From the IMG/VR virus record IMGVR_UViG_3300031965_000004, positions 1 to 64,000 of that record: DNA of 64,000 bases. One strand, 5' to 3'. Numbering within the stretch: position 1 is the first letter of the stretch; each line of letters starts with the position of its first letter. Both the position numbers and the translations under genes were made by a program. Below the pieces are notes generated by a model. It did not search any database, had not been told where the DNA came from, and worked only from the letters and a program-made list of their open reading frames with translations. This DNA comes from a virus. Of this stretch, positions 1-64,000 are shown piece after piece.

Positions 1-409
1 GGGGGGCGGTCGGCCGCGGCGCGGGCGGGCGGGGGATCCGCCCCGTCGGCCGACCCGCCCCCCCCTGAGGAGCGCCCGGGGGGGCGGGGACGACTGCGGG
101 CAACAAGGTGTGTGTGGGCGCGGGGCGCGGAGGGGCCGGAGGGGCCGGAGGCGCCGGAGGGGCCGGAGGCGCGGGGCGCGGGGGGGCGAGTTGAAACTCC
201 TTCATGGCTCGCTTGAGCTCGTAGCTCCAGACCGTCCCTGGCTCCTGCGGAACTCCGTCCCAATCCTGATGGGTCTCCAATGCCTCGACTTCGACGTCGG
301 AGTCTCCGTAGACGCCTAGGACGCGCACGAGGACAGGCGCGTGGCCAAACAGCGGCGCGTAGTAGTTGACGCCGGCCTGAACGAAGGGCTGTGTGGTCTT
401 GCGGCTCAC
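1..409 (-). CDS. Hypothetical protein with Pro-rich (PAP)n linker, runs off the window edge
   Basis: GTG at 409 overlaps the TGA of the 406..825 gene (GTGA). The frame is open to position 1: MSRKTTQPFVQAG...APPAPPAPP. Confidence 0.6.
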   Translation of the reverse strand, partial: MSRKTTQPFVQAGVNYYAPLFGHAPVLVRVLGVYGDSDVEVEALETHQDWDGVPQEPGTVWSYELKRAMKEFQLAPPRPAPPAPPAPPAPPAPPRPAPTHTLLPAVVPAPPGAPQGGAGRPTGRIPRPPAPRPTAP

Positions 410-825
410 TTCTTAATCAAGCCCTTGATCGCCAAGTAGCCGATCCCCCCCGCGGCTGCCACGGACCCGATCACGAGCAACGGGAACAGGTTGAAGCGCG
501 GCGGGCCGTAGGGCGCGAGCTGGACGGGGCCAGCGGGCGTCTGAACTTCCACCGTGGGGCGAATGATGTTCTTCAGCACCCACTCGCTGAGCCCGGACGT
601 GGGGCGAGTGGGCGCGTTGGGGTCGTAGGTGAAGTCAGGCGTGATCTGACTTCGGATCGTGACCGAGCGGAACGTGCTTGTCGCCATGTTGCCTGCGAAC
701 GTGGCCAGCGCGGAGGAAGCGCCCAGCCCCGAGGAGACGCGAGCGAGGCGCAGGTCTTGCTGCGCCACGGCGACCTCTCGGGGCGTGGGAATGTGCGTTC
801 GGTCTACCTGCATGTAGTCGATCAT
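406..825 (-). CDS. Small membrane protein with GLG motif and C-terminal TM plus basic tail (putative virion membrane protein)
   Basis: RVSSGLGA motif; C-terminus LFPLLVIGSVAAAGGIGYLAIKGLIKK; GGAG SD; CTAC promoter upstream. Confidence 0.75.
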   Translation of the reverse strand: MIDYMQVDRTHIPTPREVAVAQQDLRLARVSSGLGASSALATFAGNMATSTFRSVTIRSQITPDFTYDPNAPTRPTSGLSEWVLKNIIRPTVEVQTPAGPVQLAPYGPPRFNLFPLLVIGSVAAAGGIGYLAIKGLIKK

Positions 826-845
826 GGGCTGCTCCAGCTACCGCC

Positions 846-870
846 AGACTACCGCAGGGCCCTGGGGTAG
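846..870 (-). promoter_or_regulatory. CTAC-N15-TAGTCT putative late promoter
   Basis: Matches a motif found at 8 sites with an exact 15-nt spacer. Confidence 0.7.
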
Positions 871-872
871 CC

Positions 873-1382
873 CTACTGCCGAACCCCGAAGCCCTCGGGG
901 ACGACGCCGGAGGGAGGAGCCCAGGGGCGGGGCTGCGGGCCGTCGAGAGGGGCGAGCAGTTGGGCATCAGTCGGAGGGGTCTTCCCCTCTTCTTCTTCGT
1001 CGTCCCCGTCCTCTTCGTCGTCGTCGTCCTCCTCGTCGTCGATCTCGACAGCGATGCTGTAGATCGTGTTGGCTCGGTAGCAACAGTAGGGGATGGTGTC
1101 GGACGGTTGGTCCTCGTCGAGGTCCAACTGGAGGTCCAGCGACTTCGGGAAGTGAACCAGGCTCCCCTTCTTCGAGTTGACGCGAGTCAAGAGCTCGCTG
1201 AAGGTTTCGTTGGAGAACACGCGGACCGGGGGGAGCGGCGTCAACGCGCCCTCGGGCATGATCCCCAGGAGGAACACGTTGAACGTCACGAGCTCGGGCT
1301 CGGGCGCCTCGGGGAACTTCAGCGTCCGCTTGGTGGGCGCCACCTTGGGCGCGGGGGGGGTCTGGGTCTCAGTCTCAGTCAT
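873..1382 (-). CDS. Hypothetical protein with acidic tail
   Basis: ATG overlaps the stop of the upstream gene (ATGA); coding-like composition. Confidence 0.7.
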   Translation of the reverse strand: MTETETQTPPAPKVAPTKRTLKFPEAPEPELVTFNVFLLGIMPEGALTPLPPVRVFSNETFSELLTRVNSKKGSLVHFPKSLDLQLDLDEDQPSDTIPYCCYRANTIYSIAVEIDDEEDDDDEEDGDDEEEEGKTPPTDAQLLAPLDGPQPRPWAPPSGVVPEGFGVRQ

Positions 1383-2068
1383 GCTCTCGCCTCGTCTCGT
1401 TCTTGGGCCTGTTTCCACTCGGGGGCCTGCATCGCCATGGAGCGGCCGAGCCACTCCTCCAAGCGAAGCTGGCGCGAGAAGAAGGTGTGGTCGCGGACGA
1501 ACTCGTCCGCAGCGTCAAGGCCCTTGTTGAGGGGCCGGAAGCCGAGCGTGAACCCGTCGTCGCCGTGCTCGAGGTTCTTGGTCCCGAGCGTGGCCGCCGT
1601 CTCGTCGATCTGTGGCTTGGTGTCGACCAAGCCTTCGGCCTCGAGCTTGGCGAGCAGGAGCTTGAAGCGCCGCGTGTTGACCGAGACGGCGTGAAGGGTC
1701 TCCTCGGACCAAGTGTCAGGCGGGACCATAGCCAGACAGCGCCACTCGCGCTGGTCGTGGGGGAGGCCGACGTTCTCTGGGATCTCGTCCGTGCGCAAGA
1801 TCGAGAGCACGAACGACTTGGGCGGCAAGATCGTGCTCAGCGCCAGGTCCCGACCTCGGATCGCGCGGAACGTCGGCTGGAGGTCGTTCGCGCTGACGGG
1901 TAGCCCTGTCGCTTGGTCCGTCTCGCAAGGACCGCCGCGGCGGTCCTTGCTGAACTTGACCAGGTAGTGCCACGAGGCGAACAAGAACGCTCGGAGCTGG
2001 TCTTCAGACATGACGCCCGAGTCGTGGATATTGAGCAGTTCGCCCTGATTGAACTTCTTGTTGGCCAT
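1379..2068 (-). CDS. Hypothetical protein
   Basis: ATG at 2068 with GGGGGA SD; globular composition. Confidence 0.75.
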   Translation of the reverse strand: MANKKFNQGELLNIHDSGVMSEDQLRAFLFASWHYLVKFSKDRRGGPCETDQATGLPVSANDLQPTFRAIRGRDLALSTILPPKSFVLSILRTDEIPENVGLPHDQREWRCLAMVPPDTWSEETLHAVSVNTRRFKLLLAKLEAEGLVDTKPQIDETAATLGTKNLEHGDDGFTLGFRPLNKGLDAADEFVRDHTFFSRQLRLEEWLGRSMAMQAPEWKQAQERDEARA

Positions 2069-2128
2069 GCGTCCCCCTGTGGCCACGCACGATACAGAGG
2101 GGGTCGGACAAACTAGGGCGTCTGCGGT

Positions 2129-3064
2129 TCAGCCTGGGTAGACGACGCCAACAGCCGCGTTGATGTGCTCAATGTGGGTCGGCAACAGGTGGCCGCGCAG
2201 TTCAAACGCGCGGGCGTCCAGCGCGGCAAGTTCCTTGTAGGGGCGGCGCCCGTAGACCGGCGAGTAGGGCCAGACCCCCTGCTCGTAGAAGATCACCGCC
2301 AGCCCTTCGCCCAAGCCCTCGTAGGTGGACCATTCTCTGGCCCCGCTGCAACGGTTGGGGTCGACGATCGTCTCGTTAGGGCCGTAGGGACCGTCCGGCG
2401 AGTCCATACCTGGAACCAACTCGGCCGCGGCCACGAGGTAGGAGAGCGTCACCAGCGCCGATCGGTCCTCATACGATCCGCCAGCCAAATGCTCCGCCAT
2501 GCCGCTCCGCGCCCAGTGGCGGAGCTGGCGAGCGCGCCCCTCCGCCGGCTCAACGTCCGGGTCGCGGTAAGCCAGGCGGTAGGCTTCGTCGGGGTTCCGC
2601 AGGCGCGCGTCGAACAGTGGCCCGGGTGGGACGTAGGCAGGGGGGAGGAGGGGGAGGCGCGCGTGGCGCCTGGCAGCATTCGCGCGCTTGATTCGCCAGT
2701 AGACAGCGTGCAATTCCGCTGATCGCTGGGGACCTGGAAGCGCTTCGACGCGCGCCAGGAGTTCGGGCGTGTAGTAGTAGCCCCATTCTTGCAGCATGTG
2801 TCGCGCCCAAGCGCTCAGGGGCTCAGGAGGGTTGCGCTGGAACCGTCCGAAGTAGCCGCGGTCCTCGAAGTCCTGCTCCGTTCGCCCGAGCTCGCGCTGG
2901 GTCCTGGCCGTGAAGGCTTCTGACGCGGCGGTCAACTCCTGCTCGAGAAGCGCGAGGTCACCACGAAGGCGCGCGATCTCGGGCGCCGCATGGTTGAAGT
3001 ATTCGGCGTCGTCGAGCTCGAGGCGCTTGTCGTTGATCCGCTGCTCGAGTTCTGAAGGGGTCAC
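2129..3064 (-). CDS. NP-segmented multidomain protein
   Basis: Coupled GTGA start; FQRNPP and RLRNPD motifs; leader-like module after the second NP. Confidence 0.75.
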   Translation of the reverse strand: MTPSELEQRINDKRLELDDAEYFNHAAPEIARLRGDLALLEQELTAASEAFTARTQRELGRTEQDFEDRGYFGRFQRNPPEPLSAWARHMLQEWGYYYTPELLARVEALPGPQRSAELHAVYWRIKRANAARRHARLPLLPPAYVPPGPLFDARLRNPDEAYRLAYRDPDVEPAEGRARQLRHWARSGMAEHLAGGSYEDRSALVTLSYLVAAAELVPGMDSPDGPYGPNETIVDPNRCSGAREWSTYEGLGEGLAVIFYEQGVWPYSPVYGRRPYKELAALDARAFELRGHLLPTHIEHINAAVGVVYPG

Positions 3065-3873
3065 GGAAGCCTCACTGGCCAGAAGTCGTCGCGCTCGAGG
3101 TAGGGGGTCGGGTCCCAGCGTCGCGGAGAACCGGCGAGCACCCAGGGCTTCACGAGTGTGAGCGCGACTTGACCAGGGATGAGGGACTGCGGCCGGCGCG
3201 CGCCGGCCGCGACTCGAGGGCCTAAAAGAGGCAAGGCCGCCTCGGAGAGGCCCTCACTTAGAATCGCAGTCCCAATCCAGTGGATCAAGTAACCCGCAGG
3301 GCCTCCAGGGGTGGGCTGCTCCTGCCAAACCGCCGCTCGCTCCCGCATTTCCACCCAGTCGTGGGGGCCGCGGCCGCGGCCCCCGTTCTGCACGTATTCA
3401 ACAAGCGGTCGCATGACGCCGCGCGCGAAATCGGCAGTGACGCGGCGTCGCGCCGCTTCGGCGGCAGGAACAGGGCCCGCTGTGAGCGGGACGAGCGCAC
3501 GAATCCACGCAAGCGCCACGAGAACCTCGAAGACTTCGCCGTAGGCGCCGCAGTAGCCGTCGTAACGGTCCCCCCTCCGACCATAGTGAAAGAACCCTTT
3601 CAGGTCCCGCACCATGCTGTGTCCAGGCCAATCCGGGTCGTCGGGGAAGACCACGTCGTAGGGGTCGCCTTTGTGCGCCGCGAGCAGCTTCGCCCCCGGG
3701 TCGCCCAGCACGGCCAGGACGGGGATCCACTCTTCGAACAACGCCGTCTGCCCTGCGATCCCGTCAACGAACGAATAGCGCTGGAGGAGCACGTAGAGAT
3801 CGGCCCACGCCTGCGGGTCGTTCGTGTCGTAGGCGAGTTTCTGCGCGGCCCGGACGCGCGCGTCGGGCGTCAC
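3061..3873 (-). CDS. Hypothetical protein with N-terminal D-x-R helical leader module
   Basis: GTG at 3873 overlaps the upstream TGA; begins MTPDARVRAAQKLAYDTNDPQAWADL. Confidence 0.7.
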   Translation of the reverse strand: MTPDARVRAAQKLAYDTNDPQAWADLYVLLQRYSFVDGIAGQTALFEEWIPVLAVLGDPGAKLLAAHKGDPYDVVFPDDPDWPGHSMVRDLKGFFHYGRRGDRYDGYCGAYGEVFEVLVALAWIRALVPLTAGPVPAAEAARRRVTADFARGVMRPLVEYVQNGGRGRGPHDWVEMRERAAVWQEQPTPGGPAGYLIHWIGTAILSEGLSEAALPLLGPRVAAGARRPQSLIPGQVALTLVKPWVLAGSPRRWDPTPYLERDDFWPVRLP

Positions 3874-5960
3874 GGGGCGTAGGGCGCCGGGCACCCGCGC
3901 GAGACCGAATGCCCACCGCTGAGCGGCTGGAGCTCGAGGGTGTAGCGACGGCCGGTCGAAGCCTCGAGCTTTTGCTCGACCCAAGCAATCGCGACTTCCG
4001 CGACGTCAAGCCCCCGAAAGCGGTCGGCCGAATCTCGGTAGACGGTGAACGAGAATTGTCCAGTGCGGTCATTGAGCCGCGTCAGGTAGTGCGTGCGGCT
4101 CGAGGTCACGTAGCCGGGAATCTGACACGTCGCGCGCACGAGATAGAGCGTGCCGGGCGCCTTCTTGCGCGGGTTTGGGAGCCGGGCGGGGGGCGGGTAG
4201 GAGAGCGCGAATCGGGACGCGACGTAGTCACCCGAGCGGTAGTCGTGGCGCTTGCCCGTTCCGTGCTCGACCTGGCGATTCCAGAACCGATCCTGGCTCA
4301 TGTCTCGGTGGACGGCGCTTGCCAGCGGGAGCCCGAACTGCTGCTGGGCGTAGTCGGCCGCGGCCTGGTAGAGCACGCGCGGGATCTCAGCGCCGCCGAG
4401 CGCCGGCGACACCACCAGGTCCATGACAGACGCGGCCGGCTGGATCCCGGCAAAATCCCGATCGTCGCCGGCGCCCTTGAGGAGGCGGATCCTGCCGGCC
4501 CACTCCCCGTTGGGGGCGAGGGCGTTGATCTCGACGTAGCGCCCGAAGTCGCGCGGGGTCTGGACGCGATAGGCGGGGACCGCGGTGGGCAACTCCAGCC
4601 TCGCCTTGGCAGCCATTTCCGTGATTCGACGCCGCTTGTCCTCGCCGGCCATGGAGAGCTCGCAAGCTGCGGCCATGTCGTCGTCACTCATGGTGTCGAC
4701 CGAGTCTCCGGCGCGTGTAGCGTGGTAGCCGATCCGCATGGCGCATAGCCAGTGCTCGCCAGTCTCCGTGAGCCGGTAGTAGCGCCGGTTGGCGCGGGCG
4801 GTGAGCCCAAGTCTTTGTAGGTAGCCCGCTTCGGCGAGCTCCACGACGCGCTGAGCAAGAAGCGATCGTATCGCCTTGCGGACCATGGTCTCGCTGCAAC
4901 GGGTGTCGCTCGTGATCTCGCTGATATGACTGTGACCCGTCTTGCCGAGATACTCAGCGATCTCCACCTCGCACGAGTCTCCGCCGCCTCCCTCAATAAT
5001 GTTGACGGTGTCAGCGAGGCTGCCGACCGACTTCCAGTCCTGCTGCAACTCGCGGCAGCGCTCGTCGGGCAGGTCAGGAACGTAGCCGCGCTCGCTTCCC
5101 TGCCCAACGTATTTGGGGTTCGATTGCTTCTTCTCCGCGTCGTGCCAAGCGACGCCCTCGAGCTCAAGCGTGTTCTCGAGCCGGGCCGGCGACGTGTTCA
5201 AGCGTCGCGCCAGCGCATGAAAGTGGATCCCCTTAAGGCGCCGGTGCCACTGCCACTTGGGCGAGACGAAGGACCGCTTGACCTCGAGCGGGCCGTAGGC
5301 GTAGGCCACGAGAAGCGGACAGAACCCGTGCTCCTTCGCGACGGGCGCGTCGTAGGCTTGCAGGTTCTCCAGGTCGAGAAGCAACCTCGCCCCGGATCTG
5401 GTGACGTGTAGGCGCGTCCCAGCCGGGGGCAGGACAGCTCCGCAAGCGTTGATCTTCTTCATGGGGTTCCTCTCGCAGGCGGGCGGGCCGCCGGTCCACC
5501 ACGACTGGAGTTTGCCACACCGACAGAGGGCGCCGCACGAACAACCGCAGTCACTCGAGGGGTTTGGGGCCTGCGCCTTGCCCTTGACGCGAACGGCCCC
5601 GTCGCGGGTGAGCGCGGCCTCGGCCGACCCCGTGAAGGGCGCACCGCTCCGCTTGTCGAAGAAGAAGGGCCCGTGCGTCAAGCAGTTGTAGGTGATCGCG
5701 CGCCAGCCGCGCCCTGACACCTTGGCCGTGAACGCGACGAGCTCGCCCGTGAGGTAGGCGTGGACGTTCTTGCTCTGCTCGCGGGAACACCGCTTCCAGT
5801 CGGCCTCGCTAACGACGGGCAGAACGTTGCGCAAGACGACTTCAGCAACGTAGGCGCGGACACGGCCGGCGTGGCTGACGACGAAGCGCCCTCGGCTGAC
5901 GCTCCGGTGAACGCGCACGCGCTTGCCACGGAGTTCGCGTAAGATCGAGGCGTCACTCAC
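3870..5960 (-). CDS. NP-segmented polyvalent protein (phage KNVHA domain, winged HTH, GNAT-like domain)
   Basis: GTG at 5960; KNVHAYLTG..TYN domain; HISEI..SETMVRKAIRSL..RYYRLTETG winged HTH; VMDLVVSP..GIPRVLY-like GNAT segment; 4 NP motifs between domains. Confidence 0.7.
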   Translation of the reverse strand: MSDASILRELRGKRVRVHRSVSRGRFVVSHAGRVRAYVAEVVLRNVLPVVSEADWKRCSREQSKNVHAYLTGELVAFTAKVSGRGWRAITYNCLTHGPFFFDKRSGAPFTGSAEAALTRDGAVRVKGKAQAPNPSSDCGCSCGALCRCGKLQSWWTGGPPACERNPMKKINACGAVLPPAGTRLHVTRSGARLLLDLENLQAYDAPVAKEHGFCPLLVAYAYGPLEVKRSFVSPKWQWHRRLKGIHFHALARRLNTSPARLENTLELEGVAWHDAEKKQSNPKYVGQGSERGYVPDLPDERCRELQQDWKSVGSLADTVNIIEGGGGDSCEVEIAEYLGKTGHSHISEITSDTRCSETMVRKAIRSLLAQRVVELAEAGYLQRLGLTARANRRYYRLTETGEHWLCAMRIGYHATRAGDSVDTMSDDDMAAACELSMAGEDKRRRITEMAAKARLELPTAVPAYRVQTPRDFGRYVEINALAPNGEWAGRIRLLKGAGDDRDFAGIQPAASVMDLVVSPALGGAEIPRVLYQAAADYAQQQFGLPLASAVHRDMSQDRFWNRQVEHGTGKRHDYRSGDYVASRFALSYPPPARLPNPRKKAPGTLYLVRATCQIPGYVTSSRTHYLTRLNDRTGQFSFTVYRDSADRFRGLDVAEVAIAWVEQKLEASTGRRYTLELQPLSGGHSVSRGCPAPYAP

Positions 5961-8304
5961 CGTAGATTTTCCCGTGGCCACCGCCGAGCGCGCGGAGCAA
6001 GGGGACGTATTCGGCGTGGATAGCGAGGGCTTGCTTAACGACACCTTGCGGATCTGCGGGCCCTGTTCGCATGGACCATTCAAACTCAGTAGGGCTCCAG
6101 GGGCCCTCACTTGGGTATCCCGCCTCGAGCAACGCTCGAGCAAGACGACGCATTTCCAAGTGCCAGAGGGCACGATCGCGGTTGTCTGCGTATCCCACGG
6201 CCCACAGCAATTCGCCGGGGAGCCGCTCCGAGTAGAACCGGTGGCCCAACACCCCCTGCCCGATCCTGCGGATACGGTCCCCGTGCTCGTTGGCGAGCCG
6301 GTTGAGGACGGGTCCCTGTTCCGGCGTGTAGCCCCCAGGTCGCGTCCGGTCGTGCTGCAAGTCCGCCTCCAAGTGCCACCCAACGAAGTGCAGGAAGGGG
6401 TCGGGGTGATCGCGCAGGAAGTTGATCTCGCCCGAGCGGAGGTGTCGGCCGACGTAGGCGATTCGAGCCTCGGGGTCGGACGGCGGACCCGCTCGATCGA
6501 GCGCCCGATCGCTTGCGTCGGGGTTGCGTTTGATCCAAGGCGCCAGTGTGATCGAGTAGCCCCCGTGCTTGAGGGCGTAGTCGACGGACTGGCCCTGATA
6601 CTTGTGGAGGAAGACGAAGCATTCGTTGTGGCTTCCGCAGAACAGGATCTTCTCGGGAAGGTCCCGGTCGTTTTTGTCGAGACCGACGTAGGTCACGCAG
6701 TATTCGGACTCGAGCCCTGGGTTGGCGCGCTGAAGTCCCTTGCCCGGCCACCGGCGGTCGTAGGTGATGTCGAGCCCGAGCGCCTCCTCCGCCGCGGCGT
6801 CAGCTTCGGCCTCTGACCCGTGCGGGCCGGCGAGTTCGTGCCCGACCTCGTGCGCCAGCACCCCGCGCAGGTTCCGGGCGGGCAGCCAGCGCGCCTGCTC
6901 GGCGAGCTCGTAGCGAGGATCGCCTGCTCCTGCGATCTCCCCGCCCGGGAAGTAGAGCTGCGCGTAGCGGCGAGGCGAGGTCTCGTGCAGGCGCGAGAGG
7001 GACGAAGGCCAGGAGAGCGCGGGACGGCCCGGCAGCCCCCCCTCCTCGCGGAGGCGACGGAGTTGGTCGAAGACCTCGCTCCGCGGGCGGGGGAACCGGA
7101 CGCGCGGGTGCTCGTGGCCAGGGTTGGTGGGGTTCTTCTTCGGCTTCAGCGCGCGGGCCAGCCGGGCCGGGAACGCCTTGCGCATCGCGATCCGGCGCCG
7201 CTCGCGGGTGGCGTAGAGGGCCTCGCGTGGGACGTAGTAGGCGGCGAAGTAGCCTTTGGGGTAGAACGTCCCGTCCGCTGTCGTGAAGCCCTTGGAATCG
7301 GCGCTGGCCCGAACGAAGGCTGCCGCGTTGCTTCCGTGGACAGGAGCGACCACCGACTTGCCGACCATGCCTCGCCCCTGGCACCACCCGCAGGTGTCAC
7401 ACGTCCAGCGGGTCTCCATGCCGGCCTCGGGGTAGTGGGGGCAGACGAGCTCTGACCCCTCGAGCGGGAGTTGGGCGGGACCGGCCGCGCGATAGGTGCG
7501 CCATCCGTAGATCGTCTGGGCGAGGACCTGCTGGTCAGGGCTATCGACGCTCGCCATGCAGAAGTCTTTGAAGCCCTGGAATTGGGGATCGTGCCACTGA
7601 TGGGTATAGCCTGTCCACCGCGTCTGGTGTTTGAGGATCTTGCGCCAGACCGCCTCAGGCACAGCCACCGGCTCCCCGTAACTGCCGATCCGAACCGGGA
7701 ACGTGAAGGCGAAGAGATCGGCAACGTCTTCAGGCGCGACGCGGGGATACTTGCCGTCAACGTAGGCTTTGTAGATCGTGGCAGGACCTCGGCGCGTGAC
7801 GGTGACGTAGCAGCTCCGTTCCCCCGCTCGGGTCGCCGGCCGCTGCGGGTCCTTTCGCAGTTCTGCTCGAGTCGCAGGACGGACCTCGCCGCGCATTTTG
7901 CAGTCGAAGCAAATGCTGCTGTCCTGGCCGGTGTCCACGGCCTCTTGCGGGTGCATGTCGGAGCGAAGGATCCACGTTTGGATCATGCGCCCGGTCTTCA
8001 CGTTATCGCTGGCCTCGAGAAACCCGGTCGCGATCAGCACGATCGGGGCTCCGTCCATGGGGCTTGGCCCCTCCCAGATCACGAATCCGTTGGCCGCGTA
8101 GAACTTCCGACTCTGGTGGCGCTGGACCGTCTGGCCGCCGACCCAGAAGTGGGGGATCAGCATTCTGTCGGCTTGCTTGAGGGGCTTGGGCGGGTTCCCC
8201 CGCCGGTCTCCGGCGGTCCGGGCGTCGATCTCCGCCAACTCCGCCAACTCGGCCGGGCCTGGGGAGGCGAAGGCCACGCCGGGCCGGTGGGGGTGTAGGA
8301 GCAT
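5953..8304 (-). CDS. NP-segmented polyvalent protein (Cys-rich gp88/radical-SAM-like domain, HExxH zincin-like domain, others)
   Basis: NVKTG..ICFDC..CYV..GYTHQW..CDTCGWC; LAHEVGHE..EAEADA; 5 NP motifs. Confidence 0.7.
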   Translation of the reverse strand: MLLHPHRPGVAFASPGPAELAELAEIDARTAGDRRGNPPKPLKQADRMLIPHFWVGGQTVQRHQSRKFYAANGFVIWEGPSPMDGAPIVLIATGFLEASDNVKTGRMIQTWILRSDMHPQEAVDTGQDSSICFDCKMRGEVRPATRAELRKDPQRPATRAGERSCYVTVTRRGPATIYKAYVDGKYPRVAPEDVADLFAFTFPVRIGSYGEPVAVPEAVWRKILKHQTRWTGYTHQWHDPQFQGFKDFCMASVDSPDQQVLAQTIYGWRTYRAAGPAQLPLEGSELVCPHYPEAGMETRWTCDTCGWCQGRGMVGKSVVAPVHGSNAAAFVRASADSKGFTTADGTFYPKGYFAAYYVPREALYATRERRRIAMRKAFPARLARALKPKKNPTNPGHEHPRVRFPRPRSEVFDQLRRLREEGGLPGRPALSWPSSLSRLHETSPRRYAQLYFPGGEIAGAGDPRYELAEQARWLPARNLRGVLAHEVGHELAGPHGSEAEADAAAEEALGLDITYDRRWPGKGLQRANPGLESEYCVTYVGLDKNDRDLPEKILFCGSHNECFVFLHKYQGQSVDYALKHGGYSITLAPWIKRNPDASDRALDRAGPPSDPEARIAYVGRHLRSGEINFLRDHPDPFLHFVGWHLEADLQHDRTRPGGYTPEQGPVLNRLANEHGDRIRRIGQGVLGHRFYSERLPGELLWAVGYADNRDRALWHLEMRRLARALLEAGYPSEGPWSPTEFEWSMRTGPADPQGVVKQALAIHAEYVPLLRALGGGHGKIYGE

Positions 8305-8325
8305 TGCGGAAGCCTCTCACCGGCA

Positions 8326-8350
8326 ATGCTACCGCCCGACCCCTAGGTAG
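8326..8350 (-). promoter_or_regulatory. CTAC-N15-TAGCAT putative late promoter
   Basis: Exact motif upstream of the 8304 start. Confidence 0.7.
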
Positions 8351-8369
8351 ATCGAATCTTGATTCCCCG

Positions 8370-8394
8370 CTACCCCCGGGGGGAGTGCTAGTTT
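8370..8394 (+). promoter_or_regulatory. CTAC-N15-TAGTTT putative late promoter
   Basis: Exact motif, divergent from the 8326-8350 copy. Confidence 0.65.
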
Positions 8395-8400
8395 CACTGC

Positions 8401-8523
8401 ATGCGGTTAGTCACCTCGGCGGGGTGGCCCGAACTGGACTTCGGTCTGGCGAAGGTGGCCCTTGGAGACTCCGCGCCTGCCGAAGAGACCCCCGAGTCGT
8501 GGATGCTCGGGGGTCTCTTCTTT
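8401..8523 (+). ncRNA. Putative small structured RNA (alternatively a leaderless 42-aa ORF, 8401-8529)
   Basis: Lies between a promoter and a terminator; closing stem TCGGCGGG/CCTGCCGA; GGAC-TTCG-GTCT tetraloop hairpin. Confidence 0.45.
8482..8523. terminator. Bidirectional intrinsic terminator
   Basis: 16-bp stem GAAGAGACCCCCGAGT/GCTCGGGGGTCTCTTC followed by TTT, between convergent units. Confidence 0.8.
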
Positions 8524-8525
8524 GG

Positions 8526-9089
8526 TTAGACGCCTTCGAGTTTGCGTTCGAGTTTGCGCTTGAGTCGCTCATTCTCCGTGCGGAGCTGGTTCACGTCACG
8601 CACGGCCTCACCCCAACTCCCGCGCATTTGGTAGTAGGCTTCCTCGAAGTCTTGCCATTCGTGACCGTCTTCGACCGACGAGATTTGGAAGTCCCCTTCG
8701 CGGATCGTGAGGCCGCAGAGCTCGAACACGCGCTCGACGAGCGCCGTCGTTTTCGCCCCGCAGTTGTAGCTCTTACGGAAGTCGGCGAGCGTGACGTCCC
8801 GTGCCCAAGTCTCCATGGGGACGAGGTCTCCGCGCAGGGCCGGCCTCACGCCGCGCGCCCCCCACGCTTGCAGCGCAACTTTGGCAAACGCGGTCAGGAC
8901 GTTAGTCCTCATGGCCTTGCTCACGTCGCCCTCGCCGAGCCTCGCGACGGCCTCTGGGTAGGTGAGCGAGTGCAGGTCAGGGTTGCCCTCGGCACGGTTG
9001 CGCCGCACGCAGTAGGCGAGCGCATTGGCCTCCGTTGGATCCTCACAAAACGTCCGCCACGCCAACTGAACGATCGCGTCTTGACTCAT
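8526..9089 (-). CDS. RNA polymerase alpha-CTD-like (HhH) domain protein with N-terminal leader module and C-terminal coiled coil
   Basis: GGAGGA SD; TLADFRKSYNCGAKTTALVERVFELCGL resembles the alpha-CTD NxGxKS..I...L...GL motif. Confidence 0.6.
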   Translation of the reverse strand: MSQDAIVQLAWRTFCEDPTEANALAYCVRRNRAEGNPDLHSLTYPEAVARLGEGDVSKAMRTNVLTAFAKVALQAWGARGVRPALRGDLVPMETWARDVTLADFRKSYNCGAKTTALVERVFELCGLTIREGDFQISSVEDGHEWQDFEEAYYQMRGSWGEAVRDVNQLRTENERLKRKLERKLEGV

Positions 9090-11007
9090 ACTGTAGGTCC
9101 TCCACGCCAGGCTGGGCGGAAGCCCAGGTTGAAGTCTCGGAAAGCCGGCCTGTCCGGGCCCCGGGCGGCTGGACGCGCCCACCAGGCGGAGTGGTGCTGG
9201 CCGCCGCCGCGGCGGCGGCGGCGGCTGGCTGATTATAGAACGCGCTGAAGTCGCTGAAGTCGCTGAAGATGCGGATGGGAGATACCACAGTAGCGGCGGG
9301 GAAGCGTTCTGTGTCGTATAGCGGTTGGCGCCACGCGCGGGAGCCCACGGCGCCAACCGCCGCCGCGCAAGGCCGCGTCGGGTGGATAGGGTCCGAGCTC
9401 TCCTCAACCTCCAGCGGCTCGCCAGGCAGGGCGGAATCCAAAGTTGAATCTCCGCCCTGTGATCGTCCTCCGATCGGCCTGGCGACAGAAGGACGCGGTG
9501 TAGGACCAACTACCGCCGCGACCGACGCGCCGGCCGTAGGGTCCGAGCTCTGCTCACCCTCCGACGACGCGCCAAGCAGGCCTGAAGCCGAGTTCGCTGC
9601 TCCAGTCGCCCCGCCCGTCATTGAATCGCAAGGCCGAGCGGCAGAGGGACGCGGAGTAGCCCCAACCACCGCTCCGGCTGACGCGCTTGCCGTAGGGTCC
9701 GGGCCCTGCTCATCCCCCGCGATAGACGGGTCTGAAGCCGAGGTCGTTGCTCCATCCAAACACGTTTCGGCGGCGCATGGCCGAGCGGCAGACGGACGCA
9801 GCGTAACTCCAGGGGCTGGCACGAAGGACGCGCCAGACGTAGGGTCCGGGCTCTGCTCACCCTCCGCGGCGCCATGCCGGTCTGAAGCCGTGGCAAGCGC
9901 TCCAGATGCCTCGCCCGGCTGTGCCCCGCAAGCCCGACCGACAGATTTGATGGGCGTCGACCCAACCGCCGCCGCGAAAACCGAGTCGGTATGGGTAGGG
10001 TCCGGGCCCTGCTCACCCCCCGCGAATCCGTTCTCAGGCGCGCCCTCGTAATCCCGCGTCCACGCGCTTCGGGTCCATTCGAAGACGTTGCCGACCACGT
10101 CATGCAGTCCCCACGCATTGGGCTTCTTCATGCCGACCGCCTTGTGGCCGTCCCTCCAGTTGCCGCCATACCAGGCGATCTGGTCCAGGTCCGCCAAGGT
10201 GTCCCCGTTGGGATACTGGGTGTTGCTGCCAGCTCGGGTGGCGTATTCCCAGCACGCTTCAGTGGGGAGCTGAAACCCGACACGCTCCCCGGCGTCATTC
10301 CAAAGCCACGCTTGGTAGATCGCCTCGTCGGTCTCGTCGAACGCGAGCAGCCCAAGGATCGCCACGTCGACTTCCCCGTCCTCGCGCCGTGGGTGCGGAG
10401 CCAGGTGCATGGACTCGTCCCCCCACTCAACCTCAGCCCATGAGACCCACGTCTCGTCGGCGGACTTGAACCGCGCGCCAGAGCTACGCGCGAAGTCAAG
10501 CCGGTTGATGCGATCCACGACCTCGCGGCAGTGGTCCCATGACACCGACTCTACGGGGTGATCCCCCCACAACCGGCCGTCCGAGTCCATGCGGCTGAGG
10601 CGGCTTGCCCCGGGGCCTTCTGTCGGGAAGTGGCTCGGCGCCTCGCCCGTAATGCGGAACCACTCGCGCGCGGTGAACGGATACTTCGCCATCAAGAAGG
10701 GCTCGCTGAACACTCGCCTGTGTTGCGGCCTCTCGTCGTCGGATCCCTCGCCTTCAGGACTCCCCATGAGGAACTCCCCGGCGGGAATCAGCACGAAGAC
10801 CGCCCCGGTCGTCCGGTGCCGGAACTCCGGCATACCTTGGGCGTTGGCGGGCAGTTCGGTGAACAGAGTGCTAGTCGCCAACCGCAGCGCGTAGGGCACC
10901 TCGCGCCCCGTGCGCTGATACGCCGCGACCAGACCCCTTGCCGCTTCGAGGTCCCCCTTGTCCGCGTGATACGCCCGCGCTAGCAGGCTGATTCGGTCGT
11001 CGGTCAT
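9043..11007 (-). CDS. FGE-sulfatase (SUMF1 / C-type-lectin fold) domain protein; the fold-completing C-terminus lies in -1-frame cassettes
   Basis: FVLIPAGEFLMGS, ERPQH, HPVESVSW, LPTEACWEYATRAG, KPNAWGLHDVVGNVFEW; the RGG.W and GFR motifs are absent in frame 0. Confidence 0.9.
   Translation of the reverse strand: MTDDRISLLARAYHADKGDLEAARGLVAAYQRTGREVPYALRLATSTLFTELPANAQGMPEFRHRTTGAVFVLIPAGEFLMGSPEGEGSDDERPQHRRVFSEPFLMAKYPFTAREWFRITGEAPSHFPTEGPGASRLSRMDSDGRLWGDHPVESVSWDHCREVVDRINRLDFARSSGARFKSADETWVSWAEVEWGDESMHLAPHPRREDGEVDVAILGLLAFDETDEAIYQAWLWNDAGERVGFQLPTEACWEYATRAGSNTQYPNGDTLADLDQIAWYGGNWRDGHKAVGMKKPNAWGLHDVVGNVFEWTRSAWTRDYEGAPENGFAGGEQGPDPTHTDSVFAAAVGSTPIKSVGRACGAQPGEASGALATASDRHGAAEGEQSPDPTSGASFVPAPGVTLRPSAARPCAAETCLDGATTSASDPSIAGDEQGPDPTASASAGAVVGATPRPSAARPCDSMTGGATGAANSASGLLGASSEGEQSSDPTAGASVAAVVGPTPRPSVARPIGGRSQGGDSTLDSALPGEPLEVEESSDPIHPTRPCAAAVGAVGSRAWRQPLYDTERFPAATVVSPIRIFSDFSDFSAFYNQPAAAAAAAAASTTPPGGRVQPPGARTGRLSETSTWASAQPGVEDLQYESRRDRSVGVADVL
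9233..9391 (-). other. Divergent or degenerate cassette 5 (-1 frame)
   Basis: PYPPDAALRGGGWRRGLPRVAPTAIRHRTLPRRYCGISHPHLQRLQRLQRVL*; lacks GFR. Confidence 0.65.
9404..9541 (-). other. Alternative C-terminal cassette 4 (-1 frame)
   Basis: PYGRRVGRGGSWSYTASFCRQADRRTITGRRFNFGFRPAWRAAGG*. Confidence 0.9.
9554..9697 (-). other. Alternative C-terminal cassette 3 (-1 frame)
   Basis: PYGKRVSRSGGWGYSASLCRSALRFNDGRGDWSSELGFRPAWRVVGG*. Confidence 0.9.
9710..9844 (-). other. Alternative C-terminal cassette 2 (-1 frame)
   Basis: PYVWRVLRASPWSYAASVCRSAMRRRNVFGWSNDLGFRPVYRGG*. Confidence 0.9.
9857..10000 (-). other. Alternative C-terminal cassette 1 (-1 frame)
   Basis: PYPYRLGFRGGGWVDAHQICRSGLRGTAGRGIWSACHGFRPAWRRGG*. 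Confidence 0.9.
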
Positions 11008-11546
11008 TTGGCGGCCTTCTCTGTGATCTTTCGCTGTGCGCTCTTGACGTGAGCGAACGTGTCGCCGCGCACAGCCGCGCTGGCGGCGGCCTTGCTGACG
11101 CCGAACTCGCGCGCCAAGTCAGCCGCCTTCTCGCCGGCCGCGCAACGCTCGCGCATCTCTCGGACGCAGCAGTCGCGCAGCTTGCTCTTGGGGTGGCGGT
11201 TGCCGCGAGGAGTCCGCCCGTTGCGCTGCGCGTCGGCAGCGTTCTGCTTGCGAGTCCCCCAATAGAGGTTCTCCAAGTGGTTGTTCTCCTTGTTGTCGTC
11301 CTTGTGGAGCGCGAGCAACCCAGGCGGCCGGGGCCCGACGAAGGCTTCGAGGACAAGAACGTGGACGCCAACGACCCGACGCTTGCCCCCAGGAAGATAG
11401 AGCGTCACCCGCAAGTGCCCTCGGTTTCCAAGCCCGACCGCGAGCGCCTGGCCCGAGGCGTTCTGCACCACGCCCGTATTGCTGACGCGGTAGGCGGAAA
11501 ACCTGTCGCGTAGGTATCCCACGGGCAGCCAACAAACGTCGGTCAC
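11004..11546 (-). CDS. HNH endonuclease (NUMOD4/HNH_3 type) with C-terminal HTH
   Basis: YRVSNTG; VHVLVLEAFVGPRP..LHKDDNKENNHLENLYWGTRKQN. Confidence 0.9.
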   Translation of the reverse strand: MTDVCWLPVGYLRDRFSAYRVSNTGVVQNASGQALAVGLGNRGHLRVTLYLPGGKRRVVGVHVLVLEAFVGPRPPGLLALHKDDNKENNHLENLYWGTRKQNAADAQRNGRTPRGNRHPKSKLRDCCVREMRERCAAGEKAADLAREFGVSKAAASAAVRGDTFAHVKSAQRKITEKAAK

Positions 11547-12007
11547 AGGCGGCTCCTGATCTCTTGCGTCTGCTCGGACGTGAGCGTCCACAACGACTGC
11601 CGACCTTTGAGCTTGTAGGGATCACGGAGACGCTTGACGTCTTCCAAGTGGTAGGCGAAGCGCCCGGGGCGCCAGTCGCCGAACGCCTGCTCGAGCGGGT
11701 GCGTGGCTGCGATCACCTCCGGCGTCATTTCGACGCAATCGACGAGCTCCGCAACGGCCACGACAGCTCCGAACGGGAAGTCCCTCCCCGGCCCGGGGAC
11801 GAAGGCCCCCGGCTCCGCCTCGAGCAGTTCCGCAAGGCGAAGCGACGCCGCCAGTTGACCCGGGCCCCAGACCTTGGCTGCGTGAATCGCGATCGGCCCG
11901 CGGTGGTGCGTGCGCCGGCCTCGAGTCTCCACCCGCTTCCACCCGCGGGCGATCGAACTCGCCCAAGGCTGCCAGAGCGAAAGGCAGCGCATGGCTTCGT
12001 CGCTCAT
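11543..12007 (-). CDS. ASCH domain protein
   Basis: LSLWQPWAS..GWKRVETR..HRGPIAIHA..GRQSLW. Confidence 0.9.
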   Translation of the reverse strand: MSDEAMRCLSLWQPWASSIARGWKRVETRGRRTHHRGPIAIHAAKVWGPGQLAASLRLAELLEAEPGAFVPGPGRDFPFGAVVAVAELVDCVEMTPEVIAATHPLEQAFGDWRPGRFAYHLEDVKRLRDPYKLKGRQSLWTLTSEQTQEIRSRL

Positions 12008-12720
12008 CGCGCCCTCGCCCGCCGCTTGCCCGGGGCCGGCTTCTTCGTGCCCACGTCTTCTCGCTTGAGCATCCCGGCCGCGATCGCTTCCTCGACGCTG
12101 CAAACCCCGCCCGGGTGGAGGTGGTAGCCCGTGTCGTGCCCCCAACAATTCCACCCGAAGATCGAGTTTCTAGCAAACAATTCCAGGTAGGGGCCCTGGA
12201 GCTTAGCCTTCGCCCAGTCGTAGACCATCAGCGGCTTGGCGCTGTGCTCCTTGATCGGGGCGTAGAACTGCCGCTTGGATCCGCAGAGCAGACCGAGCAC
12301 GTTGTCGCGCTTCTCGCCTCTCTTGCTCGCTCTCCCCCCAGGGGACTTGGCCTTGCCCCTGCGGAAGATCAAGACCAGTTCGCTCGTGGACTGCGCCCAG
12401 AATCCGATCCCCGTCCGAACGTCGCCACTGGACGGGGAGACCTTGATCCAGGGGTAGCCGGTCACGTAGGACTCCTCGGGGAACCCCCAGGCAGCGGCGA
12501 CGTTGAAGGCGTCCGGGATCTTGGGCCACGTCGCGTAGAGATAGAGGACGCAATCCTCGTCAGCCCACGAACCAACCGGGATCTCGGAGAGGGCGGCGGC
12601 CTCGGTGCAGACGTAGTGCGTCTTCGCGGCGCCGTTCTGCTTGGTCCGCATGTTCCGGTATTCCCAGTTCGGGTCCGCCAGAATGAACTTGGCCTTGAGG
12701 GGATTGGCCACTTCACTCAC
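12004..12720 (-). CDS. MT-A70 family adenine methyltransferase
   Basis: ILADPNW (DPPW variant), AWGF, HSAKP, YLELFAR..GWNCWG. Confidence 0.9.
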   Translation of the reverse strand: MSEVANPLKAKFILADPNWEYRNMRTKQNGAAKTHYVCTEAAALSEIPVGSWADEDCVLYLYATWPKIPDAFNVAAAWGFPEESYVTGYPWIKVSPSSGDVRTGIGFWAQSTSELVLIFRRGKAKSPGGRASKRGEKRDNVLGLLCGSKRQFYAPIKEHSAKPLMVYDWAKAKLQGPYLELFARNSIFGWNCWGHDTGYHLHPGGVCSVEEAIAAGMLKREDVGTKKPAPGKRRARAR

Positions 12721-12730
12721 CGAACAGGCT

Positions 12731-13390
12731 CTATTGGCCCGAGGCCATCAGGGGGTCGCGAGTCAGCGGAGCTAGTTCAGGGCCCATGCGCGCGAGCAAG
12801 ATCGCCACGCACTTGTCGGGCGAGTCCTTGCTGCTCCGCGGGTTCGTGGGATCGGCGCGCAGGTCGAGGGCCGGGTAGAGATCGGAGACGCGGTGGATCA
12901 CGTTCACCTGGCCCTCGCGACGCTGCTTCGCCTTGCGCGCGTTGTCCGCCTTCTTCCAGACGGCGAGCGCCTCCTTTTCTGCCGCCGTCCGCTTCTTGCC
13001 CTTCGCGACCGGCTCAGGCGTCTTGGGGATCCGCGGCACGGGACACCCGGAGTGCTTGCGCCACGCCTGCGAGCGGACCTCGTGCAAGGCGATCCCAGCC
13101 ATGAACAGCATGCCCTTGGTGATCCCGTAGCCCTGGCCCTGCGTCAGGAAGCTGTGCGGGTTGCCTCGGCCGAACCCAGCCATCTGTTCCTCGATCACCC
13201 AAGCCACAACCGTGAACTCGACCTGGAGCCCCTCGATCAAGCGCTTGCGTGCGGCCCGGTCCGTCGTCTCCCCCTTCCCGTCGCGGAAGGGCGTTGGGCA
13301 ACACCCTATGAACTCGAGCGTGTAGGCGTTGAGCCAGGCTATGAAGCCGGCCTTGCCGGGGTCCTCCCCCACGTAGATCGGTGTCGTCAT
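12731..13390 (-). CDS. RuvC-like Holliday junction resolvase
   Basis: YVGEDPGKAGFIA, VIEE, SFLTQGQGYG, W.K, and a C-terminal D..AILLA. Confidence 0.7.
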   Translation of the reverse strand: MTTPIYVGEDPGKAGFIAWLNAYTLEFIGCCPTPFRDGKGETTDRAARKRLIEGLQVEFTVVAWVIEEQMAGFGRGNPHSFLTQGQGYGITKGMLFMAGIALHEVRSQAWRKHSGCPVPRIPKTPEPVAKGKKRTAAEKEALAVWKKADNARKAKQRREGQVNVIHRVSDLYPALDLRADPTNPRSSKDSPDKCVAILLARMGPELAPLTRDPLMASGQ

Positions 13391-13647
13391 GATGTTGATT
13401 CCTCGTCTTTGGGTTGTCTCGGCGCGCGCCAAGTCGCAGTGCAGCTTGGACAGAGGTGGATATAGCCGTGGTCGTCGTGAAAGGGCTCCGACCACCCCGC
13501 GCGATTCATTGCGTTGTTGAAAGCGCAGGACATTTGGTGCGAATGGGCGTGGCTCAGGTCAAGCAGGACGGTTTGCTTGCAGAAGAGACTCGTGCCGGCA
13601 AGCTTGCCGTCGCAGGCGACAGTCGCCGAGCGAGCGGCGATCGTCAT
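13387..13647 (-). CDS. Small Cys-containing hypothetical protein
   Basis: Coupled ATGA start; CD...C and CPSC. Confidence 0.6.
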   Translation of the reverse strand: MTIAARSATVACDGKLAGTSLFCKQTVLLDLSHAHSHQMSCAFNNAMNRAGWSEPFHDDHGYIHLCPSCTATWRAPRQPKDEESTS

Positions 13648-13856
13648 TCGTCGACCGCCGGCTCCCCGGCGACCCACGCAGGGCGGGGAGCGGGGACGCG
13701 CGGAATCGAGTTGGCGTGGCGAACGAGCACGCGAGCAACTTCCCGCGCCTCGTCGACCGACAAATACTCGCGGTCCCCATAGATTTCGACATACAGCGCG
13801 CCATGCACAACGCCGATCGTCATACCGCGACACGGGAACAAAATCTCATTTACCAC
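13644..13856 (-). CDS. Hypothetical protein
   Basis: Coupled within the operon. Confidence 0.6.
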   Translation of the reverse strand: MVNEILFPCRGMTIGVVHGALYVEIYGDREYLSVDEAREVARVLVRHANSIPRVPAPRPAWVAGEPAVDE

Positions 13857-15250
13857 AAGCCCTTCTTTCTCGTCACGCGCAGAGATCGCGTTTGCAACCG
13901 CCCGCCTTGGCGCCCTGCGATCTGAACGCCCAACCGCGCTCGCTTCGCGTCGTCTACAACGTCCGCGATCAGGCCCTGCACCTTCTGGTGTTTGATCTGG
14001 CAGACCACGGCTGCGATCTCCTCGAGCGGGCGCCCGGTGACCTCGTGAATGTCCAAGAGAACGCCGATCACGTCCGTGTATGCCGGGTCGACCCGGGTCT
14101 TGGAGAGCGCGGCGGCGTAGAACCCCGCGTTGTATTTCGTCTTGAGGCCGAGCTGGGCCTCGATCGCGGCGCGAACGTCCGAACGTCGCTGCTTGTGGAT
14201 CTTGTAGAGCTCGTTGCTGACGTAGTATTCGCGCAGCAAAGCGCTCAACTTGAGCGCGCCGAGCCCGCCGACGTGCGCGTCCTTGTCCTGACCCCGCTTG
14301 ACCAATGCTGCGTAGGCGGGGCAGGCGGGGAACTCGGCGTCGCCGTCCCGGTAGGGACAGAGCCGGCAGTGGTCACCCACGGTGGGCTTGTCGTAGCCCA
14401 CGTCCATGAGGTTCTGCGCGGAGACGATCCGACTGAAGGCCGCCCGCTCGTATTCGGGTGTCCACGGGATCCGCTGCTTCTCGCCAAGGCGCACGAAGTC
14501 CAACTCGAACAGGATCGAGCGCGCCTTCGGCCACTCGCGCCGAGCCCAGCCCAGGTAGACGCCCGGCTGGGCGTTTGTCTCCAACTTCTCGTCTGACCAC
14601 AGGTCGCGGTCGGACTTGTAGTCGACGACTACGACGGCGTCAACCACCTCTCCCTTGTGGTAAAGATCCACGCGGTCGATCTTTCCGCCGACGCGCAACG
14701 TCTGCCGGCCGGGGATCCGGTAGTCGACAAGTAGCTCCGTCGAGTAGGTGTTGGAGAAGTCCACGGGCCCTCGAGCCTGAATGATCTCGCGGGCCTCGGC
14801 GAACATGGCGTCCGTGGGCCGGTAGTCCAGGTCGTTCTCGCGAGCGAGTTGGGCCTCTTGGTGCTCGAGCAAGAAGAGGAGCTCAGCGACGCTCGCCTTG
14901 CATGGAATGATGCTGTTGTGCCGGGGGCCGGTGGCGGCGCTCGCCCGCCGCCTCCCCGCGTCGTCGTAGGCCCCGTGGACCAGCTTGCCGACGACGGCCT
15001 CGGGCCCGGTCGGCGCCTCGCGCTTGTCCTTGTAGCGGTAGGTGTGAGCCAGCCCGCATTCCTCCGCGGACGCGATCTTGGTTGGCGAGGTCACGTCCGG
15101 GTCGAACCGACGCGGCGCGCGAGGCTTGGGCGCGTCCTTCAACCACCATGGCCTGGAGTCGACGGTGTCTTGCTCGCCACCGAATAGCGGGATCGGTGGA
15201 TCCTCCACTTGCTTGGCGAAGGTGTCGTCGTGGTCGTGGTCGTGGCTCAT
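13850..15250 (-). CDS. PD-(D/E)XK RecB/Cas4-like exonuclease
   Basis: SPT..C, GKLVH, GKIDRVD, VDYKS, Q..Y, CRLCPY...C. Confidence 0.85.
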   Translation of the reverse strand: MSHDHDHDDTFAKQVEDPPIPLFGGEQDTVDSRPWWLKDAPKPRAPRRFDPDVTSPTKIASAEECGLAHTYRYKDKREAPTGPEAVVGKLVHGAYDDAGRRRASAATGPRHNSIIPCKASVAELLFLLEHQEAQLARENDLDYRPTDAMFAEAREIIQARGPVDFSNTYSTELLVDYRIPGRQTLRVGGKIDRVDLYHKGEVVDAVVVVDYKSDRDLWSDEKLETNAQPGVYLGWARREWPKARSILFELDFVRLGEKQRIPWTPEYERAAFSRIVSAQNLMDVGYDKPTVGDHCRLCPYRDGDAEFPACPAYAALVKRGQDKDAHVGGLGALKLSALLREYYVSNELYKIHKQRRSDVRAAIEAQLGLKTKYNAGFYAAALSKTRVDPAYTDVIGVLLDIHEVTGRPLEEIAAVVCQIKHQKVQGLIADVVDDAKRARLGVQIAGRQGGRLQTRSLRVTRKKGLW

Positions 15251-15301
15251 GGCGAATCCGGGCCGAAGCGCCCGCGGCGACGAGGCCGCGGGCGAGCTCC
15301 G

Positions 15302-15961
15302 CTAGCCCCCCCAGCCTCGCCCGCCGTAGGTCTGACCCTGGCCCTGCTGCTGGCCGTAGCCCTGCTGGGGGGCCGGCTGGCCCTGCTGGCCCTGCTGCTG
15401 GCCGTAGGTCTGATCGGGGGGATGTTGACCGTAGGTATGGCCGTAGCCCTGCTGCTGGGGCTGCTGGCCGTAGCCCTGCTGGGGGGGCGGGCCCTGCTGC
15501 TGACCGTAGCCCTGTTGCGGGGGCTGCTGAGGGGGCATGTGGCCGATCTGCCGGCCAGCCATGCGGCCGACCGTCGTGAAGCGCTTCAGGTGCATCTTGG
15601 GCGTGTTGCTTGTCCGCGACGGCTCGAAGTCCGCGACGAACCGCGCCTGGCTCAAGTGGTTGGGTGTGATCTCGATCCCCTCCGGTCCGTCAGCGTTGTA
15701 GAGCTCGGCCGGGAGGAGGGCGGCGAAGGCGTTGTCGACGTTGAAGCCGTTGTCGAGGAAGAGGCGGTGGAAGAACTTGATCTTCTTCCCGTCCCTCATG
15801 GTGAGGCCGAGAATCATCAGCCACCACCCCTTCTCCGTCGACTGATCCTTGCAGCCGAGCACGACTCCTTGGTGCTCCCCAGGGGGGAACGTGTCGACGA
15901 TCTCGTATTCGCTGTCGTTGGTGGGCGCCCCACGTTGGGACCTTGCGGGCAGGTAAACCAT
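15302..15961 (-). CDS. Putative ssDNA-binding protein with Gln/Gly-rich tail
   Basis: FPPGEH OB-like N-terminal domain; QQGYG repeats; lies between an exonuclease and an annealing protein. Confidence 0.5.
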   Translation of the reverse strand: MVYLPARSQRGAPTNDSEYEIVDTFPPGEHQGVVLGCKDQSTEKGWWLMILGLTMRDGKKIKFFHRLFLDNGFNVDNAFAALLPAELYNADGPEGIEITPNHLSQARFVADFEPSRTSNTPKMHLKRFTTVGRMAGRQIGHMPPQQPPQQGYGQQQGPPPQQGYGQQPQQQGYGHTYGQHPPDQTYGQQQGQQGQPAPQQGYGQQQGQGQTYGGRGWGG

Positions 15962-15979
15962 TGAACTCTCTCGTCTTTC

Positions 15980-17113
15980 TTACGGGAAGGAGGGGGTTGT
16001 GACAGGTGACATGAGGCAGGCCCAAAGGGTCTGGGCGACGGTCGGCGGGTTACCGGCGGCCATTTCGTAGCCGGTGCCGGCGAACGCGGCCTCGACCGCA
16101 GCTCCGCTGCCGCCGTGACTCACCATGAGGATCTGGCGCACGTCCTCCTCGAGGCGAGCGTCGAACGCTCGCACCGACCCCATGGGGTCGCCGTGGACCG
16201 CGGCGACGAGCGCATCCGCGAGCCCAGACGGGTAGCCGTTCTCGTGGAGAGCTCCCACCCAATCGGCCATGACGAACTGGACCGCGACCGACCGCTCCCA
16301 CCCCTTGGACCAGAGATAGGCCACCTTGGCCTCCTGGGAAGGGTCGCGACTGATCGCCCCCGACGCTGCCGGCCCCGCGTCATGGTCTTGCTGCTGACCG
16401 ATCGGCCGATTGAACGCCTCCTCGGCCATGTTCGCGAGTTGCTGATCGACCGGAAGTTGAGCCTGTTGCTGTTGCCTCTGTTCGTAGGGGCTAGGCTTCT
16501 GGCCAGACGCAGTGGGGGCGGGAGGCTGGGAGTAGGTGACCGCAGGCGGCGAGGGCGGCGGAGGCGTGGGCGGCGAGGGCGGCGGCGGAGGTGGAGGTGG
16601 AGGTGCGGGCGCGGTTTGCACGTAGGGCCCTGTTCGTGCGGCCGATCGAGCGAACTGCTCGATCTTGTCTTCGTCGTGCTCAATGAACCCGGTCAGGCCC
16701 TTGAGGAAACGGCGGTGCGCGCGCGTGAGCCCGCCGGCCTGGTCGTTGTGCGTCGTGTCGCTGACCCAATCCTGGCGGTAGACCATGCCCTCGTTTGTCT
16801 CTTTGCACCAAACGAGGTAGTAGATTTTCTGGATCGCACTACGTCCGTCCGGCGCCACGTCGACGGACACGGACACGCGCGTGTATCCGAGCGAGAACGC
16901 GGACAGGACGCCCTGAAGGAAGGGGATCATTTGGTCGCTGTCGAGGACCGGATACTTCATGCCTGGCTTCTCTTCGCGACCCGGCGCCAGCGCCCACAAC
17001 GCCTCCGACCTCGAGCCGTCGTGAAACGCACCGACTTTCGAGAGAAGGGCTGGGCCTGGCTGGAACCTGGCAGAGAGGCTCGCGACCTCGGCGGGAAGCG
17101 CGTCAGCGCTCAC
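15980..17113 (-). CDS. Putative ERF-like single-strand annealing protein
   Basis: QAGGLTRAHRRFLKGLTGFIEHDED resembles the ERF GS..TYA.RY.L...G...DD motif; fits the gene context. Confidence 0.5.
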   Translation of the reverse strand: MSADALPAEVASLSARFQPGPALLSKVGAFHDGSRSEALWALAPGREEKPGMKYPVLDSDQMIPFLQGVLSAFSLGYTRVSVSVDVAPDGRSAIQKIYYLVWCKETNEGMVYRQDWVSDTTHNDQAGGLTRAHRRFLKGLTGFIEHDEDKIEQFARSAARTGPYVQTAPAPPPPPPPPPSPPTPPPPSPPAVTYSQPPAPTASGQKPSPYEQRQQQQAQLPVDQQLANMAEEAFNRPIGQQQDHDAGPAASGAISRDPSQEAKVAYLWSKGWERSVAVQFVMADWVGALHENGYPSGLADALVAAVHGDPMGSVRAFDARLEEDVRQILMVSHGGSGAAVEAAFAGTGYEMAAGNPPTVAQTLWACLMSPVTTPSFP

Positions 17114-17331
17114 AGCGACTCCGTCACGAGCGCAGCCAGTTTGCTCCGCGGCGTCTTCATGAACGCGCTCAGGCCGTGGCTGAGCGCGGCCCGGAGGACG
17201 GTCGAGCGAGGAGTCCCCAACCCGAGCAGTCCGGCGATCTTCTCCGCGTCGCCCGGCACGCCGGGTTGGACCCGGAACGTGAGCTGAACCATGATCTCCT
17301 TGTCGTCCCCGGTCTTTGTGGTCTTGGCCAT
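17110..17331 (-). CDS. Ribbon-helix-helix-like regulator
   Basis: VQLTFRV..RSTVLRAALSHGL; first gene of a divergent operon. Confidence 0.6.
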   Translation of the reverse strand: MAKTTKTGDDKEIMVQLTFRVQPGVPGDAEKIAGLLGLGTPRSTVLRAALSHGLSAFMKTPRSKLAALVTESL

Positions 17332-17486
17332 GTTTCGTCTCCCCCGCGTTGGTGTTTCTTGGCTAAGCCGAAGTTCTACCGATCGCCTACGACATTCTCG
17401 GAACTTTTCGTAAGTCGTTACCCGGGCACGGTCGTCGGCGGCTGTCGGAGGCGGTGGGTAAACTTCGCCCCAACGCCCGGCGGACC

Positions 17487-19346
17487 ATGCTCCTCAACGA
17501 CAAACGACAGCTAACGACAACCCTCGTTCAGGGCGGAAACAACTTCCGCGCGACGTGTTCCAGGTGTCGGCGATCGGTTCCGGCCGGCCGCGGCGACCTG
17601 CATTCGGCAGCGTCGGGTATGCCCTACCTTCTCTGCCGCCTGTGCGGGCTGCGCGAAGTCCCGCCCATGGGTGACGAGGTCCGCGCCATTTGCGCCGCTC
17701 GCTTCCCGCGCCGCGTGACCGTCGACGGCAAGCGCAAGGAGGTCAGCCCCTACCCCTACCAGGTCGTGGACGCCGTCTACCTGGCCAACTCCCGCGCCTA
17801 CCTCGTGGGCAACCAAATGGGCACGGGCAAGACCCCGACGACGATCCTAGGCGTGATCGAGGTTGCCAGGCTCCTGGCCATGCCAGTGATCGCGATGGTT
17901 CCTTCGACGCTGAAGTGGAACTGGGCGAAGGAGATCGACCGCTGGGGCGATCAGAAGACGGTCGTCTCGATCTGCCCTGACCAAGCGAGTTTCAGGATCC
18001 CTGAGCCAGGCGAGGTCTTGATCTGCTCCTACGGGCTCATGCCGGGGCAGGCGTGCAGGCAGTGCAAGAAGGAGGCGACCCAACTCAAGAAGGCCAAGCA
18101 AGCGCGCAGGGCCGCCAACCTCCTGCGGAGCTGCGCTCACTACGCCGACCAAGCCTGCCCTGTGCCCGTGTTCGATCGACCTGTGATCCTGTTTGCTGAC
18201 GAAGCGCACATGCTCCAACGCGAGAGCACGATCCGCCGGTTCCTCTGGGACAACCTCGCGGACGCGATCTTCAACGCGGGCGGGCGCCTCTACGGGCTCA
18301 CGGGCACGATCGTCAGCAACACCCCCAACGACACGCTCTCGATCGCGAAAGCATTCAAGGTCGACGCCGCGGCCTTCGACGCCGACGACGAGTTCAACGC
18401 CCTCTTCGTCGACTGGCACAACAACGAGAAGGGATCGCGCTCAGCACCCGAAGGCGAGGAACGAACGGAGCTACTCATGGCGCTCCGACCGATCCGGCTG
18501 TGCCGACTGCGGAAGCACGTCCTCGAGCACCTCCCACCCGTCGTTTGGAAGGACCCGATCCTTGTCGAGCTCACGCCCGAGACGCTCAAGGAAATTGACA
18601 ACACCGTCCAACTCCTGCTGGCGAAGCGGCGCTCCTGGCAGGAAGTTGCCGAAGGCCGGCTCGACAACCCCAACGAAAAGAACCTCAGCGAAGACGAGCA
18701 TGAGCGCCGCGAGGGGCTCTTTCAGGATCGCGTCCAGTTCTACTTCGCGAGCCGGCCTTGGAACACGGACGAGGAAATTCAGGAGGCGGTCAACGAAGCT
18801 CTCATGAGCAAGGACCAGGCTCCCCTCTTCACCGAGTTGTCCGGGCTCCGGGCCAAGATCAGCCTCGCCAAGGTCAAGGCTCTGCAAGAGGTCGTCGACG
18901 AGTTTCGCGACCAGAACGAGCCACTCGTCGTGTTCTGCGACCACATTCAAGTTCTCGACAAGGTGCTTGGGGGGCAGGACGGCTACGCGGTCCTGAAAGG
19001 CAACGTCTCTCCCAAAGCCCGTCAGAGGATGGTGGAGGACTTCCAGTCGGGCGCGCTCAAGCACGGGATCGGGATCTCGCTCCGGGCCGGCGCAACGGGG
19101 ATCACGCTCACGCGCGCCGCCCACATGGTCTTTGTGGACTGGCATTGGAACCCGTCCAACCTCAAGCAGGCCGTTGATCGACTCAACCGGCCGGGTGCCG
19201 AGGTCCACGACTCGATCACCGTCATGCGCCTGCAAGCCGATCACGTTATCGACCGCATGGTCGTTACGACAGTCACCGAGAAGCTCCAGTTGCAAGACGC
19301 GCTGGAAGACGACGAGGCCAGCATGGCCGGTTTGGAGTTCGCTTGA
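17487..19346 (+). CDS. SNF2-family helicase with N-terminal Zn finger
   Basis: MGTGKT, DEAH, LTGT, GITLTRA, WNP..QAVDRLNR. Confidence 0.9.
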   Translation: MLLNDKRQLTTTLVQGGNNFRATCSRCRRSVPAGRGDLHSAASGMPYLLCRLCGLREVPPMGDEVRAICAARFPRRVTVDGKRKEVSPYPYQVVDAVYLANSRAYLVGNQMGTGKTPTTILGVIEVARLLAMPVIAMVPSTLKWNWAKEIDRWGDQKTVVSICPDQASFRIPEPGEVLICSYGLMPGQACRQCKKEATQLKKAKQARRAANLLRSCAHYADQACPVPVFDRPVILFADEAHMLQRESTIRRFLWDNLADAIFNAGGRLYGLTGTIVSNTPNDTLSIAKAFKVDAAAFDADDEFNALFVDWHNNEKGSRSAPEGEERTELLMALRPIRLCRLRKHVLEHLPPVVWKDPILVELTPETLKEIDNTVQLLLAKRRSWQEVAEGRLDNPNEKNLSEDEHERREGLFQDRVQFYFASRPWNTDEEIQEAVNEALMSKDQAPLFTELSGLRAKISLAKVKALQEVVDEFRDQNEPLVVFCDHIQVLDKVLGGQDGYAVLKGNVSPKARQRMVEDFQSGALKHGIGISLRAGATGITLTRAAHMVFVDWHWNPSNLKQAVDRLNRPGAEVHDSITVMRLQADHVIDRMVVTTVTEKLQLQDALEDDEASMAGLEFA

Positions 19347-19801
19347 CCAAGTCTGAATTTTTCCCCTTCGCGCTGAGTGCTGCGGAACTGGCGGCTCTCC
19401 CGCCACTCCCTGCGCTGGACTCTACGCAATTTGCCCTGCTGTTCCTCCTCGCCGAGTTCGGCGTAGGGAGCCAGTGGCTCCCCGAAGGCGTGGTCCCCTT
19501 TCTCTCGCAGCGAGTCATCAAGGAGGCGGGCACGACCTACACCGACTACCGACAAGGGCTGCGCGGAGCGGCTGCCATGGTCGACGCGAAGGTGCTCGAC
19601 TTCGACGAGCACTACGGGACCTACACCGTGACCGAGTTCGGGGCGAGCACAGCGCTGGTGTGGGCGAAGTCCCTCCCTGAAGTCGATTCGGTCTACGCCG
19701 CGATCGAGACGGCGCAAGGCCGCCTGGGCCACGTCGAGGAGCTCGACTACCTCGAGCTCCACCTCGTTGCGCCGGAGGGCCTTCCTGTGGGTGACGCATG
19801 A
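19343..19801 (+). CDS. Hypothetical protein
   Basis: Coupled TTGA start. Confidence 0.65.
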   Translation: MTKSEFFPFALSAAELAALPPLPALDSTQFALLFLLAEFGVGSQWLPEGVVPFLSQRVIKEAGTTYTDYRQGLRGAAAMVDAKVLDFDEHYGTYTVTEFGASTALVWAKSLPEVDSVYAAIETAQGRLGHVEELDYLELHLVAPEGLPVGDA

Positions 19802-20070
19802 ACACGCCCCCCGCCCGTCTCTACTGCGTTCGCGTCTACCAGGACGTGCCCGTGCTGGCGCTCTCCGAGCACGAAGCCGTGAAAGCCGCCGTGGGCGCCC
19901 TTGAGGACGGCCCTGGGTCTGACCTCGCCCGCGACGCCGCGTGCCGAGGCGAGATCAGGAGCGTCCTGACGATCCCTGAGGGCTGGGGTATCTACCCGCC
20001 GCTGGGTCTCGACTCAGACAAGTCGTGCGAGCAACTCGTCGCGCTTGCTGCGGCGCCGACGAAGCCGTGA
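19798..20070 (+). CDS. Hypothetical protein
   Basis: Coupled ATGA start. Confidence 0.65.
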   Translation: MNTPPARLYCVRVYQDVPVLALSEHEAVKAAVGALEDGPGSDLARDAACRGEIRSVLTIPEGWGIYPPLGLDSDKSCEQLVALAAAPTKP

Positions 20071-21338
20071 GGTTCGTCGATTTGTTCTGCGGGATCGGCG
20101 GCTTTCGCCTGGGTCTCGAGCAAGCCGGGCACGTCCACGCGCAGTCTGCGGAGTGGGAGCCCTTCCCCCGGAGCGTCTACGGCGCTCGATTCGGCGCCTT
20201 GCCGGACTGGAGTGACGTTCGTGAAATCCAAGCCGACCAAATCGAAGGCGGGCCAGACGCGCTCTGGGCGGGGGGTTTCCCGTGCCAAGACGCCAGCTCC
20301 GCCGGAGCCGGACTTGGACTCCTCGGAGGAAAGAGAAGCTCGCTGGTTTTCCGCATTCTTGGACTCGCAGCCGTGGCTCGTCCCGAGTGGATCTTCTTGG
20401 AGAACGTGCCAGGTCTCCTTGTTCGCGGGCGGGGATTCGACCGACTACTCGGAATCTTGGCCCGCCTCGGGTATGGGTTCTGCTGGCGGACTCTGGACGC
20501 TCAGTTCTTCGGAGTGGCCCAACGACGGCGCCGCGTCTTCCTGCTCGCTTGCCTCGGTGCTCGAACCGGAATGCGACGTGCCGCCCGAGTGCTACTTGAA
20601 CCGGCGAGCGTGCGCCGGGATTCTCCGACGCGCGAAGAAGAGGGGGCGGGAGTTGCCCGGTGCCTTGCGGCGAGCGCTGGAGACGGTGGCGCAGAAGGCT
20701 CCAGAGACGAGTTGATCGCCAAACCGCTCCTGTCCCACGCCGGGCGCCAGGACGAAGAAAGCGAGACGTTCATTCCGAGCGTCTCGCCGACGCGCCAGCG
20801 CAGCGCAGGACACCATGGCCACAGTTCCCCTCGTGGTGACGGCTCGACGCCACTGGTGGCCGGCTACCAGTGCCACGGGAGCAACGTCGGACCCATGGGC
20901 ACGCTCACCAGAGGCAACGGATGCGTGAGCGGCGGCGTCCCCTTCGTGGCCGGCTTCAACACCAACGCTTCAAGCGGGGACACGACGGGCTACGCGCCTG
21001 GGCTGTCGGTCCCCGTCCGTGCCAACGACCCGCCTGGCGTCGTGATCCCGTTCAACGCGGCGCAAGTCACGCACCCCGAGAATCGGAATCGCTGCGAACC
21101 GGGAGAGCCGGCGCACACGCTGGCCTCGAGCGGGGTGCCTGAGTCGATCGCCGAGGCGTCCGGCGCTTGGGTCCGACGCCTGACGCCGCGCGAGTGCGAG
21201 CGTCTTCAGGGCTTCCCCGACGACTGGACCGCTGTCCCCGGCGCCAGCAACAGCGCACGCTACAAAGCGCTCGGAAACGCAGTCGCCGTTCCCGTTGTGG
21301 CTTGGATCGCAGGACGCCTCGCAGGAGCGGCGCTGTGA
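20067..21338 (+). CDS. DNA cytosine-5 methyltransferase
   Basis: DLFCGIGG, GGFPCQ, ENVPG, QRRRRVF, RRLTPRECERLQGFPD, LGNAV. Confidence 0.95.
   Translation: MRFVDLFCGIGGFRLGLEQAGHVHAQSAEWEPFPRSVYGARFGALPDWSDVREIQADQIEGGPDALWAGGFPCQDASSAGAGLGLLGGKRSSLVFRILGLAAVARPEWIFLENVPGLLVRGRGFDRLLGILARLGYGFCWRTLDAQFFGVAQRRRRVFLLACLGARTGMRRAARVLLEPASVRRDSPTREEEGAGVARCLAASAGDGGAEGSRDELIAKPLLSHAGRQDEESETFIPSVSPTRQRSAGHHGHSSPRGDGSTPLVAGYQCHGSNVGPMGTLTRGNGCVSGGVPFVAGFNTNASSGDTTGYAPGLSVPVRANDPPGVVIPFNAAQVTHPENRNRCEPGEPAHTLASSGVPESIAEASGAWVRRLTPRECERLQGFPDDWTAVPGASNSARYKALGNAVAVPVVAWIAGRLAGAAL
20212..20715 (+). CDS. Overlapping alternative-frame ORF inside the MTase (putative beta-subunit-like peptide)
   Basis: SLASVLEP..VPPECYLNRRACAGILRRAKKRGRELPGALRRAL. 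Confidence 0.55.
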   Translation: MTFVKSKPTKSKAGQTRSGRGVSRAKTPAPPEPDLDSSEEREARWFSAFLDSQPWLVPSGSSWRTCQVSLFAGGDSTDYSESWPASGMGSAGGLWTLSSSEWPNDGAASSCSLASVLEPECDVPPECYLNRRACAGILRRAKKRGRELPGALRRALETVAQKAPETS

Positions 21339-21378
21339 GCCGGGTCATGCAACCGAACAACTGGCCAAGGAGGGCCTC

Positions 21379-22602
21379 GTGATTATTACCAAGCTGATTG
21401 TCTCAAACGTCAAGGGGGTCAAGGCAATTCGCATTGAGCCTGACGGGAACATGGTCGTCCTGTCCGGCCGCAACGGGCAGGGCAAGACCAGCGTTCTGGA
21501 CTCGATCTGGCTTGCGATCAGCGGAGCTGCCGCGGCCAAGAGCTCGCCCTCGCCGCTACGCCACGGTGAGCAGTCCGGCTACGTCGAGGTCCACTTGGGC
21601 GAACTGGTCGTCCGGCGCACCTGGTCGGCGGGCAAGACCACCAAGCTCACGGTCAAGAGCGGGGGCGTCGCCCAGCGCTCCCCGCAGAAGTTGCTCGACG
21701 AACTGATCGGCGCGCTTTCGTTCGATCCGCTCGCCTTCGATCGCCTCTCGGGCTCAGCCCAGCGAGCCATGCTCCTTGGCCTAGTGGAGCTCGGCTTCGA
21801 CCCTGACGAGCTCGAGGCGAGGCGCCTCGAGACGTTCAATCGACGCACGGAGGTCAACCGAGACGTCAAGCGGCTCGAGGCCCAACTGGCGGGGCTCCCG
21901 GCCTTCGTCGAGGACGTCCCGGGCGAGCCCGTCTGCGTTTCGGATCTCCTTGGGACGCTCGAGCGGGCGCAGAAGGTGGAAGCGCACGTCAAGCGACTGG
22001 AGAGGGCGGCGCGGGATGCAGCGGCGGCGGTGGTTGCCGCCAAGGAATGGCTTGTCAAGGCAGAGAGGGTGCAGCGGGAGGCTGACCAAGCGTATGCGGC
22101 GCTTCCTGAGCCTCGCCACGATCCCGCCGAGATCATGGAGAGGATCAGCAACGCCGACGCAATCAACCTGAACGTCCGCAACAACAAGGCGTGGACGCAA
22201 GCCAACCTGCTCGCGACCGACGCGCGCGCCAACGCGCTGGCGCTGACGGAGCAGTTAAGCGCGATCGACGCCGAGAAGACGGACGGGCTGGCCAAGGCCC
22301 AAATGCCAATCGAGGGGCTCGGCTTCACGGCGGACGGCGTCACCTACCTGGGCTCGCCGCTGGAGCAAGTCAGCGGAGCTGAGCGCTGGCGGATCTGCGT
22401 GGCAATCGCCATGGCGCTGAACCCGACGCTCAAAGTCCTGCGCATCACGGAGGGCTCGCTGCTGGACGCCACGAGCCGGGCCCTGCTCGAGGAGACCGTG
22501 ACCCAACACGGGTTTCAAGCGTGGCTGGAAGTCGTCGCCGACGAAGACGGCGAGGGCTTCCAGATCGAAGACGGCGAGCTCGTCGAAGTCCAGGCGTCCT
22601 AA
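21379..22602 (+). CDS. SMC/SbcC-like AAA ATPase
   Basis: GRNGQGKTS Walker A, coiled coil, VSGAE signature, GSLLD. Confidence 0.85.
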   Translation: MIITKLIVSNVKGVKAIRIEPDGNMVVLSGRNGQGKTSVLDSIWLAISGAAAAKSSPSPLRHGEQSGYVEVHLGELVVRRTWSAGKTTKLTVKSGGVAQRSPQKLLDELIGALSFDPLAFDRLSGSAQRAMLLGLVELGFDPDELEARRLETFNRRTEVNRDVKRLEAQLAGLPAFVEDVPGEPVCVSDLLGTLERAQKVEAHVKRLERAARDAAAAVVAAKEWLVKAERVQREADQAYAALPEPRHDPAEIMERISNADAINLNVRNNKAWTQANLLATDARANALALTEQLSAIDAEKTDGLAKAQMPIEGLGFTADGVTYLGSPLEQVSGAERWRICVAIAMALNPTLKVLRITEGSLLDATSRALLEETVTQHGFQAWLEVVADEDGEGFQIEDGELVEVQAS

Positions 22603-23255
22603 TGGCCAAGCGAACGTGCTCCTACTGCAAGAAGGCGTTCGACCCGGTCACGTCCCACCAGGTCAACTGCACGAGACTCTGCACCACGCGCAAGGCCGAC
22701 GCCCGGCGCAACGAACGCAGGGCCCGAGGCCAAACCGCCAGCAAGGAACCCACGAGCGATCACGTCGTCCTAGGGACTAACACCGTCATTTGCACGCATT
22801 GCGGGATCAAACAGGAAATCGCTTTTCCCTGCTCGATCAGCGTCATGCTCGCGATCTTCAAGGCGTTCACGAAGGACCACCGCCGCTGTGAAAAGACTGC
22901 GGCCGGCGAGAAAGCCAGTTCGCCCAAGGCGCTCGGCGACTGGCTCGCGTCGGCGGATACGGGGATCTCCTCGCGGGTGATCTACGCTGTGTTCACAGGG
23001 CACCCCGTCACGGGAAGGTGGACGAGCACCCCCCACGACCCTGCCGACTTCGGGCGCTGCTATCGCCTGCTCGAGATCGCGCCGGCGCACTGGCGCGAGA
23101 ACCTAAGCAAGGTCTCCGACCGCTACCCGCACTGGGGCCCGTTGGTCGAGCAGTGGGACGAGTGCGAACGCCTCTACCGAGAAGAACTGCCGCAGGGGAA
23201 GGCGCCCAAACTCTACGCCCTCATGAAGACGCTTGCTGCCACGGAGCCTGCATGA
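22602..23255 (+). CDS. Conserved phage hypothetical protein with Zn fingers
   Basis: CSYC, CTHC; DTGISS..PHDPADFGRCYRLLE. Confidence 0.75.
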   Translation: MAKRTCSYCKKAFDPVTSHQVNCTRLCTTRKADARRNERRARGQTASKEPTSDHVVLGTNTVICTHCGIKQEIAFPCSISVMLAIFKAFTKDHRRCEKTAAGEKASSPKALGDWLASADTGISSRVIYAVFTGHPVTGRWTSTPHDPADFGRCYRLLEIAPAHWRENLSKVSDRYPHWGPLVEQWDECERLYREELPQGKAPKLYALMKTLAATEPA

Positions 23256-23479
23256 GCAAGGTCACGAACGAGATTCAACTGCTCGTGCTCGACCTCTGGG
23301 AACGGTCGGACCAGGAGGGGACACTGAAGGAGGCGCTCGAGGCTTGCACCGAGTCCGGCTACCAGTTCCGCATGCTCGCCGGGGAATTCAAGACGGCGGC
23401 GGCGCTGTCCCAAGCTGCATTCATGGTCGGATTCTTTTCCGGCCTCGCGCGACCGGCGCAGAGAAGGGGAAACGCATGA
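23252..23479 (+). CDS. Hypothetical protein
   Basis: Coupled ATGA start. Confidence 0.65.
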   Translation: MSKVTNEIQLLVLDLWERSDQEGTLKEALEACTESGYQFRMLAGEFKTAAALSQAAFMVGFFSGLARPAQRRGNA

Positions 23480-23814
23480 GCGACACCATAGAGATTCAAC
23501 GCCTTCGCGCGGAGATTGAACGCCTTCGGGTGGTGGAGTCCGTGGCAAATCGGATTCTGTCCGTTTGGGACGCCCTGCCGGCCTGCTCCGCGGCCGGCCA
23601 GGACGCTGCCATGCACGAGCCCGCCTTCGGTGGACTGCGCGCCGACCTCGCAGACGCAATCGCTGGCTGTGGCGCCATGCGCCTCCGCGCCGACTGGATC
23701 GGAGCCCAGATCGCAGGGGACTACGGCGCCGCTAACGAGATCGCCGCCCGGTATGAAGCCGCCTTCGGCCGCCCGGTGCTGTCCGGCCTCCACGTCGGGT
23801 GCTCGGACGCATGA
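23476..23814 (+). CDS. Hypothetical protein
   Basis: Coupled ATGA start. Confidence 0.65.
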   Translation: MSDTIEIQRLRAEIERLRVVESVANRILSVWDALPACSAAGQDAAMHEPAFGGLRADLADAIAGCGAMRLRADWIGAQIAGDYGAANEIAARYEAAFGRPVLSGLHVGCSDA

Positions 23815-24002
23815 GCCGCAAGATCGAGGTAAACGGGGAGGTGTTCCGGGTGGGCCAGGAGGTCACTTGCAAGGTCAAATGGCCAGACGGCACTGTGACG
23901 TGCCCTCAGGGGGCTCTCGTCACGGTGGTCGACGGAGACGCCTACGTCAGGACCCCGATTGGGGTTGTCGCCGGGGACGCGGCGACGCTGGAGCCTGCAT
24001 GA
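23811..24002 (+). CDS. Hypothetical protein (small, beta-rich)
   Basis: Coupled ATGA start. Confidence 0.65.
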   Translation: MSRKIEVNGEVFRVGQEVTCKVKWPDGTVTCPQGALVTVVDGDAYVRTPIGVVAGDAATLEPA

Positions 24003-24457
24003 CCGATCCAACGCCCGCGCAGGGGCCTCGTGCCTGCGACACGAGTCGAGGAACTTGCCCGAAGGAAATCCGCAGGGGCAGTTGGGGGTATCGCCACACG
24101 AAGCCCTGCGGGAAGAAGCTCAAGCCGGGGGCGGAATTCTGCGGGACGCACGCGCCCCCCGCTGACACCGGGATTCGCGTCTACTGCGCCTGGTTCAACT
24201 ACGACAAGGGCGTTGTGATCGAAAGTGGAGACGTGGTCAAGAAGACCAAGGAGACCTACCTGCTCGCCAAGGGTCTGATGGCGCTCGGGTGTAGGCGCCG
24301 AGTCTCGCACACGGAAGTGTTTACCACCCAACGCGAGGCGCTCGTCGACGCACTCAGGGTGCTGGATTGCCGCCGGCGCGACGAGCTCCACGCGCTCAAC
24401 AAGACCGGCCAACACGGCGAGCAGGCCCGCGGCCTGCTCGCCGTGTTAGACGAATGA
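23999..24457 (+). CDS. Hypothetical protein
   Basis: Coupled ATGA start. Confidence 0.65.
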   Translation: MTDPTPAQGPRACDTSRGTCPKEIRRGSWGYRHTKPCGKKLKPGAEFCGTHAPPADTGIRVYCAWFNYDKGVVIESGDVVKKTKETYLLAKGLMALGCRRRVSHTEVFTTQREALVDALRVLDCRRRDELHALNKTGQHGEQARGLLAVLDE

Positions 24458-25407
24458 GCCAGTTCGTCCTGCCAGGAAGCAACGAGCCGCTCAGCGCGTG
24501 GGCGGCCGAGCGCAAAGCACACCTCGCCGGTCGCCCCGTCGTTGTAAGTGTTAGCGGCGGTAAGGACTCCACCGCTGTTTGCCTGCTACTGCTCGAGGCC
24601 GAGATCGACTTCCGCTGCGTCCACATGGACACTGGCTGGGAGCACGAGGCGACCGAGCGCTACGTCCGAGAAACGCTCCCAGGGATCGTGGGCCCGATCC
24701 AGATTCTCCAAGGCACGCACGGAGGCATGGAGGGCCTGGTCAAGCACAAGGGCATGTTCCCGAGCCGCGTGCGGCGGTTCTGCACGCAAGAGCTCAAGGT
24801 CCGCCCCTTCCAGCGCTTTCTTGCGAGCCTCGACGACGAACCCGTGAACCCCATTGGGATCCGAACTGCCGAGAGCGCGGCGCGCGCCAAAATGGAGGAG
24901 TGGGACTTCAACGCTGGCTTCGACTGCGAGGTCTGGCGCCCGATCATTCGCTGGTCGTTTGACGACGTGATCGCGATTCACCAACGCCACGGGGTCGCGC
25001 CCAACCCGCTCTACCTGAAGGGCGCGACGCGCGTCGGCTGCTGGCCGTGTATCTTCTCGCGCAAGTCTGAGATCCGGCAGGTCGCTGACCTTGATCCCGG
25101 CCAGATTGATCGCCTGGAGCGGCTCGAAGCGGAGGTCGGCGTCAAGGCGACCGAGCGTCGCGTGGCCAAAGGGCTCCCCCTGGCCGACTACTCGCCGCCG
25201 ACGTTCTTTCAGGACCCGATCCGGCGCACGAACCCGACGACAGGAGAGGTCGCTCGAGGCTGCGTCCCGATCAGGGAGGTGGTTGAGTGGAGCCGGACGG
25301 CTCACGGCGGCAAGCAAGCGGAGCTGTTCGCCCCGCCCTACGACGACGGGTGTATGCGTTGGGGGATGTGCGAGACGCAACCGCCAGAGTCGGAGCCTCA
25401 AGCATGA
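24454..25407 (+). CDS. PAPS reductase family (PP-loop) protein
   Basis: SVSGGKDS, DTGWEH, RFCTQELK, NPLY..GATRVGCWPC. Confidence 0.9.
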   Translation: MSQFVLPGSNEPLSAWAAERKAHLAGRPVVVSVSGGKDSTAVCLLLLEAEIDFRCVHMDTGWEHEATERYVRETLPGIVGPIQILQGTHGGMEGLVKHKGMFPSRVRRFCTQELKVRPFQRFLASLDDEPVNPIGIRTAESAARAKMEEWDFNAGFDCEVWRPIIRWSFDDVIAIHQRHGVAPNPLYLKGATRVGCWPCIFSRKSEIRQVADLDPGQIDRLERLEAEVGVKATERRVAKGLPLADYSPPTFFQDPIRRTNPTTGEVARGCVPIREVVEWSRTAHGGKQAELFAPPYDDGCMRWGMCETQPPESEPQA

Positions 25408-25559
25408 GTGGAACAACCCTAAGTGCCTAGCGGGCAAAGGGGTTTGGTTCGCTCCGTGGGGTCGTCCTTGCGTTCAGGCCCAAACGGATGGAGGATCGGG
25501 GCCGTGATCCCTTCGTCTTCAACCACGAAAGCACCCGTGACCCTCTACACCACGTAACC

Positions 25560-25653
25560 AAAGCAGAAGGCCCGGCATTTCTACCGGGCCTTCTAACTTT
25601 ACTCGTCTGACCGCCTGAGGAAGGAAGGCTACGAGAACTACGATCAACTCAGC
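25560..25653 (-). ncRNA. Putative antisense (countertranscript) RNA upstream of rep
   Basis: Minus-strand TTGACA-N16-TACGAT promoter (25660-25687) and terminator hairpin at 25565-25594. Confidence 0.6.
25565..25600. terminator. Bidirectional terminator hairpin
   Basis: 11-bp stem AGAAGGCCCGG/CCGGGCCTTCT with T-rich tails on both strands. Confidence 0.75.
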
Positions 25654-25659
25654 ACCCCG

Positions 25660-25687
25660 ATCGTAGCCCTCCCCTCAGACGTGTCAA
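25660..25687 (-). promoter_or_regulatory. Sigma70-type promoter
   Basis: Perfect TTGACA, 16-nt spacer, TACGAT. Confidence 0.7.
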
Positions 25688-25711
25688 CGACCACTTCTGC
25701 GGGGAAACCCA

Positions 25712-25816
25712 ATGGCTCTCGGACTTCTAGCTAACCCTTTAGCGGCCAACACCTTACGCAGCGCACAAACGACCCTTCCGGCGAGGATTTTGCCGGAAGG
25801 TGAGGAGGTTTTCTGA
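25712..25816 (+). CDS. Putative 34-aa leader peptide coupled to rep
   Basis: GGGGA SD; MALGLLANPLAANTLRSAQTTLPARILPEGEEVF*; its TGA overlaps the CTG (CTGA). Confidence 0.55.
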   Translation: MALGLLANPLAANTLRSAQTTLPARILPEGEEVF

Positions 25817-28329
25817 CCACGAGCTCACTAAAATGCCCTGGCTGCGGCGGGGGCACCCACGCCAAGACGTGGGTCTACAACGAGGCCACAAGGCAACGAA
25901 TCGAGGAGACCGGGCTAGACGTCCCGAGAATCGTCGGGCCGCTGCCTAGCTACTTCGAGTGGTCCCACTACGCAAACCATCACGCTTTCACCAACGCTCG
26001 CTGCCGCGGATCGTTCGAAGCCTACACGGCCTACGTCCGACAACAGTCCTTAGGCGTCAATCCAACGGGAGAAGTCAAGGGGGACCTGCCCCTGCTCTCT
26101 TCCGTCACCTACGGAGACGGCCAGGCGAAAGATCGCAACTGCGAGGCGATCTACTTCCTGGCCCTCGACTGCGACGACGCTGGCGATTGGAGCCAGCTCC
26201 TCGATTGGTGCCAGAAAAGCGGGATCGCCGCGGTCTTCCAGCAGTCGTTCTCGAGGAGGGCTGGACGCTGGCACGTCTGGTTCCCGCTAGCGGAACCGAT
26301 TCGATTCGACCTCAACAGCAGCCCTGAGGTTCACGCCCAATACAAGAACGCCTACAGGCACATAGCGGCGGCATTGAGCGCCGTCAGCGGGTTTCCGGGC
26401 GTCGGCGGGAAGTGCGGTTTCGACCTCAAGACGGACCGCCTGGTCCAGGCCATGTATATTCCTCTGCGGACAAGCGCCGAGGCGCCAACCGCAGAAATGG
26501 TCGTCACCCAAGGTTCCGCCCTTGATTGGGTTGGGCTCCTCGACGCGACCGACTTCGACCTAGAGGCCAGCCTAGCGGCCAGGCGGGGAGGCAAGCCCAA
26601 TCCCAATCGGCGGATGCCGCGGCAAAGCAACTTCAACGCGCCTCTGCCCGTCAGCTCCGCTGAATGGGGGCCGCTTGGACAAGCCCTGCTGGCGGACGGG
26701 CGGATCGGCCGGGAGAAGAACTGGGAGAAGTTTCACGTCGTCTGCACCCACGCCGAGCGCCACACGAACGGGGTCAGTGAGAACTACGCGATCTACAGAC
26801 CCGCGAACGACACGTTCTGGTGTCCGTCTTCCGGGTGCGCTGGCGCCTCCCCCCCTCTCCACCGAGACCGCCCCGCGATCGTCTCCCGGCTCTCCGCGCA
26901 CGCCCAGGCCGTCTACGCCCGCCTCACCGACGCCAAGTTCCGAGGCGAGCGCCTCAACCGGCCGGCGAGCTGGGCCTCGCTGGCCGGTGACGAACAAGCC
27001 CTTGGCGCCTGGGTCAAGGACCAGGGGGACATGTTCCCCCAGGAGCAGGTCACCGAGGCCATGATCGGAGCTCTGCTCGCGGCCGGCTGGGACCCCGACC
27101 TGATCCGACGCGCGGCTCGCGTCGTCCTCGGGCCTGTCGCCGGCGACACGACCGCGCTCAAGGTCCTCGCCAACGCCCGGCGCAGGAAGGGGCGAGTCGC
27201 CCAACAAGGGCGTCTGCGCGACCTCCTAAACCCGCGCCAGTTGGCCGGAATCAGCGAGGCCCTCGAGAAGCTGTCGAGCGTCGGCCGCGACAAGATCGCG
27301 CGATGGGGAGGGCGCGGGACCGTCCGAGACGCGAACGCCCAATGGCTGATTGACGTGGGGGAGACGCTCCCCCTCCACGAGAAGCACTTCCGCAACACCC
27401 TGATTCGCCCGGCCGGTTGCTGTCGCTACGCCGACCACGTCATTGTGGACGGGACCCCGCAAGGGAAACGGATCCTGGTCTGCGAGTCTCCAGCGTGTGC
27501 CGAATGCTGGGTCAAGCGGGTCGAGTGCGAGGCCACGATCGTCAACCACCGGTGGGAGGAGGACGAGCGCTACGCAGTCATCAAGGTCGGGTTGCCCGAC
27601 GAGGAGAGCCTCGACCGATTCGAGAAGACCGTCTGCAAGCGGATCAAGAACAGCCCGCGGCTCAAGCTCCACGGGCGCGACGAGAAGGGGCGGCCCACGC
27701 TGACCTTCGTGGGGACCCGATCCGGACTCGCGCAAACGCGCGCGACCCTGATCGGGCCTTGCACGTCGCCCAAGCGCGCAGTGGCCTTTGCCCGGGAGCG
27801 GGCAGTCGAGGTCTCGTTCGAATGCTCGCTGGACGCGACCAAGGCCGAGGCGATCTCAGCCGTGGTTCAGGCGCGGCTCTCGCTTCACTTCCACCACGGG
27901 GGGGCCGTTCACGCTCACGACAGCGACACGCTCGAGGGGTTCGTGGGCTTCCTCCGGCCGCGGCGAAAGGAGGGGAAGCGCGGCTCGCGCCAGCTCGTCT
28001 CGCACGGGCCCGAGTCTCTGTCCTGGCCCAACCGCGAGGCGATCCGCGAGTTCTGCCGCAAGGGGGAGCCCGCCGTCGACCTCTCTGAGTGCTACTCGGT
28101 CGAGTTCCAACTCCACGACGCGAAATACGAGTGGTTCCTGCACGCTTCCGAGCGGCGGCACAGCCTCCCGAACGCGATGCAGATCGCGGCCTACAGCCGC
28201 GAGTTCCAGGCCGCCAAGGACGTGATGGACGCCCCGCGCGACCGCGACCAGGAGCGCCTCGACGAGCTCGAGGCGAAGACGGCCCCCGTCAGTTGGGCGT
28301 CGATCCCCTCGACCTACCTCCGGCTCTAA
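25813..28329 (+). CDS. AEP-superfamily primase/replication initiator, about 838 aa, non-canonical CTG start
   Basis: Frame open from TGA 25801 with no ATG/GTG/TTG until 26374. LALDCDD and SFS....RWHVWFPL lie upstream of 26374; GFD....YIP; CESPACAEC; GAGGAGGT SD before the CTG. Confidence 0.75.
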   Translation: MTTSSLKCPGCGGGTHAKTWVYNEATRQRIEETGLDVPRIVGPLPSYFEWSHYANHHAFTNARCRGSFEAYTAYVRQQSLGVNPTGEVKGDLPLLSSVTYGDGQAKDRNCEAIYFLALDCDDAGDWSQLLDWCQKSGIAAVFQQSFSRRAGRWHVWFPLAEPIRFDLNSSPEVHAQYKNAYRHIAAALSAVSGFPGVGGKCGFDLKTDRLVQAMYIPLRTSAEAPTAEMVVTQGSALDWVGLLDATDFDLEASLAARRGGKPNPNRRMPRQSNFNAPLPVSSAEWGPLGQALLADGRIGREKNWEKFHVVCTHAERHTNGVSENYAIYRPANDTFWCPSSGCAGASPPLHRDRPAIVSRLSAHAQAVYARLTDAKFRGERLNRPASWASLAGDEQALGAWVKDQGDMFPQEQVTEAMIGALLAAGWDPDLIRRAARVVLGPVAGDTTALKVLANARRRKGRVAQQGRLRDLLNPRQLAGISEALEKLSSVGRDKIARWGGRGTVRDANAQWLIDVGETLPLHEKHFRNTLIRPAGCCRYADHVIVDGTPQGKRILVCESPACAECWVKRVECEATIVNHRWEEDERYAVIKVGLPDEESLDRFEKTVCKRIKNSPRLKLHGRDEKGRPTLTFVGTRSGLAQTRATLIGPCTSPKRAVAFARERAVEVSFECSLDATKAEAISAVVQARLSLHFHHGGAVHAHDSDTLEGFVGFLRPRRKEGKRGSRQLVSHGPESLSWPNREAIREFCRKGEPAVDLSECYSVEFQLHDAKYEWFLHASERRHSLPNAMQIAAYSREFQAAKDVMDAPRDRDQERLDELEAKTAPVSWASIPSTYLRL

Positions 28330-28422
28330 CGAGTCGCAGGGTCGGCGCGCGGGTTGCGAAGCGCCGATGCCCCTACCGGTAAGGATGGGGCCCCTGAAGA
28401 ACCAGATCGTTCCAGAAGCACA

Positions 28423-28444
28423 CCACGTCGACGACGTGGCTTTT
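28423..28444 (+). terminator. Putative terminator after rep
   Basis: CCACGTC-GAC-GACGTGG followed by CTTTT. Confidence 0.5.
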
Positions 28445-28583
28445 GTCGTGTGCTGTCCACCAGGCGAAGGTCCCGAAACGGGGGGCTAGCGCTCGAAAGG
28501 GGGGGCGGCTACCCTTGTCGTGCGCTCAACGGCGTATCATGGTTACGCCCCTTGGCGAACGGGGTGCTTTCGGCGGAGGACCA

Positions 28584-28823
28584 GTGCTGAGCGATACGTG
28601 TTGGGCCTGCGGGGGGAGGCTCGACGACACCGACGGAGTCGGCCATGTTCCTGCAATCGGGGAGTCCCTCCGCTTTGCTCACGCTGCCTGTGAGCGTGCG
28701 CGAGCCGCGGCGCAACGCCGCGAGGAGCGAAAACTCAAGAAGCAGGCCAGGGCCCGAAAGAGGTCCCGCCGTGCCAAGCGAGCAAGCCGAAGATCCACCC
28801 GAGGAAGAAGCCGACGCCGGTAG
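28584..28823 (+). CDS. Small basic Zn-binding hypothetical protein
   Basis: GGAGGA SD then GTG; CWAC..HAAC; Arg-rich tail. Confidence 0.55.
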   Translation: MLSDTCWACGGRLDDTDGVGHVPAIGESLRFAHAACERARAAAQRREERKLKKQARARKRSRRAKRASRRSTRGRSRRR

Positions 28824-29250
28824 CGCGCTCTCGACGCCGACCGACGCCGACCGTCTCGAATGGGAGACCTGCACCGACGCCCTCCGCTACTTCGCCGCGA
28901 TCTCCCAGCGCCTCTCCGCGGACGAACAGGACCTCGCCGTCGAAGCGTTCTTCGCCGAGTTCGGCGTCGACGAGAGCGTGCTACCGGAGCTGGCCGAGCT
29001 CTACGCCGAAGCGACCTACTGCGCGTGGGTCACGGCGATCAGGACCCTTCCCGGCTTGGGAACGGCCTGGGTCACTTGGGCGCGGGCGACCTACCGTGAG
29101 CGTGTCGCGTTCCGCTTCGAGTGGGTCGGCCGCGAGGAGAACCGGTCGCGGAAGCTCGAGAAGGACCCGGTGGCACCCTACCGAGTCGCGGGATTCGGAG
29201 ACCGGCGCAACCCCCTCAGATTCGGGATCGAAGGCAGCACAGCCGAGTAG
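28645..29250 (+). CDS. Hypothetical protein (true start uncertain, probably downstream)
   Basis: C-terminal two thirds look coding-like. Confidence 0.5.
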   Translation: MFLQSGSPSALLTLPVSVREPRRNAARSENSRSRPGPERGPAVPSEQAEDPPEEEADAGSALSTPTDADRLEWETCTDALRYFAAISQRLSADEQDLAVEAFFAEFGVDESVLPELAELYAEATYCAWVTAIRTLPGLGTAWVTWARATYRERVAFRFEWVGREENRSRKLEKDPVAPYRVAGFGDRRNPLRFGIEGSTAE

Positions 29251-29531
29251 GGTCGCGGGTCGGAAGGCGCGATGGCGCATCGGCTGTGTTGGGCAGGCCC
29301 CCTGAGGCGAGGCGGGTCCAGTCTCCCACGAGCACCGGAACCCTCGCCCCAGAGGGCACATGGGGTAGTTGGTAGCGCCGGCCGAGGCGGTCCCCCACGA
29401 GTCAAAGCCGACCCTGGGACATGTTTGGCCTCGACCGGCGCATGATTGGTTGCGCCGGTCGCTGGCTGCCGCCCCCGCTCAAGAGCAAGGGGCTGCTTTC
29501 CCGTAGGTGCCCGCGCCCGGCGACCGGCGCA
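29238..29531 (-). ncRNA. Array of long-stem hairpin RNAs, two ending in ACCA
   Basis: Units at 29447-29531, 29370-29442, 29290-29357 and 29238-29288, directly downstream of the tRNA. Confidence 0.55.
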
Positions 29532-29605
29532 TAGCGAGAGCAGGATTCGAACCTGCGACCTCCGGCTTATGAGGCCGGCGAGCTACCTGGCTGCTCTACC
29601 CCGCG
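29532..29605 (-). tRNA. tRNA-Met(CAT), initiator-like, CCA not encoded
   Basis: CGCGGGGTAGAGCAGCCAGGTAGCTCG-CCGGC-CTCATAA-GCCGG-AGGTC-GCAGG-TTCGAAT-CCTGC-TCTCGCTA; 1:72 mismatch. Confidence 0.92.
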
Positions 29606-29614
29606 TCGAGCTCG

Positions 29615-29643
29615 AATCCTACGCTTCAACTACGACAGGGGCA
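29615..29643 (-). promoter_or_regulatory. Sigma70-type promoter for the tRNA unit
   Basis: TTGCCC-N17-TAGGAT. Confidence 0.55.
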
Positions 29644-29654
29644 AGTGCTACGAT
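29630..29654 (+). promoter_or_regulatory. CTAC-N15-TACGAT promoter giving a leaderless mRNA
   Basis: GTG start lies 6 nt after the -10 box. Confidence 0.7.
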
Positions 29655-29660
29655 CGCTTC

Positions 29661-30929
29661 GTGCCTGGCGTCGCCCCAAACCCCTTCTACACCGACCCGC
29701 GCGACATAGGAGGGGCTCGAGGCGACTACTACGAGCACGGGGCCCCTGAGTTCTGCCCCGGCTGCGGAGCTGAGGCCGACTGGCATTACGACCTCGAGGA
29801 GACGTTGGCCAGCGGGCGTGATCGGTTCTTCTGCGCCCACTGCGGTGACTTCCAAGACACCATGGCCGGGGCGAAGCCCCTTCAGCACCACCCCCCGTTG
29901 ATCTCGCAGAAGGCGATCAAGCGCGGCGCGAGCCCCTGTCCTCCGCTCGGAACGGGGTCGGTCCTGCTCCCCCCCGTTTGGTTCCGGCCTCGCGAGAGTC
30001 GCTTCCAGTTCTACGTGGGGGCCAAGCCCAACTGGCACATGACGCGCGGCCCTCGCTCGAAGCTGGACCCGCTCCCGCTCCCCGTCCCGGCCTTCGTGTC
30101 CTACCTCCAGCTTCGCAAGATCAAGGCCCTGCGTCCGGCTGTCGTTCGCTGGGCGTTGGACTCGGGCGGGTTCACCATGCTCAGCACGCATGGGCGCTGG
30201 ACGATTGGCCCCGAAACCTTCGCAGACGACGTGCGGCGCTACATTGCGGAGGTTGGCTGCCTGGACTTCGTGCCCGTGCAGGACTGGATGTGCGAGCCGC
30301 AGATCACGGCCCAGACGCGCAAGACCGTTGCGGATCACCAGCGGTTGACCGTCCAGAGCTACTTGGACTTGCGGCGCCTCGCCCCCGAGGTCCCTTGGGC
30401 GCCTGTCCTGCAAGGATTCGAGATTCGCGACTACTACCAGATTCTCGCCCTCTACCAGGAGGCGGGGGTCTCGCTCGAGGAGTTGCAGCGAGCGCCGAGA
30501 CTTGGGATCGGGAGTGTCTGTCGGAGACAGTCCACCCGGCAAGTCGCCTACATGCTGCGCGAGTTCCGCGACGGCTATGGCCTGGAGAACATGCACGGGT
30601 TCGGCTTCAAGGTTACGGGGCTGATCTACGCCGCGCGCTTCTTGGCGTCGGCCGACTCGTTTGCGTGGAGCAAGGAAGCCTACGAGACAAGGGCGCACAA
30701 CCGCCCGAGCTCGCTGGGTCACCGCCACGGTGCGAGCGGCGGTTGCCAGAACTGCCCTGACTACGCCGTGCGCTGGCGCAACCGGCTGATCGAGAAGATC
30801 CTGCTCGCCTACGAGCGCCTGCCCGACGATCAAGTGGACCTGGCGCTGGAGTGGATCGAGAAGAAGATTCCGGCGGCGTTTCAAGACGAGCTGGCGTTCG
30901 GCCAGCAGTATCGGCTGTTTCCAGAATGA
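29661..30929 (+). CDS. TGT/DpdA-like (deazaguanine transglycosylase-fold) protein with N-terminal Zn finger
   Basis: ALDSGGF, QDWMCEP, PVLQG, GIGSVCRRQ, HGFGFK, SADSFAW. Confidence 0.8.
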   Translation: MPGVAPNPFYTDPRDIGGARGDYYEHGAPEFCPGCGAEADWHYDLEETLASGRDRFFCAHCGDFQDTMAGAKPLQHHPPLISQKAIKRGASPCPPLGTGSVLLPPVWFRPRESRFQFYVGAKPNWHMTRGPRSKLDPLPLPVPAFVSYLQLRKIKALRPAVVRWALDSGGFTMLSTHGRWTIGPETFADDVRRYIAEVGCLDFVPVQDWMCEPQITAQTRKTVADHQRLTVQSYLDLRRLAPEVPWAPVLQGFEIRDYYQILALYQEAGVSLEELQRAPRLGIGSVCRRQSTRQVAYMLREFRDGYGLENMHGFGFKVTGLIYAARFLASADSFAWSKEAYETRAHNRPSSLGHRHGASGGCQNCPDYAVRWRNRLIEKILLAYERLPDDQVDLALEWIEKKIPAAFQDELAFGQQYRLFPE

Positions 30930-31510
30930 GCGACGCACGATTTCGGCACGCCGAACGAGGCCAGTCGGCGGAGGACGCAGCGGCTGTCCTACGCCACCGG
31001 ATACGAACGGGCGAACTAGACGAGCATAGAGTGGCGGTGGCTGCCTTCTTGGGCTACGCGCCGGCGTTGTTGGCGTCGGAGCCTGTGCGGCTCAACGTGC
31101 CCTCTTACGCGGCTCGCTGGTCGCGAGTTCGCGTGGTGTTGCGGTTTGGGGGCCTAGACCAGCGACTGCTTGTGACGCTTGCGGCAGACTTCGCGGAGCG
31201 GGTTCCGCAGGGGCCCGAAGGCCGGGCGGCGATCGCCGCGGCTCGAGCGTGGGTCGCTTGCCCTTGTCCCGCCCACGCTCGTGCGGCGAGGGCGGCGGCG
31301 AGGGCGGCGGCGAGGGGGGGAGCGTTGGCGTCGTCGGCTGTGGCGGCGGCGTGGGCGGCGGAGGCGGCGGCGGAGGCGGAACTGGAGGCGGCGCGGGCGG
31401 CGGCGGCGGCGGCGGCGTGGGCGGCGGGGTGGGTGTGGGCGGCGGAGGAGTCGGAAAAAGCCTGGCAGGCGGAACACATGGCGCTCGTGCTCTGCTGGAG
31501 CACGGTGTGA
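30926..31510 (+). CDS. Ala-rich helical protein with leader module and Imm5-like segment
   Basis: MSDARFRHAER..RIRTGEL..AAFLG; AADFAERV..RAAIAAARAWVACPC. Confidence 0.7.
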   Translation: MSDARFRHAERGQSAEDAAAVLRHRIRTGELDEHRVAVAAFLGYAPALLASEPVRLNVPSYAARWSRVRVVLRFGGLDQRLLVTLAADFAERVPQGPEGRAAIAAARAWVACPCPAHARAARAAARAAARGGALASSAVAAAWAAEAAAEAELEAARAAAAAAAWAAGWVWAAEESEKAWQAEHMALVLCWSTV

Positions 31511-31599
31511 GCGGCCGCCCGCTTCGCGCCTGGCTCCCAGGCGCCTGAGTGCCTCTGACGCTGTCGTTCGAAGCTGTAAGATCCCAGCACGGAGGACAC

Positions 31600-32112
31600 A
31601 TGAGCCAGGCGATCGACTTGACCCGGTTGAAGCGTGAGATTCGGTTTCTCGCCTTGAGGTTGAAGGACGCGGACGGGGACTGCTACCGCCTTGGGGAAGG
31701 AAGAACGCCCTGGGGAAGAACCCTCGACATAGCGCGCTACACCCGGCTCTGCGCGTTCCGAGCGACCCTCCGCCGGCGGTTGCACTTCGCGCCAGGAACG
31801 GACCTGGCCTACGCCCATTGGGTCCTGAAGGTGCCCTGCCTCGCGTCCTTCGTGTTTCGTCATCCCGGCGAGAGGCCGGACGCCTTCTACACCTCCAAGC
31901 AGAAGGTGCCCTTCAAGCACGTCTTCAACTGCACCCACCTCCCGAGAGACCCGACGCAGGGAGGGCCCGAGGGCAAGCAGCAGGAGATCGAGTGCCTGAA
32001 CCGCTACAAGGCGATCGGGTTCGCCGTCCAGCGGGCGTGGGTCGCCGACCTGTTCGAAGAGTTCGCTGTCCGCAAGACTCCCGTGGCCTCGAGCGCAGGG
32101 GAGCCCGCGTGA
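31600..32112 (+). CDS. Hypothetical protein
   Basis: GGAGGA SD then ATG. Confidence 0.7.
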   Translation: MSQAIDLTRLKREIRFLALRLKDADGDCYRLGEGRTPWGRTLDIARYTRLCAFRATLRRRLHFAPGTDLAYAHWVLKVPCLASFVFRHPGERPDAFYTSKQKVPFKHVFNCTHLPRDPTQGGPEGKQQEIECLNRYKAIGFAVQRAWVADLFEEFAVRKTPVASSAGEPA

Positions 32113-32345
32113 AACTCTTCGACGCGATCAAGCAGTCGCCAGTCGACACGGCAGTTCGCCTGGCGAGTGACGGTGCGCGCCAGGGTTGTGCGGAGCCCAA
32201 CCTCGCGATCAAGGACGGGTCTCGCTTCAAGGCGTTTCGAGTGGTCCACAACTACGGCTGGGAGCGCCGGCCGTTGCGGGTGGCAGCGGCGTTGACCGAC
32301 TGGCGCCCGTCCGAGGTCCGCCACTTGGTTCCGGCCAGCGGTTAG
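32109..32345 (+). CDS. Hypothetical protein
   Basis: Coupled GTGA start. Confidence 0.55.
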   Translation: MKLFDAIKQSPVDTAVRLASDGARQGCAEPNLAIKDGSRFKAFRVVHNYGWERRPLRVAAALTDWRPSEVRHLVPASG

Positions 32346-32578
32346 GAGACGCTAGGCTTGCGATCTTGTCCGGCGCTCAGGGACCGCCGGAAGCAGCCCC
32401 AGCAAGGATTGCCGTCGTTTCTTCGGCAAGCGATCGGGGCGCACAAGTGGCAGACCAGGACTCCGTCTTCCCCCGAGCACCAATGCGGGCCGTCGCGCCC
32501 GTCGCGCTGGCGGTGCCCTCGAAACCGGCGCAGTTTCTTGCACGAGGGGCAGCGGCGCTTGGCGAGTCGGCCCTTCAA
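32342..32578 (-). CDS. Small Cys-rich Zn-finger-like protein
   Basis: CPSC, CHLC, CWGC; coupled TTGA start. Confidence 0.5.
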   Translation of the reverse strand: MKGRLAKRRCPSCKKLRRFRGHRQRDGRDGPHWCSGEDGVLVCHLCAPIACRRNDGNPCWGCFRRSLSAGQDRKPSVS

Positions 32579-33084
32579 CGCTCGAGCCGGGTCGTGGCGA
32601 GGATCTCGCGGAAGGCGAGGTTGGTGAGAGTCCCAAGCCCTCGTTTCTCACGGACGATCTCGCCGGCCTCTTGAGCGGAGATCCCCGCAATGAGGGATAG
32701 GGCGAAGGCGGCCACGAGCGCTGACCGGTTGCGCCCTTCGGTGCAGGTCACGAGCACGCACGACCCGGCGTCGTGCGCTTCGACCGTCTGTTCGACGGCG
32801 CCCATTGCCATGCGGAGCTGATACTCGTCGAGCCCACTTTGATCGTCGTCGAAGGGAGCGTGGACCACGGTCATGTCGGGAAAGTGGTCGTCGGTTGGCT
32901 GGTAGCCCGACGAGCAGAGCACGAGCGTGGTGAAGCCGCACGCAACGAGGTCGGGCACGGGCACCTCCGCGTGGTGGACGAAGCACCGGTGCCCGCGCAC
33001 GGGCGGGTGACTGCCGACCCAGAGGCGGTCATGGACGCGCGCAGCGTCCACGACCGCGTGGTCGGTCGTGGTGAGGCCGTGCAT
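32575..33084 (-). CDS. Dual-specificity protein phosphatase family
   Basis: LWVGS, PFDD, VTCTEGRNRS (CX5R), N..F. Confidence 0.88.
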   Translation of the reverse strand: MHGLTTTDHAVVDAARVHDRLWVGSHPPVRGHRCFVHHAEVPVPDLVACGFTTLVLCSSGYQPTDDHFPDMTVVHAPFDDDQSGLDEYQLRMAMGAVEQTVEAHDAGSCVLVTCTEGRNRSALVAAFALSLIAGISAQEAGEIVREKRGLGTLTNLAFREILATTRLER

Positions 33085-33683
33085 TACCAGCCAGCCTTGA
33101 TCTTGTCGGCGAGTCTGACGGCGGCTGCTTCCAGATCCTTCTTCGTCCCGTCGTTGGTGACTACCTCGTCGAAAGCGCTGTCGGGGATCCCAAGCTGCTC
33201 TGTCTCGCTGACGTGAGTCTCGCCACCTGGCGCCTCTTGGCGCTTCAGGCGGATTCGGAAGAACCGGACGTCTAGCCCGGCTTCCTGCGCGAGCTCTTCG
33301 GTCCGGTGAAGCTCGTTCTCGAACCTGACGTCGGTGACCACGAAGAACGGTGGGGTTCGCCGGCCCTTGACGTGCTCGAGCAGGCGCTCGAGCCAAATGT
33401 CCTCACCCACCTGTTCGCGCCCGAACTCAGTCCCTAGCCACTGTAGCCACTCACGCCCGTCGCATTCCCGGCCCTTCGCCTTGAGGAACTTCTTCCACGC
33501 CCGCCGCTCCTTTTCGCCCCCGTAGGCGACCGAATACGGCATGCCGAGCAGGACCGCGATCTCCTTCAGGGGGTCCGCGAATGCGATCGTGACTGCCCCG
33601 AGGAAACGAGCCAGTGCATTTCCGAACGTGTCTTTCCCCGACTGCATCGGGGCGCTGATCAAAACGATTGTCTGCGTAGCCAC
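33084..33683 (-). CDS. Deoxynucleoside monophosphate kinase
   Basis: SGKDT, FADPLK, REWLQWLGTE, TDVRFENE, HVSE. Confidence 0.88.
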   Translation of the reverse strand: MATQTIVLISAPMQSGKDTFGNALARFLGAVTIAFADPLKEIAVLLGMPYSVAYGGEKERRAWKKFLKAKGRECDGREWLQWLGTEFGREQVGEDIWLERLLEHVKGRRTPPFFVVTDVRFENELHRTEELAQEAGLDVRFFRIRLKRQEAPGGETHVSETEQLGIPDSAFDEVVTNDGTKKDLEAAAVRLADKIKAGW

Positions 33684-33699
33684 TAGATCCTCCTGCGGT

Positions 33700-34020
33700 T
33701 CACCAGCACGGGTCCTGCACGGGCACCGTCGTGCCCGCTGCTTCGTGCGTGCAGTCGGACAGATACTCGACCATGCCCGCTCGCAGGAACAGGTGGCAAC
33801 GGTGGCTTTTTGTGTGCGGGAAGAGATCCTCGGCCTTCGCGCGCCCGTTGCAGAGCAGGCTCGGGCTGAAGGTTGGCGACTCCAGGTTCCCGTCGAAGTC
33901 CCAGACGGGAACTTCGTCGACGCCGCGTTTGGTGATGAACCGGTGGTGCGTGTTGCATGGCACACACCAGAACCACATGGACTCTTGCCCGTCGATCGTC
34001 TTGCTCAACTTGACGCCCAT
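33700..34020 (-). CDS. Conserved small Cys/His protein (DUF6527-like)
   Basis: WDFDGNLESPTFSPSLL..CHLFLRAG..YLSDCTH. Confidence 0.75.
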   Translation of the reverse strand: MGVKLSKTIDGQESMWFWCVPCNTHHRFITKRGVDEVPVWDFDGNLESPTFSPSLLCNGRAKAEDLFPHTKSHRCHLFLRAGMVEYLSDCTHEAAGTTVPVQDPCW

Positions 34021-34613
34021 AGGGCCTCCTTAGGCGAGGATTGTTTGTTAAGGGAGCCGCTGGCGAATATCCAGAAGTTCCTTCGTCTCGTCGTCCACGC
34101 TGTCAGGGAACGCTTCAGCGAGCCTCTGGACGATCGACAGGCGGTTCTTGATTTGGCGCAGTTCCAGAATCTCCGCGCGAGACTTCGTCTTCCAGTCGCT
34201 TGTCCTCGCGGCAAGCTCCTCAGGGGTCAGTCGCACGGTTCGCTTTAGCCAATCGAGAATCGGCCCAGGATCGCTGAGGGGGTGTGCCTTCGGTCCAAAC
34301 CGTGTTACTAGGAGCGTTCGCAAGGCCATTGCCCTCTCTTCCTCACCTATGAGGCCGAAGGCATGGATCGCGGTCTCTGCCCACAGGAAGGTTGGCCCCC
34401 GCGCCTGCTCCAGCAGGGCATTCGTAGTGGCGCCCTCAGCCAGCCTATGCAGATTCGTGGCGGTGGTTGTCCTGGGCCAGGGCCGGATCGAAAGCGCCTT
34501 TTCCGAACGCACCCACTCCAGTGCGTGAGCAGGGTCACCCCGCAGCAGTTCTCCAAGCAGATTGGCAGGACCATCATTTGAACTGACGCCCATAGGGCCT
34601 CCTTAGGCGAGGA
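34011..34613. repeat. 30-bp exact direct repeat flanking the 34048-34593 gene
   Basis: TGACGCCCATAGGGCCTCCTTAGGCGAGGA at 34011-34040 and 34584-34613. Confidence 0.95.
34048..34593 (-). CDS. Inserted (moron-like) hypothetical protein
   Basis: Visibly more AT-rich than its neighbours; flanked by the direct repeat. Confidence 0.75.
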   Translation of the reverse strand: MGVSSNDGPANLLGELLRGDPAHALEWVRSEKALSIRPWPRTTTATNLHRLAEGATTNALLEQARGPTFLWAETAIHAFGLIGEEERAMALRTLLVTRFGPKAHPLSDPGPILDWLKRTVRLTPEELAARTSDWKTKSRAEILELRQIKNRLSIVQRLAEAFPDSVDDETKELLDIRQRLP

Positions 34614-34800
34614 GTTTCGCCCAGCGTGGATCCTGAATCGCGATCGGGAGCCCCTCGCGGATCATTGCCACGGCGTTGTCGCTGAGCGCCTTCTTCGGAT
34701 CAGGAATGAACCCGGCGTCCTCCGCGGCCTTGATCGTGGCCGTGACGAACTCTCGCATGAGGAACCGAGCCTCGAGTTTCGTTTCGTTGAGGGTGCTCAC
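34603..34800 (-). CDS. Hypothetical protein
   Basis: Coupled GTGA start. Confidence 0.65.
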   Translation of the reverse strand: MSTLNETKLEARFLMREFVTATIKAAEDAGFIPDPKKALSDNAVAMIREGLPIAIQDPRWAKLLA

Positions 34801-35246
34801 AGGGCAGCCGGCGCGATCGAGAGCAGGATCGGGAACAGGACGCGAGCCGCGTCCTTGCCCAAGCCGATCATGTTGCTCAGGGCGTCAACAGCTCCTCGCA
34901 CGCCGTCCGACGCTTCGTCGGCTGCGGCGTCGAGCTCGTCCCAGCCGGCCTCGTCGCGAAGCCAGATCAGGCGAGCTGCCTTCTCGTCGCCCGACGCCAC
35001 GAGGCCGGCGACCGCGGTCAGGGCGTCGTGGCCAAGGCGCGTGATCCGAGGCTTGTTCGCCTCGACCCAATCGAAGCCTTGGTTGGCCGCGGCAACACCG
35101 GCAGGCTCGAGCGAGTCTTCGGCGAGCTTGGCGACCTTCTCTCGTCCAGCTTCTACGGCCTTGTCCACCCACTTGTCGCCGTGCTTGGCCAGGGCCTTGT
35201 CGGCGCCGACCAAGCCCTTGTCGGCGAGTTTGCTCATGAAGCTCAT
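34797..35246 (-). CDS. Hypothetical helical protein with hydrophobic C-terminus
   Basis: Second gene of a late operon. Confidence 0.7.
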   Translation of the reverse strand: MSFMSKLADKGLVGADKALAKHGDKWVDKAVEAGREKVAKLAEDSLEPAGVAAANQGFDWVEANKPRITRLGHDALTAVAGLVASGDEKAARLIWLRDEAGWDELDAAADEASDGVRGAVDALSNMIGLGKDAARVLFPILLSIAPAAL

Positions 35247-35251
35247 GGGGC

Positions 35252-35587
35252 CTACTCGCCCGAGGGGAGGGCTGGGAGCGTGACGACGCCGTCAAGGTCG
35301 GGGGGGAGCCCCGCGTCGTTGACGGCGTCGTTGGCTTCGTGCCAGCCGCGCCGGTTCTTTGCGAGCGTGTTGAGGAGCCGCTGCACGAAGACCCGCACGG
35401 AGGGCGGGGTGATCGCCAACTCGCCGCTGGCGAGCAACTCCGCGAGCGCCTCGACGGACTTGCGCGTGTAGCCGTCGTTGACGGCGGCCATGGTCTCCGC
35501 CTGGCTCTTGAGGGCCTTGCAGACGCACCCGGGCGCAAGGAGGGTCAGGCACAGAAGCGTGCCAAGGAGGGTCAGTTTGACGGGCAT
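35252..35587 (-). CDS. Putative lipoprotein
   Basis: MPVKLTLLGTLLCLTLLAPG-C signal with lipobox-like end. Confidence 0.65.
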   Translation of the reverse strand: MPVKLTLLGTLLCLTLLAPGCVCKALKSQAETMAAVNDGYTRKSVEALAELLASGELAITPPSVRVFVQRLLNTLAKNRRGWHEANDAVNDAGLPPDLDGVVTLPALPSGE

Positions 35588-35623
35588 GGTCTCTCGTTTG
35601 TCTGAGGTAGCGCTTGAGCCGGT

Positions 35624-35648
35624 AGGTTACCGCCTGGGTCCGACGTAG
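35624..35648 (-). promoter_or_regulatory. CTAC-N15-TAACCT promoter
   Basis: Exact motif upstream of the 35587 start. Confidence 0.65.
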
Positions 35649-35709
35649 GGCCACCCCGCAAAGGCGTAACCCTTGGGGCCCCTATAAGAAAGAAAGCAAT
35701 GGAGAGAGG

Positions 35710-35738
35710 TTGCAGACAGTCACGGGAGACTGTAGCCT
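35710..35738 (+). promoter_or_regulatory. Sigma70-type promoter with an inverted repeat in the spacer
   Basis: TTGCAG-N17-TAGCCT; CAGTC/GACTG in the spacer; A-rich UP-like tract upstream. Confidence 0.55.
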
Positions 35739-35765
35739 CCTGCGAGCCCAGGGAGGTAACATGCC

Positions 35766-36041
35766 ATGGCCGTGGACAAGACCCCACCATCACGATCAAA
35801 GAAGAAGAGACCCGCCCGATCGAAGATGACGGGGAGGTTTGTCTTCTGCCCGCACAGCAACCAGCACCACCCCTTGTTCGCGCTCGAGGTCGTTCAGAAG
35901 ATCGAGACCGGGAACTTGTGGGTCAAGTGCCTCTGCGGGATCCGGATTCACTTCGACAACAACAAGCTACCCACCATGACCAAGGAACAGGCCGTCAAGG
36001 CCGGAGCCATGCTCCCCTTCGTCCTTCGTAAGGAGGCGTGA
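35766..36041 (+). CDS. Small Zn-ribbon-like protein
   Basis: GGAGG SD; CPH..CLCG. Confidence 0.7.
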   Translation: MAVDKTPPSRSKKKRPARSKMTGRFVFCPHSNQHHPLFALEVVQKIETGNLWVKCLCGIRIHFDNNKLPTMTKEQAVKAGAMLPFVLRKEA

Positions 36042-38287
36042 TGCCCCGCAACGTGACCGCAGAACTGGACGACGACGATCTCTTCGACCCGGACCTCGAG
36101 TTCGAGGACGACGACGACGACGAGTTCGACGACGACGAGCCGCGCGAGCCCGACCCGTTCTCCGCAGGCTTGCGGGACGCAGACGTGGTCGAGGAGACCA
36201 CCACGACCACGACCACGAAGAAGGCGGCCAAGACGGCTCCCGCGAAGAAGAAGGCCGCGCCGGCGAAGAAGAAGGCGGCCAAGAAGAAGACGACCAAGAA
36301 GAAGGCGGCGGCCGACGACGACGACACGCCCCCGGAGCCAGCCATGCGCCTGCCCCACACGCCCCCCCAACCGGCCCCGTCTGCGGCTCCGCCCCAACCC
36401 CGGGAGACCGGGCTCGACGCCAAGCGGCCTTGGGGTGACGGTCCCAGCCCGTTGGAGCTGGGTGCCGCTCGGGACGGCGCCATGATCGAGATCGACCGGA
36501 GGGTCGCCTACAACGACTCAACGGGCCACCCGGGCGGCGGGAGCTACACGGGGGTGATCGGACAGGTTCCGCATCGACCGGGATTCAAGCTCGAGACCCG
36601 GCGGCGCTGGGGCGGCGGCGAATACGTCGCGAGGGGATACGTGAACGGCGAAGTCAGAGAGAACACCTTCGAGATCGGCATGCCGAGCGTCGACCCGGGC
36701 GACGAGCGGCGGGAGAGCCGGTTCCCCGAGGTCGACCGGGCCTTCTCGGAGCACGGCTACCCGCCAGGTTACGACTCCCCCTACGGCCCGCCGTTGGGGG
36801 GGCCCCCCGAGTTGGGCTACCCGCCGGCGGGACCCTATCCCCCTCCAGGTGCGGGCTACCCGGGCGCGGGCTACCCGCCTGCGCCCGGTCCCTACGGGGA
36901 CCCCATGTCGGGGTTTGGGCGGCGCTTCAGTGTCGACGACGACGAAGAGAAGCGGGAACTTCGCGAGCAGCTCGCGGAGCTCCAGCGCCAGAACGCAGAG
37001 ACGAGAACGGCCATGGAGGTCGAGCGCGTTCGGCGCCAGGCCGAAGCCAACCAGACCGGGCTCATGAATCAGGTCTCGAGGCTCGAAGCGAAGATCGAGG
37101 GTGGCGTCAGCGCGCCCGGGAAGAACGGGTCGGAAATGCTCGAGTTCATGCGGATGCAGGCGACACAGGAGGCCGCGCGCCGCGAGGAAGACCGGAAGGC
37201 GGAGCAGCGCCGCTGGGAGCAGGAACAGGCGGAGCGCAAGAATCACGAACAGGAGCAGCGTCGGATCCGTGAGGAGAAGGCCGAGCGCTGGGAAGTGGAG
37301 CGCAAGGATCGCCTCGAGCGCGAGGACCGCGACCGCCAGCGCCGCGAGGAGGAGGACCGCAAGGAGCGCCTCTGGCGCAAGGAGCAGGCGGCGCGCGACG
37401 ACGAGTGGCGCAAGACGATGGCGGCCAGCCAGGCCAAGCCGCTGGACATGATCCAACTGCTTGGCGCGCTCAAGGAGGTTTCGAGCCCCTCGGACCCCAT
37501 GGGCCAGCTCCACTCCATGCTGGGAGTGGTCGAGCAGATCAACGAGATCAAGAACGGGGGTGGGAGCGAGGAGACGAGCTCCGCGGAGCGCATGGTGCGG
37601 ACCGTGGGCGAGACGGCCGGGCCGATCCTGGCCGAGCTCGCGCAGGCGTGGACCAAGCGCTCCGAGCCCGCCCAGGCGCAGCCGTTGACCCAAGAGCAAC
37701 ACCAGGCGTTGCTCTACCAGCAGCATCAGCAGCAACTCCTGCTCGAGCAGCAGCGAGCGGCGTTCTACGCGCAGGCCCCGCAAGGGCAGGCGCCAGGGCT
37801 TCCGCAGCCGGCTCCGGCGCAAGCGGCTCCTCAGCAGCAGCAGGGGCCGGCGCCGCTTACGCCGCAGAAGTGGGGCGAGATCCTCAACAACACCGTTCAG
37901 CATGCGGAGGCGGGGACAGCTCCGCTGGCGGCCGTCCAGAACCTCTTCCTGCTCTGCCAGGAGATCGAGGCGGAGGACGCCATTCGCGAACTGGCGGAGG
38001 GGACCGTCGACAAGGCGGTGAACAAGGCTCGGGCGGCCAAGCTCGTCGTGACGGACGCTCGCTACCGAATCGCGATCGACAAGTTCGTGGCGCTCGGAGA
38101 GCCGGGAACGTCGGGGCGCGCATGGCTGGACGCCTACTTCGGCGTGATCCGAGAGGGCTGGGCAGAGGTCTTGCGGATCCGGTCGGGGGCGGCTGCCCCG
38201 CCTCCTTCCCCGCCCGCGCCTGTCGTTGGGCCGCTTCCGGCCGAGGCGGCGGCCGAGGAATACGAGGAGTCGGAAGAGGGGTTCTAG
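36038..38287 (+). CDS. Large low-complexity/coiled-coil protein (acidic N-terminus, AKK repeats, PPGY repeats, ER-rich helix)
   Basis: 749-aa ORF with AGGAGG SD and coupled start. Confidence 0.8.
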   Translation: MMPRNVTAELDDDDLFDPDLEFEDDDDDEFDDDEPREPDPFSAGLRDADVVEETTTTTTTKKAAKTAPAKKKAAPAKKKAAKKKTTKKKAAADDDDTPPEPAMRLPHTPPQPAPSAAPPQPRETGLDAKRPWGDGPSPLELGAARDGAMIEIDRRVAYNDSTGHPGGGSYTGVIGQVPHRPGFKLETRRRWGGGEYVARGYVNGEVRENTFEIGMPSVDPGDERRESRFPEVDRAFSEHGYPPGYDSPYGPPLGGPPELGYPPAGPYPPPGAGYPGAGYPPAPGPYGDPMSGFGRRFSVDDDEEKRELREQLAELQRQNAETRTAMEVERVRRQAEANQTGLMNQVSRLEAKIEGGVSAPGKNGSEMLEFMRMQATQEAARREEDRKAEQRRWEQEQAERKNHEQEQRRIREEKAERWEVERKDRLEREDRDRQRREEEDRKERLWRKEQAARDDEWRKTMAASQAKPLDMIQLLGALKEVSSPSDPMGQLHSMLGVVEQINEIKNGGGSEETSSAERMVRTVGETAGPILAELAQAWTKRSEPAQAQPLTQEQHQALLYQQHQQQLLLEQQRAAFYAQAPQGQAPGLPQPAPAQAAPQQQQGPAPLTPQKWGEILNNTVQHAEAGTAPLAAVQNLFLLCQEIEAEDAIRELAEGTVDKAVNKARAAKLVVTDARYRIAIDKFVALGEPGTSGRAWLDAYFGVIREGWAEVLRIRSGAAAPPPSPPAPVVGPLPAEAAAEEYEESEEGF

Positions 38288-38320
38288 CGCCCCTCCGGGG
38301 GTCGGCGGTAGGCTGAGGGC

Positions 38321-38494
38321 ATGAGCAAGAGCAAGACACAGGCAACGCGCGCGCTTGTCTTTGGCGGCCCCGTGGTCTTCGTCCTCGCGAAGCGGCTGCC
38401 GAAGGGCCAGACGTGGCGGCTTCCCCTCCTGCTCTTGGGGGGAGCCGGCCTCGCGTTGGGCGCGTGGCGCACCTACAGCGCCGGTCAGAAGTAG
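38321..38494 (+). CDS. 57-aa membrane protein, probably leaderless (not in the ORF track)
   Basis: ATG 6 nt after TAGGCT; MSKSKTQATRALVFGGPVVFVLAKRLPKGQTWRLPLLLLGGAGLALGAWRTYSAGQK*. Confidence 0.65.
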   Translation: MSKSKTQATRALVFGGPVVFVLAKRLPKGQTWRLPLLLLGGAGLALGAWRTYSAGQK

Positions 38495-38496
38495 CC

Positions 38497-39087
38497 GTGG
38501 CTTGGCTAGAAATGGGGCTTGGCGCTTTCGAGCCGGTCCAGGCCCAGGACGACTTCTCCTACTCCGCGGAGCGAGGGATTTCTCAGGTCTACAACCCCTT
38601 CGTTGTGGTTGAGACCTTCATGGATCCGCTTGGCACGTCCCGTGGCAGCAAGAAAAGAAAGAAGCGCGAGCAAGCCGCAGCCGCTGCGGCTGCTGCTGCC
38701 GCCAAGCGGCAGCAGCAGCAGCAGCAGCGCCTAGAGCAGCAACGTGCCCAGGAAGCGTTGAGCCAGGCTCAACGAAGGGTTGGTGTCGCTCTAGGCGCTG
38801 CCGAGTCGATCCTTGGCTGGATCAGGGAGTCGGCGAGGTCTCTCGTGATCTTCGCGGCGGTTCGTCGCTCCCTCGACGAGGCGCAACTCGCTTCGCAGGC
38901 GATCAAGTTGGCAGACAAGGCGGAAGAGGAGGCAGGGCAACTCCTGTATCAGAAACTGCCAAACAGCGTCGCCGCAGCAAACGCGATGGCTTCGGGCCTG
39001 GACGAGTTGGTGAGGCGGCTCGGTGCCGTTGCAGCGGGCATTGAGAGGATCGAGTTTGAGATCAAGCTCCGGGCGCTCCGCGCGTGA
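38497..39087 (+). CDS. Coiled-coil protein with N-terminal MGLG motif
   Basis: GTG start; MAWLEMGLGA. Confidence 0.7.
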   Translation: MAWLEMGLGAFEPVQAQDDFSYSAERGISQVYNPFVVVETFMDPLGTSRGSKKRKKREQAAAAAAAAAAKRQQQQQQRLEQQRAQEALSQAQRRVGVALGAAESILGWIRESARSLVIFAAVRRSLDEAQLASQAIKLADKAEEEAGQLLYQKLPNSVAAANAMASGLDELVRRLGAVAAGIERIEFEIKLRALRA

Positions 39088-39410
39088 ACGACGCCGAGAA
39101 GCGCGAGCACGCGCAGCAGCTCTATGAGACGTTCTGCACCGCGACCGACAACCTCGCTCGAGGCATGCTCGCGCTCGGTGAGCGAATGGAGCAGAGCCAC
39201 AAGCTGAAGGTGATCGAACTCGACGAAATGCGCGCTTCACGGGAGCAGGCCGCAGCTCTCCAGCGACAGGTGGGAGTCCTGGTCGAGGTGATCTCTCGAG
39301 CGCAGGGGATCCCGGTCCAGCCGATCTCAATGCCTATGCAGCATCCCAACGCCCACATGCAGAACATGGTGAATGGAGCTCTGCGAGGGTTGTTCGGCGG
39401 CGGGGCCTAA
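39084..39410 (+). CDS. Hypothetical coiled-coil protein
   Basis: Coupled GTGA start. Confidence 0.7.
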   Translation: MNDAEKREHAQQLYETFCTATDNLARGMLALGERMEQSHKLKVIELDEMRASREQAAALQRQVGVLVEVISRAQGIPVQPISMPMQHPNAHMQNMVNGALRGLFGGGA

Positions 39411-39422
39411 AGCGTGCGTGCG

Positions 39423-39447
39423 CTACTCCGGGGGTCAAAGGTAGGCT
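39423..39447 (+). promoter_or_regulatory. CTAC-N15-TAGGCT promoter
   Basis: Exact motif upstream of the virion operon. Confidence 0.7.
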
Positions 39448-39475
39448 GACAGGGGTTGGCGAGGAGACCCCTCCT

Positions 39476-40090
39476 GTGGCTTATTTGGGCGCAAACGAAC
39501 TGCACGATCTCATGACGCGCCCGGGAGCCGGGCACGCGGCCGGTATGACAGCTCCTCGCGTCGAGCGCATTCAGATCCCCGAGGGACACGCGGGGACCGT
39601 CGTGACGCTCCAGGTCATGCAAGACGCGGTCGGTGGCGGCGAGGGCGCGCACAACACCGAAGTCCGCCACCTCGCCATGAAGATCGTTGAGGGGTTGCCG
39701 CCCAAAGCCTACGAGCGCGAGGTCCGCGCGATCTACGACTTCATGCGAGAGCACGTCCGCTACACGCTGGACCCGCGCGGGCTCGAGTGGGTCCAAACGC
39801 CCTGGTATACGCTTCTCGTGGCCGGAATGGGCGATTGTGATGACCACGCGGTCGCAATCGTCGCGCTTGCGATTTCGCTGGGCCACGGGGCCGGATTCCG
39901 AACGGTCAAAGGCGATCCGTCCCGCCCGGACGAGTGGTCGCACGTCTACCCCATAGTAGGGATTCGAGAGCGCGGCATTCCGCGCTGGATCCCGATTGAC
40001 ACCACCGAGGTGAGCAATCCTCGGTTCGGGCAGGACCCGCCGGGTGCTGACCGTGTTCCGCAAAAGAACTGGGTAATCGCCCCGGCGTAA
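39476..40090 (+). CDS. Transglutaminase-like cysteine protease (putative maturation protease)
   Basis: GDCDD, SHVY and WIPID give a Cys-His-Asp triad. Confidence 0.85.
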   Translation: MAYLGANELHDLMTRPGAGHAAGMTAPRVERIQIPEGHAGTVVTLQVMQDAVGGGEGAHNTEVRHLAMKIVEGLPPKAYEREVRAIYDFMREHVRYTLDPRGLEWVQTPWYTLLVAGMGDCDDHAVAIVALAISLGHGAGFRTVKGDPSRPDEWSHVYPIVGIRERGIPRWIPIDTTEVSNPRFGQDPPGADRVPQKNWVIAPA

Positions 40091-40099
40091 GGATTCAGT

Positions 40100-41887
40100 A
40101 TGTCTAGCCTGAGTTTTGAGCAAAGCATGATGGCCCTCGGCGGGCGTATGCAGAACGTGTTCCCGCAGGTCCCCTACGGGCGAGGCATGGGAGACGCCCG
40201 GAGCGAATCCTATGGGCGCGCGCGAGAGGAGTGGAGACGCGCGGTTCCGATCGCGGACGGCTACGTCGTCGAAATCCAGCGCTCGATCAAGGCGTTGCGA
40301 GACCGGCGAGACGCCTACCAGAACGCTGCAATCGCAATGGAGCGTGACCTCGGCCCGGTCGGCGGATACCAGATCCAGCAGGTCGCGGGGCAGATCGTTG
40401 GTCTCTCGAGCCAGATCAGCGACATGATCGACCAGATTGAGCCCGCGTTCAATCGCTTCAACAGCGCGTATCAGGGGTGGCGGTCCATGTCAGGCGACTC
40501 GTCTTGGCTCACGGCAGAGCAAGCCAAGGCGGCCGAAGGTCCCTATCCCGGTAATGGAGGCGACTGGGTCGTCAGCAAATTCGCCGCGATCGCGTCGTTG
40601 GCGGCCAACACCAACACGGTCCTGCGCGACCTCGAGGCGAACTACCAGGCCCTCCAGAGCCAGGCCCAGCAGGTCAACGAGGCCAAGCAGAAGCAGGCTC
40701 GCGAACTCCAGCAGATCGCCGACGATCAGGCTCGAGCGGCGAAGCAGGCGGCGGAGGACGCACAGGTGCAGGCCGACGCGAGGAACGCTGCTGCCCTGGC
40801 GGCGCAGCAAGCGGCGGCAGCGCAAGCCGACGCTCAGGCGCGGGTCGAGTTGGCCCGGATCCAGGCGCAGCAAGCTGCTAGCGCCGGCGAAGCGGAGCGA
40901 GCGCAAGCCGACCGGAACATTCAGCTCCAGATCGAGCAGCAGCGCCTCGCGCAGGAGGCCGCGCTTCAGGAGACGTTGTTCGCGCTCAAGCAGCAGGAGG
41001 CGCAGCGGGCCTACGAGCGCGAGGAGCGCAGTTCCGAGCGCCAGGAGGAGCGCGACCAGCTCGCCTTGATCCTGCAACTCATGGACAAGGGCCTGATCCA
41101 GCCGGGACAGGTTGAGCTCGAGGGCATTGGGCCGCTCGGCGCCCCTCAGGCGCAAGGCGCGAACTACCAGGGCGCCGCGAACTACCAGGGTGGGCCGGTC
41201 CCGCTCGGATACCAGTTGATCGACGAAATGACGGGCCAGCCTGTCCAGCAGGGCTACCCTGGGGGCCAAGTCTACCCGGGCTACCCGGCTCCGATGCAGT
41301 CCTACGGCTACCCGGGCACGCCAACCTACGGGCCCCCGCCCGTCGTCGCTCCCGCCCCGCAGCAGCAGCAGCAGGCCCCGCAGCAGCAGGGCGGGATCCC
41401 CGGGATCGAATTCGGCCCGCTCGACGTGGGCCGCGAGTTGTTCGGCATGGGCGGCATGGGGGACGGCGAAGCTGTCTCCTTGCCCGCAGGCGCGAAGGTC
41501 GCGCCTGGCTACCTCATGTCGCCAACCGGCACGGGCAACTGGACGGTCACAGCGCCAGACGGGCGACAGTTCTACACCAGCAACGCCCAAGTCACGCAGC
41601 CTGGATCGGTCCAACTCCTCGACCCGCCGGCCGGCGTGATCTTCTACAGCAAGCCCGACGAACCGTCCATGTGGGACTCGATCGCCAAGGGCCTCAACAC
41701 GATCACCCCGTTTGGGGTGAAGGCCGCCGATTCCTACCTGCGCGCCGAGCGAGGCGAGTCCCTCCTCTCGCCTCAGCAACCACAAGGTGGCGGTGGGATC
41801 AGCGGCACCACGCTCGCGATCGGCGGGGCCGTGCTCCTGGGGATCGCGGGCGCCGTCGTCTTTGCCACCCGCAAGAAGGGGGACTAG
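40100..41887 (+). CDS. Long coiled-coil virion membrane protein with GMG motifs and C-terminal TM
   Basis: RGMGD, GMGGMGD; ends LAIGGAVLLGIAGAVVFATRKK. Confidence 0.8.
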   Translation: MSSLSFEQSMMALGGRMQNVFPQVPYGRGMGDARSESYGRAREEWRRAVPIADGYVVEIQRSIKALRDRRDAYQNAAIAMERDLGPVGGYQIQQVAGQIVGLSSQISDMIDQIEPAFNRFNSAYQGWRSMSGDSSWLTAEQAKAAEGPYPGNGGDWVVSKFAAIASLAANTNTVLRDLEANYQALQSQAQQVNEAKQKQARELQQIADDQARAAKQAAEDAQVQADARNAAALAAQQAAAAQADAQARVELARIQAQQAASAGEAERAQADRNIQLQIEQQRLAQEAALQETLFALKQQEAQRAYEREERSSERQEERDQLALILQLMDKGLIQPGQVELEGIGPLGAPQAQGANYQGAANYQGGPVPLGYQLIDEMTGQPVQQGYPGGQVYPGYPAPMQSYGYPGTPTYGPPPVVAPAPQQQQQAPQQQGGIPGIEFGPLDVGRELFGMGGMGDGEAVSLPAGAKVAPGYLMSPTGTGNWTVTAPDGRQFYTSNAQVTQPGSVQLLDPPAGVIFYSKPDEPSMWDSIAKGLNTITPFGVKAADSYLRAERGESLLSPQQPQGGGGISGTTLAIGGAVLLGIAGAVVFATRKKGD

Positions 41888-41889
41888 CC

Positions 41890-42165
41890 ATGTCGTCCTA
41901 TGGAATCGGCGCGTTGACCGCTGCGGGCGCAGAGGTTGATTCCACGCCAGGGCGAGAAGATCTTCTCGCGCAAATGCCGGGGTTCGGTCCGTTGCCGTCA
42001 GACGTCTACAGCGCGAGTAGCCACGCTGACCAGTCCGCGTTGGAGCTCCTCAGCTCCGTTGGCCAGGCTCGTGCAGCCAGGACAAGCAAGGTCGGCGCGG
42101 TCGTGGCGGCGGCGGCGGTCGTGGCGGCGGTCGCTTGGTTCTTCGGACGCAAGAAGCGGAGGTAG
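41890..42165 (+). CDS. Small membrane protein (GIG motif, C-terminal TM)
   Basis: MSSYGIGA...VAAVAWFFGRKKRR. Confidence 0.75.
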   Translation: MSSYGIGALTAAGAEVDSTPGREDLLAQMPGFGPLPSDVYSASSHADQSALELLSSVGQARAARTSKVGAVVAAAAVVAAVAWFFGRKKRR

Positions 42166-42167
42166 TC

Positions 42168-42332
42168 ATGCTTCAGCCCATGTATGGATCGCCTGGCGGT
42201 TACGCCGGGATCAACGGCTGCGGCTGCGGCATGCGCGGCCTCGGCGCCACTGAGGGAGGTGTCAAGCCGGTCTTGGTCGTCGCCGGCCTCGCGCTCGCGC
42301 TCTGGCTGTTCCTCCCCAAGGGCGGTCGGTGA
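42168..42332 (+). CDS. Small membrane protein (GLG motif, C-terminal TM)
   Basis: GMRGLGA...LALALWLFLPKGGR. Confidence 0.7.
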   Translation: MLQPMYGSPGGYAGINGCGCGMRGLGATEGGVKPVLVVAGLALALWLFLPKGGR

Positions 42333-42892
42333 GCTACGTTTACACGGGGCAGGCGGGGCTAGGCGGAGAGGCCGCCGACGCCTTTCTCTCCTTCTTTGGC
42401 GTTGGCAACGAGACGGAAGCGGAGCGGCTCGCACGAGAGAGCGCGAGCGCTCCGCCGTCAACGAAGGCCCAAGAGACCACGTCCAACGCGGAGGCGATTG
42501 CGTCGCTGCAAGCGCAACGGACTACCGCGCTCGAGTTGGCGCTTGCGTTTCCCCAGCAGACGCACTATGCCGAGCGCGCCAAACAACTCGAGAGCCAGAT
42601 CATTGCCCTCGGAGGTTGGCCGGCCGCGCCCCCCACGCAAATGGCCTCGCGCCCCTCTCAAGCGGTCACCGTCCAGCAGCCGGACAAGCCGAGCGCCCTG
42701 ACCGCCATGTTCGCCGCGAGCCAAGAAGCTCGAGCGGCGCGTCAGCGTGCCGACCCGGGCTCCATGATGTCGTTGCTCGGACCCATGAACGTCACGGGGG
42801 CGTGGAGCACCACCGCCAAGGTCGGGGTCGGCGTGGCGGGTGTCGCCGCGCTCTCGCTCGGTCTCTACCTCGCGCTGAGGCCGAAGTCATGA
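42329..42892 (+). CDS. Membrane protein (GLG motif, C-terminal TM)
   Basis: MSYVYTGQAGLGG...LGLYLALRPKS. Confidence 0.75.
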   Translation: MSYVYTGQAGLGGEAADAFLSFFGVGNETEAERLARESASAPPSTKAQETTSNAEAIASLQAQRTTALELALAFPQQTHYAERAKQLESQIIALGGWPAAPPTQMASRPSQAVTVQQPDKPSALTAMFAASQEARAARQRADPGSMMSLLGPMNVTGAWSTTAKVGVGVAGVAALSLGLYLALRPKS

Positions 42893-43239
42893 GCTACGTC
42901 TACACGGGAATGGGGGAGGGGGAGGCCGGCGGCGGGGACTTCTTCGGCGGGATCATTGGCGGGATCGGCAAGATCATTGAGCCGCTCGCCATAGGCGGGG
43001 TCATGGCCTACCAGACCTACGCCGACGATCGCGGCCAGACGCGCGACCTCAAGGCCCAGCGGGCCATGGCCGCGCAGGTCGCTGAGATCCGTCAGCGGGA
43101 GGCCGGGCTGTCAGCGGAGCTGGCGACGGCGCTGGCGCCCATGCGTCAGGAGCGCTTCAAGTTGATCGCCGGCGGCGCCGCGTTGCTGGGGGCGATCGGA
43201 CTCGCGGGGTTCTTCGTGCTGAAGGTGAAGAAGAGGTGA
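42889..43239 (+). CDS. Membrane protein (GMG motif, C-terminal TM)
   Basis: MSYVYTGMGE...AGFFVLKVKKR. Confidence 0.75.
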   Translation: MSYVYTGMGEGEAGGGDFFGGIIGGIGKIIEPLAIGGVMAYQTYADDRGQTRDLKAQRAMAAQVAEIRQREAGLSAELATALAPMRQERFKLIAGGAALLGAIGLAGFFVLKVKKR

Positions 43240-43535
43240 GCGTTGATCGAAACTGGCTCGCAAACGTCCGCCTCGCCAACCGAACGCAGCTCGGGTTGGC
43301 GGGCATGGGCGCCACGGTCTCCGAGCAGATCGCTGCCGACTACGAGCGGAGGCGAAACGCCGGGCCAGCTCCTCTTCTCGGCGCACCTGTTCCAGCCCCC
43401 ACGTCAGGACCTGCCCCAGGGCCTGCCCCCGTTTCTTTCGTCCAATCGAACCTTCCGCGCTACCTCGCCTACGGCGCGGGAGGCGTGCTCGTGTTGGCCC
43501 TGGGCTTCGTCGCCTGGCGCACGTTCAGGCGGTAG
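43236..43535 (+). CDS. Membrane protein (GMG motif, C-terminal TM)
   Basis: LAGMGA...LGFVAWRTFRR. Confidence 0.75.
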   Translation: MSVDRNWLANVRLANRTQLGLAGMGATVSEQIAADYERRRNAGPAPLLGAPVPAPTSGPAPGPAPVSFVQSNLPRYLAYGAGGVLVLALGFVAWRTFRR

Positions 43536-43537
43536 CC

Positions 43538-43966
43538 ATGGGCCTGTTCAGTTATGACGAGCTCTCGCGCGGTCTCGGGAACGCTGAACTAGAGGCGGTC
43601 CGGGCGCGGACCGATACCGCCTGTGTCACGCCCGGCTCGCCCGAATGCACGGCGGCTCGGGCCGAACTCTCTGTCTGGGAGGTCGAGTTTGCCAAGGCCG
43701 GGAAAACGGCGACGTCGGGGCCCGCGCCAAGCGCAGCTCCGCAACGGTCGTTCGTCGAGCGTTGGGCCGAACTCGAGGCCGCGTTCTTCCCGCCCCTGCC
43801 CCCCCAAGGACTGGTCCAGCAGGCGCCGCCCCCGCCCCCTCCCCCTCCCGCCCCCGCCCCCGAGCCTGCGCAGCCCCAGGTCGTCATCATGCCGGCGGCA
43901 GCGGCTGGCGGCGGGATCGCGTTGATCGCGCTCGCGATCGGCCTCTACGCGGTGCTGAAGAAGTGA
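43538..43966 (+). CDS. Membrane protein (GLG motif, C-terminal TM)
   Basis: SRGLGN...IGLYAVLKK. Confidence 0.75.
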   Translation: MGLFSYDELSRGLGNAELEAVRARTDTACVTPGSPECTAARAELSVWEVEFAKAGKTATSGPAPSAAPQRSFVERWAELEAAFFPPLPPQGLVQQAPPPPPPPPAPAPEPAQPQVVIMPAAAAGGGIALIALAIGLYAVLKK

Positions 43967-44127
43967 ACGACCCACGACGCATTGACGCCGGCGCTCAGGA
44001 CGAAGTCCGGATGCACTTGGAGAAGAAGAAGTCCCGACGAGCCGCATGGTGGGCCCTATCCCTAGTCGGTGTCGCAGCGCTAGGATCGGCGTTGTGGCGC
44101 AACTACGTCGCCAGGAGTGACGCATGA
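43963..44127 (+). CDS. Small membrane protein
   Basis: Coupled GTGA start; AWWALSLVGVAALGSALW. Confidence 0.65.
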   Translation: MNDPRRIDAGAQDEVRMHLEKKKSRRAAWWALSLVGVAALGSALWRNYVARSDA

Positions 44128-44879
44128 GTCTGAGCATGAGTGATTTGGGCTTAGGCGAGTCGCTCCGGCTCGGCCCTCAGTTTGCGCCCGTGCCTCAAGG
44201 CACACGCCTGCGCGTGATCCAGCGAGGACCTCACGGAGCCAGTCTCGCGCCCCGCCCGCCCTACACGCCCGAAGGCGGGTTCCAGTGGTGGAGCGAGCAA
44301 GTCGCCCCCGACCCCTGGCAGCCACAACAGAGCGTGGTGGGGTTCATGGGCCTAGGCGCGGAGGGCACAAAGCCAGAGGCCACTTACGCGGTCAAGCGAG
44401 ACGTTGAGCGCGAGTCCAAGCGCCTCGCCGCGGATTCAGTCAACCCTCCGCCACACATGATCCAGCCGCTGATCGCTCAGGCGCAGGGGGTCCTTGGGCT
44501 TCTGAACGGTCACCGTGCGTGGTCGTCAGGCTGGCACTTGGGCTTCTGGGGGCGAAGCAGCCAAGAAGACCGAGCCGACCTCCAGGTCGCCCTTCAGAAC
44601 CTCACGCGCCGCCAGTCGGATCCCATGACCGTGACGAAGCAGCCAATGCAAGACGCGAAGAGAACAGGCGACTTCGCGTGGGGCGAGACGACGGCGCGAG
44701 CGGGGACCTTGGCAGAGAAGACGGCTCGAGTGATCGAAAACGCGGGTGGGGCGGCGAGTTCGATCCTCGACAGCCCCAAAGCGACGGCGGCGGTGGTCGT
44801 CCTGCTCGGGCTCGTGGGCCTAGGCGTCCACGCCTACGCGTCAGGCAAGGGCTCCGGGCCCACGATTCGGGTCGGGTAG
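44124..44879 (+). CDS. Membrane protein (two GLG motifs, C-terminal TM)
   Basis: DLGLGE, FMGLGA; AAVVVLLGLVGLGV. Confidence 0.75.
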   Translation: MSLSMSDLGLGESLRLGPQFAPVPQGTRLRVIQRGPHGASLAPRPPYTPEGGFQWWSEQVAPDPWQPQQSVVGFMGLGAEGTKPEATYAVKRDVERESKRLAADSVNPPPHMIQPLIAQAQGVLGLLNGHRAWSSGWHLGFWGRSSQEDRADLQVALQNLTRRQSDPMTVTKQPMQDAKRTGDFAWGETTARAGTLAEKTARVIENAGGAASSILDSPKATAAVVVLLGLVGLGVHAYASGKGSGPTIRVG

Positions 44880-44884
44880 TCGCC

Positions 44885-45637
44885 GTGAGCTCCTTCACCA
44901 TGGCTGACTTCGGGCTCGCCGGTCGCGGCTGGGACGACCCTTGCGGACGCTCCGCTAGCTGCCCCCCGATCGTCATTCAACAGGGGTGCTGTCCTGTCAC
45001 GGGGCGACCCCTTGGGCAGCCCTGGGGTCCCGCGGGGTATTCTCGTCCCTCGACGGTGACCCCGGGGCCTGCGCCCTCGGGGATTCAGCCTCCGCCTCAC
45101 GTCCGCGACCCTCGAGTCCAGCCTCCGCCCGCGCAGGACCCCAGGGTGCAACCGCCTCCGGTCCTCGACGATCCGCGCGTCCAGCCGCCGCCAATCACGA
45201 CTCCTCCGCCGGCCGTTGCACTTCCGCAGCCGCCGGCCGGGGTGCCGGGTAGCGGCGGGATCGCGCTTCCGCGGAGCTTCGTCCCCGCCGGCGGGTTCGT
45301 CGCCCCAGGCGCCACGGGTTCGATCCCGTTCAGCGCTCCGCTCGAGGCCACGTCCACAGCACAAGCGCCTGCGGACCCGAGCCTGCTCGTCTTCAAGGAC
45401 GCCTGGAAGGACATGCAGACCGCGACGCCGCCAGGCGGGCTGGACCTCGCCGCGATCCAGAACAGCGGGCGCAAACAGGCAGTCCCAGGCGCCCAGGGCG
45501 GCTACATGCCCGCCCAGAGCGGGTCGTTGAGCGTGGCTGGGCTAGGCAGCCTTGCCGCCCTCACCTCGAGCGGGTTCTTCGACGTGCAGGCCAGGCCGGG
45601 GGTCGTGCCCTTCGGGTTCCGCGGGGAGCGCTTCTAG
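44885..45637 (+). CDS. Pro-rich protein with DPRVQPPP repeats
   Basis: GTG start; three DPRVQPPP copies; AGLGS. Confidence 0.7.
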   Translation: MSSFTMADFGLAGRGWDDPCGRSASCPPIVIQQGCCPVTGRPLGQPWGPAGYSRPSTVTPGPAPSGIQPPPHVRDPRVQPPPAQDPRVQPPPVLDDPRVQPPPITTPPPAVALPQPPAGVPGSGGIALPRSFVPAGGFVAPGATGSIPFSAPLEATSTAQAPADPSLLVFKDAWKDMQTATPPGGLDLAAIQNSGRKQAVPGAQGGYMPAQSGSLSVAGLGSLAALTSSGFFDVQARPGVVPFGFRGERF

Positions 45638-46762
45638 GTGGCCTACGCCCGCGTCAGCAACCCGTTCTTCGCACCGCCGGCCGTGAGCTACGCCAACCCG
45701 GGCGTCGACCGGGAGACGTTGCCCCTGTTCACCGACGTGGGCCCCTACCAGATCCGCTACTTCCGCCTGCCGGGCATGGCAGGGATCGGCTGGGAGGTCG
45801 TTCACTTCTTGGGCGGGCCCGTGTTCTGGCCTGGTGGCAAAGAGGAGATGTGGTCCCCTCCAGGCCAAGGCGGGTCGAGGACGGTCGCCGGCGCCGAGAA
45901 GGCCGCTCGAGCGGCGATTGCCGACCTCGCTCCCCAACCGCGCAAGCGGAGCTGGGAGGTCCGGGTCAACAAGAACCCGGCGCAGAGCGACTTCGAGGTG
46001 TTCCTGATCCACAAAATCAGTGACTTGCTCGAGGGCGTTCGGGACAAGGTGCTTGACGGAGTCCCGTTCTGGGACACGTCGCCTCTGGTCGTTGCGGCGA
46101 TGAAGGTGATCGACGCGCACGCAGACACGTTGAATCCGCATGACCCCCACTTGAGGAGCGCTCGGGAGTTCATGGCTCGAGCGTGGCACAACTCGGCTTC
46201 TGGCGGCTCGGCGCGTGGCACGGTCTGGGCGCTCAACCTCGCCGCGAACAACCTCCATCACTACGCGCAGGGCTGGGTCAACGCGACGCGGAGTCTTCGG
46301 AACCCGTTCTTCGCGCCACCGGCCGTGAACTACACCCAGAACCCGCTCTGCGAGCCCAACCCAGAGGTTCACCGCTACGTCGTGAAGGACAAGTCGGGCC
46401 GCCCCGTGGCTCGGCTCCAGGCATACAACTTGGACGACGCTCGCCAGCGCGCAGCTTCGCACGGATTCTCTGGGCGCAAGTTCCGGGTCAACCGCGAGGG
46501 CGCCAAGGCCAACCCTGGCGGGAAGGTGTTCTACGTCTACGTCCAGGGCGAGCCGGATCCGATCGGGTCGGTCCAGGCGAAGACGGAGCGCTCAGCTCTG
46601 ACGCAAGCCCGCAAACGCTTCGGGCGAAGTGACTTGACCGTCGTCGACGAGGCCGGCGCGCACACCCCCGGACAAATGTTCGCAGCCAGTGCGGACTTGA
46701 CGGCCGAGGACGAAAAGCGACTCAAGCGAGAAGCCACCGGCGGCCAGGGGTTCCTTTTCTAA
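45638..46762 (+). CDS. NP-segmented multidomain protein
   Basis: 8 NP motifs; duplicated NPFFAPPAV.Y block. Confidence 0.75.
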   Translation: MAYARVSNPFFAPPAVSYANPGVDRETLPLFTDVGPYQIRYFRLPGMAGIGWEVVHFLGGPVFWPGGKEEMWSPPGQGGSRTVAGAEKAARAAIADLAPQPRKRSWEVRVNKNPAQSDFEVFLIHKISDLLEGVRDKVLDGVPFWDTSPLVVAAMKVIDAHADTLNPHDPHLRSAREFMARAWHNSASGGSARGTVWALNLAANNLHHYAQGWVNATRSLRNPFFAPPAVNYTQNPLCEPNPEVHRYVVKDKSGRPVARLQAYNLDDARQRAASHGFSGRKFRVNREGAKANPGGKVFYVYVQGEPDPIGSVQAKTERSALTQARKRFGRSDLTVVDEAGAHTPGQMFAASADLTAEDEKRLKREATGGQGFLF

Positions 46763-48120
46763 TGCCGCTCCTCGCCTTCGTCTCCAATCCTCCTCGCCAC
46801 CCGCGCTCCCGGCGGGCGTCTCCGGTTCGTCGGGAAAACCCCCTAAAGTTCACAGGGCCAAGCCTGACGTTGATGCCGTTTAACCCCTTCCAGAAGGTTT
46901 CGATCGACTTGTTCGGGGCCAGCTTCCAGCCGGTGGCTGGGAAGCCGGCGCAGAGCAACCCCTACAAGCAGACGGGGGCTTATTGGGAGGTCCCTGAGCG
47001 ACTCTGGCCGGACAACATGAAGCCGAAAGACTTCGACGCCTACGTGCAGACCCGGCACGGGTTGGACGTTCGCGAGCTGGTCGAGGGGCGCTTTAAGGTT
47101 CCGGGATACAACACGCCCGACGAGCGGATCATTGCCGTCAACGAGAGCCGCGCGTCGCGCGGGCTGCCTATGCTCACGCACGAAGAGTGGCGACGTTGGG
47201 TGATCCTCGACGTTGTTGGACAACTCTACGAGGAGGAGGAGATCGCGCAGTCGGATCGGCGTTCGCGCAAGGACCCCGAGTTTGCGACGGGTCCTCTCGT
47301 CATGCCTCGTGCGCGCACCACCCGGCGAGAGGGCGGGCCTGGCCGGAGCGCCCCCTCGCGCTCGCGCGTTCCTTCGCGGGCGCCACTTGCCGAGGACCGA
47401 GAAGCTCTTGGGCTTGCACGGAAGGAGGCCGAGCGGGCCGTCGAAGAGGAACGTCGCCTGCGCATTGCTGCCATGCGTGCGGAGCTCGAGCGCAGGCAGG
47501 CCGCGCGCGAGGCGGGGATCACGCGCGAGGGCACGGCCAAGGCGGCTGCCATGCTGCGCGGACTCGTCGCCGCCTACCGCGGCCAACGCGACGAGCTCGC
47601 CGAGGCCATAGGAATCAGTGAGCAACGCCTGACCGACTTTCTCGTCGGGCGCTACGCAATCCCAGGCGTTGTAGTCCAGCGGATTGACGCCCTGGCGAAC
47701 AAGCACGGGGTCCGGGTTGCAAACCCGGCCACAATGCCCCGCCAGCGCAACCGTGACCACCGTTGGCGCGAGCCGCCAGAGGAGGAGGAGGTCTCGCTCG
47801 ACGAAGTCAAGCACCTCCCGGGTTACGCGAAGGCGCTCAAGCAGTTCAAGCGCTTCCACAAAACGGACCCGCAAGTCGCCCGGATCATTCGCGTCCCTGA
47901 CGGTCGCAAGAAGACGAGTCTCGCCAACGGTGGCGTCCACGTCTTCCTTGGGCACAGGGAGCAAACGCCGTATACCGTCCCGTTCGGCTCGAAGAAGGAC
48001 ACTCGCTGGTATCACGACCACCCTGAAGGTGATCGTCCTTCGATCCTCCTCGACCCCGCGACGGGTCTCGTTATGGACGTGGGCGGGACCTACATGGTCG
48101 ACGACTGGTTCTATTCGTGA
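46762..48120 (+). CDS. NP-segmented multidomain protein including an XRE-like HTH
   Basis: 5 NP motifs; RDELAEAIGISEQRLTDFLVG; C-terminal FKRFH..WYHDH..GGTY domain. Confidence 0.75.
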   Translation: MPLLAFVSNPPRHPRSRRASPVRRENPLKFTGPSLTLMPFNPFQKVSIDLFGASFQPVAGKPAQSNPYKQTGAYWEVPERLWPDNMKPKDFDAYVQTRHGLDVRELVEGRFKVPGYNTPDERIIAVNESRASRGLPMLTHEEWRRWVILDVVGQLYEEEEIAQSDRRSRKDPEFATGPLVMPRARTTRREGGPGRSAPSRSRVPSRAPLAEDREALGLARKEAERAVEEERRLRIAAMRAELERRQAAREAGITREGTAKAAAMLRGLVAAYRGQRDELAEAIGISEQRLTDFLVGRYAIPGVVVQRIDALANKHGVRVANPATMPRQRNRDHRWREPPEEEEVSLDEVKHLPGYAKALKQFKRFHKTDPQVARIIRVPDGRKKTSLANGGVHVFLGHREQTPYTVPFGSKKDTRWYHDHPEGDRPSILLDPATGLVMDVGGTYMVDDWFYS

Positions 48121-48141
48121 GCAGCCAGATAGGGTCTGGCG

Positions 48142-48166
48142 CTACCCCCGCCTCGACGTGTAGGTT
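48142..48166 (+). promoter_or_regulatory. CTAC-N15-TAGGTT promoter
   Basis: Exact motif upstream of the core/capsid unit. Confidence 0.7.
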
Positions 48167-48217
48167 TTCTCTAGGGGGGGTTCCCCTCCTGCTTGCACCT
48201 CTCGACTGAGGGTCGGA

Positions 48218-49573
48218 ATGCTCGAATTCGTAGTGCTCAACCCCCTCGGGGCGAAGGCCGGATCAAGAAAGAGGGGCTCAATGGCCACCAAGAAGAAGCG
48301 CCGGCCGACCCGCCGGGTTGTCAAGAAGAAGGCGACTCGTCGCCCCGCCGCCAAGAAGAAGACCGTCCGTCGCAAGAAGGCGACCCGGCGTCCGGCCGCC
48401 AAGAAGAAGACCGTCCGTCGCAAGAAGGCGACCCGGCGTCCGGCTGCCAAGAAGAAGACCGCCCGGCGGCGCAACCCGGTCGCCAAGAGGATCAAGGCCG
48501 GGATCGCTTCCGGCTGGCGCCCGACAGCAGCGCAGCGCCGGGCCATCGCCCGCGCCAAGGCCACCCGTAAGGCGAAGCGCACGACGGCCCAGCGGCGCGC
48601 GTCTGCGCTGAAGGTGAGCTACTCCAAGCAGAGTCCCTCGCGCGAGAAGAAGTGGAATGCATACAGCGCAGCGGCCCGGGGTGCTGGCAAGAAGCCGGTG
48701 CGGAAGTCGTCTGTCAAGCTGCTCGCAGGCTACCCCATGAGCAAGGCGCGCCGGGCGAAATACATTCGCGAGGGCAAGCTGTCCTCGCGGGGGCATGCGA
48801 ACCCGCCCAAGCGCCGCAAGAAGGCTCGTCGGAAGAACCCGAGCATTCAGAGCGCGTTCCGCCAGCTCGGTCAGGCGAACTTCTGGATCTCAGGCGGTCA
48901 GGCCGTCGCCGGTATCAGCGCCGTCGTCGTCCTGCCTTCGGTGATCGAGCAAGTCGCGGCCAAGCTGGGCGCCGGTGCCTACGTCCGCAACTCCGGTGGC
49001 ATGGGCGTGGCTCTGGCCGCGGTCTCGACTGCCCTGGCCATGTTCGGCGCGCAAGCCGTCGAGAACATGGCGATCAAGCGTGGGATCGCGCCCAAGGCGT
49101 TCAACGGTCTGTCGACTCGCGTCGCTCTCGGTGGCGTGATCGTGACCGTGCTCAAGGGGCTCGAGGTCTTCGCGCGCGGCTTCCACAGCCGCCTCAATCT
49201 GCCGACCGTCCCGGCCCCGTTCATTCGGGTCCCGGGGATCTCGGCAGCGCCCGCGCCAGCTCCGAGCAACGCTGTGTCCGATTGGGTGCAGCTCAAGGGC
49301 ATGGGCGACTGGATGCAACTCCAGGGCATGGGCCTCGGCGGCATGAGCGGCATGAGCGGCATGAGCGGCGTCGAAATGCCCGACCAACTGGTCCTGGGCG
49401 AGTCCTTCGCTCGCTCGGTGTCTCAGTTCGACGGAATCGGTGACTACCGGATCCCCATGAACTCGATCCGCGGCATGGGCGACTATGTCGGCACGGCCCA
49501 GCAAGCCGGTGGAGCGCTCACCATGAGCGCTCCGCAGCAGAATTGGGAGCCCTCTCCCCTCGAGACGTTCTAG
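48218..49573 (+). CDS. Putative core/DNA-condensing membrane protein: histone-H1-like repeats, hydrophobic segments, G[MI]G repeats
   Basis: KKATRRPAAKKKT x3; 4 NP motifs; about 3 hydrophobic helices; GMGD, GIGD and MSGMSGMSG. Confidence 0.75.
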   Translation: MLEFVVLNPLGAKAGSRKRGSMATKKKRRPTRRVVKKKATRRPAAKKKTVRRKKATRRPAAKKKTVRRKKATRRPAAKKKTARRRNPVAKRIKAGIASGWRPTAAQRRAIARAKATRKAKRTTAQRRASALKVSYSKQSPSREKKWNAYSAAARGAGKKPVRKSSVKLLAGYPMSKARRAKYIREGKLSSRGHANPPKRRKKARRKNPSIQSAFRQLGQANFWISGGQAVAGISAVVVLPSVIEQVAAKLGAGAYVRNSGGMGVALAAVSTALAMFGAQAVENMAIKRGIAPKAFNGLSTRVALGGVIVTVLKGLEVFARGFHSRLNLPTVPAPFIRVPGISAAPAPAPSNAVSDWVQLKGMGDWMQLQGMGLGGMSGMSGMSGVEMPDQLVLGESFARSVSQFDGIGDYRIPMNSIRGMGDYVGTAQQAGGALTMSAPQQNWEPSPLETF

Positions 49574-49739
49574 TCTCGACCCTCCACTCAGAGCGGGGCT
49601 GGCAGGACCTGCTCTGAGTGACCACTCCTCAGCCGAGGTGACGACCACCCAAACACCGGACGTGTCCACTACGGACTCGTTCGCGTTGTCGTCACGAAGG
49701 TGACCCGGACTCCGGGCCCTACAACTGAAGGAGGCTGTC

Positions 49740-50435
49740 ATGGCCCTGAAGATCGTTCCCATTCCGGCCGTTGGCGCGGTCGGCTCCCGCCCGCGGAAAG
49801 AGCCTATCTACGACACAGAGCGCTACACCGGTGGTGTCGCGCCTCCCACGTCGATCAGCCTCTTCAACAACTTCTCGGCGTTCAGCAACCCGCTGGGTGC
49901 GCTCCTCGTCGGCCCCGCGGTCGGTGGCACGCTGACGAAGACGTTCTCGCGGGACACAAACCTCAGCGGGCAGCAGGGTTTGCCGGCAGCTCATCACCAC
50001 TACTGGTTCGCGATGCGCTGCAAGATCCGCTCGATGGAGTGCGACCTGTCGCAAGCCACCGCGGCGCGGGTCCCCGAGCAGCTCAACCGCCTCCGCGAGC
50101 TGAGCGCGGTCCAGTTCCGGTTCGCCTCGAGCGAACTTTTCAACTGCCAACTGGACGAGATCCCGAACGGAACGGGACCCCAGCACATCGCCACGACGCA
50201 CACCGGCGTCACGGCTCTGTCGCTGCCGAGCGGCGTCCCAACGCGCTCCAACGCCAAGGACGTCACGATCAGCGGCAAGCCCGTCGAGATCGTCGCGCTC
50301 GAAAGTTTTCGAGTGGACATTCTCACCGGCCAGGCCGGTGCGGACCCCCTCACGGGAACGGCGTTCAGCCTCATCACGGACCTCTACCTGACGATCGTGC
50401 TCGAGGGCCTGCTATTGCGCGGGATCACCGGCTGA
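49740..50435 (+). CDS. Candidate major capsid protein (jelly-roll-like)
   Basis: Strong AAGGAGG SD, strong terminator after it, beta-rich; PIYDT..LF..KT..DTNL...GLP pattern; follows the core protein. Confidence 0.55.
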   Translation: MALKIVPIPAVGAVGSRPRKEPIYDTERYTGGVAPPTSISLFNNFSAFSNPLGALLVGPAVGGTLTKTFSRDTNLSGQQGLPAAHHHYWFAMRCKIRSMECDLSQATAARVPEQLNRLRELSAVQFRFASSELFNCQLDEIPNGTGPQHIATTHTGVTALSLPSGVPTRSNAKDVTISGKPVEIVALESFRVDILTGQAGADPLTGTAFSLITDLYLTIVLEGLLLRGITG

Positions 50436-50472
50436 GGGTCTTCTTCAACCCATTGCGGGTTGGGGATTTACG

Positions 50473-50511
50473 AGAGAGGCTTCCTCGCTGAGGGAGCCTC
50501 TCTTCGTTTGT
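50473..50511 (+). terminator. Intrinsic terminator
   Basis: 14-bp stem AGAGAGGCTTCCTC/GAGGGAGCCTCTCT followed by TCGTTTGT. Confidence 0.8.
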
Positions 50512-50567
50512 GGAAGGTCTTCTTGTCGGACCTGTGCCTATGCTTCCCGGTGGCCAGGGGAGGCGCT

Positions 50568-52169
50568 GTGGACAAGCAGAAACGCCGGCAGCGGAGACTC
50601 AAGATCAAGCCGCAGGGGTGCATGTCGCGAGATAAGGCGTGGCTGTTGGGCTTCATGGCGGGTGACGGAAACGTGAGCGTGGCAGAAGACGGCGGCGCCC
50701 ATGTGTCAGCCAACTGCGGAGTCGCGGAGGACTCCGCCAACATGGCGCTGGCTGAGCGCGTTGCGGAGCTTTTCCGGAGGATCTACGACGTCCCCGCTCA
50801 CGTCCGGGTTCAGTCCCGGGATCCGGGGCGCCTTCCTTACTGCCAGCCGATTCTTTATCGGCGGGCAGTCGCTGACGACATACTGTCGCACGGTCCGATC
50901 GGGACTTACGATTGGACCGTTCCGGCGGAGGTTCGGCGAGACAAGGAACTCGCTGGGGCGTGGCTGTCAGGCTTGTGGGACGCAGAAGGAAACGTCTCCC
51001 TTGATCCTGACGTCTCGAGGCGAACGGTCAGCGTCAGCAGCGTGAACGAGCTTGGTTTGCGCGTGGTGAAGGCCATGGTCGAGTCGCTCGGGATTCGCTG
51101 TTCGTGGCATACGGACGACGGCAAGTCCGAGAGGAGCCCCGGCTGCCTGCCGGAGAACAAGGTGATGGTGTGCAGCCAGGCAGCCATGGGGGGCTTCGCC
51201 GAGAAAATCGGGTTCACCCACCAGGGCAAGGCGGCGAGTTTGGCGAGCCTGCTCGCGAGCTATAGCCGCGAGGTGCCTAACCTCCTGTCGCACGAGGTTA
51301 GAGAGTTGCTCCCCGAGATTCTGAAGCGGCGCGCAGCGGGGGCCCCGTTCTCGGCCATAGCGACGGAGTTGCAGTTTTCAACGCCAGAGGTGGCCAAGGG
51401 AATGGTCAAGCGGGCGTCGAAAGCCGCAGGCAATCAGTGCCTGATTTGCCTCGAGCGTCCTGCAACGCATTCGATCCCGCGAGTCATCAAGGGGCGGTCT
51501 GGTAAATACGTCTGCGAGCCGTGCCTGGTCTCTCTTGAGCCTGCCGAGGCTGTCCCCGAGTGGGGCGACGAGCTCGTGAAGCAGTCCGCGCGAAAGGTCG
51601 CTGACTTCTTGGACGAGCACCATTACCTCGGGCGTCGCGGCGGCGTGAGCGACTTCGCACTGCGCAACGCGGCCGGCGTCCTCGTCTTCTCACGCCGGCC
51701 GCAAGCAGCCGGCTTGCCGCGGGATTGGTTGGAACTGTCTCGGTGGTGCCTGGTCCCGGGCGGCGTCAACGTAGGCACCGCTCAGTGGGCGCAGGTCAAG
51801 CGCTGGTTGCTCGAGAACACGGACGCATCGACCGTCGTCAGCTACAGCGATCCGGCCCGACACGACGGGGCGATCTACCGGGCCGCCGGGTGGCTCTGGG
51901 CGCCTTCGTCCAGCTTCCTCTTGAAGAACATGAAATTGAGCGGAGAGCGCTACCCAGAGAAGCCCTACACCGACAAGAACCGCTGGGTCTACCCGCTCAG
52001 GCGAGACGAGCGCCGGGCTGAGGCGTTGACCGTCCGAAACCCGTGGCTCTGCAACAGCGAGCGCTACAAGTTCCTGTGCGACTGGCCCGAGCCGACGTGG
52101 AAGCGCGGCCGAGCTACAGGAGGGGGCAAGGACTACAAGCGCTGGAAGGCGCTTCTCGCTTCTCGCTAG
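50568..52169 (+). CDS. LAGLIDADG endonuclease-like domains fused to a Mom-like GNAT DNA-modification domain
   Basis: WLLGFMAGDG and WLSGLWDAEG; FLDEHHYLG, ELSRWC, VVSYSDP..HDGAIYRAAGW. Confidence 0.8.
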   Translation: MDKQKRRQRRLKIKPQGCMSRDKAWLLGFMAGDGNVSVAEDGGAHVSANCGVAEDSANMALAERVAELFRRIYDVPAHVRVQSRDPGRLPYCQPILYRRAVADDILSHGPIGTYDWTVPAEVRRDKELAGAWLSGLWDAEGNVSLDPDVSRRTVSVSSVNELGLRVVKAMVESLGIRCSWHTDDGKSERSPGCLPENKVMVCSQAAMGGFAEKIGFTHQGKAASLASLLASYSREVPNLLSHEVRELLPEILKRRAAGAPFSAIATELQFSTPEVAKGMVKRASKAAGNQCLICLERPATHSIPRVIKGRSGKYVCEPCLVSLEPAEAVPEWGDELVKQSARKVADFLDEHHYLGRRGGVSDFALRNAAGVLVFSRRPQAAGLPRDWLELSRWCLVPGGVNVGTAQWAQVKRWLLENTDASTVVSYSDPARHDGAIYRAAGWLWAPSSSFLLKNMKLSGERYPEKPYTDKNRWVYPLRRDERRAEALTVRNPWLCNSERYKFLCDWPEPTWKRGRATGGGKDYKRWKALLASR

Positions 52170-52198
52170 GCGTCAGAGGAGCCAATTCCCCCCTCGCG

Positions 52199-52223
52199 CT
52201 ACCTCGGGGGGGGAGGCTACGAT
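52199..52223 (+). promoter_or_regulatory. CTAC-N15-TACGAT promoter
   Basis: Exact motif upstream of 52280. Confidence 0.7.
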
Positions 52224-52279
52224 TCAAGGGCCGGAGCCTCGAGCTCCAATGCTTTCGCACCCAGCCCCTTCGGAGCACC

Positions 52280-53584
52280 ATGACGACACAAGCATCTGAA
52301 GACTGCTGCTCACTGTGCGGGCCGTTGGCGAGCATTCAGCCCACGGTCATGACGGAGCAGGGCGAGAAGCTGAACCCTCTGTTCGGCATGGTGAAGCAGT
52401 TCACGCTCACGTCGGAGACGGTGAGTCTGGCCGCTGGCGAACGAACCGATCTCAGCCTCGTCGTCGAGGCCGAAGAAAACGACCTGGGCGACCTCGTCGT
52501 CTCCGAGCTCATTGTGCAGGGCGTGCCCGCCACGGCTCGCTTTGCGATCCAAATCAAGTCGCGCCAGAACGACAAGATTTTCAGCAACGTGCTGATCCAA
52601 GACCGGTTCATTGCGACCAATGCGCAGCTCTGCGACCGGCTCCCGTGCTGCTTCTTCATTCGCGCGACGCAGTTCCTCCAGGTCACGGTCGAGAACCTCG
52701 AGGCCGTCTCCGCCACGTTCAAGCTGGGCGCGCGCGGGACCCGGTTTCTGCCCTACGGCGCCGAGCAATACCGGGCTCAGCTCCTGAGCTACTACAACCA
52801 GCAGCGCAAGACGCCGTTCTGGCTCGGGATTGATCGCGTCCAGGGGACGGCGGTCACGCTCGTGGCCGGCGGAGGCGTGTCCATCCCAGCGAACACGCTC
52901 GCGACCGTCTTCATGACCGTGCCCGGCGGCGGAGACTTCGTTGCGGAGGGGCGCCCGCTCGCGATCGTCGACGGCGGCCCAGCCGACGAGATCACCTGCC
53001 AGTTCAAGGAGGGCGCGTCGGGCCGAGCCCTGAGCAACGAGCGCCAACCCCTGGGGACGTTCGTCGCCAAGGTCAACTCGGCCGTGACCGGACTTCAGGG
53101 AGGGGAACTGCGCGCCGCGGCCCTGCGGGGCTGCAAGATCCGCCAGTTCTTCAAACGCAACACTCGCCTTCGCGTCGAGCTCGAGAACACGGCCGGTGGC
53201 GCCCGCACGGTCTTCCTGGCCTGGCCAGGCTGCATGCTCTACTACGACGAGTGCGGGGCGGGCGGCGGCATGGGCCAGGCACGTAGCCTCGAGCCGGTGA
53301 TCGGGCCGAACTTGATGCACGTCCCAGCCTGCCCACCCATGGTCGCGTTCGACCCGCAGGCGGGACCGCAGCCGGCAGGGCTGCCGCAAGGCGTCGCGCC
53401 GGGCCAGTTCCTCCCAGGCGGAGGGGCCACGACAGGTGACGGTCAGCGAACGACCATGCAGCAGTTCCTCCAGAGCCAACAGGGCCAATACGCCCGGAAG
53501 ACGTGGAACGCGGAGAATCTCCGCGCGCACGGCTACATGCAGGGCATGGGCGGGGGCGTCCAACTGCCTGACGGGGGTCGGTAG
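52280..53584 (+). CDS. Candidate capsid protein with two tandem homologous beta-sandwich domains
   Basis: Internal repeat: FSN..FFIRATQFLQVTVENL..TFKLGARG versus LSN..FFKRNTRLRVELENT..TVFLAWPG; C-terminal GMG. Confidence 0.6.
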   Translation: MTTQASEDCCSLCGPLASIQPTVMTEQGEKLNPLFGMVKQFTLTSETVSLAAGERTDLSLVVEAEENDLGDLVVSELIVQGVPATARFAIQIKSRQNDKIFSNVLIQDRFIATNAQLCDRLPCCFFIRATQFLQVTVENLEAVSATFKLGARGTRFLPYGAEQYRAQLLSYYNQQRKTPFWLGIDRVQGTAVTLVAGGGVSIPANTLATVFMTVPGGGDFVAEGRPLAIVDGGPADEITCQFKEGASGRALSNERQPLGTFVAKVNSAVTGLQGGELRAAALRGCKIRQFFKRNTRLRVELENTAGGARTVFLAWPGCMLYYDECGAGGGMGQARSLEPVIGPNLMHVPACPPMVAFDPQAGPQPAGLPQGVAPGQFLPGGGATTGDGQRTTMQQFLQSQQGQYARKTWNAENLRAHGYMQGMGGGVQLPDGGR

Positions 53585-53592
53585 GGAACCTC

Positions 53593-54303
53593 GTGCCGGC
53601 CCCGTTCTACAACCCCAAGCTCCCCCAGGGCTTCACCGGTCCTCCCGCTGGGTATCACCCCATGCCGGTCCCGTTCCACTTGCCGGGCGGACCCTACCCA
53701 GCACCTCAGGGGCAGGACGAGGACTGCGAACTCCCGACCTCCAACCTGGCGCCCCACTTCCACGCGCCGCTCAACTCGAGCACGATCAACTTCAAGATCC
53801 GCGCCGTCATCAACGTGAACGTGGCGGACGACGCGGCGGCCAACGCGGCGGGGATCGCGCTCGCGGCGGCGGAGAACGCGATCAACCCGGCCGGGGCCGA
53901 GCTGCTCACCGCCGCGGCCGGCGCCGCTGGCGTCCCGATCCCGATCCCGTCGGCGAACTACCGGACCCCGTCTGGGTTCACGACGATCGTCAACCGCTGG
54001 GGGGTCCGGGCGATCAACGCCGACGACTCGGCTGTGGTCGTGCGCCACAACGTCGACAAGGGGCCCAACGCCGGTTCGTTCTCGCCGATCCCAGGCTTGG
54101 GAGGGACGGGCGCCGACCTTCAGGAGCCGACGCTGCTCGTGATCCCAGACAACGGCTCGCTCAACTTCTCGATCGGCAACCGAGACGCGGCAGCTCCGCT
54201 CTTGGTCGAGATCGCTTGGAGCGGGTGGCGAATCCCGGCCTCCTTCAAGGGCACGCTTCGCAGCCTGACCCGCGACGGCAATCTCGGATACGGGTGCGCG
54301 TAG
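53593..54303 (+). CDS. Beta-rich putative structural (penton/minor capsid-like) protein
   Basis: LLVIPDNGSLNFSIGN..VEIAWSGW resembles the end of the domains in 52280. Confidence 0.55.
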   Translation: MPAPFYNPKLPQGFTGPPAGYHPMPVPFHLPGGPYPAPQGQDEDCELPTSNLAPHFHAPLNSSTINFKIRAVINVNVADDAAANAAGIALAAAENAINPAGAELLTAAAGAAGVPIPIPSANYRTPSGFTTIVNRWGVRAINADDSAVVVRHNVDKGPNAGSFSPIPGLGGTGADLQEPTLLVIPDNGSLNFSIGNRDAAAPLLVEIAWSGWRIPASFKGTLRSLTRDGNLGYGCA

Positions 54304-54626
54304 TGGGGATCCAGGCCAAATACCTACCGCCTGTCGCGGGTCTCGCCGCTGCCGCCGTTGTCACGGGGAAGTTCTCCGCCAACACGGCCGATCGCGTGCG
54401 AGGCGCCTTCGTGACGGACGCCGCGGGGACGTTGGTCCTTCGCTGGCATTCCGAGACGGGCGTCCTGCTCCTCGAATACACGGTCCCCGTGGACGTGGCA
54501 CAGACACACGCGCTCGTCTATCACTTCGACGTGATCCGCCAGGGCTACTACTTCACCTACGAATTCACCCAGGGGGGGGCTCCCTCCACTTTCCTCCAGG
54601 CGGAAGTCGCCGCCCTAACTGATTGA
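54303..54626 (+). CDS. Small beta-rich structural protein
   Basis: Coupled start; lies in the structural operon. Confidence 0.6.
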   Translation: MGIQAKYLPPVAGLAAAAVVTGKFSANTADRVRGAFVTDAAGTLVLRWHSETGVLLLEYTVPVDVAQTHALVYHFDVIRQGYYFTYEFTQGGAPSTFLQAEVAALTD

Positions 54627-54644
54627 CGCCTAAGGAGAAACACC

Positions 54645-55019
54645 ATGGCAAACACGCTGACCCTCATTGAGGCAACTCCCAACTCACTCTGCTACCGCAT
54701 GGTCGAGGCCGCGACCGCGGCTGCGGTCCTGACGACCGACGTCGCCGGCGACCTCGTCGCAGGCCCGCTGCAAGACCTCCTGACGGCGAGCTACGCCAGC
54801 CAGGCCCTCGCCAGAACGGCCTGGGAAGCGGCGGTCGACGTCTCGGTCCAAGCTCGGATCAACACGCCGGCCGGCGGGACCGGGGGCGTGACGCCCACGA
54901 TCGACCAGAACGTGGCGGCGACCGCGTTCCGCCTCGAGACCAACAGTGCGAAGGCCGCCAACGGGGACGTCGCGACGTTCGTGCTGCGGTTCTCGTTCCG
55001 CCACTCGATCGTCGACTAG
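54645..55019 (+). CDS. Putative structural protein
   Basis: AAGGAG SD; ends F.FRHSI like 56575. Confidence 0.7.
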   Translation: MANTLTLIEATPNSLCYRMVEAATAAAVLTTDVAGDLVAGPLQDLLTASYASQALARTAWEAAVDVSVQARINTPAGGTGGVTPTIDQNVAATAFRLETNSAKAANGDVATFVLRFSFRHSIVD

Positions 55020-55099
55020 GCCCAACACGTCCACCTTAGGACGGCGGAGGGGGTGGGCCGGGTGACCAGCCCACCCCCTTTGCTTTAGGAGAGATCACA

Positions 55100-55651
55100 A
55101 TGGCAATGTTTCTTGTTCCAGCAGGAGCTCCGGGGGCAGACGGTGCGGACGGCGCGGATGGCGCAGACGGTGCGGATGGCGCAGACGGCGCGGCCGGCGC
55201 GAACGGGCAGGCCTTTCTCGCTGGCGCTGTTGTGGCGTTGCCCAACGGGTCCCCCACTGTGGCGTCACCTGGGGCAGTGCTCACGCTCTCGTCGGTGGTC
55301 AACGACCCAAACGGCATGAGCGACGGAACCGGTCTCGTGATCCCCGAGACCGGCGTCTGGGAGATTCAGGGCTTCGTTCTCTACGCGGCTGCAAACGACG
55401 CCCTCGGACGTCATTGTGAGGTGCTTGTCGACGGAGTCGTCTTGAAGCAAGACTGGCGAACCGCCCCGACTGTGGTGAGCGGCACAAAGGCCACAAGCCC
55501 GCACGTCACCGTTCAGGCCCTACTGACGGTGGGGGCCGTGGTCACGCTCCGGGCGTTCCACGACGTCTCCGTCTCGGCAACGATCACGGGCACGGGCGGC
55601 ACGGCGGACCCTTACCAGGGGACGCACCTCTCAGCTATGCGCGTCGCTTAG
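55100..55651 (+). CDS. Collagen-like (GAD)n repeat plus C1q/TNF-like head, putative spike
   Basis: GAPGADGADGAD...; IPETGVWEIQG. Confidence 0.7.
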   Translation: MAMFLVPAGAPGADGADGADGADGADGADGAAGANGQAFLAGAVVALPNGSPTVASPGAVLTLSSVVNDPNGMSDGTGLVIPETGVWEIQGFVLYAAANDALGRHCEVLVDGVVLKQDWRTAPTVVSGTKATSPHVTVQALLTVGAVVTLRAFHDVSVSATITGTGGTADPYQGTHLSAMRVA

Positions 55652-55674
55652 ACTCAAGGGGCTGGGAGCCCGCC

Positions 55675-55860
55675 ATGAACCTGACTTGCTCGCCCTGTGA
55701 CCGCCCTATGACGTTGATCTACCAGGCGAAGGACGCTCGAGGCGTGGACACGTTCACGTTTCACTGCGAGGGGTGTTCGGGTCGGGTCGGCGTCCAGAAC
55801 GCCAAGGCGAAGCCTCCTCGCCCCAAGCCGCTCCCCGTGCCGTTTGTGCGCGTGAGGTGA
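55675..55860 (+). CDS. Small Zn-ribbon protein
   Basis: CSPC..CEGC. Confidence 0.6.
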   Translation: MNLTCSPCDRPMTLIYQAKDARGVDTFTFHCEGCSGRVGVQNAKAKPPRPKPLPVPFVRVR

Positions 55861-56621
55861 AGTCGGCCGTCCTCTACTTGCGCGTCTCGACGCAGCTCCA
55901 AGAGCGCGAGGGCGCCTCGCTCGACGCCCAGGAGGACGCTTGCCGGCGCTACGCCGCGAGCCGAGGGCTCGCCGTGGCCGGGGTGATCCGAGAGCAGGTC
56001 TCGGGGCGCAAAGAGACGCTCGCGCGCCCCGGGCTGCTCGAGGCGATCGACTACCTCGAGCGGGGGGAGGCGACCCACTTCGTCGTGTGGAGCCTCGATC
56101 GCTTCGCCCGCAACGTCCATAGCGCGACCGACTTGATTCACCGCTACTTCGGCGAGGGGCGCGACTACGACTTGCTCGTGGCCACGGAGGAGATCGACAC
56201 CCGCACGGCCGGTGGCCGGATGCAACTCCACATTCGCCTGGCAATCGCCCAATACGAGGCGGAGTTGACGAGTGAGCGCATTCGGGCCACGAAGCGGTTT
56301 CTGCGCGCGTCCGGGTGCTACCAGGGGGGCAAGGTCCCCTACGGGTATCGCGTCGGGAAGGGCACGCGGAACGGTTCCCGCCGGCTGGTGTCGCACCGCC
56401 GGGAACAGGCGATTCTGCGCCTTGCGTGCAAGCTCCGCCAGTCGGGTCTGTCCTTGCGCCAGTCGGCAGCCCTAATGGAAACTAAGGGGGTGACGAATCG
56501 CAAAGGGCGACGGTTCGACTCTCGCCAGATCAAGCGAATGGTCGACGCCGCCCACCTCGAGAAGGACTCCCTGGATGGCCATTCCCGACGCCACGCTGAA
56601 GCCGACCGGAGCACGGCCTGA
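55857..56621 (+). CDS. Serine recombinase (resolvase/invertase catalytic domain plus recombinase-type DNA-binding tail)
   Basis: YLRVST, SG..RPGL, SLDRFAR, GGKVPYGY. Confidence 0.92.
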   Translation: MKSAVLYLRVSTQLQEREGASLDAQEDACRRYAASRGLAVAGVIREQVSGRKETLARPGLLEAIDYLERGEATHFVVWSLDRFARNVHSATDLIHRYFGEGRDYDLLVATEEIDTRTAGGRMQLHIRLAIAQYEAELTSERIRATKRFLRASGCYQGGKVPYGYRVGKGTRNGSRRLVSHRREQAILRLACKLRQSGLSLRQSAALMETKGVTNRKGRRFDSRQIKRMVDAAHLEKDSLDGHSRRHAEADRSTA

Positions 56622-56928
56622 GGGAGTGTTGCTTCACGTCGCCGAGGCGATCGGTTCCCCGGTCAACGGCCTGAACGTGGTCGGGATCCCGTTTGTCGAC
56701 GTCGGGGTCTCGCCGGTCGCCTTCGACGAAGCCTACCTGGAGGTCCGCGGGCGCCCGCTGCAAGTCAACAGCTCCGTCACCTTCATGACCGAGGGCATTC
56801 ACCCGACGCCGCTCGAGGTGGGGGGCGCGCTCGCGGCTGACAAGCGCTCGATCGCCCTCAACTTCACGCAGGCCGGCGCCGATCAGGTGATCCTGCAAGT
56901 GTTCTTGCGCCACTCGGAGATCCAGTAA
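56575..56928 (+). CDS. Putative structural protein
   Basis: Beta-rich; ends FLRHSEIQ. Confidence 0.65.
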   Translation: MAIPDATLKPTGARPEGVLLHVAEAIGSPVNGLNVVGIPFVDVGVSPVAFDEAYLEVRGRPLQVNSSVTFMTEGIHPTPLEVGGALAADKRSIALNFTQAGADQVILQVFLRHSEIQ

Positions 56929-57596
56929 TGGCCAAGCGCATGCTCGTGCATTGGGGCGGAGGAAGCGGGGACAGCCCCTTCGAGGCAGCGTTGACGCTTC
57001 TCACCGCGACCCCCATAGAGATCGGGGCGGACCTCGCGAGTCCGACCTTCAACGCGGCCTACGCTGGAGGCGTGGAGACGTTCGCGGAGCTGTCGGACGA
57101 CGACGGCAACCCCGTTCAAGACGTGCTCGGCTCAGCTAACCCGATCACCCGGGCGTTCACCTACAACAAGACGGTGGTCGGAGACACGGTCACCTTCACG
57201 TTGACGGCCAACGACGGCGGCCCGAACGTCACGGACGCGGAGGTGGCGACGTGGCTTCCCCGGCTCTACTACGGGGTGGACGCAAACGCGGCGCTGGCGA
57301 CCGAGGCAGACATTGAGGCGCTTGCCAACAGTCTCCTCGGCGCGGACAAGGCGCTGAGCACGACTCTGGCTCCGGTCGCGGAATACATCTACTACGCCTT
57401 CCCGGTGTCGTTCGCAGCAGCCGCGCTGGACTTCCAGTTCGGGGCCTTCCCGGGCGGGTTCACGCAGGTCGTCGCGTCGGTGCCAGTCACAGCAAACACG
57501 GCTGGCGCTCCGACGCTGAACTACCAGATTTGGCGCAGCACGTTCGCGCAGGACACGACGGTCACGGGGCCGCTGGCCTTCAACGTGGCGGCGTAG
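56928..57596 (+). CDS. Putative structural protein
   Basis: Beta-rich; YYG..YIYYAFP. Confidence 0.7.
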   Translation: MAKRMLVHWGGGSGDSPFEAALTLLTATPIEIGADLASPTFNAAYAGGVETFAELSDDDGNPVQDVLGSANPITRAFTYNKTVVGDTVTFTLTANDGGPNVTDAEVATWLPRLYYGVDANAALATEADIEALANSLLGADKALSTTLAPVAEYIYYAFPVSFAAAALDFQFGAFPGGFTQVVASVPVTANTAGAPTLNYQIWRSTFAQDTTVTGPLAFNVAA

Positions 57597-57606
57597 GGGA
57601 GACGGC

Positions 57607-58278
57607 ATGGCTTCAGTCGATCCAGGCCCAGGGTTCCAGGCGGGCGACACCGCGATTCCGTCCACGCTCGGCTCGACCGGCGTCGGGGCGCCCGTCGTCC
57701 GCGCGTCCGACTTGCTCGGCAGTCACCGGACCGTGGACGCGATCGTCGACCGCGACGCGATCCCTGCCACGTTCCGTGACGAAGGCATGACGGTTTGGAT
57801 CACGACGACGCTCGAGCTCTACCGCCTCGTGGGCGGGCTCCTCAACGCCAACTGGATCCTCGAGGGATCGGTCGCGTCGGGTGTCATTCTCGTGCGCGAC
57901 TACGTGGCGGGCGTCGTCGTCCGCGACGTGGTCTACAAGAACGGGGTCGCGAACGAGGTCGACCGCGCGGACGCGAGCGCGCCCGCGACCGGCGACCCGG
58001 AGGGCGTCGTGCGGGCCCTCGACTCCCCCATAGTCGGCCAATGCCTCGTGGCGACGGAGGGCATTGACGTGCCGGGCTTCGCTGGGTTGGTGATCGGCGA
58101 AGACTACATTCTCTCCACCACGCCTGGCGGGATTGTCGGCGTGACCGACACGGGCAACGGTGCCTACCCGGCCTACCTCACCCCGGGCAGCGGCGAGGTT
58201 CTGGCTCCGGTCGGCAAGGCAGCCGACGCGACCATTCTGCGAGCCAATGCGACGCGCGGAATCCAGTTGGTCGGCTAG
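57607..58278 (+). CDS. Putative fibre-associated structural protein
   Basis: RDAIPATFRDEGMTVWI..LYRL...W motif of the kind seen in phage fibres. Confidence 0.65.
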   Translation: MASVDPGPGFQAGDTAIPSTLGSTGVGAPVVRASDLLGSHRTVDAIVDRDAIPATFRDEGMTVWITTTLELYRLVGGLLNANWILEGSVASGVILVRDYVAGVVVRDVVYKNGVANEVDRADASAPATGDPEGVVRALDSPIVGQCLVATEGIDVPGFAGLVIGEDYILSTTPGGIVGVTDTGNGAYPAYLTPGSGEVLAPVGKAADATILRANATRGIQLVG

Positions 58279-58559
58279 TGAGCTTCGACGCTGGCGCTCG
58301 AGTCGAGGTGAGGGCGAAGCAGGCCCTTGCGTGGCGGGCGGGGGTCGTCCGCCACGTTCCCGGTGACGCGCACGTTGACTGCGCGCTTGGCTGCTACGCC
58401 GTCGAGCTCGACGTGCCCGTCACCGCCAACGACTGGACGGGCACGGCGCGGCGCTACGGGGGCGAGGCTTTGGTCGGCGGCCCCGGCAACCTCGTCTTCG
58501 TCAACCAGGTCTCAATCAAGCTGTTCCCAGGCGAACTCATAAGAAGTGAAGGCGGCTAG
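58278..58559 (+). CDS. Hypothetical protein
   Basis: Coupled within the operon. Confidence 0.6.
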   Translation: MSFDAGARVEVRAKQALAWRAGVVRHVPGDAHVDCALGCYAVELDVPVTANDWTGTARRYGGEALVGGPGNLVFVNQVSIKLFPGELIRSEGG

Positions 58560-58561
58560 CC

Positions 58562-61500
58562 ATGGCTCAGCGCTCAATTACCCTCCCGCGAGTGGGCGGG
58601 CTCGGAGCTGTGAACCTCGTCGAGGGCACCGACCAAGTTCTCTTGCCGCAGATCGAGGGCACGACGGCGGCGCGGTCGCTCTGGGCGGACGCCGCGGCCA
58701 CGAGCGCCTTGCTGGCGAGCGGCACCAACGTGGCCACGGTCACGTTGGGCGCAGCCGGGAGCACGGTCACGATCCCAGGCAGCCTGACGGTCTCGGGCAC
58801 AGCGACCGCGATCAGCACGGCGAACTTGACCGTGGCAGACACGGTGATTCTGGGAGCGTCAGGAGCCGCGACCGGAAACGAGGCCGGTATGGCCTTCGAG
58901 CGCGGGAGCACGGGCGACGACGCGATCCTGCTCTGGAACGAGGCGAACACCCGCTTCGAGCTCGGGTTCTTCAACACGGTCGGTGGAACGACCACGCCAA
59001 CGGGGGCCCTCGCCGCACTGTCCGACCTCCGGGCCAAGGACCTGACGCTCGCGGGAACGATCACGGCAGACGGGGAACTGACAATCCGGAGCGGAGGGAC
59101 TGGCGCCCTGCAAATGGTCGGGGCGAATGGCACGACCCCAGGCCAAATGCTTGTCCAAGCGGGGGGAAACACGGGAACGGGCGCGGGAGCCATTACTTAT
59201 GTGTTCGGAGGCTCCTCCACAAGCGGATCCGGCCGAGGCGGAGACGCATTCTTCATTGGCGGAATCGCCGCCAGCGCAACAGGCGACGGCGGGGACGCAG
59301 CCGTAGACGGGGGCACCTCGGTCGGCGGGACGGCCGGGTCCGTCCTGCTCGGAACGCAGGCTGGATACACAAGCGCGGTTGTGATTGGCCAGTCAGGGAT
59401 CACGACCGACTTCCCGGCCGGGTCCACGGTTGACTTCACCGGGGCGACTGTCACTGGCCTGCCGGCGACTGACCTCAGCTCCGTGCTCGCGACCGGCAAC
59501 AACTCGGGCGGCACAAGCATCGTCCTGTCAACACCAAGTGAGATTCAGTCAACGTCCGGCACGTCGGGCGACCCGATCTCGATTCAGGCTGGAAGCGCGT
59601 CGAGTGGAACCGGCGGAACGGTATCTATCGTCGGAGGACCCTCGTCTGGGGGCAACACCGGGCCGTCCGCGTCGATCGAGGCAGGAAGAGGAGGGGTGAC
59701 GGGAGTCGGAGGTCCCTTCTTCGCGTTTGGCGGGCGCGGCGGAAGCACGAGTGGCGCAGCGGGGGAAGCGACGGTCCGAGGCGGCTTGCCGAACGACGGA
59801 AACGGCGGAGACGCCACGCTTGCCGGGTCGGCAGGGGCCACGGCAACTGCCACGGCAAGGGACGGCGGAAACGCCAACGTGGTCGGGGGGGGGGCAGTTT
59901 CCGGTGGAGTTCCCGGCCGCGTCCTCTTCACGTCGGGCACGACGAGCTATCCGCTCACGGCGGCAGGTGTAGGCCCCGCTCTGACGACGACGGCCCAGAC
60001 GATCATTGAGGCGATCAATGAGGTCGCGGCTGCTTCGCCGACTCTCAGCTCCGTGCTCGCGACCGGCAACACGACCGGTGCGAATGACGTGGTGGTGTCC
60101 TCAGGGCAGGTCCTTCGAGGCGTGGACGCGGCGACTGGGACGGCGCTCACGCTGCGCTCCGGCAACTCCTCAGGAGTAGGAGTTTCAGGCCCAACAACCA
60201 CGATTCAAGGAGGGAGCCCCGGAAGTTCATTGGGGGCCTGGACTGTCCGAGCAGCTTCGGAGGCAAACCCATGGCAGTCCGTGACTTGGTCGCCTGAGTT
60301 GGGCTTGTTCGCCGCTGTGTCAAGCACCGGCACGAATCGAGTCATGACTTCGCCGGACGGGATCAACTGGACGGCTCGGGCCGCCTCTGAAGCAAACTTC
60401 TGGAATGGGATCGCTTGGTCACCTGAATTGGGTCTATTCGCCGCTGTGGCTCAGGACGGCACGAATCGAGTCATGACTTCGCCGGACGGGATCAACTGGA
60501 CGGCTCGGGCCGCCTCGGCGGCAAACGTGTGGCACGAGGTCACCTGGGCGGCTGAATTGGGCTTGTTCGTCGCTGTGGCTTGCACCGGCACGAATCGAGT
60601 CATGACTTCGCCGGACGGAATCAACTGGACTGGACGCTTGTCTGGCAATGACGGTTTTTGCTGGCAGGACGTGACGTGGTCGCCGCAGTTGGGGTTGCTC
60701 GTCGGCGTGTCAAGCGACAACTTGGCCATGACCTCACCGGACGGAATCACCTGGACGTCCCGCACTGTCCCCGGAGGGGTTGGGGTCTTGGCTTGGCAAG
60801 GGGTCACTTGGTCGCCCGAACTAGGTTTGTTCGTCGCTGTGGGCTCCGACGGCGCGAACCGGGTCGCGACCTCGCCAGACGGAATCAACTGGACGCTTCG
60901 GAACGCTTCGGGAGCAAATCTCTGGGACGAGGTCAGGTGGGCGCCTGAGTTGGGCTTGTTCGTCGCTGTGGCCCAGAACGGCACCAATCCGGTCATGACT
61001 TCGCCGGACGGAATCAACTGGAGCGCCGTGGCGGCGACGTTCCCTCAGTGGAGGTCTGTCGTTTGGGCGCCACAACTTGGCCTACTTGTATCTGTGGCTA
61101 TAACTGGATCAGGCGCAAACCGAGTCATGACGTCGCAAGCCACCTTCGGCGACGGCGGGGCAGTCGTAATCACGGCGCCAGCGGGTGACAGCGGCGGCGA
61201 CGTCACGATCACGGCCGGCGCGGCAATCGGAGGCACTCAGGGCCGCGTCCTCTTCACGTCCGGCACGACCTCTTACCCGCTCACGGCGGCCGGTGTTGGG
61301 CCGCCGCTGACGACGACGGCCCAGACGATCATTGAGGCGATCAATGAGGTCGACGCGGCGCTAGCGGGGGTCACAGAGGACGGCGGGACCCCGAATATCG
61401 TCACGATCACGGACGCGCTGGTAGTGGGGGCGCCCGCAAGCACTGTTGCGACCGGCGCAAGCGACATTGTCGCGGGACTCGCGGGAGGCTACTTCCTCCA

Positions 61501-63502
61501 CTACGACCCGTCAGGAGCGATCCTACTCTTCGGGGAGGACTTCGGCGGAGGCCAAACCTACTTGGGCCTTTACGCCGTGGAAAACGGGACCCAGATCGAC
61601 ATGGCGTCGGACGCGGTCTTTGGTTGGTCCCCCTCGACCACGACCATTACCGGAAACGCCCAAGACACCAGGCTGAGCCGTCCCGCTGCGGGCGAGGTCC
61701 TCGTCGACGACGGCGCGGGAGGAGCCGCGACCCTGACCGCCGCGACGGTCAAGCTTGGCACCGGTGGACCGACGCTGACGAAGGGGACGGGCAGCCCGGA
61801 GGGGGTCGTCACGGCCCCGGTTGGCTCGCTGTTCGCCCGCACGGACGGGGGCGCGGGAACGACGCTCTACAGCAAGGAGAGCGGCGCGGGAAACACCGGC
61901 TGGGCGACGGTGGGAGTCACGCCAACCCTGTCGTCCGTGCTCGCGGCCGGCAACACAACCGGCGCGAACGACGTGGTGGTGTCTTCGGGGCAGGTCCTTC
62001 GGGGTGTGGACGCGGCAGGTGGGACAGACCTCGAACTCCGGGGGGGCAATGGTTCTGGCGCGGGAATGGGCGCTGGCGGTGTCTTCATTAACGCGGGGAC
62101 TCCTACAGCCGACGGCAACGGGCCCAATGTTGAAATTTACGCCGGAAACGGAGCGGGGAATGGGCACGGCGGCTTACTCACGCTTGAGTCAGGCACGGCG
62201 GGAGCCGTGGGCAACGGAGGGGACCTAGATATCCGGGCCAGGAACGGCGGCGCCACCAGTGGTAACGGTGGCGACCTCACGCTCACGGCCGGCACGGGAA
62301 CGGGGGGCGGCACTCATGGCCGCGTCACCCTCACGTCCGGCACGACGAGCTATCCGCTCACGGCTGCCGGCGTTGGACCGGCCCTGACAACAACTGCTCA
62401 GACGATCATTGAGGCAATCAACGAGATCGACGCGGCCGGCGGGGCGTCCTCCCTCAGTTCCGTGCTCGCGGCCGGCAACACAACCGGCGGCACTGATCTT
62501 GTCCAGACCTCGGGTGACGTTATTCGAGGAGTCGACGCTGCGACAGGAACCGCGCTGGCGTTGAGGGGCGGTGCGTCGTCCGCGGCAGGTGCAGGAGGGG
62601 CAGTCACGATCACGGGGGGTGCTCCTGTTAACGGAGACGGAGGCGCAGTATCGCTTGTTGGCTCCAATGCTGTCACAAACGGCAGTGGAGGCACCGCTAC
62701 GGTTCAAGGCGGTGACGGGTTAGGGAACGTTGGCGGGACTGCTTCGCTTCTGGGTGGAAATTCTGGCACGCAAGCCGGCGGCGCTGCTGTCGTTCAAGCG
62801 GGGACTTCTGGGAACGGCGACGGTGGGAATGTCACGATCGTTGCGGGGGCGGGAGTCGGCGCAAACAAGAGCGGCGGGACCGTCACGATCGTTGCGGGGG
62901 TATCCACGTCAATGTTTACAGGGAGTTTGGTCAGCATTACTGCCGGACAAGGCGGACCATCCGGCGGCACTGGCGGCACGTTGCAGTTGCGAGGCGGTCC
63001 GGGTGGGGCCTCCTCCGGGGTCGGAGGTCCCGTCATTATCTCGGGTGGGATCCCGATTAGCGGCGGCGGTGGCGCTGTCACAATCACGGCCTCAGACGCC
63101 GTCTCCGGCGTTGGCGGCAATGGTGGCGTGCTCACGCTCACGTCGGGTGCGGGGGCGGTCGCCAACCCCGGAGGCGCGCTCACGATCAGGTCCGGTGCAG
63201 GTGGCGCCTCGAGCGGGAACTCGGGAGCGGTTACGATCGACGCGGGAGCGGTTACGGGCGGGACGGCAGGCACGATCACGATCGGCGGGACGAATGCCAG
63301 TGCTGTCAACCTGGGACGTTCGGCAGGCACGATCGGGTTCTTCGGGGCTGCGGCGGTCGCTCAGTCGGCGGCCTACACCCTGACCGCAACTGCGGTTCTT
63401 GACCGGACCCTGCTGGCTAGCGCCAGCGCGACCGTGACGAACAACAACAACGCGCTGGCCGCGTTGATCACCGACCTCCAAGCGCTAGGCTTGATCGGGT
63501 AA
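58562..63502 (+). CDS. Large modular fibre/receptor-binding protein with a beta-propeller and Gly-rich beta-helix-like repeats
   Basis: About 7 W..VTWSPELGLFVAV..NRVMTSPDGINWT blades; GSPEGVVTAPVGS motif; repeated connector modules. Confidence 0.85.
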   Translation: MAQRSITLPRVGGLGAVNLVEGTDQVLLPQIEGTTAARSLWADAAATSALLASGTNVATVTLGAAGSTVTIPGSLTVSGTATAISTANLTVADTVILGASGAATGNEAGMAFERGSTGDDAILLWNEANTRFELGFFNTVGGTTTPTGALAALSDLRAKDLTLAGTITADGELTIRSGGTGALQMVGANGTTPGQMLVQAGGNTGTGAGAITYVFGGSSTSGSGRGGDAFFIGGIAASATGDGGDAAVDGGTSVGGTAGSVLLGTQAGYTSAVVIGQSGITTDFPAGSTVDFTGATVTGLPATDLSSVLATGNNSGGTSIVLSTPSEIQSTSGTSGDPISIQAGSASSGTGGTVSIVGGPSSGGNTGPSASIEAGRGGVTGVGGPFFAFGGRGGSTSGAAGEATVRGGLPNDGNGGDATLAGSAGATATATARDGGNANVVGGGAVSGGVPGRVLFTSGTTSYPLTAAGVGPALTTTAQTIIEAINEVAAASPTLSSVLATGNTTGANDVVVSSGQVLRGVDAATGTALTLRSGNSSGVGVSGPTTTIQGGSPGSSLGAWTVRAASEANPWQSVTWSPELGLFAAVSSTGTNRVMTSPDGINWTARAASEANFWNGIAWSPELGLFAAVAQDGTNRVMTSPDGINWTARAASAANVWHEVTWAAELGLFVAVACTGTNRVMTSPDGINWTGRLSGNDGFCWQDVTWSPQLGLLVGVSSDNLAMTSPDGITWTSRTVPGGVGVLAWQGVTWSPELGLFVAVGSDGANRVATSPDGINWTLRNASGANLWDEVRWAPELGLFVAVAQNGTNPVMTSPDGINWSAVAATFPQWRSVVWAPQLGLLVSVAITGSGANRVMTSQATFGDGGAVVITAPAGDSGGDVTITAGAAIGGTQGRVLFTSGTTSYPLTAAGVGPPLTTTAQTIIEAINEVDAALAGVTEDGGTPNIVTITDALVVGAPASTVATGASDIVAGLAGGYFLHYDPSGAILLFGEDFGGGQTYLGLYAVENGTQIDMASDAVFGWSPSTTTITGNAQDTRLSRPAAGEVLVDDGAGGAATLTAATVKLGTGGPTLTKGTGSPEGVVTAPVGSLFARTDGGAGTTLYSKESGAGNTGWATVGVTPTLSSVLAAGNTTGANDVVVSSGQVLRGVDAAGGTDLELRGGNGSGAGMGAGGVFINAGTPTADGNGPNVEIYAGNGAGNGHGGLLTLESGTAGAVGNGGDLDIRARNGGATSGNGGDLTLTAGTGTGGGTHGRVTLTSGTTSYPLTAAGVGPALTTTAQTIIEAINEIDAAGGASSLSSVLAAGNTTGGTDLVQTSGDVIRGVDAATGTALALRGGASSAAGAGGAVTITGGAPVNGDGGAVSLVGSNAVTNGSGGTATVQGGDGLGNVGGTASLLGGNSGTQAGGAAVVQAGTSGNGDGGNVTIVAGAGVGANKSGGTVTIVAGVSTSMFTGSLVSITAGQGGPSGGTGGTLQLRGGPGGASSGVGGPVIISGGIPISGGGGAVTITASDAVSGVGGNGGVLTLTSGAGAVANPGGALTIRSGAGGASSGNSGAVTIDAGAVTGGTAGTITIGGTNASAVNLGRSAGTIGFFGAAAVAQSAAYTLTATAVLDRTLLASASATVTNNNNALAALITDLQALGLIG

Positions 63503-63578
63503 GTCGTCCTCCCCTTGGGCCGGCCGCTCGATCGTGTCGCCCGCCCGCGATAGGATTCGCGCGCCCAGGAGGCAGCCC

Positions 63579-63743
63579 ATGAACACCCCGAACTCCCCGA
63601 ACACCCCCGCCCCGCTCGATGCCCCCGACGAGAACCCGAGCGGAGCGCTCGAACTGTGCGCGCAGCAAGGAGCGGCCGAGCTCATGGGCACCTGCTTCCT
63701 GCATCCCGACGGGTGTCCTGAGGAGCTGGCCGCACGGCCCTGA
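63579..63743 (+). CDS. Small hypothetical protein
   Basis: AGGAGG SD then ATG. Confidence 0.5.
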   Translation: MNTPNSPNTPAPLDAPDENPSGALELCAQQGAAELMGTCFLHPDGCPEELAARP

Positions 63744-63810
63744 CCAACGGGATCTTTCAGCAGGTGTCGGTGCAACTCGCATAATCACCCTTCACCACGA
63801 AGGAGACACC

Positions 63811-64000
63811 ATGCGAAGCAGGAAGCCGGGCCCAAAGCGCCCTGCCGGCCCCAAGCCGGCAACCCCCAAGGCCCCGGCGGGCCGAGCCCAACTCTCGTTG
63901 GAGCAGACGTTGGGCGTGCAGCTCATGTCCGCGCGCCAGGCGATCAAGGCGAAGAACGTGTTCATAGCCGAGAGTCAGTTGGCGCGTGCCACAGCCGCGC
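63811..64000 (+). CDS. Hypothetical protein, truncated by the window end
   Basis: AAGGAG SD then ATG; open to the edge. Confidence 0.55.
   Translation, partial: MRSRKPGPKRPAGPKPATPKAPAGRAQLSLEQTLGVQLMSARQAIKAKNVFIAESQLARATAA

Follow-up and report, generated by a model that had tools for sequence, protein, structure and literature searches.

Three tandem hairpins behind a tRNA-Met gene of a soil virus as possible mimics of the tRNA acceptor arm

Three hairpins that directly follow a tRNA-Met gene in a virus record may be small RNAs that imitate the acceptor end of a tRNA. We give a probability of about 0.5 to this reading, in which the tRNA and the three hairpins (units 1-3) form one non-coding unit on the minus strand and the hairpins are acceptor-arm mimics released by tRNA-processing enzymes. 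The window, the whole stretch of DNA that was analyzed, covers the opening 64 kb of an IMG/VR virus record of 94.4 kb whose source is a soil metagenome. The whole record has a G+C content of about 67% and a completeness of about 74%. Of its two tRNA genes, the one inside the window, tRNA-Met(CAU), lies in a 410-nt gap that separates two plus-strand genes, a 201-aa gene and dpdA. The features of the locus are listed here in order of position.

28645-29250, plus strand: 201-aa gene, which converges on the hairpin train; GC3 0.81
29246-29292, plus strand: repeat formerly called unit 4, which contains a small hairpin and opens at the stop codon of the 201-aa gene
29290-29360, minus strand: unit 3, 71 nt; stem 29342-29357 / 29297-29312 of 16 bp, including two G.U pairs
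29370-29442, minus strand: unit 2, 73 nt; UxU, then stem 29428-29441 / 29375-29388 of 14 bp, including one G.U pair
29443-29446, minus strand: spacer AUCA, 4 nt, which separates the CCA of unit 1 from U(+1) of unit 2
29447-29531, minus strand: unit 1, 85 nt; terminal stem 29520-29531 / 29451-29462 of 12 Watson-Crick pairs
29532-29605, minus strand: tRNA-Met(CAU), found by ARAGORN; Rfam RF00005, 59.6 bits
29616-29644, minus strand: promoter-like site TTGCCC-17 nt-TAGGAT; 10 nt lie between its -10 hexamer and the 5' end of the tRNA
29661-30929, plus strand: dpdA, 7-deazaguanine DNA transglycosylase family; Pfam PF23859 (6.8e-52), PHROG 1279
29666-29726, minus strand: upstream near-perfect hairpin, 61 nt, which ends in GCCA and runs antisense to dpdA over roughly its first 22 codons

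The two flanking genes are real genes, as seen from their GC3 values (0.81-0.84) and from the changes found in a relative, which are mostly synonymous and at third positions. The relative, X2, comes from a public sediment metagenome run and is about 96% identical, with a Logan contig that spans 29237-30500. In the 201-aa gene, 10 of the 13 substitutions in X2 are synonymous and nine are at third positions, and the substitutions in dpdA are mostly synonymous as well. Searches of Pfam and PHROG with the 201-aa protein gave no match to a known family. The minus-strand ORFs around the tRNA and the train are spurious, and a protein search with one of them, an 87-aa frame that spans unit 1 together with the tRNA, came back empty. 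Since the flanking plus-strand genes are real and the minus-strand ORFs are spurious, the tRNA and the train make up a small minus-strand island inside a plus-strand block. Short peptide genes were tried and rejected. AUG-led frames of 17 and 13 codons (MRRS...) are present in units 1 and 2, and the changes that they carry in X2 are mostly non-synonymous; the unit 1 frame of the rebuilt X2 sequence has four amino-acid changes versus one silent change. No Shine-Dalgarno sequence was found upstream of these AUG frames.

The first-pass annotation of this DNA, made from the letters alone, had described a train of CCA-tailed, long-stem RNAs behind the tRNA. For units 1-3, the uninterrupted stems of 12, 14, and 16 bp and the tails were confirmed, as was the start of unit 1 right after the tRNA-Met discriminator. 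The spacing between the discriminator and unit 1 is 0 nt, and the first base of unit 1 is 29531. Unit 1 has a branched interior of 57 nt with UACG and CUUG tetraloops and ends in the tail ACCA (29447-29450); its minus-strand fold has an energy of -51.1 kcal/mol (z -2.75). Unit 2 has an interior of 38 nt with an inner hairpin and the tail UACCA, and it folds at -45.3 kcal/mol on the minus strand (z -4.89) versus -36.9 kcal/mol on the plus strand. In unit 3 the interior is 28 nt long, with an inner hairpin that has a GUGG loop, and the tail is CUGCCCA; the energies are -47.5 kcal/mol on the minus strand (z -3.99) and -35.5 kcal/mol on the plus strand. In agreement with the annotation, ARAGORN and Rfam detected neither a T-loop nor a cloverleaf in any unit.

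When units 1-3 are aligned, they share a common frame, with (C)A|UG(C/U)GCC at the 5' end and N-CCA-A at the 3' end. In unit 3 the two ends read AUGUGCC and CCAA. This common frame indicates that the three units are paralogues that arose by tandem duplication. The first base of the frame, U, pairs with A in unit 1, forms a U-U mismatch in unit 2, and forms a U.G wobble in unit 3. The unpaired base before CCA is A in units 1 and 2 and C in unit 3, and the base after CCA is A. Paired ends followed by one unpaired base and CCA are seen directly in unit 1, which has the stem and then A-CCA. Unit 2 shows this end format as the UxU or the stem, then (U)A-CCA, and as U-CCA in X2. Unit 3 shows it, as C-CCA, only if U.G/G.U pairs and one mismatch are allowed, and its tail is absent from X2. 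Two 12-mers had been noted as shared, ATGCGCCGGTCG by units 1 and 2 and CTCGTGGG[GA]GAC by units 2 and 3, and neither has a further occurrence in the 94-kb record. Unit 2 joins the stem of unit 1 to the interior motif of unit 3. The CCA of units 1 and 2 traces to one duplication and counts as about one event.

Tandem units behind a tRNA, each closed by CCA, might also be decaying duplicated tRNA genes or tRNA-linked repeats that have no function of their own. The end of unit 2 (CGCUA-CCA) and the end of the tRNA (CGCUA) have 5 nt in common, and the unit interiors change fast in X2, with indels, both of which would fit decay. We consider decay very unlikely, however. Units 1-3 gave no tRNA match against Rfam at E values up to 10, and no tRNA was called in them by ARAGORN at a relaxed threshold. 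The part shared with the 3' end of the tRNA is only 5 nt, not the 18-19 nt of tRNA-linked repeats. The record's tRNAs also offer no encoded CCA to copy, since CCA is encoded by neither of the two real tRNAs but by the hairpin units. Finally, the perfect stems of 12-16 bp are kept through compensated changes, which points to selection. The tRNA-Met itself is initiator-like, with a C1xU72 mismatch and discriminator A73, and no CCA-adding enzyme is encoded in the record.

The chance expectation for such stems was estimated with dinucleotide-preserving Markov shuffles of the record, on both strands and with stem spans of 30-120 nt. They give an expectation per record of about 12 uninterrupted stems with 12 or more Watson-Crick pairs and of about 0.9 with 14 or more. 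Four stems of the former class are found on the minus strand inside 430 nt (29297-29726). The clustering of the hairpins is thus far above the chance expectation. The CCA ends are a different matter. About 51 stems of at least 10 bp followed by CCA are expected by chance per record, so CCA alone is weak evidence. Judged from base composition, we estimate that N(1-2)-CCA would follow a stem by chance in about 4% of cases.

Several properties of the hairpins depend on the strand. Minus-strand folding of units 2 and 3 is favored by 8-12 kcal/mol, since each of their G.U pairs would be an A.C mismatch on the other strand. The stability of unit 1 is about the same on either strand, and its UACG and CUUG tetraloops are RNA-stable motifs on the minus strand only. 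These properties bear on the possibility that the hairpins act as single-stranded DNA (as a replication or priming signal, or as an att or MITE-like element), or that they work in plus-strand mRNA, in the stretch between the 201-aa gene and dpdA. We judge this to be very unlikely. G.T wobbles are tolerated in single-stranded DNA hairpins too, and unit 1, when read on the plus strand, offers a stem of 15 bp. On that strand, however, the G.U pairs of units 2 and 3 and two of the pair changes in X2 give A.C mismatches, and the RNA-type tetraloops are lost. The exact abutment on the tRNA and the common register of the units also argue against it. The record holds no other copies of the units, on which ground a MITE was rejected, and no target-site duplications were seen in the flanks.

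Conservation of the train was tested with a single close relative, X2, whose sequence was rebuilt from a variant table rather than read as a contig, so that some changes may be missing from it. Over the 242 nt of units 1-3, X2 differs by 13 substitutions and four indels, a divergence about equal to that of the neighboring genes. Five of the 13 substitutions fall in stems, and no pair is broken. In unit 1, pair 29523/29459 changes from U-A to C-G and pair 29524/29458 from G-C to U.G, while in unit 2, pair 29436/29380 changes from G-C to G.U. The U.G and the G.U pair on the minus strand only. The double changes in unit 1 are adjacent dinucleotides, and each could be one mutational event. In unit 3, the stem is closed by a G.G mismatch (29341 and 29313), and X2 has deletions of both G's, which leaves a longer helix. 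When 13 random substitutions were placed in the train by simulation, the probability that two or more pairs changed on both sides and kept pairing was 0.0015, and the probability of no broken pair, given at least five stem hits, was 0.01. The first-pass annotation had named unconserved stems as one of two points that would speak against the RNAs, and the stems are kept in X2.

The CCA tails fare differently from one another in X2. Unit 1 keeps its ACCA tail. The tail of unit 2 is one base shorter, which gives stem-U-CCA (UCCA). Unit 3 has lost its whole tail, including CCA, through a 28-nt deletion. From this comparison, CCA may matter for units 1 and 2 only. Selection appears to keep the terminal helices, and in units 1 and 2 the CCA, while the interiors drift. 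The variant table is blind inside the tRNA, where the depth is swamped by tRNAs of other organisms. An ORF of X2 that runs antisense through the tRNA (P0123) equals the translation of the window at all codons except the first, which suggests that the X2 tRNA has at most one change, a G-to-A in the T-loop.

A promoter-like site is present upstream of the tRNA, at a distance that suits a promoter. A loose scan of both strands of the 94 kb (TTG plus at least 4/6 of TTGACA, a spacer of 16-18 nt, and TANNNT) found three sites in the whole record, one of which is the TTGCCC-17-TAGGAT site. A stricter consensus scan of 28500-30300 found no sigma-70 promoter. TAGGAT-type -10 boxes are typical of vegetative promoters of high-GC actinobacteria, and the best relatives of DpdA are actinobacterial as well. 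The site may act as a promoter. dpdA is transcribed divergently from it. The units lie on the strand of the tRNA, at a spacing of 0 nt and downstream of the promoter-like site, and it is plausible that the tRNA and the units are co-transcribed. A scan of 28500-30300 for intrinsic terminators found none, and no T run follows any of the stems.

The main rival to the mimic reading is a role in punctuation, insulation, or 3' protection at the convergent junction. The hairpins would then be the 3' trailer of the tRNA: they would end or insulate minus-strand transcription and shield the precursor from 3' exonucleases, and their CCA would be incidental. We regard this as possible but doubtful. The train is placed exactly in the convergent gap, which runs from the end of the plus-strand gene at 29250 to the end of the tRNA at 29532, and the tRNA has no other terminator that we found. 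Selection is seen on the stems and not on the interiors, and the CCA of unit 3 is dispensable in X2. Yet classical intrinsic terminators were rejected for the units, as no U-tract follows any stem and the loops are 28-57 nt long. These loops hold helices of their own, unlike the short-loop, terminator-type hairpins found elsewhere in the record (for example 8482-8520 and 55043-55084). Two more points speak against a trailer: the three units have one N-CCA-A register in common, and plus-strand transcription must cross the region if dpdA is read through from upstream.

In the mimic reading, each unit would copy the acceptor end of the tRNA without the D, anticodon, or T arms. A long helix that ends in N-CCA is the kind of structure on which tRNA-processing enzymes act. 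The tRNA and units 1-3 would be driven together, as a non-coding unit embedded against the flow of the plus-strand gene block, by a host-type promoter located a short way upstream of the tRNA. RNase Z acts on tRNAs that lack an encoded CCA and cuts them behind the discriminator. This enzyme, or an equivalent one, would cut after A73 of the tRNA-Met, and the same cut would form the 5' end of unit 1. RNase P would cut the A|U junctions ahead of units 2 and 3, and 3' trimming would halt at the CCA. These steps would yield structured RNAs of about 85, 73, and 71 nt. Bacterial RNase P is known to cleave acceptor/T-stem hairpin models, pre-4.5S RNA, phage M3 RNA, and phage C4 RNA (PMC11143913). In another report, RNase P cleavage of a non-tRNA substrate depends on a 3' RCCA (PMC12710915). 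Such a dependence would explain why CCA is encoded by the hairpins though not by the record's tRNAs. Against the mimic reading, the stems of units 2 and 3 exceed the 12-bp acceptor/T stack, and the units have no T-loop for the S-domain of RNase P.

A fourth member of the train had been proposed at 29238-29288, and this was not borne out. The hairpin there belongs to a plus-strand repeat, and its fold is more stable on the plus strand (-29.2 kcal/mol) than on the minus strand (-20.5 kcal/mol). The 45-nt core of the repeat has a second copy with 91% identity at 66226-66270 of the record, behind the stop codon of a J-domain gene. Each copy opens with the final GAG-TAG of a plus-strand gene (29248 and record position 66226). 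The 28-nt deletion in X2 takes one arm of the outer 9-bp stem of this repeat, so that half of it is gone, together with the CCA tail of unit 3. The element is a plus-strand repeat anchored at stop codons, perhaps a terminator or a stability hairpin. At the other end of the locus, the near-perfect hairpin at 29666-29726 folds at -39.1 kcal/mol on the minus strand (z -5.45) and at -24.9 kcal/mol on the plus strand. It is a possible candidate for a "unit 0" or for an insulator.

Searches for relatives of the locus were conducted in several collections. Among GenBank and INPHARED phages, the tRNA was the only thing shared with the locus. In IMG/VR, no close relative was found with the DpdA protein (as a single sequence and as an alignment), the 201-aa protein, a 651-aa protein, or the 3' half of the tRNA. 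The scan of one JGI metagenome gave DpdA loci of at most 51% identity, and no tRNA in them was followed by such a hairpin and CCA. Other DpdA matches were P0121, which is 99% identical and comes from a 35-kb contig, and P0002, which is 64-68% identical and comes from a 5.4-kb contig. The public sequencing runs with matches to the locus included no RNA run, and three of them (X3-X5) gave no coverage of the train. A pattern scan of GTDB with the stem of units 1 and 2 plus WACCA returned 114 matches. Their stems are at most 11 bp and none is near a tRNA, and all of them look like chance matches.

The first-pass annotation had suggested a covariance-model search, and the search of Rfam placed the units in no known family. 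Matches at E values of 1.5-8.6 (two miRNA precursors and Atu_C7) lie far under the gathering scores and were set aside as chance. A likeness of GGAAAGCAGCC in unit 1 to SRP/4.5S RNA was also rejected, as there was no Rfam match. The annotation's reading of the units as Y-RNA-like was not supported: no Y RNA or YrlA model of Rfam matched at E values up to 10, and no gene for a Ro/TROVE protein (PF05731) is present in the 94-kb record, which is about 74% complete. Its broader reading of the units as tRNA mimics stands in part. The units are RNA-type structures under selection, they are contiguous with the tRNA and on its strand, and they share one N-CCA register; the likeness to Y RNAs and the fourth unit were dropped.

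If the units are released as RNAs, they may be stable RNAs akin to species 1 and species 2 of phage T4. They could also serve as decoys that soak up anti-phage toxins aimed at the acceptor stem and CCA end and so spare the real tRNA pool during infection. The targets of such decoys would be toxSAS pyrophosphokinases, MenT/AbiEii-type nucleotidyltransferases, and GNAT acetyltransferases. For the toxSAS FaRel2, a synthetic acceptor minihelix suffices as a substrate (bioRxiv 10.1101/2024.07.05.602228), which makes the decoy mechanism possible. We nevertheless consider this specific function unlikely. Should the units prove to be decoys for CCA-end toxins, or processing punctuation, they would add an RNA-based layer to the conflict between phage and host. 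If they are merely trailer hairpins, the finding is an ordinary one.

The locus can be compared with four known systems. The species 1 and species 2 RNAs of phage T4 are released by the tRNA-processing machinery, and their function is not known. Small non-tRNA RNAs of this kind in phage tRNA clusters have been known since T4 and, to our knowledge, have never been explained. The presence of species 1 and species 2 (rnaC and rnaD) in the T4 tRNA gene cluster is documented (PMC2330249). Units 1-3 would be like them in being small non-tRNA RNAs encoded in a phage tRNA transcription unit. They differ in setting, as three tandem paralogues that follow one lone tRNA of a high-GC, uncultured virus, and in shape, with terminal helices that are long and plain and with no T arm. 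No model of the T4 RNAs turned up in the Rfam scans. The locus is a clean minimal case, with one tRNA, a promoter-like site, and three putative paralogous RNAs that have kept only the acceptor helix and CCA of a tRNA, and in X2 it shows strand-specific compensatory evolution.

Tandem non-coding units that each have a tRNA-like CCA end are also found behind tyrT of E. coli, as rtT RNA and tRNA-linked repeats. The E. coli repeat units end in 18-19 nt of the 3' end of the preceding tRNA. Units 1-3 are unlike them, as the part in common with the tRNA is just 5 nt and each unit has a 5' end complementary to its own 3' end, and Rfam gave no rtT match. Bacterial Y RNAs (YrlA; PMC4201824), which occur in some phages too, resemble the units in their long end-to-end stem and in tRNA mimicry. 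Unlike YrlA, the units carry no mimic of a T arm or D arm, and no Ro/TROVE gene accompanies them.

Hairpin substrates of RNase P, which include the M3 RNA of phage phi80 and the C4 antisense RNA of P1/P7, have a long helix formed by their paired ends and followed by single-stranded RCCA (PMC11143913). The terminal helix of about 12 bp or more that marks these substrates is found in all three units (12, 14, and 16 bp) and is kept in X2. At the position of the RCCA, units 1 and 2 have ACCA (UCCA for unit 2 in X2) and unit 3 has CCCA, which is deleted in X2. Unit 1, with exactly 12 bp and ACCA, has the length of the acceptor/T-stem stack. Units 2 and 3, with stems of 14-16 bp, and the large branched interiors set the train apart from the model hairpins, and the C4 and 4.5S models of Rfam did not match the units. 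Among the known systems, the units are classed here with the small RNAs of phage tRNA clusters and with the hairpin substrates of RNase P.

A further hairpin lies on the minus strand at the 5' end of dpdA, one of the two plus-strand genes flanking the tRNA.

29666-29726, minus strand: 61-nt hairpin, nearly all paired, 3' end GCCA

This hairpin covers the first ~22 codons of dpdA in antisense. On the minus strand its folding energy is -39.1 kcal/mol (z -5.45); on the plus strand it reaches only -24.9 kcal/mol. The promoter-like site of the tRNA lies downstream of the hairpin. Due to this upstream position, the hairpin could be a further member of the train ("unit 0"), serve as an insulator, or regulate dpdA translation in antisense.

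The tRNA-Met gene itself (29532-29605, minus strand) is initiator-like: its 5' end reads CGCGGGG, C1 is mismatched with U72, and position 73 is A. In the anticodon stem, pairs 29-41 and 30-40 are G-C but 31-39 is C-G; the acceptor stem includes two G.U pairs. CCA is encoded neither in this gene nor in the tRNA-Arg(UCU) gene of the record (88458-88530).

Another stem followed by CCA falls within a plus-strand coding region (19343-19801).

19406-19473, plus strand: 17-bp stem (3 G.U), 31-nt loop, CCA immediately after

At the other end of the train, a repeat begins at the end of the converging 201-aa gene.

29246-29292, plus strand: 45-nt repeat, copy 1, from the end of the 201-aa gene
Record 66226-66270 (1501-1545 of locus L002, part of the same record), plus strand: 45-nt repeat, copy 2, from the end of a J-domain gene

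The copies are 91% identical, each opens with the GAG-TAG terminus of its plus-strand gene, and the two genes are unrelated to each other. The repeat contains a small plus-strand hairpin, and the assembly of the X2 relative ends at it. L002 also contains, at 1630-1665 (record ~66355-66390, beyond the window), a perfect T-arm-like sequence, GGGGTTCGACTCCCC, with CAGGC after it. ARAGORN called no tRNA at this element. It could be a fragment of a tRNA 3' end (att-type site) or else be tRNA-like.

In an unrelated virus with 66% G+C (L122, IMGVR_UViG_3300020021_000013), there is a tRNA-like gene on the minus strand near locus 4039-4061. Its T-arm and acceptor 3' half match those of the virus studied here. 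Two copies of the palindromic unit GCCGATCGGCCGATCGGCTACCTACGA and more T-arm-like sequences lie downstream of it.

The top-ranking promoter-like site in the whole record faces the upstream region of the 651-aa primase/Rep-like gene on the opposite strand.

25687-25650, minus strand: TTGACA-16-TACGAT, promoter-like

The dpdA product has an extension.

29661-30040, plus strand: dpdA N-terminal extension, ~140 aa

It carries two zinc-ribbon-like Cys pairs (CPGCG ... CAHCG). Most DpdA proteins are without this extension; P0003, a metagenomic homologue that is 47% identical, has it too.

Follow-up and report, generated by a model that had tools for sequence, protein, structure and literature searches.

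A glycine-leucine/methionine-glycine motif in unrelated, presumed particle proteins of a large double jelly-roll bacterial virus

Why do many unrelated proteins encoded side by side in a viral genome carry the same tripeptide, glycine, leucine or methionine, glycine (G[ML]G), mostly close to one of their ends? The question is raised by a window of 64,000 nucleotides (the whole stretch of DNA analysed, positions 1 to 64,000 of IMG/VR record IMGVR_UViG_3300031965_000004), which comes from a large, so far undescribed membrane-type bacterial virus. The record, called G000 below, is linear, 94 kb long, estimated to be 74% complete and has a G+C content of 67%. Among bacterial viruses, the membrane-containing double jelly-roll phages are the relatives of adenoviruses and giant viruses; to our knowledge, neither a shared sorting tag nor a maturation protease has been described for the bacterial double jelly-roll members. 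A preliminary description of this DNA had listed G[ML]G-type motifs in the supposed virion membrane proteins and had taken them as marks for propeptide removal or assembly recruitment, with the protease encoded at the head of the same operon.

In the gene list made for this analysis, the module in question (38.3-53.6 kb) encodes 21 proteins with a total of 5094 amino acids. Neighbouring genes abut or overlap, with stop and start codons 0-2 nt apart, and the N-termini are therefore reliable. All listed motif instances were found in the proteins named. The genes concerned are given below; residue numbers refer to the first glycine of the motif.

38497..39087, plus strand: soluble coiled-coil-like protein; GLG at residue 7 (residue 2 with the ATG at 38512 as start codon)
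39476..40090, plus strand: enzyme of transglutaminase fold and candidate cysteine protease; the tagged proteins follow immediately downstream
40100..41887, plus strand: 595-aa tail-anchored protein, TM 567-591 plus basic tail; GMG at residue 29, GMGGMG at 449-455 (first glycines 449 and 452)
41890..42165, plus strand: 91-aa tail-anchored protein; GIG at residue 5
42168..42332, plus strand: 54-aa tail-anchored protein; GLG at residue 24
42329..42892, plus strand: 187-aa tail-anchored protein with the start MSYVYTG; GLG at residue 10
42889..43239, plus strand: 116-aa tail-anchored protein, likewise starting MSYVYTG; GMG at residue 7
43236..43535, plus strand: 99-aa tail-anchored protein; GMG at residue 23
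43538..43966, plus strand: 142-aa tail-anchored protein; GLG at residue 12
44124..44879, plus strand: 251-aa tail-anchored protein; GLG twice, in the leader (residue 9) and where the conserved N-terminal domain ends (residue 76)
48218..49573, plus strand: basic-repeat protein whose TM segments are central; GM[GSNR]-D-[WFY] units follow one another in its C-terminal part (residues 361-421)
49740..50435, plus strand: 231-aa protein, the most conserved of the module, without motif; candidate single jelly-roll capsid or vertex protein
52280..53584, plus strand: 434-aa double jelly-roll capsid protein (by model); QGMGG motif at residue 422 (C-terminal)
406..825, minus strand: tail-anchored protein of 139 aa, encoded away from the module; GLG at residue 33

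A position near the N-terminus, as claimed previously, holds for most bearers; the instances in the 48218 protein (first glycines at residues 361, 370, 372, 406 and 419) and the 52280 protein are C-terminal. Eight consecutive tail-anchored proteins (40100-44879) carry the motif at residues 5-29. Judged from hydropathy windows only, all eight have one C-terminal hydrophobic segment and no signal peptide. A short basic tail follows this segment in seven of them, in agreement with the earlier claim; in the 44124 protein about ten residues follow, with one Lys and one Arg. The shared start MSYVYTG of the 42329 and 42889 proteins was likewise borne out. A patatin-like phospholipase gene adjoins another tagged protein.

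The enrichment test proposed earlier gave a clear result. In the 21 module proteins, G[ML]G was observed 22 times compared to 5.72 expected (Poisson 1.8e-7). The six matches of the 48218 protein are not independent of one another. GMG occurred 12 times (1.15 expected), GLG 10 times (4.57 expected) and GIG five times (1.92 expected); GGG was also a little raised (12 vs 5.9). None of 3000 shufflings of the module reached 22 G[ML]G, the highest value being 15. The other 104 proteins showed no excess (22 vs 19.24 expected, P 0.29). The result replicates in one of two distant syntenic viruses used for comparison, the complete 245-kb G001 (the other, G002, is about 190 kb), with 26 vs 5.71 expected in its module and 54 vs 41.97 in the rest. 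Furthermore, with proteins sorted into TM classes by a crude hydropathy rule of our own, the motif lies within the first 35 residues of 11 of 19 C-tail-anchored proteins vs 3 of 106 others (Fisher 1.2e-8); in 5000 shufflings of the ectodomains, the average was 1.16 and the highest value 6. One of these 11, the GIG of a C5 methylase, is a false positive. The corresponding numbers in G001 are 9 of 28 tail-anchored and 15 of 320 other proteins. At the DNA level, 27 occurrences are in the coding frame vs three and one in the other frames, and many codons are used, arguing that selection acts on the protein. The bearers are non-paralogous when compared with each other.

In its fuller form the motif reads (M/I/L)-x-G-[LM]-G, with D, A, G, N or E as the next residue. 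M, I or L stands two residues before the first glycine in 27 of the 50 G[MLI]G instances of the three viruses (background 13.7%, P 2e-11) and is missing in 23; the 27 formally match the adenoviral (M/I/L)xG sites named earlier. The residue directly after the motif is D in 11, A in 10 and G in eight of the 50. At least eight tail-anchored proteins, none related to another, carry the motif in a flexible N-terminal leader of 1-30 residues. Further copies are found in the tails of the 48218 protein and the capsid protein and at two joints between domains. Tandem copies exist (GMGGMG, GLGGLG, GMGLGGMSGMSGMSG), and the families of the 44124 and 48218 proteins have an extended unit, G-[LM]-G-D-[WYH]-hydrophobic, in common. 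Some leaders are glycine-rich and hydrophobic, namely that of the 41890 protein and residues 17-40 of the 42889 protein.

Conservation in homologues, on which the earlier proposal had been made to depend, was found both in distant orthologues and in a 52-member family. Orthologues in both syntenic viruses retain the motif while the leader length varies. Both sites of the 40100 protein are kept in a 62% identical homologue (P0017), in G001 and in G002, and the 43236 orthologues of both viruses retain G-M-S-G-L-G. A relative of the 42889 protein in G002 (BLASTP E 5e-6) retains GMG; that in G001, linked only via the G002 protein (E 3e-14), retains GLG, and leader lengths vary between these relatives. 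S-G-L-G-A of the 406-825 protein is kept in G002 and absent in G001, and the G001 counterpart of the 38497 protein, assigned by position, has a similar leader with G-L-F instead. Some tail-anchored orthologues have degenerate forms only (GALG, LGLL). The 44124 protein has 58 homologues at E <= 1e-3. Among 50 anchored rows, its second site is G in 50, L or M in 47 and G in 43; this site follows a strand-like V-V-G. The first site is exact in 18 of 52 members, plus P0023 by eye, and 16 of the 52 leaders read x-G-F without the second glycine. In eight of the 52, the conserved core is preceded by four or fewer residues, which places the leader outside the folded domain; four of these eight calls start with MG[FY] or VGY and may have taken the Met of the motif itself for the start codon. 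Another homologue, P0025, begins like the unrelated 42889 protein. In the 48218 family, the C-terminal unit is retained in six genomes or contigs; its second glycine can be replaced by S, N or R, and the D-[WFY] behind it is the better conserved part. Thus, the enrichment in the module only, the terminal position, the tie to tail anchors and the conservation in orthologues of distant relatives make the G[ML]G motif a real, selected signal. A literature search found no description of such a tag.

The tagged proteins are presumably components of the particle. The AF2 model of the 434-aa protein (pLDDT 72) has two beta sandwiches and matches the STIV major capsid protein (Z 10.8, rmsd 4.7, 231 aligned), PRD1 P3 (Z 10.2, rmsd 4.5, 237 aligned), PBCV-1 (Z 9.2) and PM2 P2 (Z 8.5), with similar Z values also for cellular double jelly-roll proteins. 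According to this model, the protein folds as a double jelly-roll capsid protein. Eight of 15 members of its family have the motif in the last 45 residues (2000 shuffles: mean 1.8, maximum 6), and the capsid-protein tail is conserved beyond the motif (PDGG...W). The 231-aa protein has 68 homologues of 39-93% identity; its AF2 model (pLDDT 77) gave weak Foldseek jelly-roll matches to SPV1 (E 0.01) and PRD1 P5 (E 0.04). No Pox_A32 or FtsK_SpoIIIE match for a packaging ATPase was obtained in the linear, incomplete record. The modelled capsid fold together with the run of tail-anchored proteins makes an inner membrane plausible, and likewise the earlier term virion membrane proteins.

At the head of the tagged run, a gene with a cysteine-protease fold is present and syntenic in G000, G001 and G002, as had been predicted; the predicted adenovirus type of the protease did not hold. 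The sole Pfam match of the 39476 protein is Transglut_core (PF01841; E 7e-8, 33.1 bits vs a cut-off of 23); the G001 homologue scores 22.1 bits, slightly below the cut-off. The Cys-His-Asp triad C121, H156 and D175 is invariant in the alignment with this homologue (49% identity), and the same triad motifs are readable around an insert in the G002 enzyme. The enzyme's own GMG (residue 117, at the catalytic Cys) is not conserved; its relatives read GKE and GSG there. Pfam scans of 91 proteins revealed no Peptidase_C5 or C48 and no other protease family. Six-frame searches of G000 and the complete G001 gave no Peptidase_C5, C48 or C93 at E <= 1, a search that distant folds may escape. No Peptidase_C93 match of the 39476 protein was seen at E <= 10, nor a sequence relative among solved structures. 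Judged by its sequence, the enzyme does not belong to the adenovirus type. Other activities of proteins with a transglutaminase core may be cross-linking or action on the cell wall. An excerpt of PMC10990149 reports that the transglutaminase-fold LapG cuts LapA at 108AA109; enzymes of this fold can thus, as far as that excerpt goes, be site-specific proteases at small-residue pairs.

The tag marks free ends in a dozen or so unrelated, presumed particle proteins, where it probably serves as a signal for assembly or for trimming. Our main reading, to which we assign a probability of roughly 0.4, is that the motif is a short linear assembly signal of large double jelly-roll bacterial viruses, in which the leaders target the proteins and the transglutaminase-fold protease trims them. 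The tail-anchored proteins would insert into the host membrane with cytoplasmic N-termini, and the same membrane patch would become the inner virion membrane, as a host membrane patch does in PRD1. The leader would mark proteins for incorporation, and the cysteine protease would then trim at the motif, comparable to T4 capsid-targeting sequences and adenovirus precursors. A possible cut, G-[LM]↓G, would be in the adenovirus type-1 register; the alternative, G-[LM]-G↓x, would place a hydrophobic residue at P2, which papain-like enzymes prefer. If 38512 is the start of the first protein, trimming would remove four residues only; this, the conservation of the capsid-protein tail past the motif and the degenerate forms of some orthologues count against the reading. 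More tentatively, we suggest a pathway in which the enzyme reads an adenovirus-like code, strips at least 10 leaders, trims the capsid tail and cuts two larger proteins between their domains.

The strongest competing explanation, although we consider it somewhat unlikely, is an uncut docking tag, in which the hydrophobic side chain between the glycines, often doubled, would fit into a pocket that recurs in the capsid lattice or in a scaffold and so tie membrane proteins, the 48218 protein and the capsid protein's tail to the shell, like encapsulin cargo-loading peptides. Tandem copies suit multivalent binding better than a single cut, and together with the variants that lose the second glycine and keep glycine plus hydrophobic residue (x-G-F, GM[SNR]DW) they fit a docking tag at least as well. 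The extended unit shared by two families, the occurrence at N- and C-termini alike and the enrichment in the capsid protein's own disordered tail point the same way. The leaderless family members, the retained protease-fold gene and the M/I/L at position -2, which makes the form identical to a known viral cleavage consensus, in turn argue for trimming.

It is improbable that the motif has a structural or membrane-active role (as a hinge, or as a glycine loop dipping into lipid as in fusion peptides) and serves membrane remodelling at entry instead of sorting. The glycine-rich hydrophobic leaders, the second 44124 site, which after V-V-G may belong to the fold, and the phospholipase gene would be in line with this idea; however, acidic or polar residues follow most instances, and both the residue at -2 and the strictness with which L or M is preferred suggest that a protein recognises the motif. 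Slightly less probable still is cleavage by another host or viral enzyme, with the 39476 protein catalysing reactions of the cell wall or of protein cross-links while the virus enters or is assembled. Position is the sole link between enzyme and motif, Pfam gives just the broad Transglut_core family, and virions of membrane-containing phages carry wall-degrading enzymes. Against this stand the Pfam and six-frame searches for other proteases and the enzyme-substrate synteny in three viruses. Chance, composition or shared descent (glycine-rich proteins at high G+C, a DNA-level motif, recent duplications) is very improbable: glycine is common, GGG is somewhat raised and two proteins share their first seven residues, but the composition-matched expectation and shuffles, the lack of excess in the remaining genome, the frame specificity with varied codons, the absence of paralogy, the replication in G001 and the conservation in 52 homologues argue against it.

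If the targeting and trimming reading is true, this would be the first proteolytic maturation pathway in prokaryotic members of the double jelly-roll virus kingdom, and an adenovirus-like code would be served by an unrelated enzyme. A conserved tag beside a protease-fold gene makes it possible to study by experiment how the right proteins reach an inner viral membrane, and to test if maturation by proteolysis is more ancient or more common in this virus kingdom than has been assumed. A further gain is a simple sequence rule for finding particle proteins in otherwise unannotatable 94-245 kb genomes; only three of 25 module proteins have a Pfam match above the family's curated cut-off.

Several known systems resemble parts of this picture. 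PRD1/PM2-type phages share the double jelly-roll capsid protein, here by model, and a run of small membrane-protein genes within the structural operon. Their genomes are about 10-20 kb compared to the 94 kb (74% complete), about 190 kb and 245 kb here, and we know of no shared leader or maturation protease in them. Encapsulin cargo-loading peptides are short terminal tags of Gly and Leu/Ile, vs Gly-Leu/Met-Gly here, that dock many cargo proteins to one shell protein; docking is hypothetical in our case, and encapsulins have an HK97-fold shell, mostly C-terminal tags, no membrane and no protease. In T4, capsid-targeting sequences on internal proteins are removed by the prohead protease gp21. 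There, as in the presumed particle proteins described here, unrelated proteins carry the same short N-terminal leader, which in T4 ends in a protease site and so couples targeting and trimming, both only proposed here; T4 differs in its HK97-fold capsid, the lack of a membrane, a serine protease and a site ending in Glu. LapG (BTLCP, peptidase C93) is, according to the PMC10990149 excerpt, a cysteine protease of transglutaminase fold and takes off an N-terminal module at a small-residue pair; it is periplasmic and calcium-dependent with one adhesin substrate, and the 39476 protein has no Peptidase_C93 match. Compared to the adenovirus protease (AVP, adenain; MEROPS C5, clan CE, adenain/Ulp1 fold), the enzyme here has a transglutaminase fold (Cys-His-Asp order) without Peptidase_C5/C48 match, the host is a bacterium, the bearers are mostly tail-anchored membrane proteins and cutting is only proposed. 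Both viruses nevertheless have a double jelly-roll capsid protein, sites near the termini of several particle proteins and a glycine-based signal with a hydrophobic residue four places ahead of the cut (here predicted). The adenoviral sites, as given in an excerpt of PMC4246237, are (M/I/L)XGX↓G (type 1) and (M/I/L)XGG↓X, and the 27 of 50 instances described above formally match type 1, exemplified there by IVGL↓G of pVI.

The preliminary description proposed that G[ML]G recurs near the N-termini of the virion membrane proteins encoded in the structural gene run at 38.3-53.6 kb (the module), and each motif instance that it listed is present in the sequence. Enrichment was assessed on 125 proteins from our own gene calls, the expectation for every G-x-G triplet being derived from each protein's own composition. 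An excess was found in the module and not in the other 104 proteins.

Observed and expected motif triplets in the module (38.3-53.6 kb; 21 proteins, 5094 aa) and in the other proteins
Module, GMG: 12 observed, 1.15 expected
Module, GLG: 10 observed, 4.57 expected
Module, GIG: 5 observed, 1.92 expected
Module, G[ML]G: 22 observed, 5.72 expected (Poisson 1.8e-7)
Other 104 proteins, G[ML]G: 22 observed, 19.24 expected

The 22 module hits, among which the six of the 48218 protein cannot count as independent, were never attained in 3000 full shuffles (maximum 15). The remaining module G-x-G triplets mostly occur about as often as expected, with GGG (12 versus 5.91) and GCG (2 versus 0.52) mildly raised. 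A DNA-level motif was rejected, as 27 occurrences are in frame, compared with 3 and 1 in the two alternative frames, and their codons vary. The Leu of G-L-G is encoded by rare codons more commonly than usual (38300-53600 and whole record): CTA accounts for 5 of 28, versus 3.6% of Leu codons overall, and CTG was seen just once.

The genes between 36 and 64 kb are densely packed and lie almost entirely on the plus strand. The features needed here are as follows.

39476-40090, the enzyme: Transglut_core, Pfam match above the curated cut-off
40100-44879, eight consecutive genes, among them those of the tagged proteins 40100, 42889, 43236 and 44124, named by start coordinate
44011-44127, possible 38-aa gene inside this run, without the motif
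48218-49573, tagged protein 48218
49740-50435, 231-aa protein
50460-52169, LAGLIDADG plus Mom, Pfam match above the curated cut-off
52280-53584, 434-aa predicted capsid protein
55773-56621, resolvase, Pfam match above the curated cut-off
58562-63502, 1646-aa protein

Each product of the eight genes at 40100-44879 has one C-terminal hydrophobic helix and the motif at residues 5-29, and seven have a short basic tail, in good agreement with the helix-plus-basic-tail architecture described before. Since stops and starts abut or overlap in this run, the N-termini are reliable. Among the C-tail-anchored proteins, a class assigned by crude hydropathy, 11 of 19 have the motif within their 35 N-terminal residues (one of them, a methylase with GIG, being a false positive) as compared to 3 of the 106 others (Fisher 1.2e-8); ectodomain shuffles (n=5000) averaged 1.16 and never exceeded 6. 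Paralogy of the bearers was rejected, because comparing 38 module proteins of three viruses all against all by BLASTP gave cross-genome pairs only.

The virus record (G000), of which the window covers the first 64 kb, is a single, linear sequence of 94,429 bp, estimated to be 74% complete, with a G+C content of 63-69%. CTGCAG does not occur in it (raw count across 94 kb). Upstream of the module lie genes for DpdA, MT-A70, a C5 methylase, a PD-(D/E)XK nuclease, a SNF2-type helicase and HNH, a set typical of phage replication and DNA modification. Pfam returned a row at E <= 0.01 for 6 of the 25 proteins of 36-64 kb, three of them above the family's curated cut-off, and PHROGs matched 4 of the 25, none of them tagged; ESM Atlas, PDB sequence search and NCBIfam gave no useful match. 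The 35 further proteins at 63.5-94.4 kb matched only a TnpB-like domain, DUF7447 and patatin-like phospholipase, and no terminase, portal or HK97-type family was found among the 91 proteins scanned. The resolvase is a serine recombinase of the resolvase/invertase type within the structural module and is retained in the loci L002 and L003, with no convincing inverted repeats flanking its gene; the conserved part of the 1646-aa protein downstream is its first 185 residues.

Relatives were found by alignment-based scans of viral_contigs, while single-protein scans with the enzyme or the capsid protein yielded none. They comprise G001, a complete virus of 245,276 bp with terminal repeats, G002, a 190,544-bp contig of a metagenome-assembled genome, and three short contigs. 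Homologues number 15 for the 434-aa protein and 68 for the 231-aa protein. Gene order is common to the window and its relatives, and identity to G001 is 50% for the enzyme and about 33% for the capsid protein. The gene joining a LAGLIDADG homing-endonuclease domain to a Mom-like DNA-modification domain stands between the 231-aa and capsid protein genes, also in G001 (51% identity) and G002. In locus L004 (3671-4624) the otherwise strongly conserved 231-aa gene is in two pieces ~290 nt apart, which could reflect a frameshift, an insertion or an intron.

The enrichment recurs in G001, for which the whole genome was counted with our own gene caller (348 genes): its 24 module proteins contain 26 G[ML]G versus 5.71 expected (P 4.8e-10), the other 324 proteins 54 versus 41.97 (P 0.04), and an N-terminal motif is present in 9 of 28 C-tail-anchored proteins versus 15 of 320 others (Fisher 2.2e-5). 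The motif is kept in homologues across the three viruses, namely in the 40100 (both sites, also retained in a 62% homologue), 42889 (the G001 member being linked solely via G002), 43236 and 44124 families, in all of which the leader before it varies in length among orthologues. The 406-825 family keeps it in G002 and lacks it in G001, and in G001 and G002 some of the tail-anchored proteins show just the degenerate forms GALG or LGLL.

Over 50 instances from the three viruses, the middle residue is L in 24, M in 21 and I in 5, followed most often by D (11), A (10) or G (8). M, I or L stands at -2 from the first Gly in 27 of the 50 versus a background of 13.7% (P 2e-11), with no such excess at -1 or -3. 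Within the last 45 residues of the capsid protein, 8 of 15 members carry the motif (shuffles, n=2000: mean 1.8, maximum 6). G001 has two tandem capsid protein paralogues (L001 9848-11392 and 11393-12892), with the motif at both C-terminal ends. The 48218 protein, with three near-identical Lys/Arg-rich N-terminal repeats (48218-48600), central TM segments and a tagged tail, resembles a membrane protein that binds DNA. Members of its family in six genomes or contigs end in one to three copies of the unit G-M-[GSNR]-D-[WFY]-x-E-[LF], and thus the second Gly is not strict there. Outside the window, two further bearers were noted.

G000 81068-81499, minus (L008 18068-18499): protein with an N-terminal TM segment and the C-terminal end G-M-G-V-S-G-M-G-G-E-G-F, its final Phe common to the 48218 family; as query, no homologue in G001 or G002
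G000 91736-92901, minus (L009 13960-14901/13736-13963): patatin-like phospholipase gene adjoining the gene for a 75-aa membrane protein that has a long basic tail and carries the motif at residue 20

Three instances were judged coincidental: the GMG of the enzyme itself, the capsid protein's internal GGGMGQ and, in the 58562 protein, a GLG (residue 13) that L001 and L002 lack.

With the 44124 protein as query, exhaustive HMMER searching returned 58 proteins (E <= 1e-3). The family alignment has 52 members; the short or partial P0018, P0020, P0043, P0066, P0072 and P0075 and the 789-aa repeat match P0037 were left out. Site 2 ends the conserved N-terminal domain as W-x-P-x-Q-x-V-V-G-[VL]-[ML]-G-[LM]-G, its three motif positions being G in 50, L/M in 47 and G in 43 of the 50 anchored rows. 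Site 1 lies within a leader of the form M-S-x-x-M-x-E/D-L-x-G-L-G-D, shortly ahead of the core L-R-V-G-P-Q.

Forms of site 1 among the 52 members
Exact motif: 18, plus P0023, missed by the anchor
Degenerate: 7
x-G-F, two residues shorter: 16
At most 4 residues before the core: 8
Unclassified: 2, one without the core anchor

Four of the eight leaderless members start MG[FY] or VGY and may be gene calls begun at the motif's own Met.

By its AlphaFold model (two beta sandwiches and a tail disordered from residue 325 on; pLDDT 72), the 434-aa protein is a double jelly-roll capsid protein.

Structural matches of the capsid model
STIV capsid protein: Z 10.8
PRD1 P3: Z 10.2
PBCV-1 Vp54: Z 9.2
PM2 P2: Z 8.5
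phiCjT23: Z 8.1

Cellular double jelly-roll proteins reach similar Z values, Foldseek by itself gave no clear answer, and the 231-aa protein has weak jelly-roll rows only. As every known cultivated prokaryotic virus with such a capsid has an inner membrane, it can reasonably be inferred that the tagged proteins are virion membrane proteins, as the preliminary description labels them. Known bacterial double jelly-roll viruses have genomes of ~10-20 kb; the bacterial-type genomes that encode the capsid protein here measure 94 kb (at 74% completeness), ~190 kb (for a contig) and 245 kb (for the complete genome with terminal repeats). No description of the tag, or of large double jelly-roll phages of Planctomycetota, came up in full-text literature searches. 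Added by the present analysis are the module-confined enrichment in two genomes, the 52-member family logo, the variants that lack the leader or read x-G-F, the GM-x-DW unit, the frame and paralogy tests and an intein-like insert.

A conserved tag thus stands close to the termini of tail-anchored proteins unrelated to each other, and the tail of the capsid protein carries it too. This tag would mark proteins for the particle and, in the reading that we favour at a probability of roughly 0.4, would be trimmed by the transglutaminase-fold enzyme encoded just upstream of the tagged proteins. The residues C121, H156 and D175 of this enzyme are invariant with its G001 homologue. In G002 the enzyme gene (L015 6899-8908, minus) is interrupted in frame by ~310 residues immediately ahead of the catalytic Cys; as this insert has a LAGLIDADG-like stretch and matches the Hint domain weakly (E 1.3e-3), it is probably an intein. 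Inteins tend to occupy important active sites. A complex prediction of the enzyme with capsid residues 1-330 and 44124-family residues 1-95 scored 0.01 against a mark of 0.32, had no controls and is silent either way.

A somewhat less probable alternative is an uncut docking tag. Tandem motif copies, variants without the second Gly, residues conserved behind the motif (44124 and 48218 families) and a capsid-protein tail conserved past it speak for docking rather than trimming, to which the enzyme at the head of the run points. Other enzymes, structural roles or chance share the rest of the probability. Sortase, exosortase or prepilin-type signals were considered, and by reading we saw neither a consistent pre-helix motif at the C-termini nor a hydrophobic stretch behind the tag; a metal-binding Met-rich motif was dropped, as Leu swaps freely for Met.

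If the tag is trimmed, the hydrophobic P2 residue preferred by papain-like enzymes favours a cut after the second Gly. The adenovirus-type protease invoked in the preliminary description did not hold: Transglut_core is the sole profile match of the enzyme, and because Peptidase_C5, C48 and C93 have no match in six frames of either the present record or complete G001, it is by profile neither adenovirus-type nor LapG-type. It shares its fold with LapG, whose example (PMC10990149) shows that this fold can give a site-specific protease cutting at a small-residue pair, but differs from it in the missing Peptidase_C93 match. At the substrate level, (M/I/L)-x-G-[LM]-G is formally identical to the adenovirus type-1 site (PMC4246237), for example IVGL|G, and this identity would favour a cut before the second Gly.
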